Part shown: positions 1-64,000 of the stretch, piece after piece
Numbering within the stretch: the stretch's first letter is position 1
How the letters are laid out: the number at the start of each line of letters is the position of its first letter
Assembly (NCBI GenBank): GCA_047495785.1
Contig: JBLDXI010000012.1
Location: 1-64,000, forward strand
Source: Lepidodermella squamata
Taxonomy: Eukaryota > Animalia > Gastrotricha
Length of the DNA: 64,000 nt
Direction: 5' to 3'
Position numbers and translations under genes: made by a program
Notes under the pieces: model-generated
Told to the model about the DNA's origin: nothing
What the model saw: the letters and a program-made list of their open reading frames with translations, nothing else
Databases searched by the model: none

Positions 1-473
1 ACACAGTCTTTTATAAGCAAATTGTTCTTTGATCCAAGCTGATCAAAATGCCTCAAAATTTGGTGCATGTCTTTACCTCGCGCTCGAAGCATGCTGTAAT
101 ATAGAGCCCATAAGCCGCAGATTTGTGAAAAAACATGCTGGTAAGACCTATTGCAATGAATGTACGGCACTTCTGTTTGGCTATTCGCTTTCAAAAAGTT
201 GTCGATATAGAGGTTATGATAGGAAGGGGAAAGGTTAAGGCTATCGAAAAACTCACAGGGCTCATCAGGATGCTGTGCGCTGTGAACAAACAGTGTGACC
301 CAGTGCTTTCCTGTAGAATTGTATACATTTCCTGTGTTACAGATAATCAATTGTGGATTATTTTTCACAATAGGAAGCTGCTGTGGTAGCTGATCAGCGG
401 CTACAACAAAAATGTCAAACTTTTTTAGTACTGGATCAATCCGGATGAAATCTTCCAATTCATTGTTGTACAT
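1..473 (-). CDS. Adenain-like cysteine protease (Polinton PRO), runs off the window
   Basis: Manual translation from ATG 473: MYNNELEDF...LIICNTG...GKHWV...EFFDS...YQHVFSQICGLWALYY, giving the His/Asp/Gln/Cys motifs. No stop in the window, so it is missing from the ORF track. Confidence 0.9.
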   Translation of the reverse strand, partial: MYNNELEDFIRIDPVLKKFDIFVVAADQLPQQLPIVKNNPQLIICNTGNVYNSTGKHWVTLFVHSAQHPDEPCEFFDSLNLSPSYHNLYIDNFLKANSQTEVPYIHCNRSYQHVFSQICGLWALYYSMLRARGKDMHQILRHFDQLGSKNNLLIKDC

Positions 474-483
474 GAAAAACTGC

Positions 484-1974
484 TTAAGAATCAACAATTA
501 CGTCACGCGTTCGTGTGATCTTAAAAAATTTGAATTTTAAGGCAATTTTAATTTTATGAAAAAAGATGATACCTCAAAAACTGAATCAGTTTCAGTTAAT
601 ACTAACAGCTGAGTAACAATTGTTGTTTGAACAGCAAAACTCAACTCTACTCTGCAGGTACCTGTGCGTATAACTGAGTAATTTTGCAACGAGGAGTTGC
701 GCGATAAATCGAAACCAAAAATTGTGAAGCCATTAATAAACTGATCCATAGTTAACGTAGATGCCTTGAAAGGGTTATCTGGGTTGATAGCATTGAGAAG
801 CTCCAAATAGACTCTGGTGACATCTCCATTTGCAAAATCCATTTCCAAGGGAGCTGTTGAGTGATGTAGTTCATTGCCCAAATAAATCGATATTCGGGAT
901 AGCTGGCTGTGTAATGCATTCAATGGATTTTTACCCGCCGTTCCATTCAGGGCGGAATCTTCAAAAAAACAGAAAAACATACGCCTTGGAAGCTTACCAT
1001 TAATACATTGTGGTATCTGTTAAACCATTAGAGTTTTAAAAATTGACTTAGAAACGCGCGATGAGCAAACTTACACTGTAACTCAAAACACTACTTGGTA
1101 TGTGAAAAAGCCTTGTTCGAACTCTCATTATAGGATATTTGGCGTTAGTTTTTTCCAGCGCACGCGTATGAGCAATCACTATGTCCGGCGACACAACAAC
1201 AGCCCGGGCAATAATTTTTGCAGATTCAATGACGATTGAGTGAGGATCAGCTGTGCTCGGCCCAACCAAAGCAAAATTGTTAGATGCCCTATAGAGCTTG
1301 ATGCGGACTTCAACATTAGGTAGAAGTAGCCTATTACACAGCATAGGATCTGCAAACAGGCGTCCCAGGGTGCACACAGATTTCCCGCCCTGAACAATTT
1401 CCAACCGTTTTTTAAATCCCTCGTTTGAATTGTCAAAATTATCCAGTTTTTTAGCTGTATCAGGATACCAAAATTGTGTCTGTAATATCGTGTTTTTTGC
1501 ATCAGTATTATGAGACAAAAGCGTTGAAATATAGGCCCGATAAGCGTATAATGAATTTTGTTCACTTAAAAGTTGCCCATTTAGTGAAATCTCGCATGTT
1601 TTGAACATTGTGTGGTGGGCTAAACAAAGCGGGGCTTTTTGTAAATTTGTAGCCGAAAGACTAGCCTTATACTCGTTGTATGCATCGTCAGCTTCGCCAG
1701 CATTTTTCTTCCGAGCTTCAGAAGGGGTTCTAACTACTTTCCACTTGAGCATCAGTTGCATGCGTGACAGACACAAATAATCATTGTACGGGCCGATTTG
1801 AAACTCAATCAGGTTCGGTGAACTATTAAGAGGGGCAATTGGGTAAACATCTATACTTATTTGGTTTTCTTCAGCAAGCTGTGAAGGCGGTACAGTAAAT
1901 AAATCTAAATCTGAAGATAATACTATTGAAGAGGCTGAGGCTGGGTGAACAAAATTATCTCCAAAGCCTTCCAT
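484..1974 (-). CDS. Major capsid protein (double jelly roll), 3 exons: 1974-1075, 1016-573, 519-484; 459 aa
   Basis: LDLFTVPP, YAYRAYISTLL, AKYPI, NG...KNP and GFTIFGFDLS motifs. Two phase-0 GT-AG introns restore GKLPRRMFF and the C-terminus VFEITRTRDVIVDS*. Confidence 0.88.
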
Positions 1975-2007
1975 TACAAATTTGAAGAATCAAACGCAGC
2001 AATGGGC

Positions 2008-2550
2008 TCAAGACGCTTCAAATAGCACTGATTTAGTTGTTGCGCGTCTTTTCCTTTTATAAGCCTTTCTTTTTGTAGTAGAAGCACGGCGCCTACGTTT
2101 TGCAGTCACACTACTAGTTTTACTAGGGCCACGACGACGGCGCCTTTTACGGCCACCTCCACCGCCTTGATGTTGCTTCAAAGCCGTTTCAGCAATATCC
2201 TTAGCCATGTTTAAGGCGCCTGAAGTGCCATGACGCTTAAGGGATTCGGTAAAACTAGGTCTAGCGCCCTCAGGTTGTTGCATATCACCTAATATTTTTT
2301 GGCCAGTAGATAATGCTTGTTGAAAAATAGACGGAGCAATTACTGGGAAGAAATTTCTGAAAAAGGCACCTAATATATTTCCTATTCCCTGACCCCTATA
2401 ATGATATGGAAATTGAATTGTTGCCCCACGGAAATGGTCCAGGTTAGCACCCGCTCCAGCTCCATAGCCTGCTATCAGCGGGGAGGAGTGTTGGCGGAGA
2501 AAAAACTGCTGGTACTTGTCAACGTTTTGGTTAGAATAAGCTAGGGGCAT
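2008..2550 (-). CDS. Arg/Lys-rich virion core protein (pVII/pX-like)
   Basis: YQQFF..Q, FRG and RGQGIG..L..FFR..FP pattern; highly basic C-terminus (RKRRRRR); located between mCP and MCP. Confidence 0.75.
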   Translation of the reverse strand: MPLAYSNQNVDKYQQFFLRQHSSPLIAGYGAGAGANLDHFRGATIQFPYHYRGQGIGNILGAFFRNFFPVIAPSIFQQALSTGQKILGDMQQPEGARPSFTESLKRHGTSGALNMAKDIAETALKQHQGGGGGRKRRRRRGPSKTSSVTAKRRRRASTTKRKAYKRKRRATTKSVLFEAS

Positions 2551-2588
2551 CTTCGGTAATATTAATAATTAGAACTCAGCCACTTATA

Positions 2589-3809
2589 TTAATATAAGGC
2601 TCCGGTTTTTCGGCGAATATGAAGTAGCAATACAACTTTGCTACCATCCACAAAATCGATCAATGCCCCGTTATCGCGGCGGATTTGAACTTGAATTGAA
2701 TCTATAAAATTGGCTTTTAAAGGTAAATATAGGCCCGAGTTATAAATCACTGTAAAATGTGATGACAAGTCTGAATTTGCCGTAGCAGAAGCCATCGTAG
2801 AATAGGTTATCATTCGAAGGAGGCTAGCTTGGCAATCTCCAACAAAAACATCCGCTGCAACTGAGCAGTAAATGAACAGTGAGTTATTGCCATAATTCAA
2901 CTGAATGTTGTATTGAGCTGTAGCACTTTCTTCATAGCATGCATAAATAAAGGCAGGCGGTAAATCATTATCTTTGGTGATTACTGTTTGCTCAGAAAAA
3001 TCAAAGTGCTGTGCTGAATTTACGCCTTCTTGATTTTCTACCGCCGCTGTCTCATTATTTGCATCCTCCTTAAGTTTTGGTCTGCTAGAAAGCCTAACAA
3101 TCCCAACTGAGTTGAATAAAATGTGTGGATTTTCACGAATTTGGTGGCTCATATTCCACGCATATGCCAAGGCATACGTTGACTTTATATCAAAAGTGGA
3201 AACTTCATTAAATTCTGGCTCGTCATTTTTTGGGGCCTTGGGAAAAATGAAAACTCCAGACGGTGTATTCTGTTCTATTGGAGACACAAAACCTAAGAGG
3301 CCAGCAGAATCTGAAGGTATAAACATAGAATATGGCCATTTACAGGTAATTTTAGTTTTTTTGTTGACTGAATCATAATGAGCAAAAATAGAGCCATTAC
3401 TACTTGAGATGGATATTTTTTCATTAAAGTGATCGATTAGTTTGGTTATATTCGCAAAATATTCACCTCCGAAATTTACTTTGTTAATAAAGCCAGTTTC
3501 CCATGGATTGTTGAAACTTTTCATCCGATGTGGCAAAGAGCCAGGATTTGTTAAATAATTAGCAATAATGTCGTTTTTAAAAGATTTCAGCCAGTTACAA
3601 TCAAGCACATAGACTGTATGACGATCAATGCTACTCCACCTAACAGGAATTGTAGCCTCAAGTAGGGCTACTTCATAAGCACGGCAATCGGGTACGCAAA
3701 TTGGGACAGGGAGAGCAACTTGATAATCCGACGGAGTATTCGCCGGATGTTGAGAATATGAGGCATTCGAGGGTAAATAAATAAAGAAGTCCTCCTGGAT
3801 GCTAAGCAT
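2589..3809 (-). CDS. Minor capsid protein (penton-like)
   Basis: N-terminal FFIYLPSNAS..PANT.SDY.V.LP..YEVAL.E and C-terminal LFIYCS..VGD..LLR..YLPL..I.VQIR..G..IDF..LHIR. Confidence 0.85.
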   Translation of the reverse strand: MLSIQEDFFIYLPSNASYSQHPANTPSDYQVALPVPICVPDCRAYEVALLEATIPVRWSSIDRHTVYVLDCNWLKSFKNDIIANYLTNPGSLPHRMKSFNNPWETGFINKVNFGGEYFANITKLIDHFNEKISISSSNGSIFAHYDSVNKKTKITCKWPYSMFIPSDSAGLLGFVSPIEQNTPSGVFIFPKAPKNDEPEFNEVSTFDIKSTYALAYAWNMSHQIRENPHILFNSVGIVRLSSRPKLKEDANNETAAVENQEGVNSAQHFDFSEQTVITKDNDLPPAFIYACYEESATAQYNIQLNYGNNSLFIYCSVAADVFVGDCQASLLRMITYSTMASATANSDLSSHFTVIYNSGLYLPLKANFIDSIQVQIRRDNGALIDFVDGSKVVLLLHIRRKTGALY

Positions 3810-4005
3810 TTGTTATGTTATCCTTATCTATCTTTTCTAAAGTAAGGATTGCGCTGTTGCCAAAAGGGGGGAGCTTAGTTTTGAATAAATAGTTTGAAAT
3901 TTCTATAAGCCAAACGGTTATTAGAAGGAAAAAAATGTAGGCCCCTACACGCACAGATGGCTTTTGTAGGAAAGCTAAGAGTGGAGTCGTAGGAACTCTA
4001 TTCAT
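3802..4005 (-). CDS. Small single-pass membrane protein of the Polinton
   Basis: ATG-initiated 67-aa ORF overlapping both neighbours; hydrophobic stretch VGAYIFFLLITVWLI. Confidence 0.5.
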   Translation of the reverse strand: MNRVPTTPLLAFLQKPSVRVGAYIFFLLITVWLIEISNYLFKTKLPPFGNSAILTLEKIDKDNITNA

Positions 4006-5213
4006 GAGGCCAAGGTTTTGATCTCGTTTGCATCAATCCAACTAGCGGCTTCAATCGGCCAGTTTTGCCATTTCACAAGAGCCTGTTTCTTGCCATTTAT
4101 AGTGCGATGCTTCAGAACTTTTTCTATTAAATATGTTTCTTGCGGATGTGCTATCTGAAGCTGCCAATCGTAAAAACTACCTTGAATACGCTTATTCAGA
4201 GTATCACGGAGATAATACTTGTCGGGGATGGTACAAGTATCTATGCGGTCGATAAAAAAATATTCTTCAGTAAAAATGAAATCTCCTTCTTTGTGAAATA
4301 AATCCTTTACACGACTAATTCTAACACAATCACCGACAGAAAAAGTCGGTTTGTATAGTAAATTCTTGCGCTTTTCAAGCATCAATTGATCTCTTTTTCC
4401 AAAAACATTATTGTAAGCAACCAAATTTATAGGATCTTCTGGGGAAGCTAGCCATAATTCTAACGGGGCAACCCTAGTGCTGCGATTTTTCATTTGATTG
4501 TAAGACGCTAAGAAAAAAGGTAAGTAATCGATGTAACGCAGCGTATGATTTGCAATTTGATGCCTCGAAATAGTTCTACGAAGCCAACGGTTGAAAATTT
4601 CTATGGGTGAACACTTGAACATGGAGGTTGTAGTGTAATAATAAACATTGAATTTTTTAAATATTTTTTTAGCTTCTTTGTTGATAAATTCTCCGCCAGA
4701 ATCTGTAGTGAAAGAGCGGCAACGCAAATCAGGTGTTAGGCTGCTCAAAAAATTACTGATCTTCTCAGCAGTGTAATTTCCTTCTTTGTTAAGTAAGGGA
4801 ATACAGAAAGCATAACGCGTAAAACAGTCTTTGATTGTAAGTAAATAGCGGGTTCCATCATTATCTTGGCTTGAATCTTGAACTTCAAGAAGATCACCTA
4901 GAAAGAGGTCACTTCTAGCATAAACTTCATATTGCATGAATTGCTTCCGGTTTCTTACACTTAGTGGTTTATATAATGAATATGTTCGATCATGGCTCAT
5001 AATCTCAGCTAGTTTTTTATGAGTAAGGGAATTTCTCAGCTCTAAGGGTAATGTAGCTTTAAGTGTTGAGTATAATCTGCGCAGGCCTTGAAATGATCCA
5101 ACATGTTTCGGATCATTATAGAAGCTCAAAACAAACGATTTCAAGTCTGACCTGTGGTTTATTTTAGCATCTCCTTCAGCTAGACGTCTCGCATTGTGTT
5201 TATTACGTGGCAT
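4002..5213 (-). CDS. Retroviral-like (RVE) integrase with C-terminal chromodomain
   Basis: DDE motifs GDLL, TDSGGEF and IEIFNR; F.VGD.VRIS; chromodomain YLIEKVLKHR...LVKWQNWP...SWI. Confidence 0.95.
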   Translation of the reverse strand: MPRNKHNARRLAEGDAKINHRSDLKSFVLSFYNDPKHVGSFQGLRRLYSTLKATLPLELRNSLTHKKLAEIMSHDRTYSLYKPLSVRNRKQFMQYEVYARSDLFLGDLLEVQDSSQDNDGTRYLLTIKDCFTRYAFCIPLLNKEGNYTAEKISNFLSSLTPDLRCRSFTTDSGGEFINKEAKKIFKKFNVYYYTTTSMFKCSPIEIFNRWLRRTISRHQIANHTLRYIDYLPFFLASYNQMKNRSTRVAPLELWLASPEDPINLVAYNNVFGKRDQLMLEKRKNLLYKPTFSVGDCVRISRVKDLFHKEGDFIFTEEYFFIDRIDTCTIPDKYYLRDTLNKRIQGSFYDWQLQIAHPQETYLIEKVLKHRTINGKKQALVKWQNWPIEAASWIDANEIKTLAS

Positions 5214-5216
5214 GAC

Positions 5217-5486
5217 CTAATTCTTCTTTATAGCTAATTTACGGCAAGTAGGGACAACCGAACAATTAGCCATGTGGCTAAATAAATCACCGTTTAAGTG
5301 GAATAATAAATCATTTATATTATATAACATCCGCTCAGTAGACTCGACAAGTTGCCGCAGGTGAAGGAGTTCGGCTTGAGTATTGCGAACTTCCATAACA
5401 GCGAAAAAGCTGATTAAAATGGTAACCAGGGATAGCAGCAATAGGATCGGTAAAACAGCACGCGGAATATCTGTTGTTTGATGCAT
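5217..5486 (-). CDS. Small membrane-anchored or secreted coiled-coil protein of the Polinton
   Basis: N-terminal hydrophobic helix, then a heptad-like segment and two Cys. Confidence 0.55.
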   Translation of the reverse strand: MHQTTDIPRAVLPILLLLSLVTILISFFAVMEVRNTQAELLHLRQLVESTERMLYNINDLLFHLNGDLFSHMANCSVVPTCRKLAIKKN

Positions 5487-5650
5487 AATAAATTACGAAG
5501 ACTTTAAAAACGGGGAAATTTACCGATAGCCATATTTTTATTTCTGCTGCGAATTTTGAAAATTGATAGATAATGATGAAAGTAGAAATAATGATTTTAG
5601 CTTAAAAAAAGACGGCACGCGATTAATCTTCCCTCATTCATTAAATCATT

Positions 5651-6762
5651 TTATTGTTGTTTGATATACAGAAAAAAAGGCGCCAATTTAACAAATGCTA
5701 TTTTTATAAGAGATAACGAAAAACAGCCGCTCATAATCATTTTTCCAGTGTGAAACAGTGTGGCAGATACATTTAACTTTGGTTCATTTTCATTAGTGCT
5801 GACTTTGGAGAAAACACGTATACGCAACCCAGGAAAAAATTCTGGTTGGTAAACGCATATTTTAGGAAATTGAAAAGCTAGCAGGCTAAGATTGACAGTT
5901 TTATGTAAATCGTAGAACAATACTATATTAGTAATTATTGGGTCACGGATTATCAACCGTCGATTAACAATTTTTCTGAGTGTAGCTTGAAGAACTCCAA
6001 AAGCAGTAACACAATTCGAGGCTGTTTTGGTACCACTACAAATTATAGCTCCGGATGAAAATAATAAAAACGTCGCGTTAAAAGCAGGTACTTTATAGAA
6101 CAAAGCACTCGACATTTTTTTTGGGTTATATTTTGCACAAGGTAAAATTAGGGCTAGACTATCTAAATTAAATAGAAAATTTGACCTTGATTTAGCCATA
6201 ATATTTGAAATAGAGTAATCAATATCATATTGTATATTATTTACTTCCATATTTAATGGTGGGGATTTCAATAGAAAAAAAGGTTCAGTGCTAGATTGTA
6301 GCTTTAAATCAACAGGATAGGATATAGTCAAATTTATGATCGTGGTCGACTGTGATGCGGCTGATTGAAGGCTTGTAACATACTTGATTTCAGCTGTTTC
6401 TGTTTGAACTTTGCGATAGGTTGAGGGCAAATCATGACCAAAAAAGAGGCGACAGAATCTTGCTTTCGTGACTCATGATTGGTAATTGGAACAGCTGGTT
6501 TATTTTTCGCCTTGCATGGCGTTTTCGCCGATTTAGCAACTGATTTCTTCTCAGTACCTATGACTTTTTTCTGAATTTTATGTTTAGCATTGCGTTTCGG
6601 TTGATTACGAACCGCAGTTTTTGCTAATCTAGAGGCTGATGTTTGTTCAACAGGTTCCTTGGTAAACGTACTCGTATTCGGTTCATTCAGGTTTATTGGT
6701 ACGAAATCATTGTTAGAAAAAAACAATGGAGAAGCCGGAGATGAATTGAAGAAAGCTTCCAT
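5651..6762 (-). CDS. TATA-binding-protein-like gene; apparent frameshift at A6 run 6440-6445
   Basis: Both TBP half-repeats present: NIMA..NLDSLA..AKYNPK..ATFLLFSSGAIICSG and NIV..VNLSLLA..YQPEFFPGL..ATLFHTGKMIMSG. The upstream Lys-rich ORF (ATG 6762) joins in frame if one T is added. Confidence 0.85.
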
Positions 6763-6930
6763 AAATTCAGTAAGAAGAATAATATTCAAAGTTCTTGCGT
6801 TTGAAATGAAAAATGATCGAATGACGGAAGCCGGCCGCGGTGATTGGTTGGAGTTGCTGAGCCCCAGAACCTTCTGATTAGGAATGAATAAATAACAAAG
6901 GCATTATATAAATAAAATAAACTGACCAAA

Positions 6931-7737
6931 TTAGGTCGAAGAGCTGTTGTTGAAAGGTAAGACGGTAGCGACAGGTTGTAGTGCGATGGAGCGTTGCATG
7001 ATGCCCGGCCATTTACTATTCGCACCTTCCTGCTGACCATTAAGAACATCGATGACTGATGCCCATGGAATTTTCTGAGCGTGTTGATAGGGTGGAGGTA
7101 CGACGTTCTGCATTTCTACTGAGACCCTACGACCTGCCCGAAGTAAAAGGTAGAATATGTGCCGCAGGTTTACGCTGACACCATTAAAGTTTTTTAACAA
7201 ATCGTAAAATAAATGTTGGATGTAGATATATCGGCCTTCGGTGTAGGTAGGGTGTGCCGTTAGGCCATACCAGAAACTTTCTTCCAGGCCAGACACAATA
7301 ATAGGGTTAGGGCTATCGTCGAGGCAATCATCCAAAAGGTAATCACTTTCAGTAAAAATAATTGAGTGACAAATGGACGACCATAAATCATCCTGGCGAA
7401 CAAGGAGCGTGGTAGTATCATTTAGGATGCTCTTCCATAAATCATGCCCAACGATGGAAGCACAGGTAGCTAAATTATATTCGGCAAAATGTTGAAAATT
7501 CGTGCCATCGTGGGTTGATGGGAAGAGACGAGCAACGGCTCTTTTGTAGCCGAGATAAACATGATCGATAGTAATATGTTGGCCTTTCGAGTTGGCAATC
7601 AAATCGAATATGGCGACTTCAGCGAATGTAATGCGTCCAGAGAGGGTATTTAGTGATATATTTAATGATTTCGGAGGAAAAAGTAAATCTTCTCGGTAGA
7701 AAATCGCTTCATAAGATTCATCATAGCCAATAATCAT
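6931..7737 (-). CDS. Uncharacterised Polinton protein with a two-copy internal repeat
   Basis: 268-aa ATG ORF; pattern GR-x9-DL-x2-N-x2-G-x6-H-x6-RA-x2-R occurs twice. Confidence 0.65.
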   Translation of the reverse strand: MIIGYDESYEAIFYREDLLFPPKSLNISLNTLSGRITFAEVAIFDLIANSKGQHITIDHVYLGYKRAVARLFPSTHDGTNFQHFAEYNLATCASIVGHDLWKSILNDTTTLLVRQDDLWSSICHSIIFTESDYLLDDCLDDSPNPIIVSGLEESFWYGLTAHPTYTEGRYIYIQHLFYDLLKNFNGVSVNLRHIFYLLLRAGRRVSVEMQNVVPPPYQHAQKIPWASVIDVLNGQQEGANSKWPGIMQRSIALQPVATVLPFNNSSST

Positions 7738-7819
7738 AGCAACTTATTTGACCTTGCTATCCCTACCTTAATCTTTGCTTTTATTCGATTTTCCTTGAGT
7801 AAAAAAATGTTTCTTATAT

Positions 7820-8060
7820 TTTTTAGATTACAGTTAAGTTGGATTGATAGGAGAAAGTAAAGTTTATTTACAAAACAAGTTAATGGACATATCAGGAAAG
7901 AAAGGAGTATTTATAAATGCTAATGGCCAAAGTAAAAAATATTTATTATATTTTAGATTAAAGTTAAGGGGGATTGATAGGAGAAAGTAATGTTTATTTA
8001 CAAAAAAGGTTAATGGAAAGTAAGGTGTATTTATATAAGCTAATGGACAAAGCAGGAAAA
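7820..8060. repeat. Degenerate ~130-bp direct repeat (2 copies) between divergent Polinton genes
   Basis: TTAGATTA.AGTTAAG..GATTGATAGGAGAAAGTAA.GTTTATTTACAAAA at ~7823 and ~7953. Confidence 0.75.
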
Positions 8061-8130
8061 AAGATGAGCTAGCTTGAGTTCTTAGATTACTGTATCTAAT
8101 CAAGTATCTTTTTGGAAACTAAGAAAATTG

Positions 8131-8406
8131 ATGGAAGCAGAAGACATGTAAGTTTGGTTCTTTTTTAAAAAATCTTGAATAAATTCTGTTATGTTTAGTC
8201 GTGAACGCTTATATCAAGCACTGCTAAGCATTGACCATCTGCAACGAGCAATGACAGCAGCTATAAACGAAATGTTGAACACACAATTGGAGGTTGAACA
8301 ATTGATCAATGATGCATCACGATTTATGATAGCAACTCGAGCAAGAGATCAGGCATGCAGCCTAGATTGTGGTGATTGGAATTGTAATTACTGTTACAAA
8401 GATTGA
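8131..8406 (+). CDS. Small spliced helical protein with a C-terminal 4-Cys cluster (exons 8131-8147, 8199-8406)
   Basis: GTAAGT...TTTAG 51-bp intron gives MEAEDIRERLYQALL...CSLDCGDWNCNYCYKD; AATAAA follows the stop. Confidence 0.55.
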
Positions 8407-8571
8407 AAAATTAAAAATAAATTATCATGTGTGCATTTTTTATATTACAAATTAATTCCCAGAAAGAATGCAAAAGCATGACTCATAATAGTTTTAGAAA
8501 AAAAGTATGCCCGCTGTATATTTTATCATAAACATTGCGTACATTTATGGGGCAACGGATAAAACGCACTT

Positions 8572-8772
8572 ATATATTTATGTGAAACGGTTATAGTAAA
8601 AATGACCGTAGTGCTATTACTGATACAACGCTCGTATATTTATGCCAAATGGCTATAGTAAAAATCGCCGTACTGCCATTACTGATCCCAAATTGCGTAT
8701 ATTTATACCAAACGGCTATAGTAAAAATCGCCGTACTGCCATTACTGATCCAAAGTTCCCATCCTTACTACT
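8572..8772. repeat. Polinton terminal region: three 62-63-bp tandem repeats plus ACTACT end
   Basis: TATAGTAAAAAT..CCGTA.TGC.ATTACTGAT at 8592, 8654 and 8717. Confidence 0.85.
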
Positions 8773-10014
8773 CAGTGCGAGTAGCGAGTCGTCGGTTAAA
8801 CACGCAGGTGACGATTGTAATCTTAAATTTAGGCGAACAAAAAATCAATCGAAAAACAGTAATAATAATAATAATCAAAACAATAATAATAATTATATTT
8901 TAAATTTGAATAATAATTCGCAATCTCCCTTAAAGAGGCCTTTAGTTGAAACCACCGGCGTCGATGGTGATTGTTTGCCGACTACAGCAGCCAAGCTGAC
9001 AACAACGCCAACGTCCAATAATGCGGCGATGCTTGTCATCTTATGTGAGCTTGAATCGTGCATATGAAATGCGGAAAAAATAGGATGAACTCTCACGTCG
9101 CCACAATATGTATAATAATGATATTAAAAAATGTTGCTAAAATTATTCTAGAATATTCTGAATTTATTCTGTTGTCTCAAGAAAGGCTGCTTTCAACTGG
9201 TGAATTTTAACTGTATCATCTATGTCGCTGGTGACGGACTTGTTATTTTTCTCATTTTTTCTTCGATTTTTTATTCACCTGGTGGTCGCTGTATTCTTAT
9301 ATATTTGAAATACCTGAAGAGTGAAACAGCGCGCTATATGCAGATGAAGGATGATGACACCGATCAATAAAAAAATAAGAAAAAAATTATAATGACTAAA
9401 ATTTGCTCACTCACTTTTGCTTTTGTCATTTTTATGATGATTATTATTGAATAATTTGTCAACAGCGCGTAAAATATTATCTATCATTATTGAATGATAT
9501 ATATGTGTATTTTTTCTATAATTTCTTCATCGCCGCCGTGTAATTTTCGCGGATATCAAAATGAGTATAACTTGTCGCAACTTGGGGAGAAATATTTTTG
9601 TGAGAAATATGTATTGTATTATTGCGATTATTTTAATTCTATTCTTCTACATCTGATATTTCACGGCGTGTGTTTACAATAATATTATATGAGCGCAAAT
9701 AATAATGAAGAAATGAGCGTACGAAAATAAAATGCCAAAAAACGAGTGACGAAGCTGCAAAGATACGACGAAGTTCATTTTGCCGGCTTATGTAAATCTA
9801 ATTTTTATGACGCAGATATCGTTGCATTTGTATTCATCGTACCTGTTGCTGATCAATTTAGCAGCCAGTTCGTTGATTTTAGCTGATCTATATACAACAT
9901 CAAATTTAGGCGTCATATCAATCAGATTACAGGACTTCGAAAACGAAAGCTGGAAAATATTTTCGAGCCCACTCGATTTCATTTTTCTCGAAAATTAGAA
10001 TTTAGGTGAAAAAA

Positions 10015-13000
10015 ATGCACGAAGACGTTCTCAATATAACCGCTCAATTATTCATATTTTGGCGATCTTTCGCCGACCAAGTCGAGCGTGACATGCCTGG
10101 CTCGAACAAGCCGGCCGATAATTTTTCAAGTTACTACTACGGCTACGACGATGATTACCAAACAGAGGCTGCCTCAGATGCTATGAATAAACTACTGGCA
10201 GTTAATTCAACGTACCAGCTTCGAGAAGTTGTGGACGAGCATCTCAGTCGAGCCGAATGGCGGCTGTTAAACGTCGCGCAGCCAGCGGAACTCAACCGGT
10301 ATTTAACCGGGGAGTTGGCCGCAATTTCGAAGCTCGCTCGGCGGACGAATCGCGTTACTGACGATCCGATATCGTCCTACCTCGTGTATCAAATCAGTAT
10401 ATGGATGGAGAGATATCTCTACCCGCCTATGTTGATCATCGGCCTGCTAGGCAACGTTCTCACGTTTGTCATACTGTGTCGGCCTATCATTTCTGCGCAA
10501 GGTTCCAGCGCTGTCTACCTTAAAATGCTATGCGTCCACGATACGGTTAACTTGTTCATCGGCGTCACTCGTAAATGGATGCAGAACGTGTGGCGTTTTG
10601 ACGTTCGCGAAACTTCCAATTTCATGTGCAAAGTTCATAGATTCGCTCACTACACCTGTCTCGATGCTTCTCACTGGGTAAGAAAACGTCCTTAATTTGC
10701 GAAGTTCACAAACTTAATTCAGGGTTCCAGTACAAAATTTCCACTAATTATATGGTTTTTCAAGTTCAGCCTTCCTTACCCATCAGCTTTTTTAACGTTC
10801 CTAACGAATAGATCTCACTAGTACGCGTATTGGTCGCTATCAGCGATCAGCTATATAGTTCTTATAACGAGCTTATATCAGTGATTTTCCCGATATTGGC
10901 AACCTAGGAAGCTAACAAATAGAGTTTTCTGTGGGTAAAAGCTAAAATGAAACGTCTCGGAAGCTGATAATCATAATCGAAAAATCTGGAAAATGTAGTG
11001 CTAGAATGCCCAAATTTAGTGCTGGAACCAGAATTTTTAGGGTGCAAATATTTAGGCCCATTTTCAAGAGCTTGCCCTGTATTCGCAAAATTCACTACAA
11101 ATTTGATCTTCCGCAGATCTTTTTGAAAAGCTGGCTTGTGCTAATTTTTGCTCGAATCTAGTTCCCATTTTCACCGGTGATCATAGATATTTGATCTGGA
11201 GATGTTTTAAATCAAAGACTAGACAGGAACCTGCATGTCCCAAAAAATTAGTACAGGGCCGCGGAACCTCAAATTGAACAATATCATTTTTATTATTTTT
11301 TTTATATTCTATTCAGATTTTAGCTGCCATTACTATTGACCGTGTAATAGCGGTTGTTTTCCCTTTCCACGCTCAAAAGTTCTGCCGAAGACGTGTAAGG
11401 AAATTTGGATAATTTTGAACATTTGACATCTCACTGTAAATTTAAGGTGGCTTTCATAGTCATTGCTTCGATATGGCTCTTTTTCGGTTCATTGAATTCC
11501 TTCGTCCTCGTCGGCGTTGGCCTCGAAGCTGCGAGCTTGTAAGTCCTGTTTTTTCCACTCGAATTATACAAAAAAAATTATATTATTTTTGAAGATCTTC
11601 GCTAGCTCTAAAGACTACTCCAAGTGGTTTCGGCTTGTTACCTGTGACCACGCTAAAATCCCGAGCTTCAACAACGCCGCCTTCTTGGATCCCCGATGAG
11701 CCCGGTGTAACTAGAAGTTCGTCTCTGGTTCGGCGAAGCGTGCCCGTAAATATGACTCAGCCGTCTTTGTTGAACGCGCCCGTTCGTTACCAATGCAAAT
11801 TTATCGACAAAAACGCCGAATATTTCGCCATTAACTTCCACCGCTGGCTTATCGCCGCTTTCTACATCGTCGGACCCTTCGGCATCGTGCTAGCCGGGAA
11901 TATTGTTATAACGAAAAAGCTGTTCGAACGCAAATCTTTTCTCGATCGAATTCATCGAGGCATCGGCCGTATCCGAAGAGGCAGCGGGGTCGAAAATATG
12001 GCGACGCTTCGGACTACAACCAACATGCTTTACATATCATCAGCCGCCTTTCTCGTACTAGGCACGCCGACCTTTGTCCTACTCGTATCTGGACCTTACT
12101 TCGAACCTCAGCTGAACAAAAGCAACGAAGGAAAGGCGTATCTGTTCTTCATTCGAGCTGTCGAAAGTTTCATGACCTACCTCAACCATTCGAGCCATTT
12201 CTTTTTCTACACGATGCTTGGAAAACAGTTTAGGACCGAGTTCAAACAGGTGAAAAAATGACATTTTCCTATTACCGTAACGAGGGCTAACTTTCGAAGC
12301 TTGAAGATCAGCTAAGAAACTTCACTTTTGAAGGGCACGGCGATTCCTGGTTAACCTGGAAATTTAGAGAATTTTCGTTCATTTTTCTGATTTTTGGAAT
12401 GTTGAAGCTTGAACGTTTAGAGACCGTTGAATTAGGAAGCTCATTTCTTAGGCAACAGCGATAGAGTTTCAAGGTTCAGCCTTGAACTTTGATACGAAAA
12501 AAAACTCGAGAAATTCGAAAAAATTGCGAATCCGTTTATTTATTATTTTATTCATTATTTTATATTAATTAGGTATTTATTCATTTTTAATTAATTGTTT
12601 TATTTTAATTTATTCTGGATTAATTTTATTTTTTTTATTTTTTTTAATCAAGATCAACTTGGATATTTTTGCATTTTTTACGCGAAAACTCGTGCCCGAG
12701 AAATACTGGCCAGACTTTGTCAGAACCGACGAACCCTCGCCGGCGATGTCCACCTTAATGGAGGCGCTACCGAGGCCTGGTATTCAAATATGGCGAAAAC
12801 GCGACTTCGACGACATCAGAATTTTCACACCGGAAAGTTCGGCTATTTTTCCACCACCCGCCCCGTCGCTGCTAATTGAATCGGAGAACGAGTTTGAGTC
12901 ACCTTGTGGTCCATTTTTAGAAGCAAGAGTCGAGTCGGAGTACGCCTCGCCTATTACCTTCACAGCGCCGCCGATACGTGACGAAACCTTAGATTCCGGC

Positions 13001-13339
13001 TTATGTTTCCTGTCATCGTCGACCAGTAGCAACTTCAGCGCGCCGAATCACAGCCGATCTGCTGCTTTAGCTAGCATTTTGAAAATAACCAACTACAACC
13101 GCCGCGCTTCTGTTGATTGCGGCACAAATGTTGGCCGTATAATGGCCGTAATTCAGCAGCCGCAGCCGAAGAAAAGCGTGACAATGCACCCGAGTATACG
13201 GGAAAGTACCTCAAGTGACATTTCAATGTTGTACCTAAATGTAAGGTCTGATAGCGGCGAACCTACATCGCCTAGTGCGAAGCGGATTAGATTCAGCGAA
13301 GATACACTGCCTCGACGTCAGACTTACGACAGATACTGA
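10015..13339 (+). CDS. Class A (rhodopsin) GPCR, FMRFamide/peptide-receptor-like; exons ~10015-10677, 11317-11394, 11447-11538, 11595-12249, 12653-13339
   Basis: GLLGN (TM1), YLKMLCVHD (TM2), CK, TIDRVIAV.FP, PF, FLVLGTP, LNHSSHFFFY...FR. All junctions are GT-AG and in frame. Start codon uncertain (10015 or 10093). Confidence 0.9.
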
Positions 13340-14329
13340 TAGTAATAATAATAATAAAATCGAATATATCAATTTTTCATTTTACAAAAATAAATATATT
13401 ATTCTGATTTTTCTATTCACTCCTAGGAGTGTTATATTATTGAATTATTCTCGGCACATCGGCAATCGACTCTTGAGACACGAGGCCCTCAAAAAGTAGG
13501 ACTGTCGCAATTTTAGCCCAAACAATTTTTCACACTTTTTGAAGCCCTGATTTAAGCCAGATTGAAACCAGCGATATGTATAAATTTATATGATGCTTTT
13601 CACTTTTCGCGATTGCAGTCGTTTTAATTGTTTCCGCTTTTGACAGTTGAAATCGGGAAAACTCGAATTCCGAACCTTTTTGGTAACGTTTTGCCTTTTT
13701 GCCTGGGTTTTTTGAAATTGTGATTTTAAACTTGGCTTTTCTGAAAAAATTATTAACAATTGGAGTTTTAGGGGATTTTTTATTTTTAAGTAATTTTCCT
13801 ATATTTCAGCCCTATTTCAGCTCTCTTGAAACTTGAAGCTCCAAATTGACGGAAATCAAGGCTTTTAACAGCTTTTGAACCTTCTCAGTGATGGTACCAC
13901 CTCCCCTATGCCACGGCTGGAAAGAAATCCATCCGCATTAGACGTCCGGTTTCGAGAGTTCGGTTGAGACGACTCCGGTTTGGGCGAATTTCACTGTAAT
14001 ACCTTAAACGTCGATTTTAACAATGTGACTTCCGCCATGACGCAAGCCTACGCATTCAACTAATCGAATGTCTGATGATGGCCATCAATTTATTAGGAAA
14101 TGATAACGCCAAATGGACAACTACGCCTTTGCAAAAAAAATTATGAGGTGCACACGATTTTTGCTGTACTCTTAATTATGCTAAATTGTTGCTATCCAAT
14201 TCGTTGCAGACGTCCGCCTCATCTACTTAATTAAGTGACCGAATTTTCCAGATAGCGCGCTACTTAAAAGGTGCTTCTAAGGCTACAATTTTTGCCTTTG
14301 AATTTACTAGTTTTTCTTAAAAAAAAATA

Positions 14330-14644
14330 ATGATAGCTAAACGTTGCTCCGCTCTCAATATCGTCGCCTCGGCTTTGCTATTGGTCACCCTGGTGAATTT
14401 TTCGATTTGCGACGAATTTACCAACCAGTGGATCGATGACAGCCAGACGGTTTACAACCTGGCTAATCTTAAGCGACCACTCACGAATGACGAGGCTAAA
14501 TTTCTGAGCCAATTCGATGAAACGACGCTGAATAAGATGTACCTGCTCGGCCAGTATGGACTTATTTTACCCGGTTTTCTGAGCGGCCGCTCTCAACACT
14601 TCGATTCTTTCTATCAGAAGCGATCTTTCCCTGGAAGGAAATAA
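14330..14644 (+). CDS. Secreted, neuropeptide-precursor-like protein
   Basis: Signal peptide, KR sites, C-terminus KR-SFP-G-RK (amidation signal). Confidence 0.7.
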   Translation: MIAKRCSALNIVASALLLVTLVNFSICDEFTNQWIDDSQTVYNLANLKRPLTNDEAKFLSQFDETTLNKMYLLGQYGLILPGFLSGRSQHFDSFYQKRSFPGRK

Positions 14645-15977
14645 TTCCCGAACTTATTTTAGGACATATTTTCTATTCTGTATAATATTCCTGGAGAAAA
14701 AACCGAATATTTTCTTAGCAATAAACTAAAAGTTGTAGAATTCGCACAGATCACCGTGATAAAGTTAGCTTATAACTATCTGATTGTTGTACGCTCTCTT
14801 GAGCTGAGCCAAGCTCTTGAGTAGGGGTGTTAAACTCATCCATGTGCGCATTGACGCGCGCGTTATTGTTCGAATGATGCGCGCGCGCACTCAGTGCGAT
14901 TTTATTGTTGTCACTCAGCGTCCCGGTGTGATGAGCGTGCGCGCGCGTTCGTCCGGTTAAAACTGCGGACGCGGAACCGTGTTGTCAGGTGATGTCCACT
15001 CTTCACGATGACACTGATTCTCATATTGATTATTGTTACACAGCTATGCTTCATTGACCAGCCAACAACGTGGACAATGTTTTTTCATCGAAAAGCCATC
15101 CACCTTAATTAAAAGGCAATAAATCGGTGATATAACTGATGGCAATCGCCAGCCGTGTGCGTTGCAAGAAAGTGCGTTGTTAATTACAAGCGCGGCGCGT
15201 GTAACCGGCGGTGCGTACCTGGGCAAAGGGCGCGACCGAGACGGTGCGCGCAGGTGGCGGGGGGAGGTGAGCGTTTCTTGCGCGGTGTGCCGCTCCGCCT
15301 TATGTTTTTGACAGCGCCGCGCACTTTACGCCGCCGACCACCAGCAGGAACACGCGACAACTCGCACGCACCTGTTAATTTCAGGTCACCGTGGAAGCGT
15401 GATATGGAACCTGTTATTTTATGCACTTGAATGAGCTGATTGGGAAACAAATTGGCTCGAGCGCTGAGAAAAACGAATTAATAAGAAATCATGAAATAAA
15501 GAAACATAAATATATTTCGCAAGAGAAACAGAAACAAATATCAACCGGAAGCTGATACGATTTTAAAGAGTGACTACACTTTTCGACTGATTAAATGATC
15601 TCTATGAAATGACACTTTACTGTTCGACCGGCAATTACATTTTGGGATGAAACAGGTTTTTCCGGCTGTGACTCAGATGAATAACGGCAGCTACATTTCG
15701 AGACTGAATCACATTCACAGCTGGTGAAAATGCATACAATTTGATTGACGTTATGGTCTTGTTACTTATTTTACTTCAGCAGTAACGTTAACCCGAATAC
15801 TTGGGCGATAACGTTGGAGGACATTGATATCTTTCGTAATAAGGTGGATTATTTTTTCATATTCAGCTAAATAGTTTACCCGGACGAAATCTTTAGTTTG
15901 TCATTCGTTGACTCGCCAGAGATAAGCGATAATCTTACAAGGTGTTAATCAGGTCGCGAAAATGTCTAACTGTGCGC

Positions 15978-16092
15978 GGGGGTGGAGCTTAGCAGCTGCG
16001 AGGCCTCGCGCACACACGCTCATTGGCCAGGCCACGGCGTGCGCACGCTCCAGCCAATCAGAGCGCGCGACCGTGGTTGCGCACTATATAAG
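15978..16092 (+). promoter_or_regulatory. GC box, two CCAAT boxes and TATA box promoter
   Basis: GGGGTGGAGC ~15978, ATTGG 16022, CCAAT 16054, TATATAA 16085, about 100 bp before ATG 16190. Confidence 0.75.
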
Positions 16093-16189
16093 CGCGCGCA
16101 CAACGCCTCGTTAGGCATCACTCGCTAACTCTCATTTACATTCGCATTTGATTTTCATTATAACGATTGTTAACTTCATCATCATCGAC

Positions 16190-16756
16190 ATGGCTGCTTT
16201 CCGTCCTCGTAACCCGACTCCGACCCGTGCTATGTTCGCCTACGACAACGACGACGTTCTCAACGCCTCGTTCGTTTCCGATGATCGGTCTTTCGACAAC
16301 GAGCCTGCGTACCTCGACGACGACGACTGCGATCTTGCCATTTTCATGGCACCGGTCGTCGTCGTTGAGCCGCTGGCTGTTAACCGCTCGAGCCGTCGTA
16401 GCCGTTTCGATGCTTCGAAGCGCAGCCGCGATTTCACCCCATCTTGGGCACCGGCTCGTCCTCGCAACCCGACTCCGACTCGTGCTTCGGCCATTTCGCC
16501 TGTCAAGTCGATCGAACGTCCGTGCAACCCGACACCGGTTCACGCTGTTCGTTGCAACGTCGCGAAGAAGCAGCCGTCTATCGCTGTCAAGTCGATCTCT
16601 GTTACCAGCAAACCGGCTTGCTACTCGCGAAATTCTTCGTCCGGCGTTTCTTCCGGCTCATCCTCACCGATCGAACGATCACCAGTCGCGACTTGTTCGT
16701 CTTCGTCTCGCGCTTTCGACCGACCGTTCGCTTCTCGCCGCCTTCTGCTGGCGTGA
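16190..16756 (+). CDS. Intronless Ser/Arg/Pro-rich disordered protein with three RPxNPTP repeats
   Basis: Good start context GACATGG, canonical promoter, AATAAA at 16863, biased codon usage. Confidence 0.7.
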   Translation: MAAFRPRNPTPTRAMFAYDNDDVLNASFVSDDRSFDNEPAYLDDDDCDLAIFMAPVVVVEPLAVNRSSRRSRFDASKRSRDFTPSWAPARPRNPTPTRASAISPVKSIERPCNPTPVHAVRCNVAKKQPSIAVKSISVTSKPACYSRNSSSGVSSGSSSPIERSPVATCSSSSRAFDRPFASRRLLLA

Positions 16757-18635
16757 TATTTTGTAAATATTCGAATTTATTTGCGATTTATTGTATATTA
16801 TTGTTCTGTAAATATTTCACTTGTTCAATGTTTTATTGAAAATTTATTGAATAGAAAGAAAGAATAAACATTCGGAATGATAACTCTTTGTTTTTTGTTG
16901 GTGTATTCACGGTTTTCAGTCGTCGCGGTTCCAGCGTAATAAGTAACCGGCATAATGACGCGCTAATTGCGTCTGTAGACAGGGTCATTTTCGGCGCCAT
17001 TGCGCGCACTAATTGTGCCGCGTCTTATTGAGTAATAGCCGGCCGCATTTCCGCCGCCAAGGCGCCGCTTTCTGTCTGGAGACGTTTGATTTGATTTATA
17101 GCGGCTCTTGATTTTCGATTACGCTACTTTGAGAAATAGTGATGTCATTTTGAATTTATTGCACTCGCTCTGATCCGGCGATCATTGATGCTGTAACCGT
17201 GATATTAGCTCACAATCGCTATCATAAGCCGCCTTTAGCCGGATCATCCGCCCGCTATCAACGATCTGACTGTTCGTCCGAGTAATTATCCGGGATGACG
17301 AGTGGTGTTGGCAGGTGCTTGGTCGCCAGCAATCGCGCTTGATTAGGCTACGATTGGTCGCACACGCAATTCCGGAATTGCGGAGTAATAACCTGCGTTG
17401 GACGTGTGTAGCCGGATAAAGAGTGTCAAATGGGCCGGATTGACCGATTAAAATCGCGTGCGCTGAAGGCCGGAAAATCGTTGAAGAATTTGTCACCATT
17501 TGACGCGTTTCTGCACGAGTATCATAAATAATACTCGTGACAGGGCTTCGGATTAATACCGTTAAATCTTAATTTTTGATAGATTCACTTTGCAACTGCA
17601 ACAGGAAATGTCGGATTTAAAACCGAGAGCCACGTTTTTATTAGCTTTCAATCAACACTCATATCTAAATTTGAAATTTTAATCAAGGGAAAATTCACGA
17701 TGCTTCAATATTGCGGACGGGGTTGAACTTGGAAAATGAATTTTTCTTCAACAGCTTTTTACTAATACAGGATATGTTACTCAGCTGAGCAAGGGCGGTC
17801 GCCTGCCTCACTCGCGCGCGCGAGAGGAGGAAACAACAGCACGTTTGAACAATTTTTTCAATTTTTGAAAAAAAATTGAACAAAAAAATGCGCGCGTTCA
17901 TAGTCACGTGAGCTGAACTATGCGGGCGCCCTGCTGCGACACTCAGCCTTTGTCCAACGATAGTGCGCGATGAGTAGAGGTAGAAGAAAAGCCTTGTGGT
18001 TCTTCTTTCAAATGATACTGAAACTTGAAAATTAACCAGTCAGCGAAGACCAGTCAGCCGCATACATTTCTCAATTGATATCCACGGGTGGGAAGAAGCG
18101 CTAATGAAAGAGCGCATAAAATTTAGTCATGTGCGTGTTTTTTTGTCAATTTCAGCGATATTTGACATTATCGAGAGTCAAAGATTACCAAATCGAGATA
18201 TTAATCGTCTTTTAAATTACAATTGAATACTTCATTTACCTAGAAAAAACACAGCCGTATAAACACGGTTTTTCCCCCCCAAAATACCCTTAGTCACAAG
18301 AAAATACCACGTTACAGTATTCATTGAAAAATCGCCAAGTTTAAAAATACTTTTTATTTGATACTGGTAGAGAGCTGGCGCTACCAGCTACTTGTTGAGC
18401 GCAAGACAGAAAAAGGCGTCCAAGTACCAAATTGAGCCACCGATCAAGCAACTGCAAAATGTAATGTTTACGGTAATAAAGATAAAAAAATATTTTGCAA
18501 AGCGCATTTTTATTGAAGTTACAATAATGATACCGGCTCATTGCTTCGATTTTATCGCAGCTAATTTAGCGAAATTATTTTCAAAATATCACATTAAAAC
18601 GTAATTCTTATTTAATCGAATCTCGCTATATTTTT

Positions 18636-19034
18636 TCATTTATTTTTGTTCGAAACACCTCGGGCAAGTAATCGGTAATTTTCTTGATGAGTAACGGTAA
18701 TATTGAACCGTGGCTGGGTCCTTCGAACACCACTGGCCGTCGCAGATGAATGCGTGCGTCGAAAATGCTTCACCGTTTCCAACAATTTCTGCAGAGATAA
18801 TTCAGGTTTCGGCGTTGTAGTCGGTAGTCGGGCGAATAATTTTGAAGACCTAGCATTAGGCTCAGCTCGAAGTGCCACATTAAGCGGCTCTTCAATGTCA
18901 TCATCGGTTAGATTCAGCGATTCGCTGCTATCAGACGGCATCGCTGCGTCGTTGATATCAGCTAAAATCATGTAGCTTGAACTTGATCGGATAGCGGCGA
19001 GACAACATATTGCTAATAAAAATGGAGTCCTCAT
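18636..19034 (-). CDS. Secreted LxDIND-motif protein
   Basis: Signal peptide then YMILADINDA; C-terminal PRFNITVTHQENYRLL; TATA ~80 bp upstream. Confidence 0.8.
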   Translation of the reverse strand: MRTPFLLAICCLAAIRSSSSYMILADINDAAMPSDSSESLNLTDDDIEEPLNVALRAEPNARSSKLFARLPTTTPKPELSLQKLLETVKHFRRTHSSATASGVRRTQPRFNITVTHQENYRLLARGVSNKNK

Positions 19035-20483
19035 TATAGCAAAGCTGGGAAAAACCGAAATTGAACTTGTGACCCAAAAATCCTGGAAAATTCGAACTTC
19101 ACAGGTGGAGTTATATATTCGAAAAGCTATCACGGAAATTATTAAAAAAATCGAACGGACGGATAACAAACCACCCACTATTATTTCGTCTCAGGTATAT
19201 TGATGTAAAAATACACTAAGTTTGATTGGTTGAGGCTTTTAAATATATATTTTCAGACAAAAATATAGTGGCGCAGATCGGTTTCGAAACGCATTTTGCG
19301 TGAAAACAGGAAATGATTGATAATTTAATAAGTCTAAGAGCCAATTTTCGCCCTAAGACGCAACTGCTCCATGACTTCTAGCCGGTCGATTATGATTGAT
19401 TAGAGTAGTCTAGAAGCTATGAATTAAGGAAATAGGTCGTTTTTCGCAAGCCCATGCTGTGTTAAAGCACTGCTTGGAGCTTTAAAAATCAACAAATAAC
19501 TTAGGTTCTGGGCAAAATCGCACTTTCAAGGGTTCAAAATCAGCGCCGAAAATTGAAAATGATGACGAATTTATATCAAATGTATGATTACGAACTTGTA
19601 ACGAATCGCGGGAAATCCGTATGCTACCAAATGTACGTAGAATTTTCCCACGCGCGCAAAATTTTGAACTGATCGATTTTTTGCAAGCAAAAATTCAAAT
19701 AAAATAGCGGGAATATTCTACTTAACATCATAACTTTTTATCCTTTTTTAATATTTTAAAAATTTTAGGTAAGAGTTTTATTTGATTTTTAGCCAATTTG
19801 AAAAGTTTTGGCACAAAGATGGATAGTCATTTACTAATAGGTGATGGGTGTGCCGAGTGGACCCAATAAATTGTCGATTTAGCACTAAATTTGAGGCTTC
19901 AGGCTTGATTTTGACATGATGATTGTTTCGATTACCGAGAAAATTTTTCGGGACAGAAAATATGATAAGGTCAGATCATTTTTCCCACAGGTGAAAGTAT
20001 GAGCCTTACTCAGTTTCATTCGTAGAATATTTTGAACAAACAATTTTCAATTATCCGCCGCTGCTGGAACCCCTTAGTACGAATATCCACAACGTATTTT
20101 TTACTATACCTTGCCTAACCCATGGATCATAGATCGCACCATCACGTGTATTTTCAATATCAGCGATCAGTTTATGAGTTAAAATTCAGCATACACAGCC
20201 GATATCTCTTTCTTGTATTGATTTAACAAATCAGTGATTCCGATATCAGCAGTGCGACGTAAAATTCCGTAAATTTATTTACGAAGCTGAAGGTACCTAA
20301 CATGAAAAACCCGTGGATGTACTACATAATTATTGATCAAGGCTGAAATCACAAAGAATTGGAAACATCGAAAATTCTGGAACTTCTGAATTTTAGAGGT
20401 GCGTTATTTCTTGTTTATTTCCGAAGTTATTAGCTAAAGAAATATGATGAAAATTGATATACTAACATTTATCAAACACATCA

Positions 20484-20894
20484 TTACATGTTAGGTTTAA
20501 TAGCAGCCACCCTAGGCAGTAATTTGTAGCTTTCATTGCGAGTAATCTTGATGTTGAAACGCGGCTTTGGCTTCAATTTCGAACCCGAGTTGTAGTCGAG
20601 GACTACCGGCGCCATTGGCTGATTGGCGCCTTTACTCAACCGCCAAGAATTGTACATTTGCATGCCATTGCCTGCCATGATGCTGCCGGTTCGAGCCATC
20701 TGATTCGGGTAAAAAGCTGAACTGTCCAGCTGCTTATCTTGCTCTTCACTACTACCGTCAACATCAGGATTTTCCAAAGCCTCTTCATTCATGTCGGCTA
20801 GCATCATGTAACCCTGTGATACTTTGAAGAGGCCACTTATCAGCGAAATATTGATGACAATGAGAAGCTGGCAGAACTTTCCAGAGCTAGCCAT
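20484..20894 (-). CDS. Secreted LxDIND-motif protein
   Basis: Signal peptide then YMMLADMNEE; C-terminal PRFNIKITRNESYKLL, paralogous to 18636-19034. Confidence 0.8.
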   Translation of the reverse strand: MASSGKFCQLLIVINISLISGLFKVSQGYMMLADMNEEALENPDVDGSSEEQDKQLDSSAFYPNQMARTGSIMAGNGMQMYNSWRLSKGANQPMAPVVLDYNSGSKLKPKPRFNIKITRNESYKLLPRVAAIKPNM

Positions 20895-22810
20895 GCTGAA
20901 ATAATTTGTCGCTGAAAAATATGAAATCGCTATAGTTTTCGTCCCAATTATATAGGAACGTTCAATCAGTCCCTACGTCCTATTTAACCGTATTATCGGA
21001 AAAAATCTGGAAAATGCGGGTATATGACTCAAGTACGATTAAATCGAAGCGTGGCGGCTTTGCCGATGGCTTATCTCAGTTATTTGCTGATTCATAAAAA
21101 ATAATCCCCGCTTTGAAAAAACATGCTATTTTATTATACCGGAAAGTACACTGAATGAGAATTATTGCCACACCTATGACGCGGTAATTAAATAAATTAA
21201 AATCACTATCGCATTAATCTAAAACAACTAATGAGGGAAGATATCCACTTAATTGCTGCTTATGTAAGGATAATTGGGTTTGAGGTAGTTTCATGACCAA
21301 GTTCCGAGGAACATTGAAGAGCTATACGTTACATTCGCGCACAACTAAATCAAAGGTCCTTTACATTTCGATGGAATTTTGTGAAATTCTGTGCCATTTG
21401 CGCCAATGACGTTTATGCCAAGACATTTGCCCGAACGTTAACTGCGCTGAAAATGCCATTCCTACATGCGCATGGTAAAATTTAGCCATTGGGAAATTGA
21501 ATTTCTCTATAGCCCTCGATTCGTTTGGCTGCGCCAAACTTACCCGGGGTTCCAGATCGTGGGGGGGGGGGGGGGATTTTATTTCTCCATGGCTAGCCAT
21601 AGAGTATTCCCTTATTGTTTGTTTTTATTAGCCCGGTTTTTAGAGCAATGGTAAGTTGCGCGATAGCGACACTCGCATTTAGAAATCATATTCCAATTCC
21701 CTTTAAAGTTTCGAAACATTCCAGGGGCCGAACGTACCTTCATGAAGATTCTCAGGAATTTCCGATACAAAAAAATCAACCTCGGTTTATGGAACGAACC
21801 TCGGTTAAAGTATTTGAAAAGTGCATGTCGAAAATCCAAGTCTTTTTTATCATTTTTTGGCGTAATTTATCAACCTGCTGGTTCAACAGGAATATTAGCT
21901 TTCCTTATGAGAATTTTTCTTTACTTACACAGTAACACAGTAACATGAAGGTCCGAAACTAAGGAAAATTGTTCAAAAATTGCAAAAGTTACCCACTTTT
22001 TGTGTGGGTATTTTGGCCGGAGAAAAAAACCGATTTTTTGCGTCTAGATGACGGTAGCTGATCACTTTTCATACCGCAAATTGTACTCAAGAAAATCCTC
22101 GGTTAATTCTCTATAGATAAGTCGAAAAACCGAGGAATTCGATCCGCTCTATCCAAGTAAAAACGATCGGGACGAAGTGGGGTAATGTGGCCGGATGACT
22201 ATTTCACTCGAGAAAACTAGCGAAAACTAGGCCGATGATTCATCGCGGTCACTTTTGGATAACGCGCACATTTTAACGGAAACTTTATTCGACAAAATCG
22301 GTCAAGTTACCCCATAAAATTCAGGAAACTAAAGCTCTTTTGATTCCCGCGCAACAGATTTCAAAGTCCAAGGTATCGTTTGAAAGATGTTGTTGAGAGG
22401 AATCTTTGGGGGAGGAGGGACTAATTTGTCGTTAGGTTAAACAATTCCGAGATATAAACGCTCGAAATCTCGAGGCCCAAAATCGATGCGAAATAATTAC
22501 TAATTTTCGAATTCGGAAAAATGGAGGTTGTAGCATTGGTGCCAATTCCTGCCGTAAAACTAAATTGACATTTTGATAAGGCATGGAAAACCAAACTCGC
22601 CATGAAACTCTTCATCGCTATAATTATACAGTTCAGCATTCTATTCAAAACAGAAGCATGGCTATGATTATTTATTGTCTGCCGTCTGCCACCGTTTCAC
22701 CGGTCAAAGTGTGTTATTTACATATTAATAAGAAATGGTAGCTTCAGGTAAAAATTAAATTTGTTCAATTGACATTCTAGCGACGCGTAGCGCCCATCAT
22801 AGCCGACAAT

Positions 22811-23056
22811 TTAGGTCCTGCTTCGTTGTTGTAGGCGATGAGCCTGGTTGCCTGGTTGATGAAAACGCGCGTTGGCTCGTCCACTTTTCAGCATCAGCAG
22901 ACGCGCTCGAGATGACGCAGCTGCCGGTTGGTTCAGGCTGAGATCATCCTTCAGATCAGCCATCAGCTGGTAGGCACCAACCTCCGGTGTTGAAAACACG
23001 GCTAGCGAGGCGACTAAAACGAACAGGGCGCACAGCTTAACAATGGAACAGCTCAT
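22811..23056 (-). CDS. Secreted LxDIND-motif protein
   Basis: Signal peptide then YQLMADLKDD; basic C-terminus. Confidence 0.75.
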   Translation of the reverse strand: MSCSIVKLCALFVLVASLAVFSTPEVGAYQLMADLKDDLSLNQPAAASSRARLLMLKSGRANARFHQPGNQAHRLQQRSRT

Positions 23057-25003
23057 TTTTTGTGGGTATAAATTGCTTAAAAAACCTAGTATATCGAATT
23101 AAAAGGTGATAAAATAGTAAAACGCGGCAATTAATTTCCGAGGTCACGAGCATATAATGAGGCGGAAGGAAGGCGGATATTCCGCTTATAGCTCTCAGGG
23201 TGAGTTGCAAAATTTTAAACGCGCTTCTAGAGAAAAAAACATGGGCGATTGAACCATCGGCAAATCGTGCGGAAGAGGTGCGAAGAGAAAAAATTAGCCA
23301 AGAGGTTATTAGCCACGTGCGTCGTGCCAGCAGAATATAATTGAAGTTCGACCGCGCCTTGAGTTTGCGAGGGAGTTCGCTGGCCTGCTAATCAGAAACG
23401 TTTACAACACCGCGTCATCCAAGTTAGCGACAAAAAACGTGATAATTTATACAAATAATGACCCGTTAGTAAGTAAAGCAGTAACATGGCGTGGTGAATT
23501 AAAAATTATGAAAATCAAAATTCGGTGTGGGGGAAATAATATTTGTTGAATCACGGATTAAAATGAAGAAAAATGTTATTTCAGATGTTTACACCTCGAT
23601 ACTTGTTATGCATCAAAGAAAGTGTGTCAAAAAACAAGTAGGTAAATCTATTTTTCAAATTGACATGGGACAATCTGCTAATGGCAAAACAAGTTGTTTT
23701 CATATTTCATCGGCGTCAACTTGTTACTTCCGATAGAAAGCGCAGGATTTCCTGATATCGATTGACTTGCCAAGCCTTGAAGATCTTCAACGATGATCGA
23801 TTCCGTAAAAATTAATTCGGATTTTTGTCGCTATTTCTATCAATTATCCTCTGAAATGAGGTAATCATTACAAGAAATTGAGCGTATTTTTAGTTGAAGA
23901 TTAATATTTTCGTCACTCAGACGTTGACCTTGAAAATCCTCGTTGTTTGAATTTCGCACTCTTGTTCACACAAAAAATGGAAAAATTGTCGTTATTAACC
24001 GTGATGAAATTTTTTTTACGGGGCCAAAAAGGTGACTTGCAATATCGAAGCCACTCATGCGTGGCTAAAACTCTCGCAATCTTTCACCATTCAGCCGGGT
24101 TTCCATGATAAACCGCCGTCAGCTTTTTCAGCAGAAATAAATTATCGACAATTCAGTATTCTTTTTGGAAGACTTAAAAATTGTTGCTATGCCTACCTCA
24201 TTTTATTTGGAAAATTTCAAGTTCATTTCTGCCCTAAAAAACGCTCTGATAGAGATAATTTTTTCCAAATCTCATAACGGGTCACAGCCGATTTTTTTCC
24301 AGCACTGATGTTCAAAAAGATCGAAATCATTTAATCGTTAAAGTACAGGACTTAGAATTAAATTAAAATAAAGTGAAGAGCGCAAGCGCTTGAATGTCAA
24401 GTTCGGAAGTTCTGAGTGAAACCCGAGACAGAAGTATGACGATTTTCGTTCTTTTCGGGTGACAGGTGACACTCGTGTTAACCTGAGTGATATATTTGTC
24501 TGACGGCAAATCGTCAGGACCCATTTTCATCAAATTGTAGTGTTCCACTTTACGGCAGAATTATTTTATAAAAAAAAGTCGGAGCTTCGAAGTTTCCGTT
24601 CTCAAAAAAGCCGAAAACTTGCCGATTTTCGCGATGAGAATTTTCAGTCTTTCACCAAAGCTGCTGTTTACCGATCGGCGACTTCCGTCAAATCCCTGAA
24701 AAAAGACACGTCTATAGCGATTAATAACTCGACGATAGTGTGATCCATTTTATCGATAACCTGTCTGTTGCCTAAATACCTAAATCCCACGCATCCTCAC
24801 CATGCTCGTCATTCGAGTCATGTGCTCTACTAAGTTCGGCGAAAAAACCCGGAAAAAACGGAAGAGAACAGTTAATTATAATGTTCCACTGCATTATTTT
24901 TAGCTGAGGAGCCATTAACATCTAATTATCTAAGCTGTTTATGTCTGAGGAGTAACGAACTTGACTGCTATATACGCTTTAGATCACCTCAGTCTCGCTA
25001 AAA

Positions 25004-25393
25004 ATGAATTTGATTTTCCAACTTTTCCTTACTACGTTTGCTTTCGTTTACGCAGTTTCGGCTTTCGGTTCTTTGAACGACATTTCAGACGACATTGCAG
25101 CTAGCCGAAATTCTGCGGACGCGACGGACGACATCGACGGGGCGGTGCCCTATCGTGAGAATTGGGAATCGCTCAAAAATCTGCTCGCAACTGACCGGCG
25201 AGTTTACAAAATGGTTCAGAACTCGCTAGCCGATCAGCAGACGTTGATAAAACAACGGCGGCAGAAAGCTTTGAAAGAACTGCGCCAACGACTCAATTTA
25301 CATAACGCCACTTCACCGCATGGTAACCGGCGGCGAAAGTTGCGAAAGTTCGAATACGTTCAAATGGTGGAAGAAATAAATTTGCCCCACTGA
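25004..25393 (+). CDS. Secreted LxDIND-motif protein (FGSLND subfamily)
   Basis: Signal peptide, FGSLNDISDDIA, C-terminal RKLRKFEYVQMVEEIN. Confidence 0.85.
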   Translation: MNLIFQLFLTTFAFVYAVSAFGSLNDISDDIAASRNSADATDDIDGAVPYRENWESLKNLLATDRRVYKMVQNSLADQQTLIKQRRQKALKELRQRLNLHNATSPHGNRRRKLRKFEYVQMVEEINLPH

Positions 25394-27112
25394 ATCTTTA
25401 ACCTTATCCCATTGATTGGAAAATATTACGCTGGATCGGACATTTTTCAAAAGGATTAATAAAATTTTACGCAGGCTTAATTTTTATGGTTAATTCGTGA
25501 CTTTTTCTGAATTGTTTAATTTAATTTGAACTTCGGACTTGTTCAAGTCGTCGAAAAGTTCGCACTGTGGTATATTTTTCGGTTTCGGCCACTTTCAGCT
25601 TCGAGCCATGTGAATTCTTTTAGGCCTTTTTATAGGCGGCGATCTTATAGGCTAGAAAGCCCTCCTGTCGGAAATCGGCGGACCGAGCTGGAGTTTTTCA
25701 AAAAATTGGGTCAAATTCGTTGCAAGTGGGCCCAAGTCATAGCCTGGTTTAGGGAGATCCGGCGAAACTCGTCTCATAAACTCCACTTCCCCAATAGGGA
25801 TTAATACCCTGGTTAATATCGTTAGCGACGTTGAATAACTCGGATTTAGGCTTGTTTACCTCCGTTTCAAGGTGAGAGGTGACAAGTAAAAAGTCTTTTA
25901 TTTTTGCCTCTTCATTTACGCAAAAAGCCGCTTTTTACTCTACATATGTCATATGTAGAGTTCTGCTAAGGTCTCCTCTAGGATTGAAGATCATGATAAA
26001 TCTTTGCAAGAACGACTTGGAACTTGGATCTTTTATGATTGCACTTCATAAGGATCTTTGAAGAAATGAAAAAAGCAGGTCACTGAGGGCATTCACTTGA
26101 AATGAGGGTTATTTTCGAAGCCGTCCAGCAGTCGATAACGTCAGCCTTATCTGACGGAAAATGGCGCAAAGTTTAAAATTGCTCATAATTACATGTGACC
26201 TACTTTTTGCCAGTAGCTTTTTCTATTGCTATGATTCATTTCCAATTCTAAGGATTTGCGACAGGGACCAGTTTCGATTTTTCCCAATTATCGGCGATCA
26301 ACCGGGTGAAATTAGGAATTTTGCTCAAGGGAAAAAGAAGTTTCCCTTCCCAACAACCACCTTAAAACTGGCGAAAACAAGCTTGAGTCCGCCTTTTTCA
26401 AAGACGCTAACGATGTGGCACTCAGACATGGAAAAACTAGTTTTTTCCAGAATTGGAATTTCTTGATATACCCAACTCAAACCGACATGTTTTCACCTGA
26501 TTTTTAAAAACTGTGTAAGACAACAAATTAAGTACTATGTGCCTATTATTATACCTAATGCGAATATTTAGACAGTCGTTAGTCGTTAATGCAAATAATC
26601 GTAATTTAAATTACACTGACACATCATCGCATTATATGATTTGATGTCCTTTACCTGTTAACCCGGTCACTGTTGCTCCAACGAGACCTGAATGAGCCCA
26701 GACCCATACCGGTGATCTTTTCTACCTGTCGGTTTACACAACTCTGATGGCACTTGCAGGTCGGCTATATGTCTGGGTTCTCCGGATTTGATCTAATAGA
26801 CATTAGATTCTTATTCTCGGATTTCCCAATCTCGTGTTATACGAATCCTAGACGGAGACAACTGATTAGTGATGTACCAGACGAATATAGATCACGGATT
26901 TCATATACTCATCTCTTCATGTTGACTTTGTGTCCTTTCAGCCGAATTATTAGGGTAATAGCTTCGGTGACTTGAAATTTTATAATTGAATTAATTGAAT
27001 TAGAATTTTGTAACCCAAGGTTCGGAGATATATAGGCTGAGCAGATCATGATCTAATCATTTTCTGACGATTTAGAACCGAGTGAAGCTAAGTCTGTTTT
27101 TATCTGCATTTT

Positions 27113-27505
27113 ATGATGATCCTCTACTTGCCTATTCTATTCTCGACTTGCTTCTTCGCAAGCTCTGTCCTGTCATTCGGATCTCTCAGCGATATTTCAG
27201 ACGACATCGCCTTGAGTAAGGACCAAGAGGAACTTTCTCCAAGCGATAACGAGGAAACAGTTGTCCCTGCTCGCTTCAAATGGGACGCTATTCGAAACCT
27301 GAATCTAGCATCTGATCCCAAGGTCTACAAACTAGTGAAGCATGCCCTCGGCAACAAGCTCAAGCGTAGTCGACTGATAGCTCGAAGCAAACTTCGCGAG
27401 CAGTTTGGGCTGGGAAAATCTAACAAAATCACGACAACTCGACGACCTAAATTGCGAAAGTTCGAACGCGTGGAACAAGTCGCCGATATAAACATTGCAG
27501 CCTAA
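27113..27505 (+). CDS. Secreted LxDIND-motif protein (FGSLND subfamily)
   Basis: Signal peptide, FGSLSDISDDIA, KLRKFERVEQVADINIAA. Confidence 0.85.
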   Translation: MMILYLPILFSTCFFASSVLSFGSLSDISDDIALSKDQEELSPSDNEETVVPARFKWDAIRNLNLASDPKVYKLVKHALGNKLKRSRLIARSKLREQFGLGKSNKITTTRRPKLRKFERVEQVADINIAA

Positions 27506-28288
27506 AAATTTTGCCTAGAACTTGCGTTTTTAGTAACAAATAAAACAAAATGACCGTTAACCATTGGAAAGTTGGGTTTGGCGAATTTTCTAAATTTTCC
27601 ATTCATCAAACAATCAGCGATGTAAAAAATCACAGCAATAGTTACGGTACGGCGACAAAACAGCAACCTCGCAAAAGAGCGAATGCGACAAAACAGCAAC
27701 CTCGCAGAAGAGCGAATGCGACAAAACAGCAAATTTTTTATTAAGCGATAAAACAGCTAAAACTTACCATTAAAAGATGCATCGTATTTCTGCTGTTTTG
27801 CCGCAAGTTGAAAAATTTGCTGTTTTGTCGCGTTGGCTGTATTGGGTATTTGCTGTTATGACGGTCTGCCGGTCACTTTTGTTCCATTCAGACCTGACTC
27901 AGACCGGAACCATACCGGCGACTTGTTTTTCTACCTGCCGGCTTATACACAACTGGCACTTGCAGGTCCTGGATTCTCCGCATTCGATCTAGTCATATCC
28001 TCCCGACGACGATATGCTCCGATTTCCGAATCTCGTGCTACGAATCCTAGATGTAGACAAATTATTCGTGCTGTACCAGACAAATATAGAGCACGAATTT
28101 CACACTCATCTCTTCATCATGTTGGCGTGGTGTCCTTTCAGCGCATCTGTGTGAAGCCTTGATGATTCGAAATTCTATAATCTAGTAATTCAAGGGTCGG
28201 ATATACACTAAGCAGATGCGCATTTTCTGACAGTTTAAAACCGGCGAAACTAAGCCACAATTTGTCAGTATTTATCTGCGTTTTAAAG

Positions 28289-28678
28289 ATGATGATTTAC
28301 TTGCCTATAATTTTCTCGACTTGCTTCTTCGCAAGCTCTGTCTTGTCTTTCGGAGCTCTCAACGATATTTCAGATGACATCGCCTTGAGTAAGGACCAAG
28401 AGGAACTTTCTCCAAGCGACAGCGAGGAAACAGTTGTCCCAGTTCGCTACAATTGGGACGCTATCCGAAACCTGAATCTAGCCTCTGATCTCAAAATCTA
28501 CAAACTCGTACAGCAGGCCCTCGGCAGTAAGCTCAAGCTTGGTCGGCAACTGGCGCTAAGAAAACTTCGCCAGCAGTTGGGGCTTGGAAAATCTATCGAA
28601 AGCGCGGCACCTCGAAGACGCAAATTGCGAAAGTTCGAACGCGTGGAATACGTCGCCGATATAAACATTGCAGCCTAA
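28289..28678 (+). CDS. Secreted LxDIND-motif protein, tandem duplicate of 27113-27505
   Basis: Close paralogue; upstream DNA also duplicated (26660-27110 resembles 27865-28288). Confidence 0.85.
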   Translation: MMIYLPIIFSTCFFASSVLSFGALNDISDDIALSKDQEELSPSDSEETVVPVRYNWDAIRNLNLASDLKIYKLVQQALGSKLKLGRQLALRKLRQQLGLGKSIESAAPRRRKLRKFERVEYVADINIAA

Positions 28679-28718
28679 ACATTTCGCCTAGTAACTCAAA
28701 TAAAACAAATTAATAATA

Positions 28719-29995
28719 TCTCTCCATTGAGCACTTTTGCTCAATTGCACAACTTGTGCTCAAAATGCTCAATTCGTGCTCAATTCGTGCTCAATTTCTG
28801 CGCAATTTGTGCTCGACGGCGGTCTGAACCTATTGCAAGTGCTCAATTTGTGCGCAACAGCATAACAGGTTCTCATTAAGCACTCCGAAGATTACGAGGA
28901 TGAGTGTGAAGGCATTGGTTCGATTCCTGCTCGCGAAAAAAGCTATGAAACTGTGGCCACTGGTTCGCATCCCACCCGTCTCAATGATTTTTTTTTTAAT
29001 TTTTTTTTTAATTTTCCCAATTTTCGTTCAATGGCAAAGGGCTCAATGCGGATTCTGGCAATTTTTAGAACTGCCAAAGTTGCTAAATTGTCAACAAAAG
29101 AAATGAAATTATCGATAAGTTGATTTTTCAATGGAATAGATTTATGAGGAACCAGTGGCGCAATGGATTGCGGCTTTGAAGGCCTTGGCCACTGGTTCGA
29201 TTCCCACCCGCGACTGATTTTTTTCAAAATAAAATTAAGTCATTAGGGATCGGTGCTTAATGTGGTGCTCACGATCTGCTCAAAGGATGCTCGAAGAATG
29301 CTTTAAGCCGCGCAACGTGCTTGAAGAAAGGTCTCGATTCGTGCTCAATGTGCACAACGCTGCTTAAGGGAGCGCTCAACAGTGCTTAACGGAATGCTCA
29401 AAGATGCTCAGCAAAATTGAGCACAGGGTCGCGGTGGTGCACAACGAATGCTCGATTCCTGCTCGCGAAAAAAGCTATGAAACTGTGGCCACTGGTTCGC
29501 ATCCCACCCGTCTCAATGATTTTTTTTTTAATTTTTTTTTTAATTTTCCCAATTTTCGTTCAATGGCAAAGGGCTCAATGCGGATTCTGGCAATTTTTAG
29601 AACTGCCAAAGTTGCTAAATTGTCAACAAAAGAAATGAAATTATCGATAAGTTGATTTTTCAATGGAATAGATTTATGAGGAACCAGTGGCGCAATTGAT
29701 TGCGGCTTTGAAGGCCTTGGCCACTGGTTCGATTCCCACCCGCGACTGATTTTTTTCAAAATAAAATTAAGTCATTAGGGATCGGTGCTTAATGTGGTGC
29801 TCACGATCTGCTCAAAGGATGCTCGAAGAATGCTTTAAGCCGCGCAACGTGCTTGAAGAAAGGTCTCGATTCGTGCTCAATGTGCACAACGCTGCTTAAG
29901 GGAGCGCTCAACAGTGCTTAACGGAATGCTCAAAGATGCTCAGCAAAATTGAGCACAGGGTCGCGGTGGTGCACAACGAATGCTCAAAGGAGAGA
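28719..29995. mobile_element. Non-autonomous TIR element with internal 532-bp tandem duplication and tRNA-like boxes
   Basis: TIR TCTCTCCATTGAGCA / TGCTCAAAGGAGAGA flanked by TA; GTGCTCAA subterminal repeats; 28920-29451 nearly identical to 29452-29983. Confidence 0.75.
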
Positions 29996-31376
29996 TAATG
30001 GTAATACAGTGGACAAATATAATGGCTTCACTAAAATTATAGTAGATTAGATTCGGGCAGCTTCAATACACTTTGTCAAACTAATTTTTCCTTTTTGTTT
30101 GAAAATCCAAGAAGATATATTCGATAAATTCCGATCAGAGCTTGACAGTCAGCATTTTATCCAACTTTTTGCGTCAAAAAATCGAAGGGGTTTTACTTTT
30201 TGGGACGGAGTCGTTGAGAAAAGGTCATTGCATAATTTATGATTTTTTTAACTTAAGGCCATATAGCGCAATTTTATTCGAATGTCAAATTAATTTCACT
30301 TACACATCCTTTCATATCTTGTTCAATACATTTTATGTGAGTTTTTTACATGACGTTTTTCGAATATTTCTACCGCATACTATCCCGTTCCGAACCGGAC
30401 ACTCCTTTTCTGAGCAAAACACCGTAGTTATTCGATGAGAAGTCTAGAGGTAACCTATAGCGTCAAGTTTGCGGAGAAGAAACGAATTTCGGAAAAAAAT
30501 TGTCAAGCCGAACTTGAATATCTTACGTTTATGACCCGTTTTACTTCTGGACATTTTATCGAATGCAATTATGGCGGTTTGCTAAGAAAAGCCATGTGAT
30601 ATTGTCCGTTTGAAACGGGATAGCCTCGTGGAAATATCCCCACAAATTGAACAAACCTTAATATAAATGTACTGGACATTCTGTAAACATGAATGAACCG
30701 GACAAACCACGCATTCGGAAACAGCCTTGCTAAGGACAGTTTTTGGTGATTTTTGTTTCTGCCGCATTCCTCATCCCTTATACTAACTTTGACCCGGAAG
30801 TAGACTGAAAAAATTATTTCGCACAGATTTTGCATCTCAAGCTCTCCAATCGCCTTATTTTGGGACAGAGAGTCGTTCTGAAATAGCTGCTCATTTTAGG
30901 TAGGTACATTTCATGATTGATGGAAAAATCATGAATTACAAGCGGCTGCAATGAACCAGGGCAGCGATTATGAATTCAAATTTCAAATTAATTAAGGTGT
31001 CGTATTTCAATTTTTCATCATTCATCATTAAAACGCATATTCGAGCATATTTTTTGCGCGCACAGGAGTATGGACGCGGAAGTAGTAGCGCATCTCTCCA
31101 ATAAGTGCACATTTTTGTCTTGCGACAACTATTGAAAACACACTATAATATATATTAGAACGGTGACGCCGGGTGGTCTGAGATCCGAGAGATAGTTTTA
31201 TTGTGGACACATTTCAAGACCCCCACTGAGACAACTGCAATCAGACTGCCAATTTATTTGCACACTCAAAATTTGCAATCACTGTCACAGCTAAATTTTC
31301 ACTTTCAATGCAAATTAGATCCCACTAAAATAATTTCGGTTTTTTATTTTTTCTAGATTTGTTTGCAAATTATAAA

Positions 31377-31724
31377 ATGAAACTTAAGTCACCTTTGATT
31401 CATGCTGCAATTTTTTATGCAATTCTAGACGTCATTCTCGCGTTTGGTTCGCTCAATGACATCGCCGACGACATTGCGAACAGCCATCAGGAGAAGAGCC
31501 CCCAAGCCGATGGGTGGAGCATGGGCTCGATAATTCGGCAGATGAAAAACCCCAGCGTCTACAGAATCGTCGAGCAAAGCCTGGGCGAATTCGGCGATGA
31601 AAAAACGCGAGCAAAACTGCGCCGCATGAAGCAGAAAAGCAGCGATAAAAAATCGAAAAACGACAAAAAAATGAAAAAATTTCAGAAGGTTGAATATGTT
31701 GATGACATAAATATTAGTGATTAA
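31377..31724 (+). CDS. Secreted LxDIND-motif protein (FGSLND subfamily)
   Basis: Signal peptide, FGSLNDIADDIA, KMKKFQKVEYVDDINI. Confidence 0.85.
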   Translation: MKLKSPLIHAAIFYAILDVILAFGSLNDIADDIANSHQEKSPQADGWSMGSIIRQMKNPSVYRIVEQSLGEFGDEKTRAKLRRMKQKSSDKKSKNDKKMKKFQKVEYVDDINISD

Positions 31725-31832
31725 TACTCATAATTATTCATTATTTATTCTTCTTCTATAAAAAATATTTCGATAGCGAAATTTAGTTTAAGGGGGATGA
31801 GATTTAGATTTTTTTCATCAAGTAAAAACTGC

Positions 31833-34800
31833 CTATTGCAAGACTGAGTTATCGTATCTTGACGTAGCGTCCTTGTCAACCGACTCGGAATTTTTAGCCA
31901 GAATATCGGCGATTATCGGATTTCCGCCCGAAATCAAGTAACTATTCACAAACAGCTTAGTCACCTTATCGGCTCCGTAGGTGAACAACAAATCAACGAT
32001 TTGGTAACTTTTCGCAACTTGAATAGCATTCATCATCGGAGTTTGGCCTTGATTATCAGGAATGTTAACGTAATCAGCCGCTGTATCGCCTAGAACTAAT
32101 TCACAAATATCATCCGACCCGCTGATTACGGCGTAGTTCAGAGCTGTACTTCCGTTAATATCTCGCCTAGCAAAAGTTTGATCAGCTCCATTGTCAACCA
32201 ATAACTTGACAACATCCGCATTTTGCCTGATAACTGCGATCATCAACGGTGTTTGCTTATTTCCGAATTCCTGCTGGAAAGCTGCATCAGCCCCTTTATC
32301 CAACAGCAGTGCTACGGCATCGGTATCGTTCCAAAACGCGGCCAACATCAGTGGGGAATAACCATTAGTAGCCTCGGTGACATTAGGCGAAGCTCCTCGA
32401 TCTAGGAATAGCTTCAGAACTCGATTCCTACTAGAGCTAGTGATGTTGCATTGCAGGGCTCGAATCAAAGCCGTGGCGTGGCTAACATTGACCAGGCAAC
32501 GGGTTAAATTGCGAGGGTCAGCCCAGTTAACATCCAAATCGGGATTTTGAGTCAGAAGTTGGCTGACAAACTTGAAGTCACCCTTAGCAGCCGAATCACC
32601 CAGTTGGCGCCCAACAGTTTCAGCATCACCCTGTAAAAAAATTGCTAAGTTATCATAAAACTACTTCACAGAACTTGAGCTTGGTAACAATTTTTGAGCT
32701 ACGGAGTGGATATTCGTACTTAAATTAAGAACGGGTTTTTTGACTATTCGAAGTTAGAAGGGGTTCCAGTAACGGATAATTAAAAATGTTTGCGTAAAAT
32801 ATTCTACGCTTGAAACTGCGGCCAACAACTGAATCTTGAGCTTCCCGACCTTTCTGAAAGGTTCCACTTACTTTCATCAGCTAAAAATGCATACACTGGA
32901 ATCGTTTTTTCAAACCAGTTGAAGTATGAGCCTTATACCTAGTTTCAAGCGTAGAATATTTTGTGCAAGAAATTTTCAATTATCCGCTACTGGAAGTACG
33001 AATAGACAAAAACGTTTACTTATTCAAGTGCGAACCGATCCTATTTTTTATATATTATTTTCATTTTTTGAACCTGAGGCAAGATGATAGCTGAACAATT
33101 GCTCGTCAATGATGACCAATTTCCGGATGATAAGCAGGTGAAGGTCGGAATTCCGGTGATTTGATAGCCAGGTTTACACGTAATTCGCCGGATTGTGCCA
33201 ACTTCGACTGGCCCGGGCTCAATGAACCCGTTATTCACAACTGGAAGCTTTGAATTCGAGCAAACTTTTCAGGAGAAAAGCAGGAAAAATAATTTAAACA
33301 AAATACCAATTATTTCTACTTACCTATTTTTTCGCAAAATATATTCAATGGCGACCAGGTGAAGTTAGCCAAGCATTTCAAAACTCCACCATTTGGCATA
33401 GCATAGCCCGGATTGCATTGAAGTTGCCTCGTCGCACCAACCGTGAAATCAACATTCGAGCTATCGAACCTTCCGTTCGTTATATTAGGAACAGGTCCAC
33501 AAGCTATTCACAATCTCAAGGCTTAAGACTGAACCTAGGGATATATCAAACTCACAGTTTCGAATACATTTGAAGTTGAGAAGTGGATCCCATTCTTCAG
33601 GCGAAATGCACATGCTTGTTGTGGCGGTGTCGTTTAGAGATTCTGAGAATCCGAAATTCGGCCTGCATCGAAATGTAACCCGTTTACCAACGTTTACACG
33701 ACTCATAGGAGCTAATGGGGTTCCTAGGTCAGAATCCGAGGCAGAACCGTTGCTGAACTCTGGCACGGTGCACTAGATTAGAAAAATTAAAAAAAATCGA
33801 TAAAGAAATTAGAGAAATAAGCTCACAATAGGTGGAAGCCGGGTTCGGGTATCAGCCTGGGTCCAATTTCCCATAATTTCCCGAATCCATGGGAGAGCTT
33901 CGCAAACTCGGGCATAAACCCCCGGCCATCCACTTCCGCACGGCATTTGGCCGAAAGAGACTACCCCAATCACGTGGACCCGGCCATTTTTTTCGCACAT
34001 CAAAGGCGCGCCACTGTCTCCACCGCAAGTATCAGGGTTGCTACTGCCACTAGAAATCGGACCAGCGCAAACGTGGATCCTCGTCAAGTTCGAGTATGCG
34101 CCATTCCCCATGCAGTCAGATCTTGAATAAATTCTTAGGTCGATCTTTTTCAGCGTAGAATTGGCCGCATTCCCCCAACCAGCGGCTGAGACTAAGCCAC
34201 AGCCATCTATCGTGTCAGAATCGCCCCCGATCGCTGCATCCCTTTCGCATTGCAAGGCGTTACTCGCGTTTCCAGATGGTAAACATACCGGCCGGACAAA
34301 TTCGTTGATTGTAGCCCGATCGTCAAGTTTTATGAGGGCGTAGTCGTAATATTGCCCCGATTGAGTTTTGAAGTACTGCTTATGAACGAACACGTCCGAC
34401 ATTGATGGGTAGCGTTTTTGCATCCCTTCAGGATTTCGACTGCCGAAATTGCTTACTCCTAGGGTGACTGTGATGCTGAAAAGAAAAATAATATTTTTAA
34501 CCTGAATTTGGACACTTTGAGCCTGAATTGTACAAAACTGATACAAAGCGGCAAATTTCCCTGAAAAATAGCTCGGCTTTCCAGCGGTACAAAATTTTCC
34601 AAAACTTTCCAAAATCACGAGAAAAATTGCGCAACAGCGAATAAAATTTGCGTAAGGTCTAATTAGCATATGCAAATGAGGTGTTTTAATTTGGGGCCTT
34701 ATGTCCAAATTTAGAGAGGCTTCTTCACCTATTTCTTAAAAATTAGGATGAGCTCTGAAATTTCTCAAAATTTACCAGTCGATCAAGAATCTTCGCCCCA

Positions 34801-35560
34801 ATGTTTCGCATTTTTTCCAAATTTTCCAGACGAAAGGCTAATTTTTAATGTGTTTTGTCCAAAGTTAGGGCCTGTTACGGTAAAGTTTTGAATTTGAGTG
34901 CTTACTTTTTTTTAATTTTCTTAATTTAATTTAGATTCTTAAATTTTAAAATTTACCTGCTAACCACCCATTCCCGAAAGCAATGAGCCGCTGATAATAG
35001 CCAACTTTCATCGATTAAAGTAGCTACGCAATAGACTGGATTGATTTCACCGGGCTTGAAAATCTCCAATCTAGCCTAAAATTCGAAGAATTTATTTTTC
35101 AAGCAAGTATTATCAGCTTGATTTCTTACCATCCAGGGATATTCCCCTTGGAATGAGAGGCTTCCTCCACTGACTTTTGCGCCTATTGGTGACACTCCGC
35201 ACATGCCTCGGAAATTCTCCAGATACCCTGAGAAATACGTTATTTTTGCGAAAGGTGATGTAGGAAAATTTGCCAACTTTCTACTCCGACGCAAGGGCTG
35301 ATGGGCAGGGTGAAATTTCCAGAAGCACTGCATGAAACCGATCTCGGGCTGGAAGGCATTAGGTAAAAATCGTCCGAACATTTGATAGCCACTGCAACTC
35401 CAGTTTCAACTGATGTCGAAGGCCGCAGTATCGCATCCGTGCCATTCAGCGTCAATTTTGTGGTAGATGGCAATCGAGGAATGGAGCAAGCCGTGTTGGC
35501 TCCTAAAACATGAATTGCTAACAGAAGAACAAATTGCAGCACTTCTAAATTCGTGTTCAT
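31833..35560 (-). CDS. Secreted S1 serine protease: signal-sushi-trypsin-3x sushi-ankyrin repeats (8 exons)
   Basis: K|VSGG activation site, YPWM, SAAHC, YDYALIKL, DTCGGDSGAP, WPGVY; four CCP modules; phase-0 splice into the ankyrin exon at 32630. Confidence 0.82.
32710..33005. mobile_element. Palindromic MITE-like repeat in a protease intron
   Basis: Inverted arms at 32760-32820 and 32940-32995; related copy at ~19990-20075. Confidence 0.6.
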
Positions 35561-36929
35561 TTAGCTACTCTGAAAATGTCTTTCTGGCAATGCACGCTTT
35601 TTACCTCACGTTTCGCCGACTAAAACGTGTGAGTCACTGTGACTCAAACATCTAAAATATCACTGGCTAAAAAAACTCATAAATCCTTATGGGAAAATAA
35701 TAAGGAATGAGATTACTTAAGTTATCATTTCAGGATGTTGGGTTATTTTATCGTGATTCACCACTATTTTATGTTGCACCCTGGATTTGACAATGCCCGT
35801 TATTGCTTATTCATTTTACATGATGTAGCTATATATAGCCATCAGTTTTATTCATATTTTCTTACGAGAACTTTAATTGGTTTAACAATGTATCTGCTCG
35901 CTCTTCTCGCTCACAGTCAGTCTCCAGGTTAAGTTTCCAGATAAATAGGAGGAGAAAAAAATTGAAGAAAATGCACTGATGTGTCTCATTTACGATGAAA
36001 TTTGAAATACAATATAGGAAAATCGCTAATTTGAATAGGACTGCCTTTACACTGGGTGGCCATAATATTTCGTACACCCCACAAAAACCGTGTTTTTCAT
36101 CCCCAATAAAAACTCTTCAGCCTATATCAATGGGGCCCATAAATTATTACAAAATTTTTTGTTATGAGCAGCAAAGGATAGGTCAGGGCATTTATCGATT
36201 CGTCAACCGATTGATGCTGATTTCAGGTATAGATTGATGGAATATTAGCGAATATTAGGATGATCCTAAATTTCCAGAGCAGCATAGCTCATGCCTTCTA
36301 ATTAAATAGGCATCGTTGATTAATATTCCGAAAGCAGAATTCGAATTTCGACTGCAAAGTTATCAGGTGATTTCTGATTTATCGATTCCGTTAATTTACC
36401 GATAACTGATCGATTTGGCCCCAATGATAACGTTTTTCCTGAGGAAAAGTTACTAATGAGCTTCTAGGACTTTGAAATAACCAAGCAGTTCAAAATCCTC
36501 TGAAATATTCACTGATTTTGCTAATATCGTAAAGCTCAATCAATCGATAAATCAGAAATTACCCGATAACTGGCTCAAACCACCCACGAAATCCACCCAC
36601 AGAAATCACCCACGACGATGAAAAGAGAGCCATCATTCGTCCCAGCTTTAATTGCTCCTGCATGAAAAAGCCAATGAGAATTTTTCATCTGCGTGAATTT
36701 CCAGTATAAAAGATAAAATAATAGCCACTTTATTTCCTTCTTAGCAGTCAACTTTTAACGAAAGAAAGCTAATCCTTTTACCTACAACCTACATGTTTGC
36801 TACACCAAAAGATGTATTTCACAGAGCTTTCATCTATCAGCCGATATTTTATGATCAATAATCGCTTTTTCAGCTGAAAACTTGCATTCGAATGCCTCAA
36901 AATATGAAAATGTTACGCAAGGTTGTGTA

Positions 36930-37129
36930 CAGTGTGGTCTGATACTAGTGCAGGGGGCGAAGTTCGTTCATCTTTTTAATGAGGAGCTTGGAAAAATTTA
37001 TGAATTTCAAGAGTTGCTTTTCCATAGAAAAGATCGATGTCGCAATTCATGAAACTCTTCAATATTTCCAAGCTCCTCATTAAAAAGATGAACGAACTTC
37101 GCCCCCTGCACTAGTATCAGACCACACTG
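36930..37129. mobile_element. Tc1/mariner-type MITE, 200-bp hairpin
   Basis: TA|CAGTGTGGTCTG...CAGACCACACTG|TA with long perfect inverted arms. Confidence 0.9.
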
Positions 37130-37733
37130 TATATCGGAGTCGCCTAAACCGGAAGATTTTCAGTGTGTCGTGCAGATAACATGGACTTAAAAATATAAAT
37201 TTGACGTCTTAACCGGACTTTTTCTAATTCGGAGCGATTTTCAAGCGTGGGGAGGGTAAAAAGTCCGGTTTACACATTTGATGTACTACGCCACATAGAT
37301 TACTGGGTTGTGATCGAAAGAAAAGTGCAACCTTAGAGTCCTGAAACATTCCTGAACATTCCTGAAAGGATCCTGGCGGGTCAATTTTTCTACCACAGGT
37401 AGCTCTTAGGTAGGGCTAACGCCAGGTAAAAATTTGGCTCGTTATCGGGGGTCGTTCATTGTTACGTAAAAGAAATCTCAAATTTACACTCTTCCTTCGA
37501 TCACAACCCTCTCGGAAAAGAACGGTTTTCACCCTGTTTTAGGCTTTTAAAAGATAGAAGTTTCCTATATCATAATTCTAAGCTCAGTTTTCCAAGCCGG
37601 ACTTTCTAAGGATTCTCTCTAAACCGGACGCTTTTACCTGCTGTTTTTTATTTACCAAAAACATTCGGCCGGGTCACAATATTTAATATTCAAAGACTTG
37701 GGCCTATAGAGCTTTCATCTTCTGTTTGAAGTA

Positions 37734-38381
37734 CAGGGTGGCCAAAAAGAGCCGCAAGTTCATTGGCTGGAGTGCGCATCAATTTAATTAGGGTCGTTAT
37801 ATTCCTGCTTAAATAAGTACGCGTTTTTTGATATTCATACTTAAGCGGCTTTCCGCTTACGTAATATTCGAAATTTTTCGACCATAATATTCAGCTTTTA
37901 AAACTGAGTAAGAATCATATCTCACCCAGGAAGCTGTGATAACTTGGACTTGTCAAATTTGATGGCAAAATCTGGAGTTTCTCCCTATTTTCATCAAGTT
38001 GGATCTAAGGTTCAGGACCTTTTAGGTTTCCTGAGCTTTCCAACCCTAATTTCATGTTTTTGGATGCAAATTTGACAAGTCCAAGTTATCACAGCTTCCT
38101 GGGTGAGATATGATTCTTACTCAGTTTTAAAAGCTGAATATTATGGTCGAAAAATTTCGAATATTACGTAAGCGGAAAGCCGCTTAAGTACGAATATCAA
38201 AAAACGCGTACTTATTTAAGCAGGAATATCCACTCCGATTTAATTAAGAGTTTCGAGAAATTGAGGAGTTTCATGGGCAAAAGAATGCTTGAAATTCTTC
38301 AATTTCTGAAAGCTCCTCATTAATTTGATGCGCACTCCAGTCAATGAACTTCGCTCCCTGCGGCTCTTTTTGGCCACCCTG
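37734..38381. mobile_element. Tc1/mariner-type MITE with nested ~165-bp inverted repeat
   Basis: TA|CAGGGTGGCCAAAAAGAGCCGCA...TGCGGCTCTTTTTGGCCACCCTG|TA; internal arms ~37799-37962 and ~38066-38229. Confidence 0.88.
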
Positions 38382-38893
38382 TAGGGAATGTCAAATTTCT
38401 GCGGCTTATATGATCAATTTCTCGAGTTCATAACTATAACCTCGAAAAATTCATGAAATGGGACAATTGTCAGTTTGATAATTTCCAGTCGCACCTTCAA
38501 CATTGATTTTCTCAAAAGGATCCGACGGCGATTTTGTTTCCGTCATAAACCATCGTCAATCGTCAAGCCCTTGCTGATGCGCAATTTGCATTTTCAGTAA
38601 AAGATGTAGGTATCAGGTATCAACATATTATTATGTCTATTGCAAGCTATCACCATGACTAATGTGTGCAGAAATTTGACGTGCAGGAAACGAGGACGAT
38701 CACATCCGCGCTTCATTAATTTCAAAGAGCAAGGCACGCATGAATAATTGTTAAACGTGCCACAAGTGTCAAGACGCCTAATAATTTGTGTCTTATATAA
38801 TATCATCATCGATAGAAGCAGTACTTACACTTCAAAATTTTAAATTCTGTAGAACCTATCCGACTTATTTTTTTAAAGACAGTTTCAGCAAGA

Positions 38894-39181
38894 ATGATTT
38901 CTAAGTCAATTTCCTTCATCCTCGCCTTGATTTTACTCGACGTCGGAGTAGCTAGCAGCTATCAAGTGCTATTCGACATCAACGATTTGATTCTGAAACA
39001 AACATCGCCATATAATTCTGCTATCCTGATGAACAAACCTAAGCCGAAAACGGAGGCACGAAAATTGCTGGACGAATTTGTTCGCGATAATGGCCGGACG
39101 CGGGCTGCTGTTCGCCGACTCGTTGGACCTAAAATCGAGAGAATGGCCGACACGAAAGCAGGAAAAGATGGTTTCTATTGA
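38894..39181 (+). CDS. Secreted LxDIND-motif protein
   Basis: Signal peptide then YQVLFDINDL; TATA at ~38795. Confidence 0.8.
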   Translation: MISKSISFILALILLDVGVASSYQVLFDINDLILKQTSPYNSAILMNKPKPKTEARKLLDEFVRDNGRTRAAVRRLVGPKIERMADTKAGKDGFY

Positions 39182-39584
39182 GAGATGTTGGCAGATACTT
39201 TTCTTTATTTCAAATGTTAAGATGAGATGTGTGAATTGCTCATTTGACGCTGAATAAAATTCATATCGCAGCTTGTGAAATAAAGTGGAATTACCTTCAT
39301 CATGGAAAGGTGAAAGATGATATGTTTCAGCGAGTTTCAGTTTAAAGGCGATATGTGACAAGTACTAAAGGACAAACAGAGCAAACAGGATCCTTCCATT
39401 TTTTTGTAAAATGAAGAGAAAAATAATCAATTCCTTATTACGAAAAACATTATATCGTTAGCGTCGTTTAATAACTCGGATTTAGGCTTGTTTGCGTCAG
39501 TTTTAAGGTGACGGGTGAAAATCCATTTGTGTTTGCCTCTTCATTAACGTAAAAAATACCGCTTTTTACTTGTCACCCGTCACC

Positions 39585-40160
39585 AGTGTTTGGGATTTGA
39601 TTGATTTTGATTTTGGGACTAAATCTTTGCGCTGTAAAATCAAATCTTTTGGACCATACTTTAATTTTCATCTAATTTACTCTTTTTCACATCTGATATC
39701 TTTTTCCTGCATCTAACGGTACTTTATTCGGCATTATCAATCCTGCGTGAATATGGAATCTAATATCGGGGCCAAAAGTTGAGGGTCGCTCAAGTTATGT
39801 CTCCCCTACTTAGAAACGACCTCCTAATCCATGCACAATTCACGTGTGCTTTGGAAAGTCACTACGAAAGTTAATTTTTGATCCCGATTTTTGACTTGAT
39901 TTTTCACATGTTGGTAAATTACTTGCGGTCCATAGCTGCATCTCATCATTGCCAATCTATTGGCGTAAAATTATTTTTAAATGGGGTTATTGCCTAAGTG
40001 TGAACTCAAAAGATGCGTAAAAAAGTGTGTTAGATGCAGATAAAAATGAATTAGATGTGGAAAAAAGTAAATTAGATGCAAGTTAAAGTATATTTCAATC
40101 TTTTCCTCAAAATCAAATCGTCTGGAACCGAAATCAAACCTTCCAAATCAAATCACAAAG
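39585..40160. mobile_element. Degenerate nested palindromic (MITE-like) element
   Basis: GATTTGAT/ATCAAATC outer repeats; inner inverted arms ~39657-39717 and ~40030-40092. Confidence 0.55.
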
Positions 40161-40607
40161 TGTATTGAGTTGAAAACCAGCGAAATTCTTTGCTTCAACT
40201 GAATATTGGTCATCACTTCCCATAGAAAAAAGGTTTAAAATTTACTCTCCCTATAATCGAAGAACAAATTCGACGACGCGTTTCATAGCATGGCATTTAG
40301 TTGAAAAACAAGTGAAAAAGGGGTAAAATTTTGAACACTTTTTGACGGTATCAGTATCTATGCGGCTGGACAGAAACGTATTTTTATTGAACTTCTGTGA
40401 AACAGATGATGCGCCATCTGTTTATAATTTTTTTTCGAAATCTGACCCAAGAGTAATGAAATCCATGAAAACTGATAATTCACAATTAAATTGCATATGC
40501 AAAAAATGAGCAATCACCCCATAATTACCACAATTTTTACCCAGTCCAAGTTTTCAAAGAACACATTTCAATTTGCCAAAAATCAGGTAAAAATAAAAGA
40601 ATTCTCA

Positions 40608-41040
40608 AAATTTGCAGTAAATTCAACAATCACCTTGCCCATCTTTTTGGGGAATATCTTTTAGCGGAACCAAATTTACGGTGAGCGGATCCTAATTTGC
40701 TGTAGCGGAACCAAATATGCTGTAGCGGAACCAAATTTGCTTTTTGCGGAACCAAACTCGAAATATGCCTAAGGTCATTTTTAGAATATTTCTACAAATT
40801 TTAGGCTAAGCACGAATTTTGAACTGAACACTGCGCCTTATAGAGTAGGATGTTGCGCTTCATTCATTAGTGAATTTTGTAGAATTATTTGAGCCAATTT
40901 TGACATGCAATAAATATCCGAAAGCGATTTCAGGCCACTAGAAAATTCTAAAATTTGGTTCCGCTCACTGTAAATTTGGTTCCGCTAAAAGATATTCCCC
41001 AAAAAGATGGGCAAGGTGATTGTTGAATTTACTGCAAATT
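40608..41040. mobile_element. Inverted-repeat element with 21-bp AGCGGAACCAAAT subrepeats
   Basis: ~70-bp inverted arms; a second, inverted copy of the core lies at ~42857-43195. Confidence 0.75.
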
Positions 41041-41203
41041 AAAAGAGGACTCCTTCCTAGGAGAGGTATCATAAAATAATTTGATGACGATGGTCAGTGA
41101 TTAAAATTGCGACATAAAAAACTATAAAGACAGTGATGTTTTGTTTTAAAAACAAACTGCATCGACACAGAGTTTTCAAGTTAACTCTCTCCGAAAAATC
41201 AAA

Positions 41204-42050
41204 ATGCGAGGCATCTGGCGTCCTTACGACGATCAGCCAGGTGCTCAAAATCTACCTGTCGCTAACCAAGTGGTGGGTATCAGGCCCGGCTTAGCGGAAC
41301 TGAGACAGCCTCTAGTGTTGCAGCCACTACCCATGCCACTGGTCAATGCTGCTCGGCCGCCCAACCTTCGACCGATGGCTTTACAACTGCTGTCCCCAGC
41401 TCCGAACGAAGTTCCAATTAATGACCAAACGGCGACTATCGGCGCATTTTCTTCCGCCCGCGGCAGTTGAAGGCAGTTGAATTTGCGGCAGTGTTTGATT
41501 TCGAATTGGCTGCAATTCAAGCTTTCCAGCTCATTTTCGTCAATGTGCCAGGGACGTGCTGCCTCTTCAATCTCGGCCAATCCATTCAAAAAGAGTAGGC
41601 TTGCATAGTAGGTTTTAAGAGTTCCACATTGGCCGACGTGGCACTAATGGCGTACGGCTTATCCCGCGATTCGAAATCCCACTTTGGAACGCGGTCCAGA
41701 GCGCGCTCGCAACAACCTGTCGCGAACCGACAATTCTGTGGAAGGCTAATTTTCCACTAAAGTAGGGCGTTACTTTTAATATTACTCAAACGGTGGGAAA
41801 GCGAGTTTTTAGAGTGGGTATGTCGTGGTATATATTTCACCTCGAAAACATGTGATTTTACGATTTTTCGCAATTTTCGCAAGGCTTTTTTTTGTCGAAT
41901 TCCAGGCCACGCAGGACCGCATTCACACCCTTCTGTTCCCGATCTTCTTCCTTCTCGAAAAAACGCGCAAGAAGTGTTCATGGAACGCTACCGTGGTGGA
42001 ATCGCACGCGGAGGAACCGCTCGATTTATCGGCATATTGATCGCCGCTTG
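41204..42050 (+). pseudogene. Decayed Mutator-like (MULE) transposase
   Basis: Manual translation: VFDFELAAIQAFQ...CCLFNLGQSI and PLWN...NNLSRTDNSVEG* match the MULE DFE/CxxH and RTNNxxE motifs; stops and deletions present. Confidence 0.7.
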
Positions 42051-42856
42051 CATCACCTCGTAATGACATTCAATGCATTCAATATGGACAATTTATTTCC
42101 TTATCTCGAAAATATTTAGCATTCTTTAAATCCCTGAATCATTCTGATCATTTTTAAACCTATATGAACTGCATTGATAATTTATTAACTTGAAATAAAT
42201 GGAGCATTGGCTTTTTCCTCTCATTTTAATTAGCTTACTGGCGTGTTTCCATTTCAAATCCCCTATCAAATATCTAATATTCGCTCAAAAAATATTGTGT
42301 TAGTATACCCATGCTCATGCAATATTTGTATGATATAACATGAGTCGAAGTCTATATTTGAGTGAAGCACGAAATATAGATCGAGTGAAACGAATGAAAC
42401 GAGTGAAATCGAGTCGGAACGAGCCGGTCGGCGAGATTTCACGAGGTGAATGAGTTTCATATTTCTCAATAGCGGATCCACTGCCCGTGCTGACAAGAAT
42501 ATCTGACAAGATTCCCCACAAAATGTCGACTGCGCATAAGAAAATAACATCAGAAATTCGTGCGCGACGAATTACTAACTCGTTGCCTGCTGGTAATTCC
42601 TTGTACTGCGAGATACTCCGCGGGCAGAGAGCATTAGCGCCCACTCTTCGAAGGTGCGTTCACACAGCATCTGGCGAAGATCGCGGCTGGTCACCTCGCG
42701 ATCTTCCTTGCTGACGAGTTGAAGGTAAGACATGGTGATGCTCATCTTCTCGAGGCATTTCTCAGAAATTTTTACATTGAGAGATAACCGTTAACAAGTG
42801 AACAGTTGGGTTTGGCGGAATTATTGACATCGTGAGATTTTGATGGGGTCCTCCTG

Positions 42857-43195
42857 TTAGTGGAACCAAATTTACGGTGAGCGGAACCAAATATGCTGTA
42901 GCGGAACCAAATATGCTGTTAGCGGAACCAAATTTTAGACTTTTCTAGTGGTTTGAAATCGATTTTCGGATATTTATTGCAGGTCAAGATTGGCCACAAT
43001 AATTCTAGAAAATTCAACAATGAATGAAGCGCAACATCCTCTATAAGACGCAGTGTTCAGTTCAAAATTCGTAGAAATATTCTAAAAATGACCTTTGGCA
43101 TATTTCGACTTTGGTTCCGCAAAAAGCAAATTTGGTTCCGCTACAGCATATTTGGTTCCGCTCACCGTAAATTTGGTTCCGCTAAAAGATATTCC
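42857..43195. mobile_element. Second copy of the AGCGGAACCAAAT inverted-repeat element
   Basis: Reverse-complement similarity to 40660-40995. Confidence 0.75.
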
Positions 43196-43266
43196 GATTT
43201 GATGCCCTTTCAAGATCAATGAACGAGGTGTTAGTAACGCGCTAAACGAGTGCTCGAAAAGTGTCG

Positions 43267-43342
43267 TATGTACCCGGGGAATTGAACCCGGGCAGCCTTT
43301 CTGAGAAGGCACGGCAACCTTTGAGCCACCATGGCCGACACT
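43267..43342 (-). other. tRNA-derived (SINE-like) fragment
   Basis: A-box-like TGGCTCAAAGG and B-box GGTTCAATTCC on the minus strand; no complete cloverleaf. Confidence 0.4.
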
Positions 43343-44617
43343 CACTCCGTGTTCGCTTACGCGGTTGTAAGGGGACCAGGAGGGGAGATGGGAGGTGGAC
43401 TAGCTCCCTATAGTGTGGAACGGTATCAAATGGAGTTTGCTAGTCATCTGGTCATCGGGGTTGCTGATAAAATGGGCTTCAAATTTTACGCATGAAAATT
43501 GTTAATTTAGAAAAATGCGCCTAAAAAATCAAGTTTTTTTTGCACCAATTAATAATTCGTCGCGCATGTTATTTTCTTATGTGCAGTCGACATTTTGTGA
43601 GGAATCTTGTCAGATATTCTTGTCAGCACGGCGAGTCGATAAATAGTTTGTCTGTCTGGAGATTGTCTGTGCGTCTGTCTGGAAAATTGGAACTTTGTTC
43701 AAGTTCTGTCAAAATATGCATGGGCGTTAACCGTAAAACATACAACGTAGGCGTTGAAAGTGGCTGAACAGCTTAATATATAAGTATTTATCATCGCAAC
43801 CACCTTAAATTAGTCGGTGGATGTGATCAAACTGTCCAAAATTGCCCATGTGATATGTGGATTTTTGTCGAATGGAAAGATGAATGCGGGGTAACGGCTT
43901 TATTACCTACCAATTATTAAACCTACCGATATCAAATTTCAATTTTAATTACCTAAGGGATAGGTATATTATGCGGATGGATTGAGCAGATTTTACTCGA
44001 TAGAAATCGCGGGCCCTCGTACCCGAGATTACTCTTCCTTAACCAGTTGATTCGCATAAATCCACAAAATATTTGTTGAACTCGCTACGCCTTGTCAATT
44101 TTTTACACAAATTTCCATACATCATGTGTTTTTCTTCCAGAATGAATTGGATGCAATTCCGTGCAGTTTTCTTGAAGAGTGCGCAGCGATCCTTTCCCAT
44201 TAGCGAGAAGACGTCTGGCTCAATTGCTTATCTAGGTAATTGACCTGAACTGGAAAACTCGCTCACAGCAATTATCGTAAAAAATGGGCGACAAATATCA
44301 TTTATTAATCCCCGCAATCTTCCTCAGCCCCACTCAAACAAAATCTATTAAAACTTTATAATTCCTATTAGTTCCACGTGTCAAGACACTCATTATAACT
44401 CTTTAGCATCAACATGCCCGTTACCTTGAAGTGAGCAAGGCTGGGTATCTTCAATAAAGTTTAATTTCCTATTCGCTGAATTGAAGTCATGTGGACCCCC
44501 TCGTTGACCTATAAACGACATTTGAAATTGTGTATAAAAGCAGCGGAAATTTCAATAATGAATATCATTCAACAATTTCAATTCATAGTCTTTATGATAA
44601 TTTTTCAAATATCAACA

Positions 44618-45037
44618 ATGATTCGAACACTCTTTGGTATGCTGGTCATTGCCATGCTCATCTGCTGCATCACAGGCATTGCAGTTCTGCGCGACATCAA
44701 CGACGAGATCATTGAACAAATCAATGAAGAACGCGACAACGAAAACCTGCGCATTTTATCATCCGAAAAAACTGATCTACCCAGCCTGGAGGCGAAAGTC
44801 AACTTGATCGGAAATCTGCGGCGACGCCTCAAGGTCGAGCTCAAGGGCCGTATCGCTGAACTGCTGAAGGCGCCGAGTACTGAGAGTAAGATCCTGAAAA
44901 AACTGATGGCGAGCCGTCTTCAAAAATTGGAAGCTGACGGCGTCCGAAGATCGCCATTTTCTCGGGCTCAAATACGAAAAATTGTGGTCATCAACGATTT
45001 GCCGGATCTAGAATTACCCGCCGATGCGCGTAATTAG
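44618..45037 (+). CDS. Secreted LxDIND-motif protein
   Basis: Signal peptide then IAVLRDINDE; helical middle with ES.IL.K shared with 46124; C-terminal IRKIVVINDL; TATA ~44533. Confidence 0.82.
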   Translation: MIRTLFGMLVIAMLICCITGIAVLRDINDEIIEQINEERDNENLRILSSEKTDLPSLEAKVNLIGNLRRRLKVELKGRIAELLKAPSTESKILKKLMASRLQKLEADGVRRSPFSRAQIRKIVVINDLPDLELPADARN

Positions 45038-46123
45038 TCTATTCGAATGAACTTTTAGCAGAAATATTATAGTCAAAATATTTTTTTCTGCTATACATTT
45101 ACGGCTCGATGCCTGTTGTTACAACTTGTATAGAAACCGCAAAGTAATAAAACATGTTTTTTTTTTATTTGACCTTTATCGAATGAAAAATGGGTTTTGC
45201 GAAATTATTGACATGAGGAGAGTTGCATTTAATCTTAAATACCGCAGCTCAGGATATATTTGGACCGGGTAATTTTGGACTCTTCCGTTTTGCAGTTTTA
45301 CAGTGTTTGTTGCATACAATTTTCCGTCTCTTGAGCTTCTGAATAGCGCAAGTCTCAAGGCGATTGGAGCAATATTTGATTGTTAAGAAATTTATAAGCA
45401 AGGCAGCTCAAATGTCGATTTTGGACCCCCTCTTATCTCCCAAAGAAATGATCATTTTGGGAAGGAAATTGGTAGGCGTTGCTCTATCAGTTATCGAAAG
45501 AAATATCAAGAGTCAAAGATTGATTTTCGCATGGCATTCACTTGAATGCGCGAAGATGCGCGAAAATGTAATTTTCTCAATTTTTTCGAAAAGCAAATGA
45601 TTCGCCATCTGTTCATCATTTTTTCCAAATTCGACCCGAAGCTCAGAAAAAACTGGTCCAACTTCAGCCAAAAATATCTTCGGTCGCCAAAAATCAGGTA
45701 AAAATCGTAAAATCACTACATTTCACCGATAAATCGGAGCTCACCTTAATACACACGTTTGTACCAAAAACAATCGATTTCTGGAACTGATTTTTAATAA
45801 TCGAAAAACATGGTATTGTCTATTGTGTAAAATTACACTCCCTTTTACGGTATTCAATTTGCAAGTAAGGCATGCTGAGGTGAGGAATTTTGCCAGAAAA
45901 TTCGCTGAGCCCCACATTTCACTTGTCAACAGTCATGTAAGATTTTAGGATAGCAGGTTGAAGATGTTATCCGCCTTCGCTTCCGCCGCAGCCGCCGATA
46001 ATCATCTTGCGTTTTCACCCCGGCCAAAATCACACTCATCCATGCGTTAAATTGAATCAAGCCGTCCTTAAATACTCAAATTCAAATTGAAAGGTCACGC
46101 ATTTCTAGAACTAAGGTTAAAAG

Positions 46124-46525
46124 ATGCAGATGAGCTATATCTTAGCATTAGCATTCTGTTTGCTATTAGGCCAGCCAAACGGTGTGGCTTCAATGGGATT
46201 TCTCGCCGATTTAAATGCTGACACCGTTGACTACAGCTACGACATGCCGCCAGCTAATGACGAAGATAGCCCGTTACCTGTCGAGGAATACAGGGCCCTC
46301 CTTCCGCACAATCTTCACAAGCAAATGCGGAAAGACATAATGGGCCGAATGAATGAATTATCTCAAGTCACGGGCCTTGAGTCGGAGATCTTGGACAAAT
46401 ATCTGAAATCAGCCATTGCTAAGAAAAAGGTCGAAGCCCTGGAACTACGTAAAGCGCAACGGGCTGCCATGCGGAAAACTCAATCAGTCAGCCATGATCA
46501 GCCTTCAGCCAATTTGAACGCTTGA
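46124..46525 (+). CDS. Secreted LxDIND-motif protein
   Basis: Signal peptide then MGFLADLNAD; GRMNEL...ESEILDK resembles GRIAEL...ESKILKK of 44618. Confidence 0.8.
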   Translation: MQMSYILALAFCLLLGQPNGVASMGFLADLNADTVDYSYDMPPANDEDSPLPVEEYRALLPHNLHKQMRKDIMGRMNELSQVTGLESEILDKYLKSAIAKKKVEALELRKAQRAAMRKTQSVSHDQPSANLNA

Positions 46526-46611
46526 AAAACTGAACACCCGATGATTTTTATTATTGCTTAAAACTGTTTAAAATAAATCAGGATAAAATGTCAAAGATTT
46601 CGTGGGATTTT

Positions 46612-46827
46612 CTAGCGACGTCCGTAGCCAGCTCGATCCTGGGCGAAGAGTCTCATAGCAACAGCTGGCTTCAAGGCATCTTCACCGTCAGCATCAGCGT
46701 CTCCATAACCATCATCCTCGGCAGCATCTCCCAACAACGACGTCAGAGAATAGGCAGAAGCCTGATGCATTGCCATCAAGGCGATCAGGGCAAAAATTGC
46801 GAAAATTGCGAAGTTTTTCATGGCCAT
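46612..46827 (-). CDS. Small secreted peptide precursor
   Basis: Signal peptide, acidic spacer, C-terminal Y-GRR (amidation signal). Confidence 0.75.
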   Translation of the reverse strand: MAMKNFAIFAIFALIALMAMHQASAYSLTSLLGDAAEDDGYGDADADGEDALKPAVAMRLFAQDRAGYGRR

Positions 46828-47091
46828 GATAAAGGTTTCTTTAACTGCAGAATATGTTATGAAAAATGCTTGTTAGTGCAAGGTAAATAAACCGTCGAGA
46901 GTGTTCGTCTGCGAGCGAACTTGTAATTACAGGAAATCGATTTAATTTCTTCTTGAGAGACCCCCGATTTATTCTACAATACAACTTTAAATTAAAAGAA
47001 GAAAAAAACAAACGCCTACTGGCGTAATATTTTATCGTATAGATCAAACAGTCATTAAAACTATACTATACACTAGATTTTGTTATTTTTT

Positions 47092-47325
47092 TCACTTGCG
47101 AAATATGCGGAGGAAGCCTTGCGGCTTGTGGGGCGATTTCATCGTGTTTTGCTTGAAAATTTGAAATGGCGGCTCGTTGCTGCTCAGATCAGCTATCACG
47201 TATCGCCGAGGAGGCTCGATGACGTTGTTGTAGTTCATGTTGAACCGGTTCGGTGAGTAAACGGCCGTGCTGGTGGCCAACATAGCCAGACCGACAATGA
47301 GAAGAAAGGCGAGAGCTCGCGACAT
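47092..47325 (-). CDS. Small secreted protein
   Basis: Signal peptide; internal RR-YVIADLS; ends FLRIFRK. Confidence 0.75.
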   Translation of the reverse strand: MSRALAFLLIVGLAMLATSTAVYSPNRFNMNYNNVIEPPRRYVIADLSSNEPPFQIFKQNTMKSPHKPQGFLRIFRK

Positions 47326-47610
47326 CAGGATTTAAACAAAAATTCGAGTGAGATAAAATTAATTGCGGAAAAATCTGGTTTAAACTGAAAGAAATAGCCG
47401 CTTCGGATACTTATAAATATTGGCAAACCCCAAACTCTATTTATTTGCACGGGCCGAATAATCCTTCTTTGCGGGGTAGAAATTTACTCTGGACCATTTT
47501 TTCTTGTTTTAGAGCGTTAAAATTTATTTAATGATAAGTGTACCACGCATTTTATTGCTTTCAAGTTTGATTTATAAACAATGAATAATTACTAGAGGCT
47601 ATTATGATAT

Positions 47611-47796
47611 TTAACCAACGGTCAGTCTTGCGTGCGGAATGTTGACCTTCCACAAGCCGGAATCTGTTTTCATAATTCGCCAATGTTGATCCAGGGCCGG
47701 GTTGAAATTCAATCGCATTCTTCGCGGCACTACAGCCAAGCCAGTGGCGAACATCGCAACGAGAATGCTGATAAAAAATGGCAGAAAAAGCTTCAT
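47611..47796 (-). CDS. Small secreted peptide (WRxxK...WxVNxP pair)
   Basis: Signal peptide; WRIMKTDSGLWKVNIP. Confidence 0.72.
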   Translation of the reverse strand: MKLFLPFFISILVAMFATGLAVVPRRMRLNFNPALDQHWRIMKTDSGLWKVNIPHARLTVG

Positions 47797-48228
47797 TATT
47801 TCTCAAGAAATTTTTCCATGAGTTTCGATGCTCAAAAAATAACAAAAATTCAGAAAATTATGGCTGTTAATGAAATGATGACGTCTGGGAAGCCAGCCAA
47901 CGAGGTGATTTATCGACCTCGTGATCCCACGCGTCATTCAAATAACATTTTGTTTGCTGATCGGCGATTTACCTTGGAGACGCCCCGTTGTTTCGCATTA
48001 TTTGTAAAAAAATTAATTGCTTAGGATTTCAGCGATCGATGGACTGTGGTCAGCTATAATTCTTAGGAAGCCTTTATAATAGATTTCCTAACTATAGAAT
48101 CCTGTAAAAATATGCCATGGGATTAAATACAAGTGATTCACCACTGTCTACATTATTTTATTCGAGTGTAAATCAAATTTTATAGGCGAATAATTTTTCT
48201 TGTCATTTTTTGTGACAATGCTGACATG

Positions 48229-48480
48229 TCACGCCTGCGTGAACTTTGAAATGTACGGTGAGTTGACGTGCCAAACTTCGTTATTGGCTTTGACCATCCT
48301 CCAATCATCATGGTCTGCTTTGCGAGCAGGCTTAGCTAGGTTAAGCTGTCCTGTTGGTATCAGCCCGCTTTGTTTGCCGTGCCCGCCATCTGATCGAAAT
48401 CGCCGATACGCTTGGCTGATTTCAGCGAACATAACCAGGAATAACAGGCAATAAAATGTTACGGATTTTTCCATTGTCAT
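48229..48480 (-). CDS. Small secreted peptide (WRxxK...WxVNxP pair)
   Basis: Signal peptide; WRMVKANNEVWHVNSP. Confidence 0.72.
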   Translation of the reverse strand: MTMEKSVTFYCLLFLVMFAEISQAYRRFRSDGGHGKQSGLIPTGQLNLAKPARKADHDDWRMVKANNEVWHVNSPYISKFTQA

Positions 48481-48651
48481 AAAAATGAGAAAAAATTTCG
48501 CTTTACTAACGCTATTCAAATAATTCAATGGGACGTTTTACCAGCTATTATTTATTTATACTAAATAGAAAAACTTAATATATTTTGCCAGCAAAAAACA
48601 ACAATTAAATTACTAACATATTGCTGCCAAAATTGTCGCTTAAAGCGCACT

Positions 48652-49098
48652 TTAATTAGGAATGTTCGCCACATCGAAAGCGTCGACTACGACGATTTTC
48701 GGCGACCAAATCGATTTCACCTTGGGCGCCTTGGGCAAGCGGAGAGCGGAAATTAAGCTGGACCACTTGCCGCCGTTATTTCCATCCTGCTTGGCCGCAT
48801 CACTTATCGTCTCGTCGGCGATTTTAGCGACCTGATTTGCGTTTTGTTTCTGGTTGAGTATGTTGTTCCTAATTTCAGCATTCAGGCGATTTTTCACTGC
48901 CTTGCTCACTGCGTAGAACTTGGAGTAGGGGTATCGGCTGACTGCTGATTCTTCAAGCGCCTGTCCATCATCGTTGTAATCTTCGTTGTAGGAACGCAAG
49001 TTTTCGGCTTCATCGTTGAGGTCAGTCAGAATGCCGAAAGCCTCGATGCCTTGCACGAGTGCCAAGATAGAGTAAACGATAAAACTAAAGGATTGCAT
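48652..49098 (-). CDS. Secreted LxDIND-motif protein
   Basis: Signal peptide then FGILTDLNDE; C-terminal PKIVVVDAF. Confidence 0.82.
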   Translation of the reverse strand: MQSFSFIVYSILALVQGIEAFGILTDLNDEAENLRSYNEDYNDDGQALEESAVSRYPYSKFYAVSKAVKNRLNAEIRNNILNQKQNANQVAKIADETISDAAKQDGNNGGKWSSLISALRLPKAPKVKSIWSPKIVVVDAFDVANIPN

Positions 49099-49622
49099 GG
49101 CGAAATCAATTCGCGGGAAAAATCAGGCAAGAATAAAGCAGATTTGAGAGTTATCTGATGCTTAAATATGCTACAATGTTGTCACGTTTTTTGAGTTACA
49201 AACTAGTTAGGGGAACCTCCGTGGCGGGGATGTAACGAACATGTAGCGTGACCGTTCCATATGCGTAGTTTGCCCTGCTTAATATGACAGCCTTTGAACT
49301 CAAATTGATCATGGCACATTGTGATATGCTATATGACGCACGATGACACAGCCGAATTGACACATGTCCTCTATGCAACAAATTATAATAAATGCGCCGA
49401 TTTTCGCGCTTTTAGGTGATTTTTAATCATGTACTCGTTAATTTAGCCATACGCTGTTGAAAATGCTCTGAAATGAGTCCGTTAGATCGCATTAGGCGTT
49501 TCTACGTATTGTCAGCAAAGATGGGCATATATTTTGAAAATAATTACATTTTTATTGCCAAAATGCTTGGGACAATGAATCATTTATCTGGAACAATGCA
49601 GGGGCGAACATAATTTTAGAAA

Positions 49623-49868
49623 TCAGTTATTATTTAGTCCGATTCTACGGCTAGTTTTCGGCTTCTTGGTGCTGCTAGTTGCCCAAGGACTCCAGCTGTG
49701 CAGCTTCTTTAAATTCAGCTGTTGATGGACACGGTTCGAGCTCTTGCTTTGACTTGGCCTCGGCCTGAAGATCACAACGGCTTCGTTTGGCTGGACATTG
49801 ATCGAAGCAATGATCACGACAGCAGCTAACAAAGTAACACAGAAAAATCGGGTGGAAAAAGACCTCAT
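49623..49868 (-). CDS. Small secreted cationic peptide
   Basis: Signal peptide; mature part rich in K/R/S with no acidic residues. Confidence 0.7.
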   Translation of the reverse strand: MRSFSTRFFCVTLLAAVVIIASINVQPNEAVVIFRPRPSQSKSSNRVHQQLNLKKLHSWSPWATSSTKKPKTSRRIGLNNN

Positions 49869-50145
49869 TTTCGACAAGTGTCTGCTGTGAATCAGGGCGT
49901 GTTCAATTTGTGAATGAAAAATAAATATAAAAACGGCTGGCATTTCGCTGCAACTAGCGGAGGCTGTTCGGTTCACAGAGCAATACATTTCGAATTTAAT
50001 TATTAAAATTCGGTACACCCCCCCTGCTAATCAACCTTGAATGTAGAATGCGTTCCATTTTCATCTAACAAGTGCAAATAAAAATCGTTTTATTGCGGAA
50101 AGAAAATTAACAAATTCTGGCAATTTTTCAATAACGAAAGGTGTT

Positions 50146-50376
50146 TTAATAGTCTAAATTAGTGAATAGCAAGCCGCCGCCGGAAGTAGGTCGTCGGATA
50201 ACTGCTGGCTTCATGTCCCGCATGTCGCCACTCTTTGTCTTGATATAAGACGAAACGCCTCGGCCTCGGCCATTTTTCACCGCCCGAACGGCCCGAAAGT
50301 TGGTCGAACAGGTTGAAAGCTGAACAATCGCCAACAACGCGAGAAAGCAAAGCAAAATTTTACGAAGTGATAACAT
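50146..50376 (-). CDS. Small secreted cationic peptide
   Basis: MLSLRKILLCFLALLAIVQLSTC signal peptide; R/G-rich mature region. Confidence 0.7.
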   Translation of the reverse strand: MLSLRKILLCFLALLAIVQLSTCSTNFRAVRAVKNGRGRGVSSYIKTKSGDMRDMKPAVIRRPTSGGGLLFTNLDY

Positions 50377-50581
50377 TTTTTGCCTCAAAAAAAATAAACC
50401 TTGACTAGTGCGATGGCTATCTCTATATCTATCGGTCAGCGCACCCACTCAGTCACGCGTGAAATTTTATTATTGAATTATGCGTCGGTCAAAACATATA
50501 ACGGAAAAAGAAAAATTATCGCAATCGATTTTACTATTTCCGCGATTTTTTTTCATCGTCTCGCCGTAGGCGTTATATTTA

Positions 50582-50977
50582 TTAGTAGGCTAATTTTTGA
50601 AACGCCATCTTTCGGCCGAGCTTCTGAGCCGCTTCTGCGATCGCAGCGTCGAGATTGTCGTCGCCCACTTTGCGCTGGTGGTTGTTGTTCGTATTTGTCC
50701 ACGCGCTAGATCCTTTCATCGTCACCCGTCTCGCCGGTAATTGAGACAGCGTAAACATCATACCGGGCGCTTTGCTGCTCGCCGCCGCTGATGGCAGTCC
50801 GACTACGATGTCGTGCTGGCGAAATTGGCTCAATTTATTCGATTTTGCGATATTTCTCGCTAGGATAACTTGCCGCTCCGCTGATATGTGAACAGCGTGA
50901 AGAGTGACGCAGGCTAAAATCATGAGCGCAACACATAGCGTTCCGCAGTGTTTTTGGCAAATTTGAGGAGAACCCAT
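50582..50977 (-). CDS. Small secreted protein
   Basis: Signal-peptide-like N-terminus; basic mature region. Confidence 0.68.
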   Translation of the reverse strand: MGSPQICQKHCGTLCVALMILACVTLHAVHISAERQVILARNIAKSNKLSQFRQHDIVVGLPSAAASSKAPGMMFTLSQLPARRVTMKGSSAWTNTNNNHQRKVGDDNLDAAIAEAAQKLGRKMAFQKLAY

Positions 50978-51576
50978 CTGCCGGCGATGAATTCGTGAAA
51001 TGAACCGAAAACTGTTTTTTCAGCATTAATACTACTTCTTATATTTTGAAAGGAGTCGATTAAGCGTATTTAATCAATGCGGATTTTCCGAATCCAATAG
51101 GTGTGAAAGCGAACACATCCGGCCAGGACCGATTCTTCCTAATCTCGCTTTGACCGGGAAAAGAGAGCAATTATAACTGAAGCCGCCATCAAAAATAAGG
51201 TTTCTTCAGTTTCTTTTCAAATCTAGAACATCCTTCGTTTATTCCTTATTGGCAACAAAAAGATTGAAAATTCGATGACTTGAAGAGAAAATGAATGTTC
51301 GGCCCGCACTAAAATGGCTGGTTAATAATTGATCGCGATGCTGAATGCTGAAATCAGTCACGAACATGTCCGCGGCGAGTTGCCCACTTCAAATTCAACA
51401 AAAAATGCATCGATTTGCATACTCAATCGTCTCAAGCGTACGTCAGCCGCCTGTTCTATTGAGTGGGCAATTCGCTTTTACTGCCGTTTAGGGAATCGTT
51501 GGCGATAAAAGCGATGCTGGCCAGCAGCTGAGCTGTGTCAATAATTTTATTTTCAAATTTTGTACCAAATTTGGCG

Positions 51577-51861
51577 ATGGCAACTGATAGACGTTTCGCT
51601 TTCCTAATCATCGGATTAATCCTGATATTAGATTCAATCAATGCTTTGCGATTCAAACCTCAATTCACCAGAAGCGATTCGGCTATTAGATCAGACGGTA
51701 AGCAGGCGGTTGAGTTCAAGCCGCCTGCCTCGACGTCATGGCGAGGTCCTTTGAATTCTCGATTCACGCGCTTGAGGAGACGCTACCTGTCTATGGGCGG
51801 ACCGACCATCGACGAGGAGGAAATCGACGATGACGACGACAGTTCAGACGAACTGAATTAG
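51577..51861 (+). CDS. Small secreted protein, basic N-part and poly-acidic tail
   Basis: Signal peptide; RLRRR site; DEEEIDDDDDSSDE tail. Confidence 0.72.
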   Translation: MATDRRFAFLIIGLILILDSINALRFKPQFTRSDSAIRSDGKQAVEFKPPASTSWRGPLNSRFTRLRRRYLSMGGPTIDEEEIDDDDDSSDELN

Positions 51862-52601
51862 CGTATTAGATCCCGTAGCCATCATTAAAACTAATTTTTA
51901 ATTAAAAAATGAAGTCACGACTTCGGACGATACTTATGCTAATAAAACACGATCTGACGGTTCGAAAATAGTACCAAAGATTTTCTCGATAAATCATACC
52001 AAAAATAGCCGATAATTTCACTAATGAACCAATGACCTTGAGCAGAGGAAATGCGAAACTTTATCCCCCTTGAAGTTCGAATCGTAATTGAAAATTATTG
52101 AGAGTTATAATAACGGCCCATCTGTCTTCTTTTTTTTGCCAGTTTATTTCCTAAATATTCGGTGGTTTTTTGCATGCAGACAGAATAAATTGTTCATTTC
52201 CTTCAATTTTATTTCCTGCCTTTTTGGGTCATCCTCAATCTATTTCCGGTATAAAATTGATTGATCGACTCAGAACTTTAATTTGGGAATCACGAAAAAT
52301 TATCCAGGTCTTGAAGTCATCCATTAGCTGATGATAATACAGTAATTATGCGCGCATAAAAACCGCCCACAGCAGCACCACACAGGACGGACGAAAACCA
52401 GACGTGAACTTTTCACATTTTTTTATCAAACGTAAAATAATACTCCTGAGAACTTCCGCTCAAATGGAGCTAATAAAGCAGGCATCATAATCGATTTGCG
52501 CGCATCCTCAACCTTTTATGACCACGATATAGTAAAAAATTACATTCATTCCATTTTTTATCATATAAAGTAGATTGTAATTTTTTGAGAAATAGAGCAT
52601 A

Positions 52602-52859
52602 ATGAATTCAACCATTATCTCGGTTGTTAGCCTCCTTATTCTTTCAGCGGCTCTTTTGAGCGAGGGCCATAAAACGTACTTGGGCGCATCTCAAGTCATC
52701 AAGACCAAGGATTTCGGCGAGAAAATTCCCCGGCGGAATGACGAGACGAAGGGCTCATGGCAGTGGAACGCGGTGAACGGACCTCAGGAAAGTACGGCGA
52801 AGGTTGTGGCAAGTGGCAAGCTGTTCCCTGGCAACAAAAACCGAAGGTTCAATAATTAA
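52602..52859 (+). CDS. Small secreted protein
   Basis: Signal peptide; TATAAA ~38 bp upstream. Confidence 0.72.
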   Translation: MNSTIISVVSLLILSAALLSEGHKTYLGASQVIKTKDFGEKIPRRNDETKGSWQWNAVNGPQESTAKVVASGKLFPGNKNRRFNN

Positions 52860-53013
52860 AAAAAATCCACGCCAAATCATCTCGAACGAATATTTTTATT
52901 AAAAGACTCGACTTATCTATATAATACTACTTGATTATTATAAACCATTCGCTGTAGAGTATGATCTCAGTAGTGATAATAAAGTCTGACTTTATGACTG
53001 TGGTCATGTCGGC

Positions 53014-53265
53014 TCATTTTCGAAGCCGGAGAAGGCGAACAACCGGGTCGCGGTGGCGCCGGGCTTGGTTTATCAACTTGGCGATGTTTGGCTTATTCTT
53101 GTGGTAGACAGGGTTGAAGCCTTCCGAAGCGGCGCCGCCATTGTTTGAGGATTCCTCCACATTCGTATCAGCGCTTCGTTTCGCAGCATCAAAGGCGTAA
53201 AGGTCGTAGGCCAACGCTGCTTGGAGTAAGCAGGCGATAAGCAAAATAATGCTCAACTTGTTCAT
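53014..53265 (-). CDS. Small secreted peptide precursor
   Basis: Signal peptide, KR and RR sites, cationic amphipathic C-terminus VVRLLRLRK. Confidence 0.75.
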   Translation of the reverse strand: MNKLSIILLIACLLQAALAYDLYAFDAAKRSADTNVEESSNNGGAASEGFNPVYHKNKPNIAKLINQARRHRDPVVRLLRLRK

Positions 53266-54974
53266 TTTTTGTGTTTAAAGTGTTTTATCGAAAAGCGCGA
53301 TTTTCGATTGCTTTATAAGAGCGATGTTTTGTGGTTCCTAAAATACCGCTGATTCAGGGTAAACGGCGCGGCGCATTAAATTGGTGATCGGCGATGCAAA
53401 ACAAGAAATCTCAGGCGTGACTCCTGATTGAATTTGTTCAATGCTGCTTTTAGTGTGCGGGCTTTTGCGCTGACATATTGGCGCTGTCGCCCATTTGCTG
53501 GCGACTAAGTATACAATAAAGCAGCTTAATGAAGAGCGCCATGGGAGAGTAGGGCGCAATTTCGCCGCGCCCACGCCGATTTTACGGATGTTGGTAATTG
53601 ATCAATGACGATTGATGAACACGTGCCGCAGCGTGATTTCCGGGTTTCAATGACCTTTACTTGAAAGAAAGGGAGAGGCATGACTTGAATTAAATGGCAA
53701 AGGTTCCGCAGTACCTTCGACGGGCACCAACCAATTACCCATTTGCAGCAGGACATCATGGGTATAGAGCGTGAAAACTGTCAACCACATTGACCAGTTG
53801 AGTGGGTCTTGGGACCTACGAACAACCTGATAACTGATGACTAAACTATTGCGCTATAGAATATTCACAGAGGAATAAACTTCACAGCTCCAGTTTTGTG
53901 AAATCACATATACACAAATTATTGATGAGTCTCGAGTCGATTTAAGCTTCGATTCAAGAACTCACCGTCTCTCTTTTAGTCGTTTACAACTTATATAAGC
54001 GTCATCATAATAACCGGCAGCAAACGATTGCCAGTCGAGAGTGGATAGATTAGAAACCCTAATTTCTTGACTCGAAGTTAGAGTTAATTTTCCAGATTTG
54101 ACTATTTTTGACGCAGAATAAAAGCGAAATCCGGTGAAATTTTTCTGGATATCTCGATTGATATTCACTTGCGGGCATTTATCACGGCCATAGGCAACTC
54201 TTAAATCTCTCTTAATTAAATTTAATTAATGCTCTATGGCACTAAATTTAAGAGCTCTAATAAATTTAAATTCTATGGCACTATCTATCTATGGCACTAA
54301 ATTGCCATAGGCCGCGCTTCGGGTCTTCTTTTAGATGCCCAACAGGTGGAATACCCATCGAGATATCCTCCTTACAATCCCTTTCGGAGTTGCGTAATAC
54401 TTTATTGTTCTTTTGAGTTCTACATTCCGTAAGCTCAATAAAATGAACACTAAAACTCTCAAGTTCAGCTTCTATTTACCATGATATTGAACCGAGAAAA
54501 AGTTCTAAAAAAATCGCTTTACTTGAAGCCTATTTATAATCGGATGGATAGCTCTGACCAAGCTCGATCAAGCATCAAGCCGATGCTTAAGAAAACCTTC
54601 AGCAGTCACTTCAGACTGCAGATCCTCAACGAAGCAGTTGAGCTCGGGTTGTCAAGCATTATTCCCGATATTCAAATTCTACATCTTATCCAATACACAG
54701 CGTTCCAGCTTAAACATTACCAAGATGCGTTCGAAGTCTGCTGGCACTTTGTTAATGATTTGGAGTTGAGCAAAGATCTCGAATGAGAGCGAGACGAGAT
54801 CTCGAAGCTCAGTACAAACCTACTATTGACAACTGCAGGGTGAATTCCCAAGTGTATAATTGTTATCAATTATTGTCAAAATTATTAAGACGATGCCCAG
54901 AAGCTGTTTTAATTGCGAAGGTTTTAAACTACATATATGTCGTGAGCAACATATCTGGGGTAACTAGTTTTGCT

Positions 54975-56152
54975 AAGGTGTTCGATCCTCCTTGTCTTTC
55001 AGCAACACATCAGCATTGAGCATTAAATTCTTCATTAAGTAGCTTTACAACTTCTGCATGACCACCTTCAGCGGCGTAGTGCAATGGAGTCTTGCCGGTA
55101 ACATCCTTTTCATCTGGTTTGGCTCCAAAATCTCGAATCAGCAGATTTACAACCTCTGCATGACCAACTTCAGCTGCGTAGTGCAATGGAGTCTTGCCGG
55201 TATCATCTTTTTCGTCTTGTTTGGCTCCGAAATCTCGAACTAGCAGGTTTACGACGTCTACAAGGTCTAGGTGATCATGCCTAATTTGTCCTATAACTGC
55301 CAAGTGCAATGGAGTCATGCCGCGGTTATTTTTGTCATCAACTTTGGCTGCAAAATCTCGAATCAGCATATTCATAACTTCTACATGCCCGCGCCCAGCT
55401 GCGGAAAGAAATGGAGTATATCATCCCTGTCGTCAACGTTTGCTTCAAAATCTCGAATCAAAACAGGTTCACAACTTCTGCATGACCACCCGAGCTGCGT
55501 AGTGTAATGGAGTCTTGCTGCTACTATCCTTGTCGTCGGCTTTTGATCCAAAATCTCGAATCAGCAGGTTAACAATTTCCGAATGACCGCCTTCAGCTGC
55601 GCTGTGCAATGGCGTCATGCCGAAATTATTCCTGTCGTTAGGTTTGGCAGCAAAATCTCGAATCAGCAGATTTACAACTGCTGCATTACCACCTTCAGCT
55701 GCGTAGTGCAGTGGAGTCTTGCCGTAGCCACCCCTGGCGTCAGCTTTTGCGCCTAAATCTCGAATCAGCAGGTTGACAACTTCTGCATGACCCCCGCGAG
55801 CTGCCAAGTGCAATGGCCAAGTGCCAAGTGCAATGCCAAGTTCATGAAGAAACCATCCATATCATCTGCCTTTGCTTGACATCAACTTGGTGTGCTATTT
55901 TTGAGCAAAAAATCATTGAAAATTAAGAAGTAATAAAGGCATTACATCTCGTAAGCTCGTTTTGATGACCTTTTCCACTTGTCCATATTTGTTGTATCGT
56001 TGGTCTAATCTAAGTCTGGTCAAATTGATCTCTTTGACGACGTACAGCTGACGAGTGTATCGCTTTCGAACAAGAAGCGCTTCCCCGTATTCACCAGCTC
56101 GTCCCAGACTTTCCACTATGCTGAATTGTTTGGATGAAGAAAACGCTGCCAT
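54975..56152 (-). pseudogene. Kinase N-lobe fragment followed by frameshifted tandem ankyrin repeats
   Basis: LGRAGEYGEALLV...YVVKEI (Gly loop and Lys motif, NEK-like); ~8 34-aa repeats KTPLHYAAEGGHAEVVNLLIRDFGAK broken by indels and microduplications. Confidence 0.7.
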
Positions 56153-57783
56153 TTTTAGCACACCTCAGCCAGAAAAAAATAGGGCAAAATAACCACGCAG
56201 ATCTTGGAATAACAAAAATAATTTTCTCGACTTTATTATTTGCAGCAAGACAAGAACAGATAAATTCGGCATGTTATCTCGACTGATAAGATTATGTTAT
56301 CACACAAGCCTAGTCCCAAAATGACGCGGGGCATAGCCGAGTCCCTTGACTCATATTTGAGCGGCTTTTTGGGACCGTCTTTTAGGGACCGCGACAGCAG
56401 CTTCAAAAAAGTTAGGGACTTGCTCAGGAAAGTAGATTCTTCATACCAAGTGCAACCTTTTTATAGTTGGAGCGATCTCGGATGATTTTTTGGAAATTTC
56501 GCAAATCTCCGACAATGGTATTTGCATTGATTTTTGACACTGACCCTGTGCTGGATTTTTTCTAACTACGCTATTTGTCTGCTCACACTTGCTTTACACA
56601 ACGGTTGCTCAGGATTGAATTCTCAGTTATTTGCGCATTGCTTTTTCTGAGCGGAATTGTACAAAATTTCCAGAAAATCACATACATTTTGCTAGGACTT
56701 GTTAAATTCATCTCAATTTAAAGGTTTTCCAATTTTCTTACTTTTTCTCCATCATTATAAAGTTAAACGATTCATACCAACTCTCGTTGTTCAAAGAGCA
56801 TGCGGACAGCGGATTTTTGCACTTCCGAATTGAACTTGACTTCAAAAATTAAGACAAACACACGCGTATTGAGGCTGTGAAAAGGAAGACGGAATGGTTC
56901 ACTCAATGACGAGGGCCGGTCTACCGGTATACGGGGTGAAAGGCGGAAATTGAGTGAATAAGCTATAGTGTCGGCTTTCGGAGCAAATAAATTGATGGAA
57001 ATAATTGCTAGAAAGTTCTGGATATCATGTGTATAAATACTTCTTGTCAGAGCTACGTGGCCAGGTCAAAAAATCCCTCAACTTAGCTGAAAATGCTAAA
57101 ATACCGTGCATAAATAGGTATCGCATTTTCCTTCGCTTTTAAACTTTGTTTAACGAAGTCAAAGTTATGTTTAACGACTAGATCGAAAGCCACAATTCTA
57201 TTTGCCAAAAAGCTATGATTTATCCAGGCGGCAGAGCTTCAAGGCCGATTCTCGCTAATCCCGGCGCAGGTTCAAAGAGCATGTTGCGTAATGCCTTTAA
57301 ATCTGTTTTTTAAGCAAATTAATGATTTTGCAAGCGACTAGACTCGGACTACTTGATTCCTTTTCAGCCCACACAACGAACTGGATTATAGCGGACATGT
57401 GAGGTAATACCAGTAGGTAATGAGCCGACTGAATAAAACCCGATTTATCATTTGCTTCCCTTCAGATAGACACATAGTAGTACGCCGTCGCGTGGGTTAG
57501 GTGCGAAAAAATGCGTCTACTAGAAAACCTACCCAAGCAGAATCTGACCCATTGAAATGTCATTATGTAGAATTATTATTTAAGGCCCGGTTGCTGCCTG
57601 CAGTCCTAAATTTTCGAGTGGAAACAATCATCAAGCATATTTCCGCTATCATTGATCTCTATACCAACAGTTATTACCCAATTGATCCAGCCTATTCATT
57701 TTCGTGTCATGTTTTCTATATCAGGCTAAATATTTTTTTCTAATTTATTTAGTAATAAAAATAACTTTAATACATTTCCTGAA

Positions 57784-58161
57784 ATGGCTGGCTTTCTAGC
57801 TACAGCTATGGTTGCCATTTCGATGCTAATAGCAACTTCGAATTGTTACGAATGGCGACTGGACGATGAAGCTGATGACGCCTTCAACGGAAGCCCATTT
57901 CACTCTGCTATACCAGCTGAACCGTCCGATACAGCCAGCATCAGCGATAATGCACCGGCTAATCCAGATTTTCTGCAATCAAAAGACATCCACACGTCGA
58001 TCAACGACTTCGGGATGGATGATTTGCTGAACCGCAACAGCATCATTCCATCTTTCATATCGTCGCACAACGCTGGTCTTCCTCCGCGCGCAATTCCGAG
58101 CACAAACAGGCTCGCACAAATGATTATGATGGGTCATCCACGAATGCGCTATTCCAAATAA
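57784..58161 (+). CDS. Secreted precursor with C-terminal GHP motif
   Basis: Signal peptide, acidic pro-region, ends RLAQMIMMGHPRMRYSK. Confidence 0.78.
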   Translation: MAGFLATAMVAISMLIATSNCYEWRLDDEADDAFNGSPFHSAIPAEPSDTASISDNAPANPDFLQSKDIHTSINDFGMDDLLNRNSIIPSFISSHNAGLPPRAIPSTNRLAQMIMMGHPRMRYSK

Positions 58162-59037
58162 AATGATGACAGGACGCAGAATAAAAGGAGGTCACGCGCC
58201 TACTCTTTCACGAATGAACACGGCCCGCCCACCTTAAAATTTATTGAATTAATCAATTACTTTCCTCACCAATTTTTTCAATTTTTCTATTATTTAATAA
58301 AAATGTTTGTAGTACTCACGTATTGTGGTCATCCTGGTTGTTTCATGATTGGGACTACGAAAGAAGCATATTAAATTTCTCGATCAAATTAATGCTGATC
58401 ACTTAATTATGGGCAATAAAATCGTTAGCTAAGAGCGTTCTCAAATTGTTGGAATGTCCTTGCGGGCGTAATTTTGTATGTTCGCAATGTTGTCTTTAAT
58501 GTACCGACTAGCCGTGGCCAGTGTCTGTTTTTTTAAATAACCTCAATAAATGATGCAGATTTGTTGATAATATGGGCAGATTCTATAAAATCAAGGGTAG
58601 CAAAAGTGTTAAAATTTGATTTAAAACTGACACCCGCTTATCAATGCCGATTATTTGTGGCGTTGTCATAGGAAATTTTTAGAATGAATTTGTGATATTA
58701 TGGCAGGTGTTATGCTCAGCCATCACGCCTCTCAGCGTCACGCAGCAAAAAGTATACAAATTTTATAGTCATTCAACTTTGCGCGCTAGGACGAGATGCT
58801 TAAATAGGATCGAAAGAAGTCGCCGCTAATCAGTCCTAACCTTTTAATATGGGATAGCTGAGTCATGCTAGACCCAGAACATCCGTATAACTACCACCTG
58901 TTTTTATCTCATGGCATAGTTTATATGAATTTGATTTGCGGTATTTCCAACTTAACTACTATAGCTCCTCGCAATAATTGACTGATTTTTTTTATATCTT
59001 AGACCAGATTTCATCCTTAATTTCTAAATTACGAATC

Positions 59038-59454
59038 ATGGGAAAGGCTCCAAGTTTTTCCGCGGTCATTTTCCTAACGATTCGCTTGATGCCGATTTGG
59101 TGCTACAGTGTCAATCCTTACGATCAGCCGCTTCACGACGAGTCGCTATTCACCGATTTCACATCACTGTGGCCGATTTCACCTCGCAGGTACGATCTGC
59201 AGAGCGTGGTGATCACGCCTCCTAGCAACGAGGGCGAGGATGAGAACAACTTTATTGACCACAGCGACAGGCATGCGCACGTGCTGGAGCTGAGTCCGAC
59301 ATTCCACAACAATCCTATGTTCATCAACAACGGCGAGGAGTACTTGAGCCAACACAACGCCTTCAGCCACTCTGGGATATTTCAGCAGCTTGCTAATGGC
59401 TACAACAGAAAGTTCGCTCAACGCCTGCTTGGCCACCCTGGATTACGGCTGTGA
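59038..59454 (+). CDS. Secreted precursor with C-terminal GHP motif
   Basis: Signal-like N-terminus, acidic and His-rich pro-region, ends RKFAQRLLGHPGLRL. Confidence 0.75.
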   Translation: MGKAPSFSAVIFLTIRLMPIWCYSVNPYDQPLHDESLFTDFTSLWPISPRRYDLQSVVITPPSNEGEDENNFIDHSDRHAHVLELSPTFHNNPMFINNGEEYLSQHNAFSHSGIFQQLANGYNRKFAQRLLGHPGLRL

Positions 59455-59851
59455 ATTAGGACTCATCCTGCGGATGATTTTAGAGTCTAATATTTTTTTG
59501 TGATTTTTTTTTCATTTACCCATGATGTATATTTCTTAGTTCAGAATTCGCTGAATATAATATGGAGCCCGGTAATTTTTGGATATTGAATATCCTTGAT
59601 TTTTGCTTTGAATAAACGGATTTTTTTGACTAACCGGAAGTCCGATTTTTTCGGATAACATTTGCTATATTTATTATTCCTTTCATCCTATCCCATCGTT
59701 GCGGAAATTAGGTCCACGATTGGGATAGATTATAATCAAATTATGAGCTTGACTGCTGGAATTCGATTGCAACTGAAACATTGTTAGCGCTGATTTAATT
59801 AATGCCCGAATATTCTAAAAATTTGGCGCCTTGCTTTTATCAGATTTGGGC

Positions 59852-59950
59852 GGGCTGACAGGTGACAAGTAAAATGTCTGATTTTTGTCTTGTTGATCCC
59901 GTAATAATAACGCGCCGGCCTCATTATTTAATTATCTCACCTGTCACCCC
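59852..59950. repeat. Short TIR repeat; related copies near 25820-25945 and 39455-39585
   Basis: GGGCTGACAGGTGA...TCACCTGTCACCCC; GGTGACAAGTAAAA (or its reverse complement) shared with the other copies. Confidence 0.5.
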
Positions 59951-61405
59951 AAGTCCCTAAAAGGTTTATCTCTGCATTTTTGGCTACAACCTCTGAAATG
60001 TACGCGCAAGGCAGTTGAGGTGTTCATGAGCCGCAGGGAATAGGAATTCGTCAAACTTTTAGTACCTCTTGTCCATCTGAATGTCTCCTTAACCTGGATG
60101 TTACACTTTTCTTGACAGGAAAAGTTTCCCTTCTTTCAATTTCTAGAACGGAATTTCCGCAATATCGAGGTAGATGTCGCGTTATTTTGTTCGGAAACAT
60201 GATAATTCCTCATTTTTATGACGGAATTAACGGAATGGAACGGATGAGGTATAGGCATCTGAAGTAGCCAATCATATTTTATTTATCAGGATCTTGGCAA
60301 TTTCTTCCGCTTCATTGATCTATTCTTCAAAGATGATAATCCACCAAGTTCCCCTCGAAATCCTCCCAGAAAGGTTTTAATGAAGTTTAACGCTTTCATG
60401 AAAATTTTCCAACGTTTCGGTTGTAAAATGAAAAAAGAAGCGTTTAACTTCTTAACAAGCTTTATTGGAAAAACTGGCCAGCATTCATTGAAAAAATAAG
60501 AAAGAAATGAAAGTTCAAAGCTTTATTAGGGCTCAACTTCCCGAACAAAAATGATTTGGATATAAATGCCCCAAAAATATGTCACAAACCGTGGAAATTT
60601 TCGAATTTTTTCACTAATATGTTGAGATTTTGTGAACTGTTTTTTTATTCATTATTCTGACATTTTTGGGACATTTTTAGCCAATTCCATCAAAATCACT
60701 CGGTGAAATTTTCGTTCCGCATTACAGATAAAGAAATAAATTTCTGAATACTCCTATGAGCTGTTTATAGGCAGAAACTGCTCGACCGTAATTTTGATTT
60801 TGATTCGCTAAAAATCGTCCGGCTCTGTTTTTTTCTCATTTAGGCAGAGCTTCACACCTTACAGCCCCGTTCCGCGAAAGTACGACATTGATTGTCTTAA
60901 CTTGCGTTCATGATTAAATGGTTCAGTGCACATTGAAGCGGCTTTCCCTGGCTCGCACCTGTTCAGACGATTCGGCGGATATTTTTGGACTCTGAAGATT
61001 AAAGTATCGTAATCATATTTTCGGACGCTCCATTTTATTCATTCTCATGAAAAGACGAACAGGAATGTAAAAAACAGACGTTTCAAGAGACGAGTTCTGC
61101 GAAATCAAATGCGGTGATATACTTCTTTGAAATAATTGGTTAAGCGTGAGCCATGACGCGGTTTTGGGGTTTTCATATCTCATTCTTTGATTTAATTTCA
61201 AAACAGACGACAAGCATGGATGGGCTATGTTATATTATAGACATGCTTCAACACGTTTTTTACCGAAAGTGATCAAAAAACGTCAAAAATGAACGCTTCG
61301 CATCTTTCCTCGGCGGGTAGCTAAAAATGTCAGGGAAAACAACAGTCATCAGTCATCATCGTCAGATTCGCCGGGGCCTTATTCATTCATCCGTCGCTTA
61401 GAAAC

Positions 61406-61756
61406 TTACACGAGGTATGCAGCCCGGGCCTGACCCAGCGTTTGCAGCGCCTTTAAATTGCGCCGCAAATTCTCCTTGATCCGTTCGACATTAGCGTCGA
61501 TTGTGCCGCGATGTACCTTCGAAACCGAAGCCCAGTTCGAGCGTTTCCTCTCCTCTGGGGCTAATGGTTGGTCATCGTTATCATCAACAACCGCGGCTAC
61601 GTCCGGCCTAGAGTCCGCTTCGCCGAAGAAATAGTCGCCAAATGCGTGATTTTCAATATTTTGATCGGCATTGCTCGAGACCTCATCGCTCCATACACCG
61701 ACCAGCAGGCACAGCAAGCATAAGGCCAGGGCAAAGCTTTTAGCACCCGAAATCAT
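61406..61756 (-). CDS. Secreted prepropeptide
   Basis: Signal peptide, acidic pro-region, RKR cleavage site, ~44-aa helical mature peptide. Confidence 0.8.
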   Translation of the reverse strand: MISGAKSFALALCLLCLLVGVWSDEVSSNADQNIENHAFGDYFFGEADSRPDVAAVVDDNDDQPLAPEERKRSNWASVSKVHRGTIDANVERIKENLRRNLKALQTLGQARAAYLV

Positions 61757-63375
61757 CTTTTTTGCAAAATGAAAATGAATCTAATTCTAACGCGCAAAAA
61801 ATATAAGAATTAAGCTGGATGATGGTCGGATAATTGGTCAAATAATCCAAGAGAGGAAATCAATCGATTTTTTAATGAGTAATTGGGAAAACAACAAGAA
61901 TTCGCCGCTAGGATCGCGCAACTCCCTAAGCAATAAAGATTTCAATTTAAAAATGCGCCCGTGGCAAGTTTTAATCCGTGTTTCATGCGAGCCAATAAGA
62001 CCAGCGTGTCTACTTAAATGAGGATTTATGCATGGCTCAACAACTTTTTTAGATATAAATCGAGGCTAGGCTATATTGTGACTTGAATGAAACACGACGG
62101 GATCAAGTGATTGATAATGTGTCATATAATTGCCATATAGGTCCACTCACTCGCATGATTAAATATCGCGGCAATGGGGTTTCGTCGTGTGCCCGGATGC
62201 ATGTTCATTATTACAATATATTGTCCATGCACAAGTGCCTAGGGCTTTGCCGTTATTATTGCCAGCGATGTGATGTCTTTCTTTTTTGGTCGGGAGCACG
62301 TATTTTATGAAAACGAAAAGCAGCGGAGTGGCTGTGATGACGCGGAGACGCGCATATTCAGCCGCGCTCGACCACCTCCGCGATGAATACAACCCACTTT
62401 TCCGCTGGTTATTGCAAGGTCCGCTCTTCGCACTTCCGGTGTCGTCTTATTAGGATGCGCATACCACGCCATTTCCTGCTATTTCACTAGACTTATCAAT
62501 CTCAGTTGATTCTTTGATATAAGAAACTCTGAGTTAAACTTATTTTGGCTCTACCGAGACGAGAACGCCACAAAACGATCTGAGAACCTGCCGAGTAGTT
62601 TCGGCAACGTGGTGATAGGGAAAGTTAGCTTTGATATTTGATCGCTATAACAAGTGAGAATTGGGATTTTGCAAAATTTTAGACATCTTGATGAGATTTC
62701 GATGTCACTTTAAAGATCAATTAACGACGAGTCGAGCGATATAAAAAATGGGTTGATGCTGGTCATCTGGGTTGCAGAGCAAATGGGCTTCAAAGCTTAG
62801 ACGCGAAAAAAGTTAATATATTGGGCTGAAGGTCGAATATCCATCGATGTCCACCAATGGTTGTAATCCGGAATCCAGAATCATCAAATCCGGATAATGA
62901 AAAATGCGCGCTTTAGAACCTTATTTTATTGCATCAATTAAAATAATAATCCCCCACTCAATAAATTCTGATGTTATGCACAGTCGAAATTTTTCAGGTT
63001 AATCTGAGGTGAGGAATTTCGTTTTGGATATTCGAAAACTTTGTTGAAACAACCTGGTGTAAGGAATGAAAGCTGATTTTCGGCTGAAACGGTTAGAAGT
63101 GAAATTAGACCTGAAGATCGATAGCCCAGCCTAATTCGGGATCGGAGCACATCGAGAAGCTTCATTTAGCTTGGAAACTGGAGTAAGCCTGGAATAAATA
63201 AAGGACATGTGAGCTTTGACAGCGCCTCATCCAATCTAGAATCTGAATCTCATCCCTGAAACACTGATTTTTTACCCGAATTTTCGATGGATAAATACGT
63301 CATTTATTTTCTGATTGGCAAACATAATTTTCGGAATCTGACAAAAAACTAGACTACGAAAAGCAGACGGAAATG

Positions 63376-64000
63376 TTAGTCACGAGTAAGGACTTTATGA
63401 CCTGTCCGCATTGTAAACAAAACTGCCGGCGTGATGCTAATAGCTGCGATGTAGACACACATGTTGAAGCGCTCGACGACCTCGGCAATAAATATCCACT
63501 GGGCCGATACGTACTCTGGGTCGTTCGAATTAGGATGCTCGTCATCTTTGACAGAGGCCGAATCACCATTATTGCTTTCCGAGGCGCTGTCACCCCGCCG
63601 ATTCGCGAACAAATCAGGGCGAATTTGAAAAATTTCTTGCAAAGCGCTGGAGACAGGGATTCGCTCCGTAGTTTTCGTCGTATCAAATTCGACGATAAAA
63701 ACCTTCCCAACAGCTAGGAAAAACTTGAAAATCTTCCCATTCGGCTTTGAAATCTGAAAATTACCGATTTAGCTGGTGGATAAATGTAAATTGGGAAGAA
63801 CTTACGTTGTACTTTACCCGAGCTTTTCGAACCAGATAGAAAATGATTGTTTCCCCTAAAAGGGCTATGACACCAATGTAGCCCATTTGCAGGTCGATGT
63901 ACAGGGTAAGAAGGGGTACATCTTCGCCAGATCGAGGAATGTCAGGCAAAATCATTCCCTGGAAAAAAAGTAAGGTTACGAAAGCCACTTTAAGGTGGAA
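63376..64000 (-). CDS. Cys-loop ligand-gated ion channel (nAChR-like) subunit, 3' exons only
   Basis: M2-M3: FVTLLFFQGMILPDIPRSGEDVPLL; M4: QWIFIAEVVERFNMCVY; intron ~63714-63802. Confidence 0.8.

Follow-up and report, generated by a model that had tools for sequence, protein, structure and literature searches.

The window analysed here, the whole stretch of 64,000 nucleotides, opens with 8.8 kb of a Polinton-like element, and inside this element lies an intact gene for a TATA-binding-protein (TBP)-like protein. The features of the element are as follows.

1..473, minus strand: Adenain/Ulp1-type cysteine protease with the motif order H-D-Q-C, crossing the window edge
537..1974, minus strand: putative major capsid gene in two ORFs (1048–1974 and 537–980), with a 3′ intron (520–572) in RNA-like contigs
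2008..2550, minus strand: putative basic core protein, 180 aa (ORF only)
2589..3809, minus strand: putative minor capsid protein (penton), 406 aa (ORF only)
4002..5213, minus strand: retroviral-type integrase (Pfam rve, E 1.7e-5, below the curated Pfam cut-off) with a C-terminal chromodomain (Chromo, E 6.4e-7)
5217..5533, minus strand: small ORF encoding a hydrophobic stretch, spliced at intron 5471–5523 (in two runs)
5651..6250, minus strand: TBP-like gene, 199 aa, core only (Pfam, AlphaFold2, Foldseek and alignment; covered unspliced by an RNA-like contig)
6334..6762, minus strand: basic low-complexity ORF, 142 aa, in a frame different from that of the TBP-like gene and starting inside the 3′ UTR of the upstream gene
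6931..7737, minus strand: ORF of 268 aa with a spliced 3′ UTR (intron 6874–6926) and a poly(A) end at 6677
8573..8772, no strand: element end, with 2.9 copies of a 63-bp repeat containing TATA-like words; the terminus reads 5′-AGTAGT on the minus strand

Polinton/Maverick termini begin with 5′-AG. Such a terminus is present here, together with the retroviral-type integrase, a sequencing depth raised about 20-fold and loose contig ends. These ends lie at 8651 (in two runs), 8772 and 8773; the one at 8651 is consistent with an inverted repeat ending there on its inner side, and 8651–8772 is probably the terminal inverted repeat. Beyond 8772, depth drops from about 1900 to about 80. With the terminus fixed by its 5′-AGTAGT and by this fall in depth, the TBP-like gene lies within the element, as a preliminary description of the sequence had proposed, and shares the strand of the integrase, the protease and the putative capsid genes, also as described there.

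The labels of the major capsid and minor capsid (penton) genes are ones we presume from Polinton motifs, and we take the ORF at 2008–2550 to encode the basic core protein. Profile searches with the capsid ORFs gave no match, and a single-sequence fold of the major capsid protein was uninformative (pLDDT 32.5); the gene is likely spliced across its two ORFs. The protease has weak matches only (Peptidase_C48, E 0.023; ASFV S273R, E 0.7), and the 268-aa ORF has none in Pfam, NCBIfam or PDB, with Atlas scores below 0.9. Searches of Pfam, NCBIfam, PDB and the Atlas with the element neighbours of the TBP-like gene returned no TFIIB-like gene, and no RNA polymerase of the element's own was seen in its 8.8 kb within the window. 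Genes for PolB and the packaging ATPase would sit past the left window edge, where the element continues.

The three element introns in RNA-like contigs (520–572, 5471–5523 and 6874–6926) are each exactly 53 nt long with GT-AG ends, and the last of them is located in a 3′ UTR, 4 nt past the stop codon. Upstream of the 268-aa ORF, at 7804–8017, we observed two 84-nt repeats that are 85% alike, with CCATTA words recurring beside TATA-like boxes. Elsewhere in the window, a cluster of small predicted secreted proteins whose members share an FG(S/A)L(N/S)DISDDIA-like start (18636–31724 and 48655–49122) is flanked by host GPCR-like, neuropeptide-like and ankyrin genes, and several long inverted and short tandem repeats at 36928–43640 resemble non-autonomous DNA transposons.

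The TBP-like ORF is open throughout its 199 codons. Pfam family PF00352 matches it at E 1.1e-24 in two stretches that correspond to the two direct repeats, and all 35 matches in a PDB sequence search are TBPs or TBP fusions. An AlphaFold2 model built from a 19-sequence alignment has a pLDDT of 92.9 and resembles eukaryotic TBPs with a TM score of about 0.8 in Foldseek (0.80 with an rmsd of 2.3 Å for yeast TBP), so that a saddle fold is predicted, with a 10-residue insertion in repeat 2. Both repeats reported in the preliminary description are therefore present, the structure prediction that it had suggested as a check yields a confident TBP fold, and the divergent first stirrup that it had pointed out, YNPKKMSS, is found at residues 41–48.

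The same description had treated 5651–6762 as a single gene, which does not hold: the region contains two ORFs in different frames, the TBP-like gene at 5651–6250 and the 142-codon ORF at 6334–6762. Contigs of a DNA-like run (X1) span 5874–6285 and 6311–6900 gap-free and list no indels at the 1% level; the separation of the frames is therefore real and not an assembly error. Profile and homologue searches with the 142-aa ORF found no credible family match.

We judged the copies of the element from short-read contigs, whose depth does not translate strictly into copy number. In X1, the per-contig depth amounts to 1678 for the TBP-like gene, 1631 for the integrase and 1740 for the capsid ORF, compared with 81 for the flank, and 114 of the 141 contigs placed on the window are at least 99% alike. 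This points to about 20 near-identical copies of the element. Since the depth of the TBP-like gene equals that of the integrase and capsid ORF, about 20-fold above the flank, nearly all of them appear to carry the gene, contrary to the possibility, raised earlier, that it is absent from other copies. The near-identical copies yield no dN/dS for the gene. At 1–334, the DNA-like depth is merely 142, compared with about 1700 elsewhere in the element, reflecting either a missing contig or a stretch where the window copy differs. X1 and a further run, X2, also contain an empty-site form at 8773 whose frame, read by hand, is open and continuous with that of the flank, and X2 splices 8805 to 8934; the insertion looks polymorphic and located inside a host coding exon.

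Runs X2 and X3 were classed as RNA-like by their behaviour, namely the skipping of 53-nt GT-AG introns, and neither is recorded as RNA. Intron 520–572 is skipped in X2, and introns 5471–5523 and 6874–6926 are skipped in both runs; the poly(A) end at 6677, found in X2, follows an AATAAA signal. One X2 contig (5524–6687) takes in the whole TBP-like ORF without a gap, in agreement with the intronless gene described previously, on the evidence of the single RNA-like contig that spans it. X3 leaves the ORF uncovered, which proves nothing about expression, and RNA-like contigs give neither strand, start nor level. X2 contigs are by far the deepest over 6677–8680, from the 268-aa ORF into the long terminal region, at about 400–800 compared with 33 at the TBP-like gene, a depth that cannot rank genes by expression. 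Translation of the TBP-like ORF is predicted to start at 6250. Seven other ATGs lie between the X2 contig end (6687) and this position, and the 5′ end of the mRNA therefore matters.

To identify the residues retained by the TBP-like protein, we transferred yeast numbering via an alignment with a fungal TBP and compared the 17 yeast DNA-face positions given in Table 1 of PMC12529657. Nine of these are identical (N69, A101, L114, F116, N159, V161, F190, P191 and F207), compared with 28% identity overall; six are conservatively changed (V71M, V122I, T124S, L189F, V213I and T215S), and the remaining two are non-conservative (F99M and L205T). Three of the four DNA-kinking (intercalating) phenylalanines are retained, the equivalent of F99 being Met46, which adjoins a one-residue insertion. 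The central asparagine pair is identical (N16 and N108 in the TBP-like protein), and serine replaces both central threonines. The conserved concave face suggests that the protein binds DNA, and F99M, L205T and the two Thr-to-Ser changes suggest that its box preference is altered.

The protein has changed most on its convex partner surfaces. The basic patch of helix 2 is mostly lost (K133, R137, K138 and R141 become V, G, V and A, and K145 is kept), and the equivalents of R90, E93 and R107 are altered. Helix-2 basic residues and first-stirrup residues have roles with TFIIA, TAF1, Brf1 and Mot1, and their loss may have freed the TBP-like protein from control by these factors. In the second stirrup (Q135-P-E137), yeast E186 is replaced by Q, but E188 is kept as E137, within a Y-x-P-E-x-F-P-G stirrup that is largely kept in the other short TBPs aligned as well. 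The equivalent of E188 is described as the main TFIIB contact in the accessible text of PMC10005294, and contact with TFIIB is thus plausible for the TBP-like protein; the same text reports that TRF2 has lost most of its intercalating phenylalanines.

In a comparison with 12 TBPs of cellular, viral and metagenomic origin, core identity to the TBP-like protein ranges from 24 to 32%: 25–28% to fungal, nematode, rodent and rotifer TBPs (which are 66–74% identical among themselves), 29% to an archaeal TBP, 24–25% to two giant-virus-type TBPs and 27–32% to five short metagenomic TBPs. In a homologue search of 1.84 billion representatives, the best 150 of 1196 matches are 25–40% identical, and none of the 1196 reaches 1e-30. 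The nearest Atlas cluster comprises 54 proteins of about 206 aa and is mostly eukaryotic, with Nematoda as the commonest phylum among the 12 with a record. We built trees from rows picked by hand out of 276 proteins and 139 loci, leaving out TRF2 and the host's own TBP. With 49 rows, the TBP-like protein falls outside the canonical eukaryotic TBP clade on a long branch that carries a long-branch warning; with 25 rows, it groups with four short metagenomic TBPs at 90/92, and a clade with six animal TBPs is marginally rejected (AU p 0.043). Its branch measures 2.3–3.4 changes per site. High core identity, a basic helix 2 and nesting, as expected of a canonical eukaryotic TBP orthologue, are all absent. 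A recent host capture is excluded because identity to the 12 TBPs compared is merely 24–32%; the trees name no donor. The preliminary description had allowed for a recent dead capture nested within host TBP: the gene is intact and 25–28% identical to cellular eukaryotic TBPs, and its position outside them in both trees holds subject to the long branch, the marginal AU value and a sampling that excludes TRF2 and the host TBP.

An X1 contig that matches only 6193–6231 runs on in register with TBP-like, non-canonical residues when read by hand, and a similar partial match occurs in X1 at 7124–7167, inside the upstream 268-aa ORF. These matches hint at a second, diverged TBP-like gene or a sister family in the same data. 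A word-based homologue search gave one match among 192 candidates, and in the alignment search canonical TBPs and giant-virus-like ones predominated. Viral contigs scanned with single proteins (P0001, the window TBP, an L061 neighbour and a capsid ORF) gave no match. Alignment scans returned 20 viral loci and one repeat, and the 15 of the 20 read by eye are giant-virus-like or archaeal-type; a degenerate DNA pattern scan gave 38 loci, none with a TBP. No TBP adjoins genes like those of the element in 58 viral or 80 metagenome loci, collections that hold few animal elements; of the metagenome set, 26 of 64 parts were scanned, and 80 of the 495 stretches confirmed there were retained. Two of the 80 metagenome loci, L060 (1.9 kb) and L061 (2.4 kb), carry short FHTGK-type TBPs. 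These genes (L060:193–729 and L061:674–1207) are intronless; each has an insertion in repeat 2 and the change L114N, and its start is overlapped by a basic ORF. Their neighbours resemble Polinton accessory genes, and the two TBPs possibly come from other Polinton-like elements; Pfam and homologue searches left the Polinton identity of these neighbours unconfirmed.

A sequence word search for promoter elements gave the following candidate boxes.

2052..2064, minus strand: CTTATA-led candidate TATA box, some 90 nt upstream of the start of the putative major capsid gene
2598, 3909, 5710, 8039 and 17 (start positions), minus strand: like candidate boxes

The coding strand has six CTTATA words compared with 3.05 expected, a count not clearly above chance. 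Four of them precede the starts of the core protein, major capsid, minor capsid and small ORF by 48, 89, 100 and 177 nt, respectively; of the other two, one is 302 nt ahead of the 268-aa ORF and one is at the window edge, at which another gene may begin. Placement within 20–200 nt upstream of a start codon is found for four of five testable sites (p 0.005, uncorrected, for a word chosen post hoc), and CTTATA ranks sixth of 780 hexamers in this respect. GCTTATA occurs four times compared with 0.94 expected, and TATA[AT]A[AT] 15 times compared with 7.4. TATAAG is not enriched here (5 compared with 3.0 expected; two of five upstream), TATT[AT]AA has four coding-strand sites compared with a value of 3.2 obtained by scaling from the window's host portion, and no CTTATA is found within 200 nt before the TBP start. 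Most CTTATA sites extend as near-canonical TATA boxes that host TBP could read. The signal, post hoc and weak, is suggestive of CTTATA-led boxes serving as element promoters.

We favour, with a probability of about 0.55, a mechanism in which the core-only TBP homologue of the element binds TATA-like boxes of the element's own genes and recruits host TFIIB and RNA polymerase II without TFIID. The protein would dock on the boxes ahead of element genes, and the kept second-stirrup glutamate (E137) would bring in host TFIIB and then the polymerase. Loss of the first-stirrup and helix-2 residues would make this step independent of TFIID and let it escape TFIIA, TAF1, Brf1 and Mot1. The integrase and virion genes would be the targets, as CTTATA-led boxes lie upstream of several of them. 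The redirection of Pol II put forward in the preliminary description would fit the residues that the TBP-like protein retains.

DNA binding by the protein might also serve an end other than initiation, with the protein acting as a TATA-box repressor or decoy, or as an architectural factor on the 63-bp terminal repeats in replication or packaging. The extent of change on the convex partner surfaces and the glutamine at E186 would suit such a role, as would the TATAAATA-like words in the terminal repeats; moreover, near-canonical boxes may not need an activator of the element's own. Nevertheless, the protein retains both the Y-x-P-E-x-F-P-G stirrup and the glutamate equivalent to the main TFIIB contact, whereas KSHV ORF24, predicted not to bind TFIIB, has none of these acidic residues, and we regard a repressor or architectural role as unlikely. 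A gene captured long ago and now carried as a passenger, multiplied to about 20 copies by the burst of one master element, would account for the very long branch, the lost phenylalanine, the absent X3 cover, the upstream ATGs and copies too alike for a signal of selection. However, despite a divergence of about 70%, the reading frame has stayed open, the predicted fold is confident and conservation is concentrated on the DNA face, and a second diverged copy is hinted at; a passenger is thus improbable.

A further alternative concerns gene structure and is compatible with a promoter factor: the 142-codon ORF and the TBP-like ORF might form one protein of ~370 aa through translational recoding, with a basic low-complexity N-terminal domain as in cellular TBPs. 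Upstream of the TBP ATG, the frame has no stop for a further 74 codons (the chance of a run of roughly this length is below 1% at local composition) and overlaps the 142-codon ORF. Codon scores in this upstream stretch are mildly coding-like, and the overlap contains one slippery-type heptamer. Off-frame codon scores are, however, in the same range, the downstream structure is weak (-4.6 kcal/mol), an element-type intron is absent and the RNA-like contig is unspliced. In addition, the 142-codon ORF starts 5′ of the poly(A) site, and in L060 and L061 the basic upstream ORF also overlaps the short TBP but in the opposite frame relation, so that we give recoding little weight. The intronless structure and the nearest Atlas cluster, mostly eukaryotic and richest in Nematoda, could finally point to a retrocopy derived recently from host TBP or TRF2, or to a host gene adjoining the element. 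Both are highly improbable: identity to cellular eukaryotic TBPs is only 25–28%, and the gene has element-level depth and sits between the integrase and the terminus. Weighed against the known features of TRF2, a sequence absent from the trees, the three kept phenylalanines and the TBP-type second stirrup argue against that origin.

Compared with cellular TBPs (yeast 1ytb/1rm1, human 1cdw and archaeal 1d3u), the element's protein shares the two-repeat saddle and the equivalents of N69, N159, F116, F190, P191, F207 and E188. It differs in its 25–29% identity, in F99M, L205T, T124S, T215S and E186Q, in the mostly lost helix-2 patch, in the 10 residues inserted into repeat 2, in having no N-terminal domain and in its location inside a mobile element. 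The beta- and gammaherpesviral vTBPs are likewise viral TBP-like factors that work with host Pol II, and the gammaherpesviral proteins also have polar residues at L205 and T215 (PMC12529657, in the text available). According to the accessible parts of PMC12529657 and PMC7498053, KSHV ORF24 is a protein of 752 aa whose N-terminal domain binds the Pol II CTD, which needs five other viral proteins and which reads TATT; the former adds that it lacks the TFIIB acidic residues and is predicted not to bind TFIIB. In contrast to vTBP and its complex, vPIC, the element's protein is a 199-aa core without a Pol II-binding domain and with no partner protein found for it, E188 is kept and TATT is not enriched. 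Nucleocytoviricota and Mirusviricota also have TBP-fold genes (BFVD matches; loci L001–L003; PMC10132985, as far as accessible), but mostly encode their own RNA polymerase, of which none was seen in the element's 8.8 kb in the window. Two loci of this type are 24–25% identical to the element's TBP, and no grouping with them is supported in the trees.

In the searchable literature on Polintons, from which subscription papers and repeat-database entries fall outside, the sole precedent is the label 'TBP' among the genes of MELD viruses in the legend to Fig. 5 of Starrett et al. 2021 (PMC8502044), which is the same in the preprint (10.1101/697771). These viruses, with an adintovirus-like PolB, likewise represent a midsize linear dsDNA virus or element with a TBP-like gene in the neighbourhood of Polintons. 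The comparison is by label alone, as the gene appears in that legend only, in a section on non-animal datasets and without analysis. In the animal adintovirus maps (Fig. S2, PMC8502044), the readable text does not include a TBP label, and the text and one supplementary file of the nematode Polinton paper of Jeong 2023 (PMC10748475) contain no mention of TATA or TBP. The concern that such genes are already common in described Polintons is therefore borne out in part, by the MELD label; a Polinton TBP is barely described in searchable papers.

The TBP gene is intact and fixed in a recently spreading, transcribed Polinton-like family, and its retained residues suggest a function. We propose tentatively, at less than even odds, that it is part of a private initiation switch of animal Polintons, in which a TBP acquired anciently by the element lineage has kept its grip on TFIIB, dropped TFIID control and recognises a shifted (G)CTTATA box, thereby activating the genes for integrase and virion proteins. 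If true, this would be about the smallest viral system for Pol II redirection, simpler than the six-protein complex of herpesviruses. The timing of Polinton genes and the switch to particle making have been little studied, and an element-encoded basal factor offers a direct handle on them through the protein, its candidate boxes and its host partner TFIIB. Such a factor would also provide a natural TBP variant in which DNA and cofactor surfaces are both changed, and would add transposon-sized elements of animal genomes to the large DNA viruses in which TBP mimicry is known.

What the first reader, a model, noticed from the sequence alone, without database searches (positions are those of the whole stretch)
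18636..49098. Conserved motif directly after the signal peptide in 11 otherwise divergent proteins
Seen, predicted mature N-termini: YMILADIND, YMMLADMNE, YQLMADLKD, FGSLNDISD, FGSLSDISD, FGALNDISD, FGSLNDIAD, YQVLFDIND, IAVLRDIND, MGFLADLNA, FGILTDLND. Asp is invariant at +6 with hydrophobic residues at +1, +4 and +7, while downstream sequence diverges between subfamilies. Established analogy: RxLR and PEXEL are positional N-terminal motifs on diverse effectors. Inference: an undescribed sorting, processing or receptor-binding signal.
Basis: partly seen in the sequence, partly recalled or inferred. Interest (0 to 1): 0.85.

Follow-up and report, generated by a model that had tools for sequence, protein, structure and literature searches.

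The report
Conserved N-terminal motif, orphan secreted family
Eleven small intronless genes clustered in an unidentified animal genome encode secreted proteins whose only sequence shared across subfamilies is an 11-residue acidic and hydrophobic block right after the signal peptide; the block is real and selected at the protein level, probably a common sorting or docking handle, but its function is untested.

Summary
All 11 motif instances exist at the stated places, each directly after a 20-28 aa signal-peptide-like N-terminus with a (-3,-1)-compatible cleavage site. The post-hoc regex occurs 11 times against 0.06 in shuffles. In leave-one-group-out tests the 11-residue block alone ranks every left-out member above about 39,000 other positions. 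With signal peptide and motif removed, no subfamily is detectable from the others. Synonymous codons vary at the conserved L4 and D6, so selection acts on the protein. The genes look real: g5/g6 dN/dS is 0.42, allelic pN/pS is 0.14 (P=1e-4), an allelic indel stays in frame, and 10 of 11 have AATAAA after the stop. All share one plan: signal peptide, motif helix, acidic disordered linker, Pro, long basic helix, basic tail. No relatives appeared in Pfam, PDB, 5.8 billion protein clusters, 1.84 billion representatives or JGI metagenome contigs. Other signal-peptide ORFs in the window lack the motif, so it is a family signature, not a general secretome code. The best reading (about 0.4) is a shared handle within an anionic N-terminal region, working like prohormone N-terminal sorting helices. 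It fails the definitions of ER-ESCAPE, cnidarian propart, RxLR/PEXEL and the cadherin calcium motif. Function and expression are untested. Earlier notes of this scan did not report this motif elsewhere.

The parts
18636..19034 (-). g1: intronless gene, 132 aa, subfamily A. Motif YMILADINDAA at 18942-18974.
20484..20894 (-). g2: 136 aa, subfamily A. Motif YMMLADMNEEA at 20778-20810. C-terminal PRFNI..T block shared with g1.
22811..23056 (-). g3: short member, 81 aa. Motif YQLMADLKDDL at 22940-22972. It lacks the C-terminal block and may be truncated.
25004..25393 (+). g4: 129 aa, subfamily B. Motif FGSLNDISDDI at 25064-25096. Folded with AF2. Allelic variants are mostly synonymous, and a 9-nt deletion at 25295 stays in frame.
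27113..27505 (+). g5: 130 aa, subfamily B. Motif FGSLSDISDDI at 27176-27208.
28289..28678 (+). g6: 129 aa, subfamily B, recent duplicate of g5 (77% identity, dN/dS 0.42). Motif FGALNDISDDI at 28349-28381.
31377..31724 (+). g7: 115 aa, subfamily B. Motif FGSLNDIADDI at 31443-31475.
38894..39181 (+). g8: short member, 95 aa. Motif YQVLFDINDLI at 38960-38992.
44618..45037 (+). g9: 139 aa counted from the Met that gives a 20-aa signal peptide. Motif IAVLRDINDEI at 44678-44710.
46124..46525 (+). g10: 133 aa. Motif MGFLADLNADT at 46193-46225. This is the weakest motif match.
48652..49098 (-). g11: 148 aa. Motif FGILTDLNDEA at 49006-49038. Folded with AF2: helix 2-18, disordered 19-37, helix 38-87.

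Best explanation
The finding is a tandem cluster of 11 intronless genes of a lineage-restricted family of small (81-148 aa), Cys-free (mature part) secreted proteins. They share one plan: a signal peptide that is not conserved in sequence; then the 11-residue block Phi-x-x-L-x-D-Phi-(N/S)-D-(D/E)-Phi, which opens a short predicted helix; then a strongly acidic disordered linker (first 30 residues net -6 to -9 in 9 of 11); then a conserved Pro capping a long basic helix; then a basic tail. Shown: the block is the only part conserved across subfamilies, and it is kept by selection on the protein. Inferred: the block is a common handle within an anionic N-terminal region. It would be a charged helix with a hydrophobic face (positions 1, 4, 7, 11), exposed once the signal peptide is removed. 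One shared cellular partner would recognise it, most likely during sorting or condensation into a regulated secretory organelle or during processing, while the basic helical remainder has diversified in each paralog. It would work like the N-terminal sorting helices of prosomatostatin and proCART, or like the conserved pro-regions of toxin and antimicrobial-peptide precursors, without being a sequence member of any of them.
For: The motif is real and cross-validated. The rest of the protein is not detectably homologous between groups. The first 11 columns have mean BLOSUM62 1.89 and identity 0.37, against 0.11 and 0.15 for the rest. Synonymous codons vary at conserved sites: L4 uses 5 codons, and D6 is GAC in 6 genes and GAT in 5. 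Charge polarity is consistent: acidic head and basic body. AF2 on two distant members gives the same plan: g4 has helix 3-17, disordered 18-29, then helices; g11 has helix 2-18, disordered 19-37, helix 38-87. The genes are real and constrained: dN/dS 0.42; 11 synonymous against 5 nonsynonymous allelic SNPs, pN/pS 0.14, P=1.3e-4, with an in-frame indel; AATAAA after the stop in 10 of 11 and a TATA-like box upstream in about 6. For precedents, an N-terminal amphipathic helix is necessary and sufficient for sorting of proCART, and the same is cited for prosomatostatin; a hydrophobic patch in a charged helix suffices for granule targeting (PMC3602189 and the references cited there). As a weak lead, the nearest language-model neighbours of g6 are prohormone-type precursors, all scoring under 0.9.
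Against: There are no expression, localisation or N-terminal protein data. Helix confidence over the motif is only moderate (pLDDT about 61-73), and pTM is 0.30-0.33. Amphipathicity is not significant against shuffles for most members (P 0.02-0.64). Dibasic sites are absent in g2, g3 and g11, and no cleavage site is conserved at the acidic/basic boundary, so removal of a pro-region is not supported. Allelic data show constraint along the whole mature protein (2 nonsynonymous against 11 synonymous), which fits a functional full-length protein as well. The organism, tissue and any granule type are unknown.
Confidence: 0.4

Rival explanations
1. The block is the conserved functional epitope of the mature extracellular protein, for example the end that engages a common receptor, co-receptor or matrix or ion partner. 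It would have no role in trafficking. The variable basic helices would give each paralog its specificity.
For: Each paralog is constrained along its whole mature length (pN/pS 0.14), and no conserved pro-region cleavage site exists. That fits proteins acting full-length. The pattern of constant end plus variable body is seen.
Against: No receptor or partner is known. The block sits in a strongly acidic segment that is otherwise disordered, which is more typical of pro-regions than of binding cores. Nothing here discriminates this from the best explanation.
Confidence: 0.3
2. The acidic N-terminal helix and linker act as an intramolecular mask and chaperone for the cationic helix, as in precursors of antimicrobial or cytolytic peptides. 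The motif would be the contact that docks the head onto the basic helix until release.
For: The first 30 residues carry net charge -6 to -9 in 9 of 11 members, and the rest +4 to +15. Long basic helices are predicted. Unchecked notes on this genome report other precursor families with an acidic propeptide.
Against: AF2 gives no confident packing of head on body (pTM 0.30-0.33). The boundary has no conserved cleavage site, and three members lack dibasic sites. Signal peptides are not conserved between subfamilies as they are in classical AMP cassettes. Net charge of the whole protein is modest (-2 to +7).
Confidence: 0.15
3. The exposed N-terminus is an ER-export signal read by a Surf4/Erv29-type cargo receptor (ER-ESCAPE-like). 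It would keep these charged, aggregation-prone proteins at low concentration in the ER.
For: The position is right, at the first residues after signal-peptide removal, with a large hydrophobic residue at +1 in 11 of 11. Acidic secreted proteins are typical Surf4 clients (PMC6097701).
Against: ER-ESCAPE is limited to three residues, and Pro at position 2 is the main determinant. Here position 2 is G, M, Q or A and never Pro. Gln, present in 2 of 11, is described as disfavoured (PMC6097701). The best-conserved residues (L4, D6, Phi7, D9) lie outside the tripeptide.
Confidence: 0.08
4. The finding is an artefact: chance ORFs or pseudogenes, with a motif produced by post-hoc pattern picking or by DNA-level conservation such as a repeat or gene conversion.
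For: The regex was derived from the instances themselves. No RNA evidence exists. g3 and g8 are short and may be decayed.
Against: The motif passes leave-one-group-out validation. Synonymous sites vary within it. There is an excess of synonymous polymorphism and an in-frame indel, dN/dS of 0.42, and polyA signals and TATA-like boxes.
Confidence: 0.03

Closest known systems
N-terminal amphipathic alpha-helix sorting signals of prohormones (prosomatostatin, proCART; hydrophobic patch in a charged helix)
   Same: A short conserved helix close to the signal-peptide cleavage site, mixing acidic and Leu/Ile residues, on small secreted precursors. It is conserved while other parts vary (PMC3602189 and the references cited there).
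   Different: There is no sequence relationship. Amphipathicity here is statistically weak. Dibasic processing sites are not conserved. Sorting has not been tested. This family has 11 tandem paralogs rather than single-copy hormone genes.
ER-ESCAPE amino-terminal tripeptide read by Surf4/Erv29p
   Same: A positional signal exposed by signal-peptide removal, with a hydrophobic first residue and acidic cargo (PMC6097701).
   Different: ER-ESCAPE is only three residues long and favours Phi-P-Phi. Here no member has Pro at position 2, and the invariant residues are at +4 and +6, with I/L/M at +7.
[quoted passage not shown] 2000, as cited in PMC10305222)
   Same: A conserved, negatively charged segment directly after the signal peptide on different secreted proteins, proposed to act in sorting.
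   Different: That propart is 9-17 residues long and ends in Lys-Arg. Here no dibasic site occurs before residue 34 in any member. It is not known whether this organism is a cnidarian.
Conserved prepro cassettes with hypervariable mature regions (conotoxin superfamilies, amphibian antimicrobial-peptide precursors); comparison from general knowledge
   Same: Tandem, fast-diverging secreted gene families with a constant N-terminal part, an acidic pro-region and a basic remainder.
   Different: In those families the signal peptide itself is the most conserved element and a dibasic site marks the boundary. Here the signal peptides have diverged between subfamilies, only the 11 post-cleavage residues persist, and there is no conserved boundary site.
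RxLR and PEXEL host-targeting motifs
   Same: Short positional N-terminal motifs on secreted proteins whose remaining sequence diverges.
   Different: Those motifs are Arg-based, lie downstream of the cleavage site, and belong to pathogen effectors. Here the motif is acidic and hydrophobic, starts at +1, occurs in an animal genome, and sits on a single paralogous family.

Membership tests
ER-ESCAPE (Surf4/Erv29p) motif | Located at the first three residues after signal-peptide cleavage | tested here: inconclusive
   The predicted cleavage, by the (-3,-1) rule only, places the motif at +1 in 11 of 11. No experimental N-termini are available, and alternative sites exist.
ER-ESCAPE (Surf4/Erv29p) motif | Phi-P-Phi tripeptide with Pro at position 2; Gln and acidic residues disfavoured | tested here: not met
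   Position 2 is G (5), M (2), Q (2) or A (1) in 10 of 11 plus G in g10, and never Pro. Rules taken from PMC6097701.
Cnidarian toxin and nematocyst propart motif | Propart of 9-17 residues after the signal peptide, ending in Lys-Arg | tested here: not met
   The earliest dibasic site is at mature residue 34, and three members have none. Definition as cited in PMC10305222.
Prohormone N-terminal amphipathic sorting helix (proSST/proCART type) | Alpha-helix near the N-terminus of the pro-protein | tested here: met
   AF2 predicts helix 3-17 in g4 and helix 2-18 in g11, with moderate confidence (pLDDT about 61-73).
Prohormone N-terminal amphipathic sorting helix (proSST/proCART type) | Clear amphipathicity with a hydrophobic face needed for sorting | tested here: inconclusive
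   The hydrophobic moment at 100 degrees is 0.17-0.50. It exceeds shuffles only for subfamily B (P 0.02-0.07), and the others give P 0.15-0.64.
Prohormone N-terminal amphipathic sorting helix (proSST/proCART type) | Directs cargo to regulated secretory granules | not testable with these tools
   This needs cell biology. No RNA runs were found for tissue assignment.
Anionic-propiece / cationic-peptide precursors (AMP-like cassette) | Signal peptide, then an acidic propiece, then a cationic C-terminal part | tested here: met
   The first 30 residues carry net charge -6 to -9 in 9 of 11, and the remainder +4 to +15.
Anionic-propiece / cationic-peptide precursors (AMP-like cassette) | Conserved signal peptide, and a dibasic cleavage site at the propiece/peptide boundary | tested here: not met
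   Signal peptides have no conserved column except Met. There is no conserved dibasic site, and g2, g3 and g11 have none.
RxLR / PEXEL host-targeting signals | RxLR or RxLxE/Q/D consensus located downstream of the signal-peptide cleavage site in pathogen effectors | tested here: not met
   No Arg is conserved in the block, the motif begins at +1, and the window carries animal genes (GPCR, trypsin, ankyrin).
Cadherin calcium-binding linker motif (PROSITE-type [LIV]-x-[LIV]-x-D-x-N-D-[NH]-x-P, recalled from memory) | Full pattern, including [LIV] at D-4, [NH] after ND, and Pro | tested here: not met
   By direct reading of the 11 blocks, the residue at D-4 is G, M, Q or A, and no member has the N/H-x-P continuation. 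Only L-x-D-Phi-N-D is shared in some members.

The most novel reading that the evidence does not exclude
The 11-residue block is a transferable zip code of a new type. Exposed at the new N-terminus after signal-peptide cleavage, it would be read by a dedicated receptor or processing enzyme that routes or matures a whole battery of fast-evolving secreted proteins in a specialised secretory cell of a poorly sampled animal lineage. That would make it an animal counterpart, of independent origin, to the positional effector motifs of pathogens.
Probability: 0.25. Interest if true: 0.7.

Novelty: new variant of a known kind. Interest (0 to 1): 0.45.

Why it matters
Tandem, lineage-restricted secreted families are common, but their constant parts are usually the signal peptide or a Cys framework. 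Here the signal peptides and nearly all of the mature sequence have diverged beyond detection, while 11 residues right after the predicted cleavage site persist under amino-acid-level selection. That isolates a very small candidate recognition element, short enough to test directly by peptide pull-down or point-mutant reporters. If it proves to be a sorting or processing signal, it would give a handle on how this animal routes a battery of orphan secreted proteins, and a search pattern for finding the rest of that battery. If it is only the family's binding epitope, the finding is an ordinary orphan gene family.

Tried and rejected
- **Homology searches, all blank.** These covered Pfam on all 11 members and word-indexed searches with one member and with the alignment. 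They also covered the exhaustive profile search of 1.84 billion representatives, PDB sequences (best E 0.37) and JGI metagenome contigs. The 11-member alignment was too divergent to seed that last scan.
- **ESM Atlas.** It returned only sub-threshold neighbours for g6 and nothing for g9.
- **Organism identification failed.** Run names are coded. The neighbouring trypsin ORF gave one unnamed 34% hit. The Polinton integrase matched only virus-type clusters. There were no Rfam matches and no tRNAs.
- **Expression could not be assessed.** No RNA runs were found, and the only holder is a DNA run.
- **Shared promoter motif.** Only TATA-type hexamers are enriched, and only marginally after correction. 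A TCATGT/AGTCAT word about 130-195 nt upstream in 5-6 genes is not significant.
- **Similarity between the N-terminal block and the C-terminal 'V-x-D-I-N-I' tail.** Rejected, because the C-terminal positions did not score above background with the motif PSSM.
- **Cadherin-type calcium motif.** Rejected by direct reading of the 11 blocks.
- **The acidic-propeptide 'E-x-R' code noted elsewhere in this genome.** It is not consistently present before the conserved basic residue in this family, by direct reading.
- **The 'invariant Pro'.** Its position varies from mature residue 17 to 41, so it may be partly an alignment product. Even so, both AF2 models place it at the N-cap of the long helix.
- **Fold searches.** Not run, because both models are non-compact helices with pTM around 0.3 and would give meaningless matches.


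Full report
**What is there.** The window is animal DNA of about 40% GC with low ORF density. It carries a two-exon rhodopsin-type GPCR, a trypsin-domain ORF and ankyrin repeats. A Polinton/Maverick-type element with a chromodomain integrase lies at about 537-7737. Between 18.6 and 49.1 kb lie eleven small ORFs (g1-g11, 81-148 aa). They begin with Met plus a hydrophobic segment and end at a stop within the same ORF.

**Is it more than chance?**
- The regex derived from the instances occurs 11 times, against a mean of 0.06 in shuffles. That test is circular, so I cross-validated.
- A position-specific matrix of 11 residues was built from six of the seven sequence groups and used to score all stop-to-stop ORFs of the window (about 39,000 positions). 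It ranks every left-out member above every non-family position.
- The converse test removes the signal peptide and the first 12 mature residues. An HMM of the other groups then fails to detect any left-out group (E 0.57-91, within background).
- BLAST links only g4-g7 to one another, and g1 to g2 through a C-terminal block.
- Between groups, the first 11 mature columns have mean BLOSUM62 1.89 and identity 0.37, against 0.11 and 0.15 for the rest.
- The constraint acts on the protein. Leu4 is written with five different codons, and Asp6 is GAC in six genes and GAT in five.

**Are these genes?** No RNA run could be found, and the only public holder (X1) covers genes and spacers evenly, so it is DNA. 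It does carry a different allele. In g4 and g6 there are 11 synonymous and 5 nonsynonymous differences, three of the latter in the signal peptide. That gives pN/pS 0.14, binomial P=1.3e-4, or P=4.6e-6 for the mature parts alone. A 9-nt deletion in g4 stays in frame. The recent duplicates g5 and g6 have dN/dS 0.42, and most other pairs are saturated or incalculable at synonymous sites. Ten of 11 genes have AATAAA 20-135 nt after the stop, and about six have a TATA-like box 35-108 nt before the ATG. I conclude they are real, old, intronless paralogs under purifying selection.

**Shared architecture.**
- The mature proteins are Cys-free.
- The first 30 residues carry net charge -6 to -9 in nine of eleven members, and the remainder +4 to +15.
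- AF2 on two members from different groups gives the same non-compact plan (pTM 0.30-0.33). g4 has helix 3-17, disordered 18-29 and helices 30-76. g11 has helix 2-18, disordered 19-37 and helix 38-87. In both, the conserved Pro sits at the start of the long helix.
- A basic C-terminal block, (K/R)-(K/R)-Phi...V...N-(I/L), is visible in most members. It does not make the groups statistically detectable.

The carriers are therefore best read as diverged paralogs of one family. The window's other 15-20 signal-peptide-like ORFs, mostly at 46.6-61.8 kb, lack the motif. It is a family signature rather than a general secretome code, at least within this window.

**Relatives.** None were found anywhere:
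- Pfam;
- PDB sequences;
- 5.8 billion protein clusters, searched with one member and with the alignment;
- an exhaustive profile search of 1.84 billion representatives;
- JGI metagenome contigs.

Language-model neighbours are sub-threshold and generic: small secreted or prohormone-type precursors. The organism could not be identified.

**How it most likely works.**
- *Shown:* a short block at the predicted new N-terminus is the only element conserved across an old, fast-diverging secreted family. It is predicted, with moderate confidence, to begin a helix inside a strongly acidic head that precedes a basic helical body.
- *Inferred (about 0.4):* it is a common handle read by one cellular partner during sorting or condensation into a regulated secretory organelle, or during processing. 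It would act in the manner of the N-terminal helices of prosomatostatin and proCART, where a hydrophobic face in a charged helix is necessary and sufficient for granule targeting (PMC3602189 and the references cited there).
- *Against:* amphipathicity is weak for most members. No pro-region cleavage site is conserved, and three members lack dibasic sites. Allelic constraint covers the whole mature protein.

These points keep a rival at about 0.3: the block may be the constant binding epitope of a full-length extracellular protein. An intramolecular acidic mask for the basic helix is rated about 0.15. A Surf4-type ER-export signal is rated about 0.08. It fits the position but not the defining Phi-P-Phi rule, and it would not explain conservation at +4 to +9 (PMC6097701).

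**Comparison with known motifs.** Each of the following fails at least one defining feature that was tested here (see the membership table):
- ER-ESCAPE;
- the cnidarian propart, 9-17 residues ending in KR (PMC10305222, citing Anderluh 2000);
- RxLR and PEXEL;
- the cadherin calcium-binding pattern.

The general phenomenon is well known: a constant N-terminal part with a hypervariable remainder in tandem secreted families. The unusual feature here is that the signal peptide has diverged while only the 11 post-cleavage residues persist.

**Verdict.** I rate it a new variant of a known kind, with moderate interest. Earlier notes of this scan list many other secreted-peptide clusters in this genome, some with acidic propeptides, but none reporting this motif.

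Noticed in passing
window 537-7737 (- strand ORFs): A Polinton/Maverick-like element. The 403-aa integrase has rve and chromo domains (Pfam), and its nearest Atlas clusters are Preplasmiviricota-type. A neighbouring ORF at 5651-6430 looks TBP-like by eye only. The element was also flagged by another first-stage note.
   Followed up: partly
window 46612-61756, both strands: About a dozen further small ORFs with signal-peptide-like N-termini and no motif. The ORF at 46612-46827(-) has an acidic middle and ends in GYGRR, an amidation-type end. The ORFs at 57784-58161(+) and 59038-59454(+) share a GHP..R C-terminal end. Several start with Tyr after the predicted cleavage site. The region looks like a larger island of secreted-peptide genes.
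   Followed up: partly
window 25787-25927, 27620-27901, 28607-28888: Short stretches between family genes have contig word depth of about 49,000, about 5,200 and 470-940 in run X1, against a baseline of about 65. These are high-copy dispersed repeats, possibly MITE-like, interleaved with the gene cluster.
   Followed up: no
window 24800-29000: Run X1 carries a divergent allele, about 2% different in both genes and spacers. It includes an in-frame 9-nt deletion in g4 at 25295 and small insertions just upstream of the g6 start codon (behind 28277 and 28287).
   Followed up: yes
window 10006-12261 (+): A two-exon rhodopsin-family GPCR (weak 7tm_1 and Srw-type Pfam hits) lies 6 kb upstream of the cluster. 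A trypsin-domain ORF (33809-34708, -) with ankyrin ORFs (31833-32537, -) interrupts the cluster between g7 and g8.
   Followed up: partly
upstream regions of g4, g5, g6, g9, g10 (about -130 to -195 from the ATG): A shared TCATGT/AGTCAT word sits at similar distances upstream of five to six family genes. It is not significant after multiple-test correction.
   Followed up: partly
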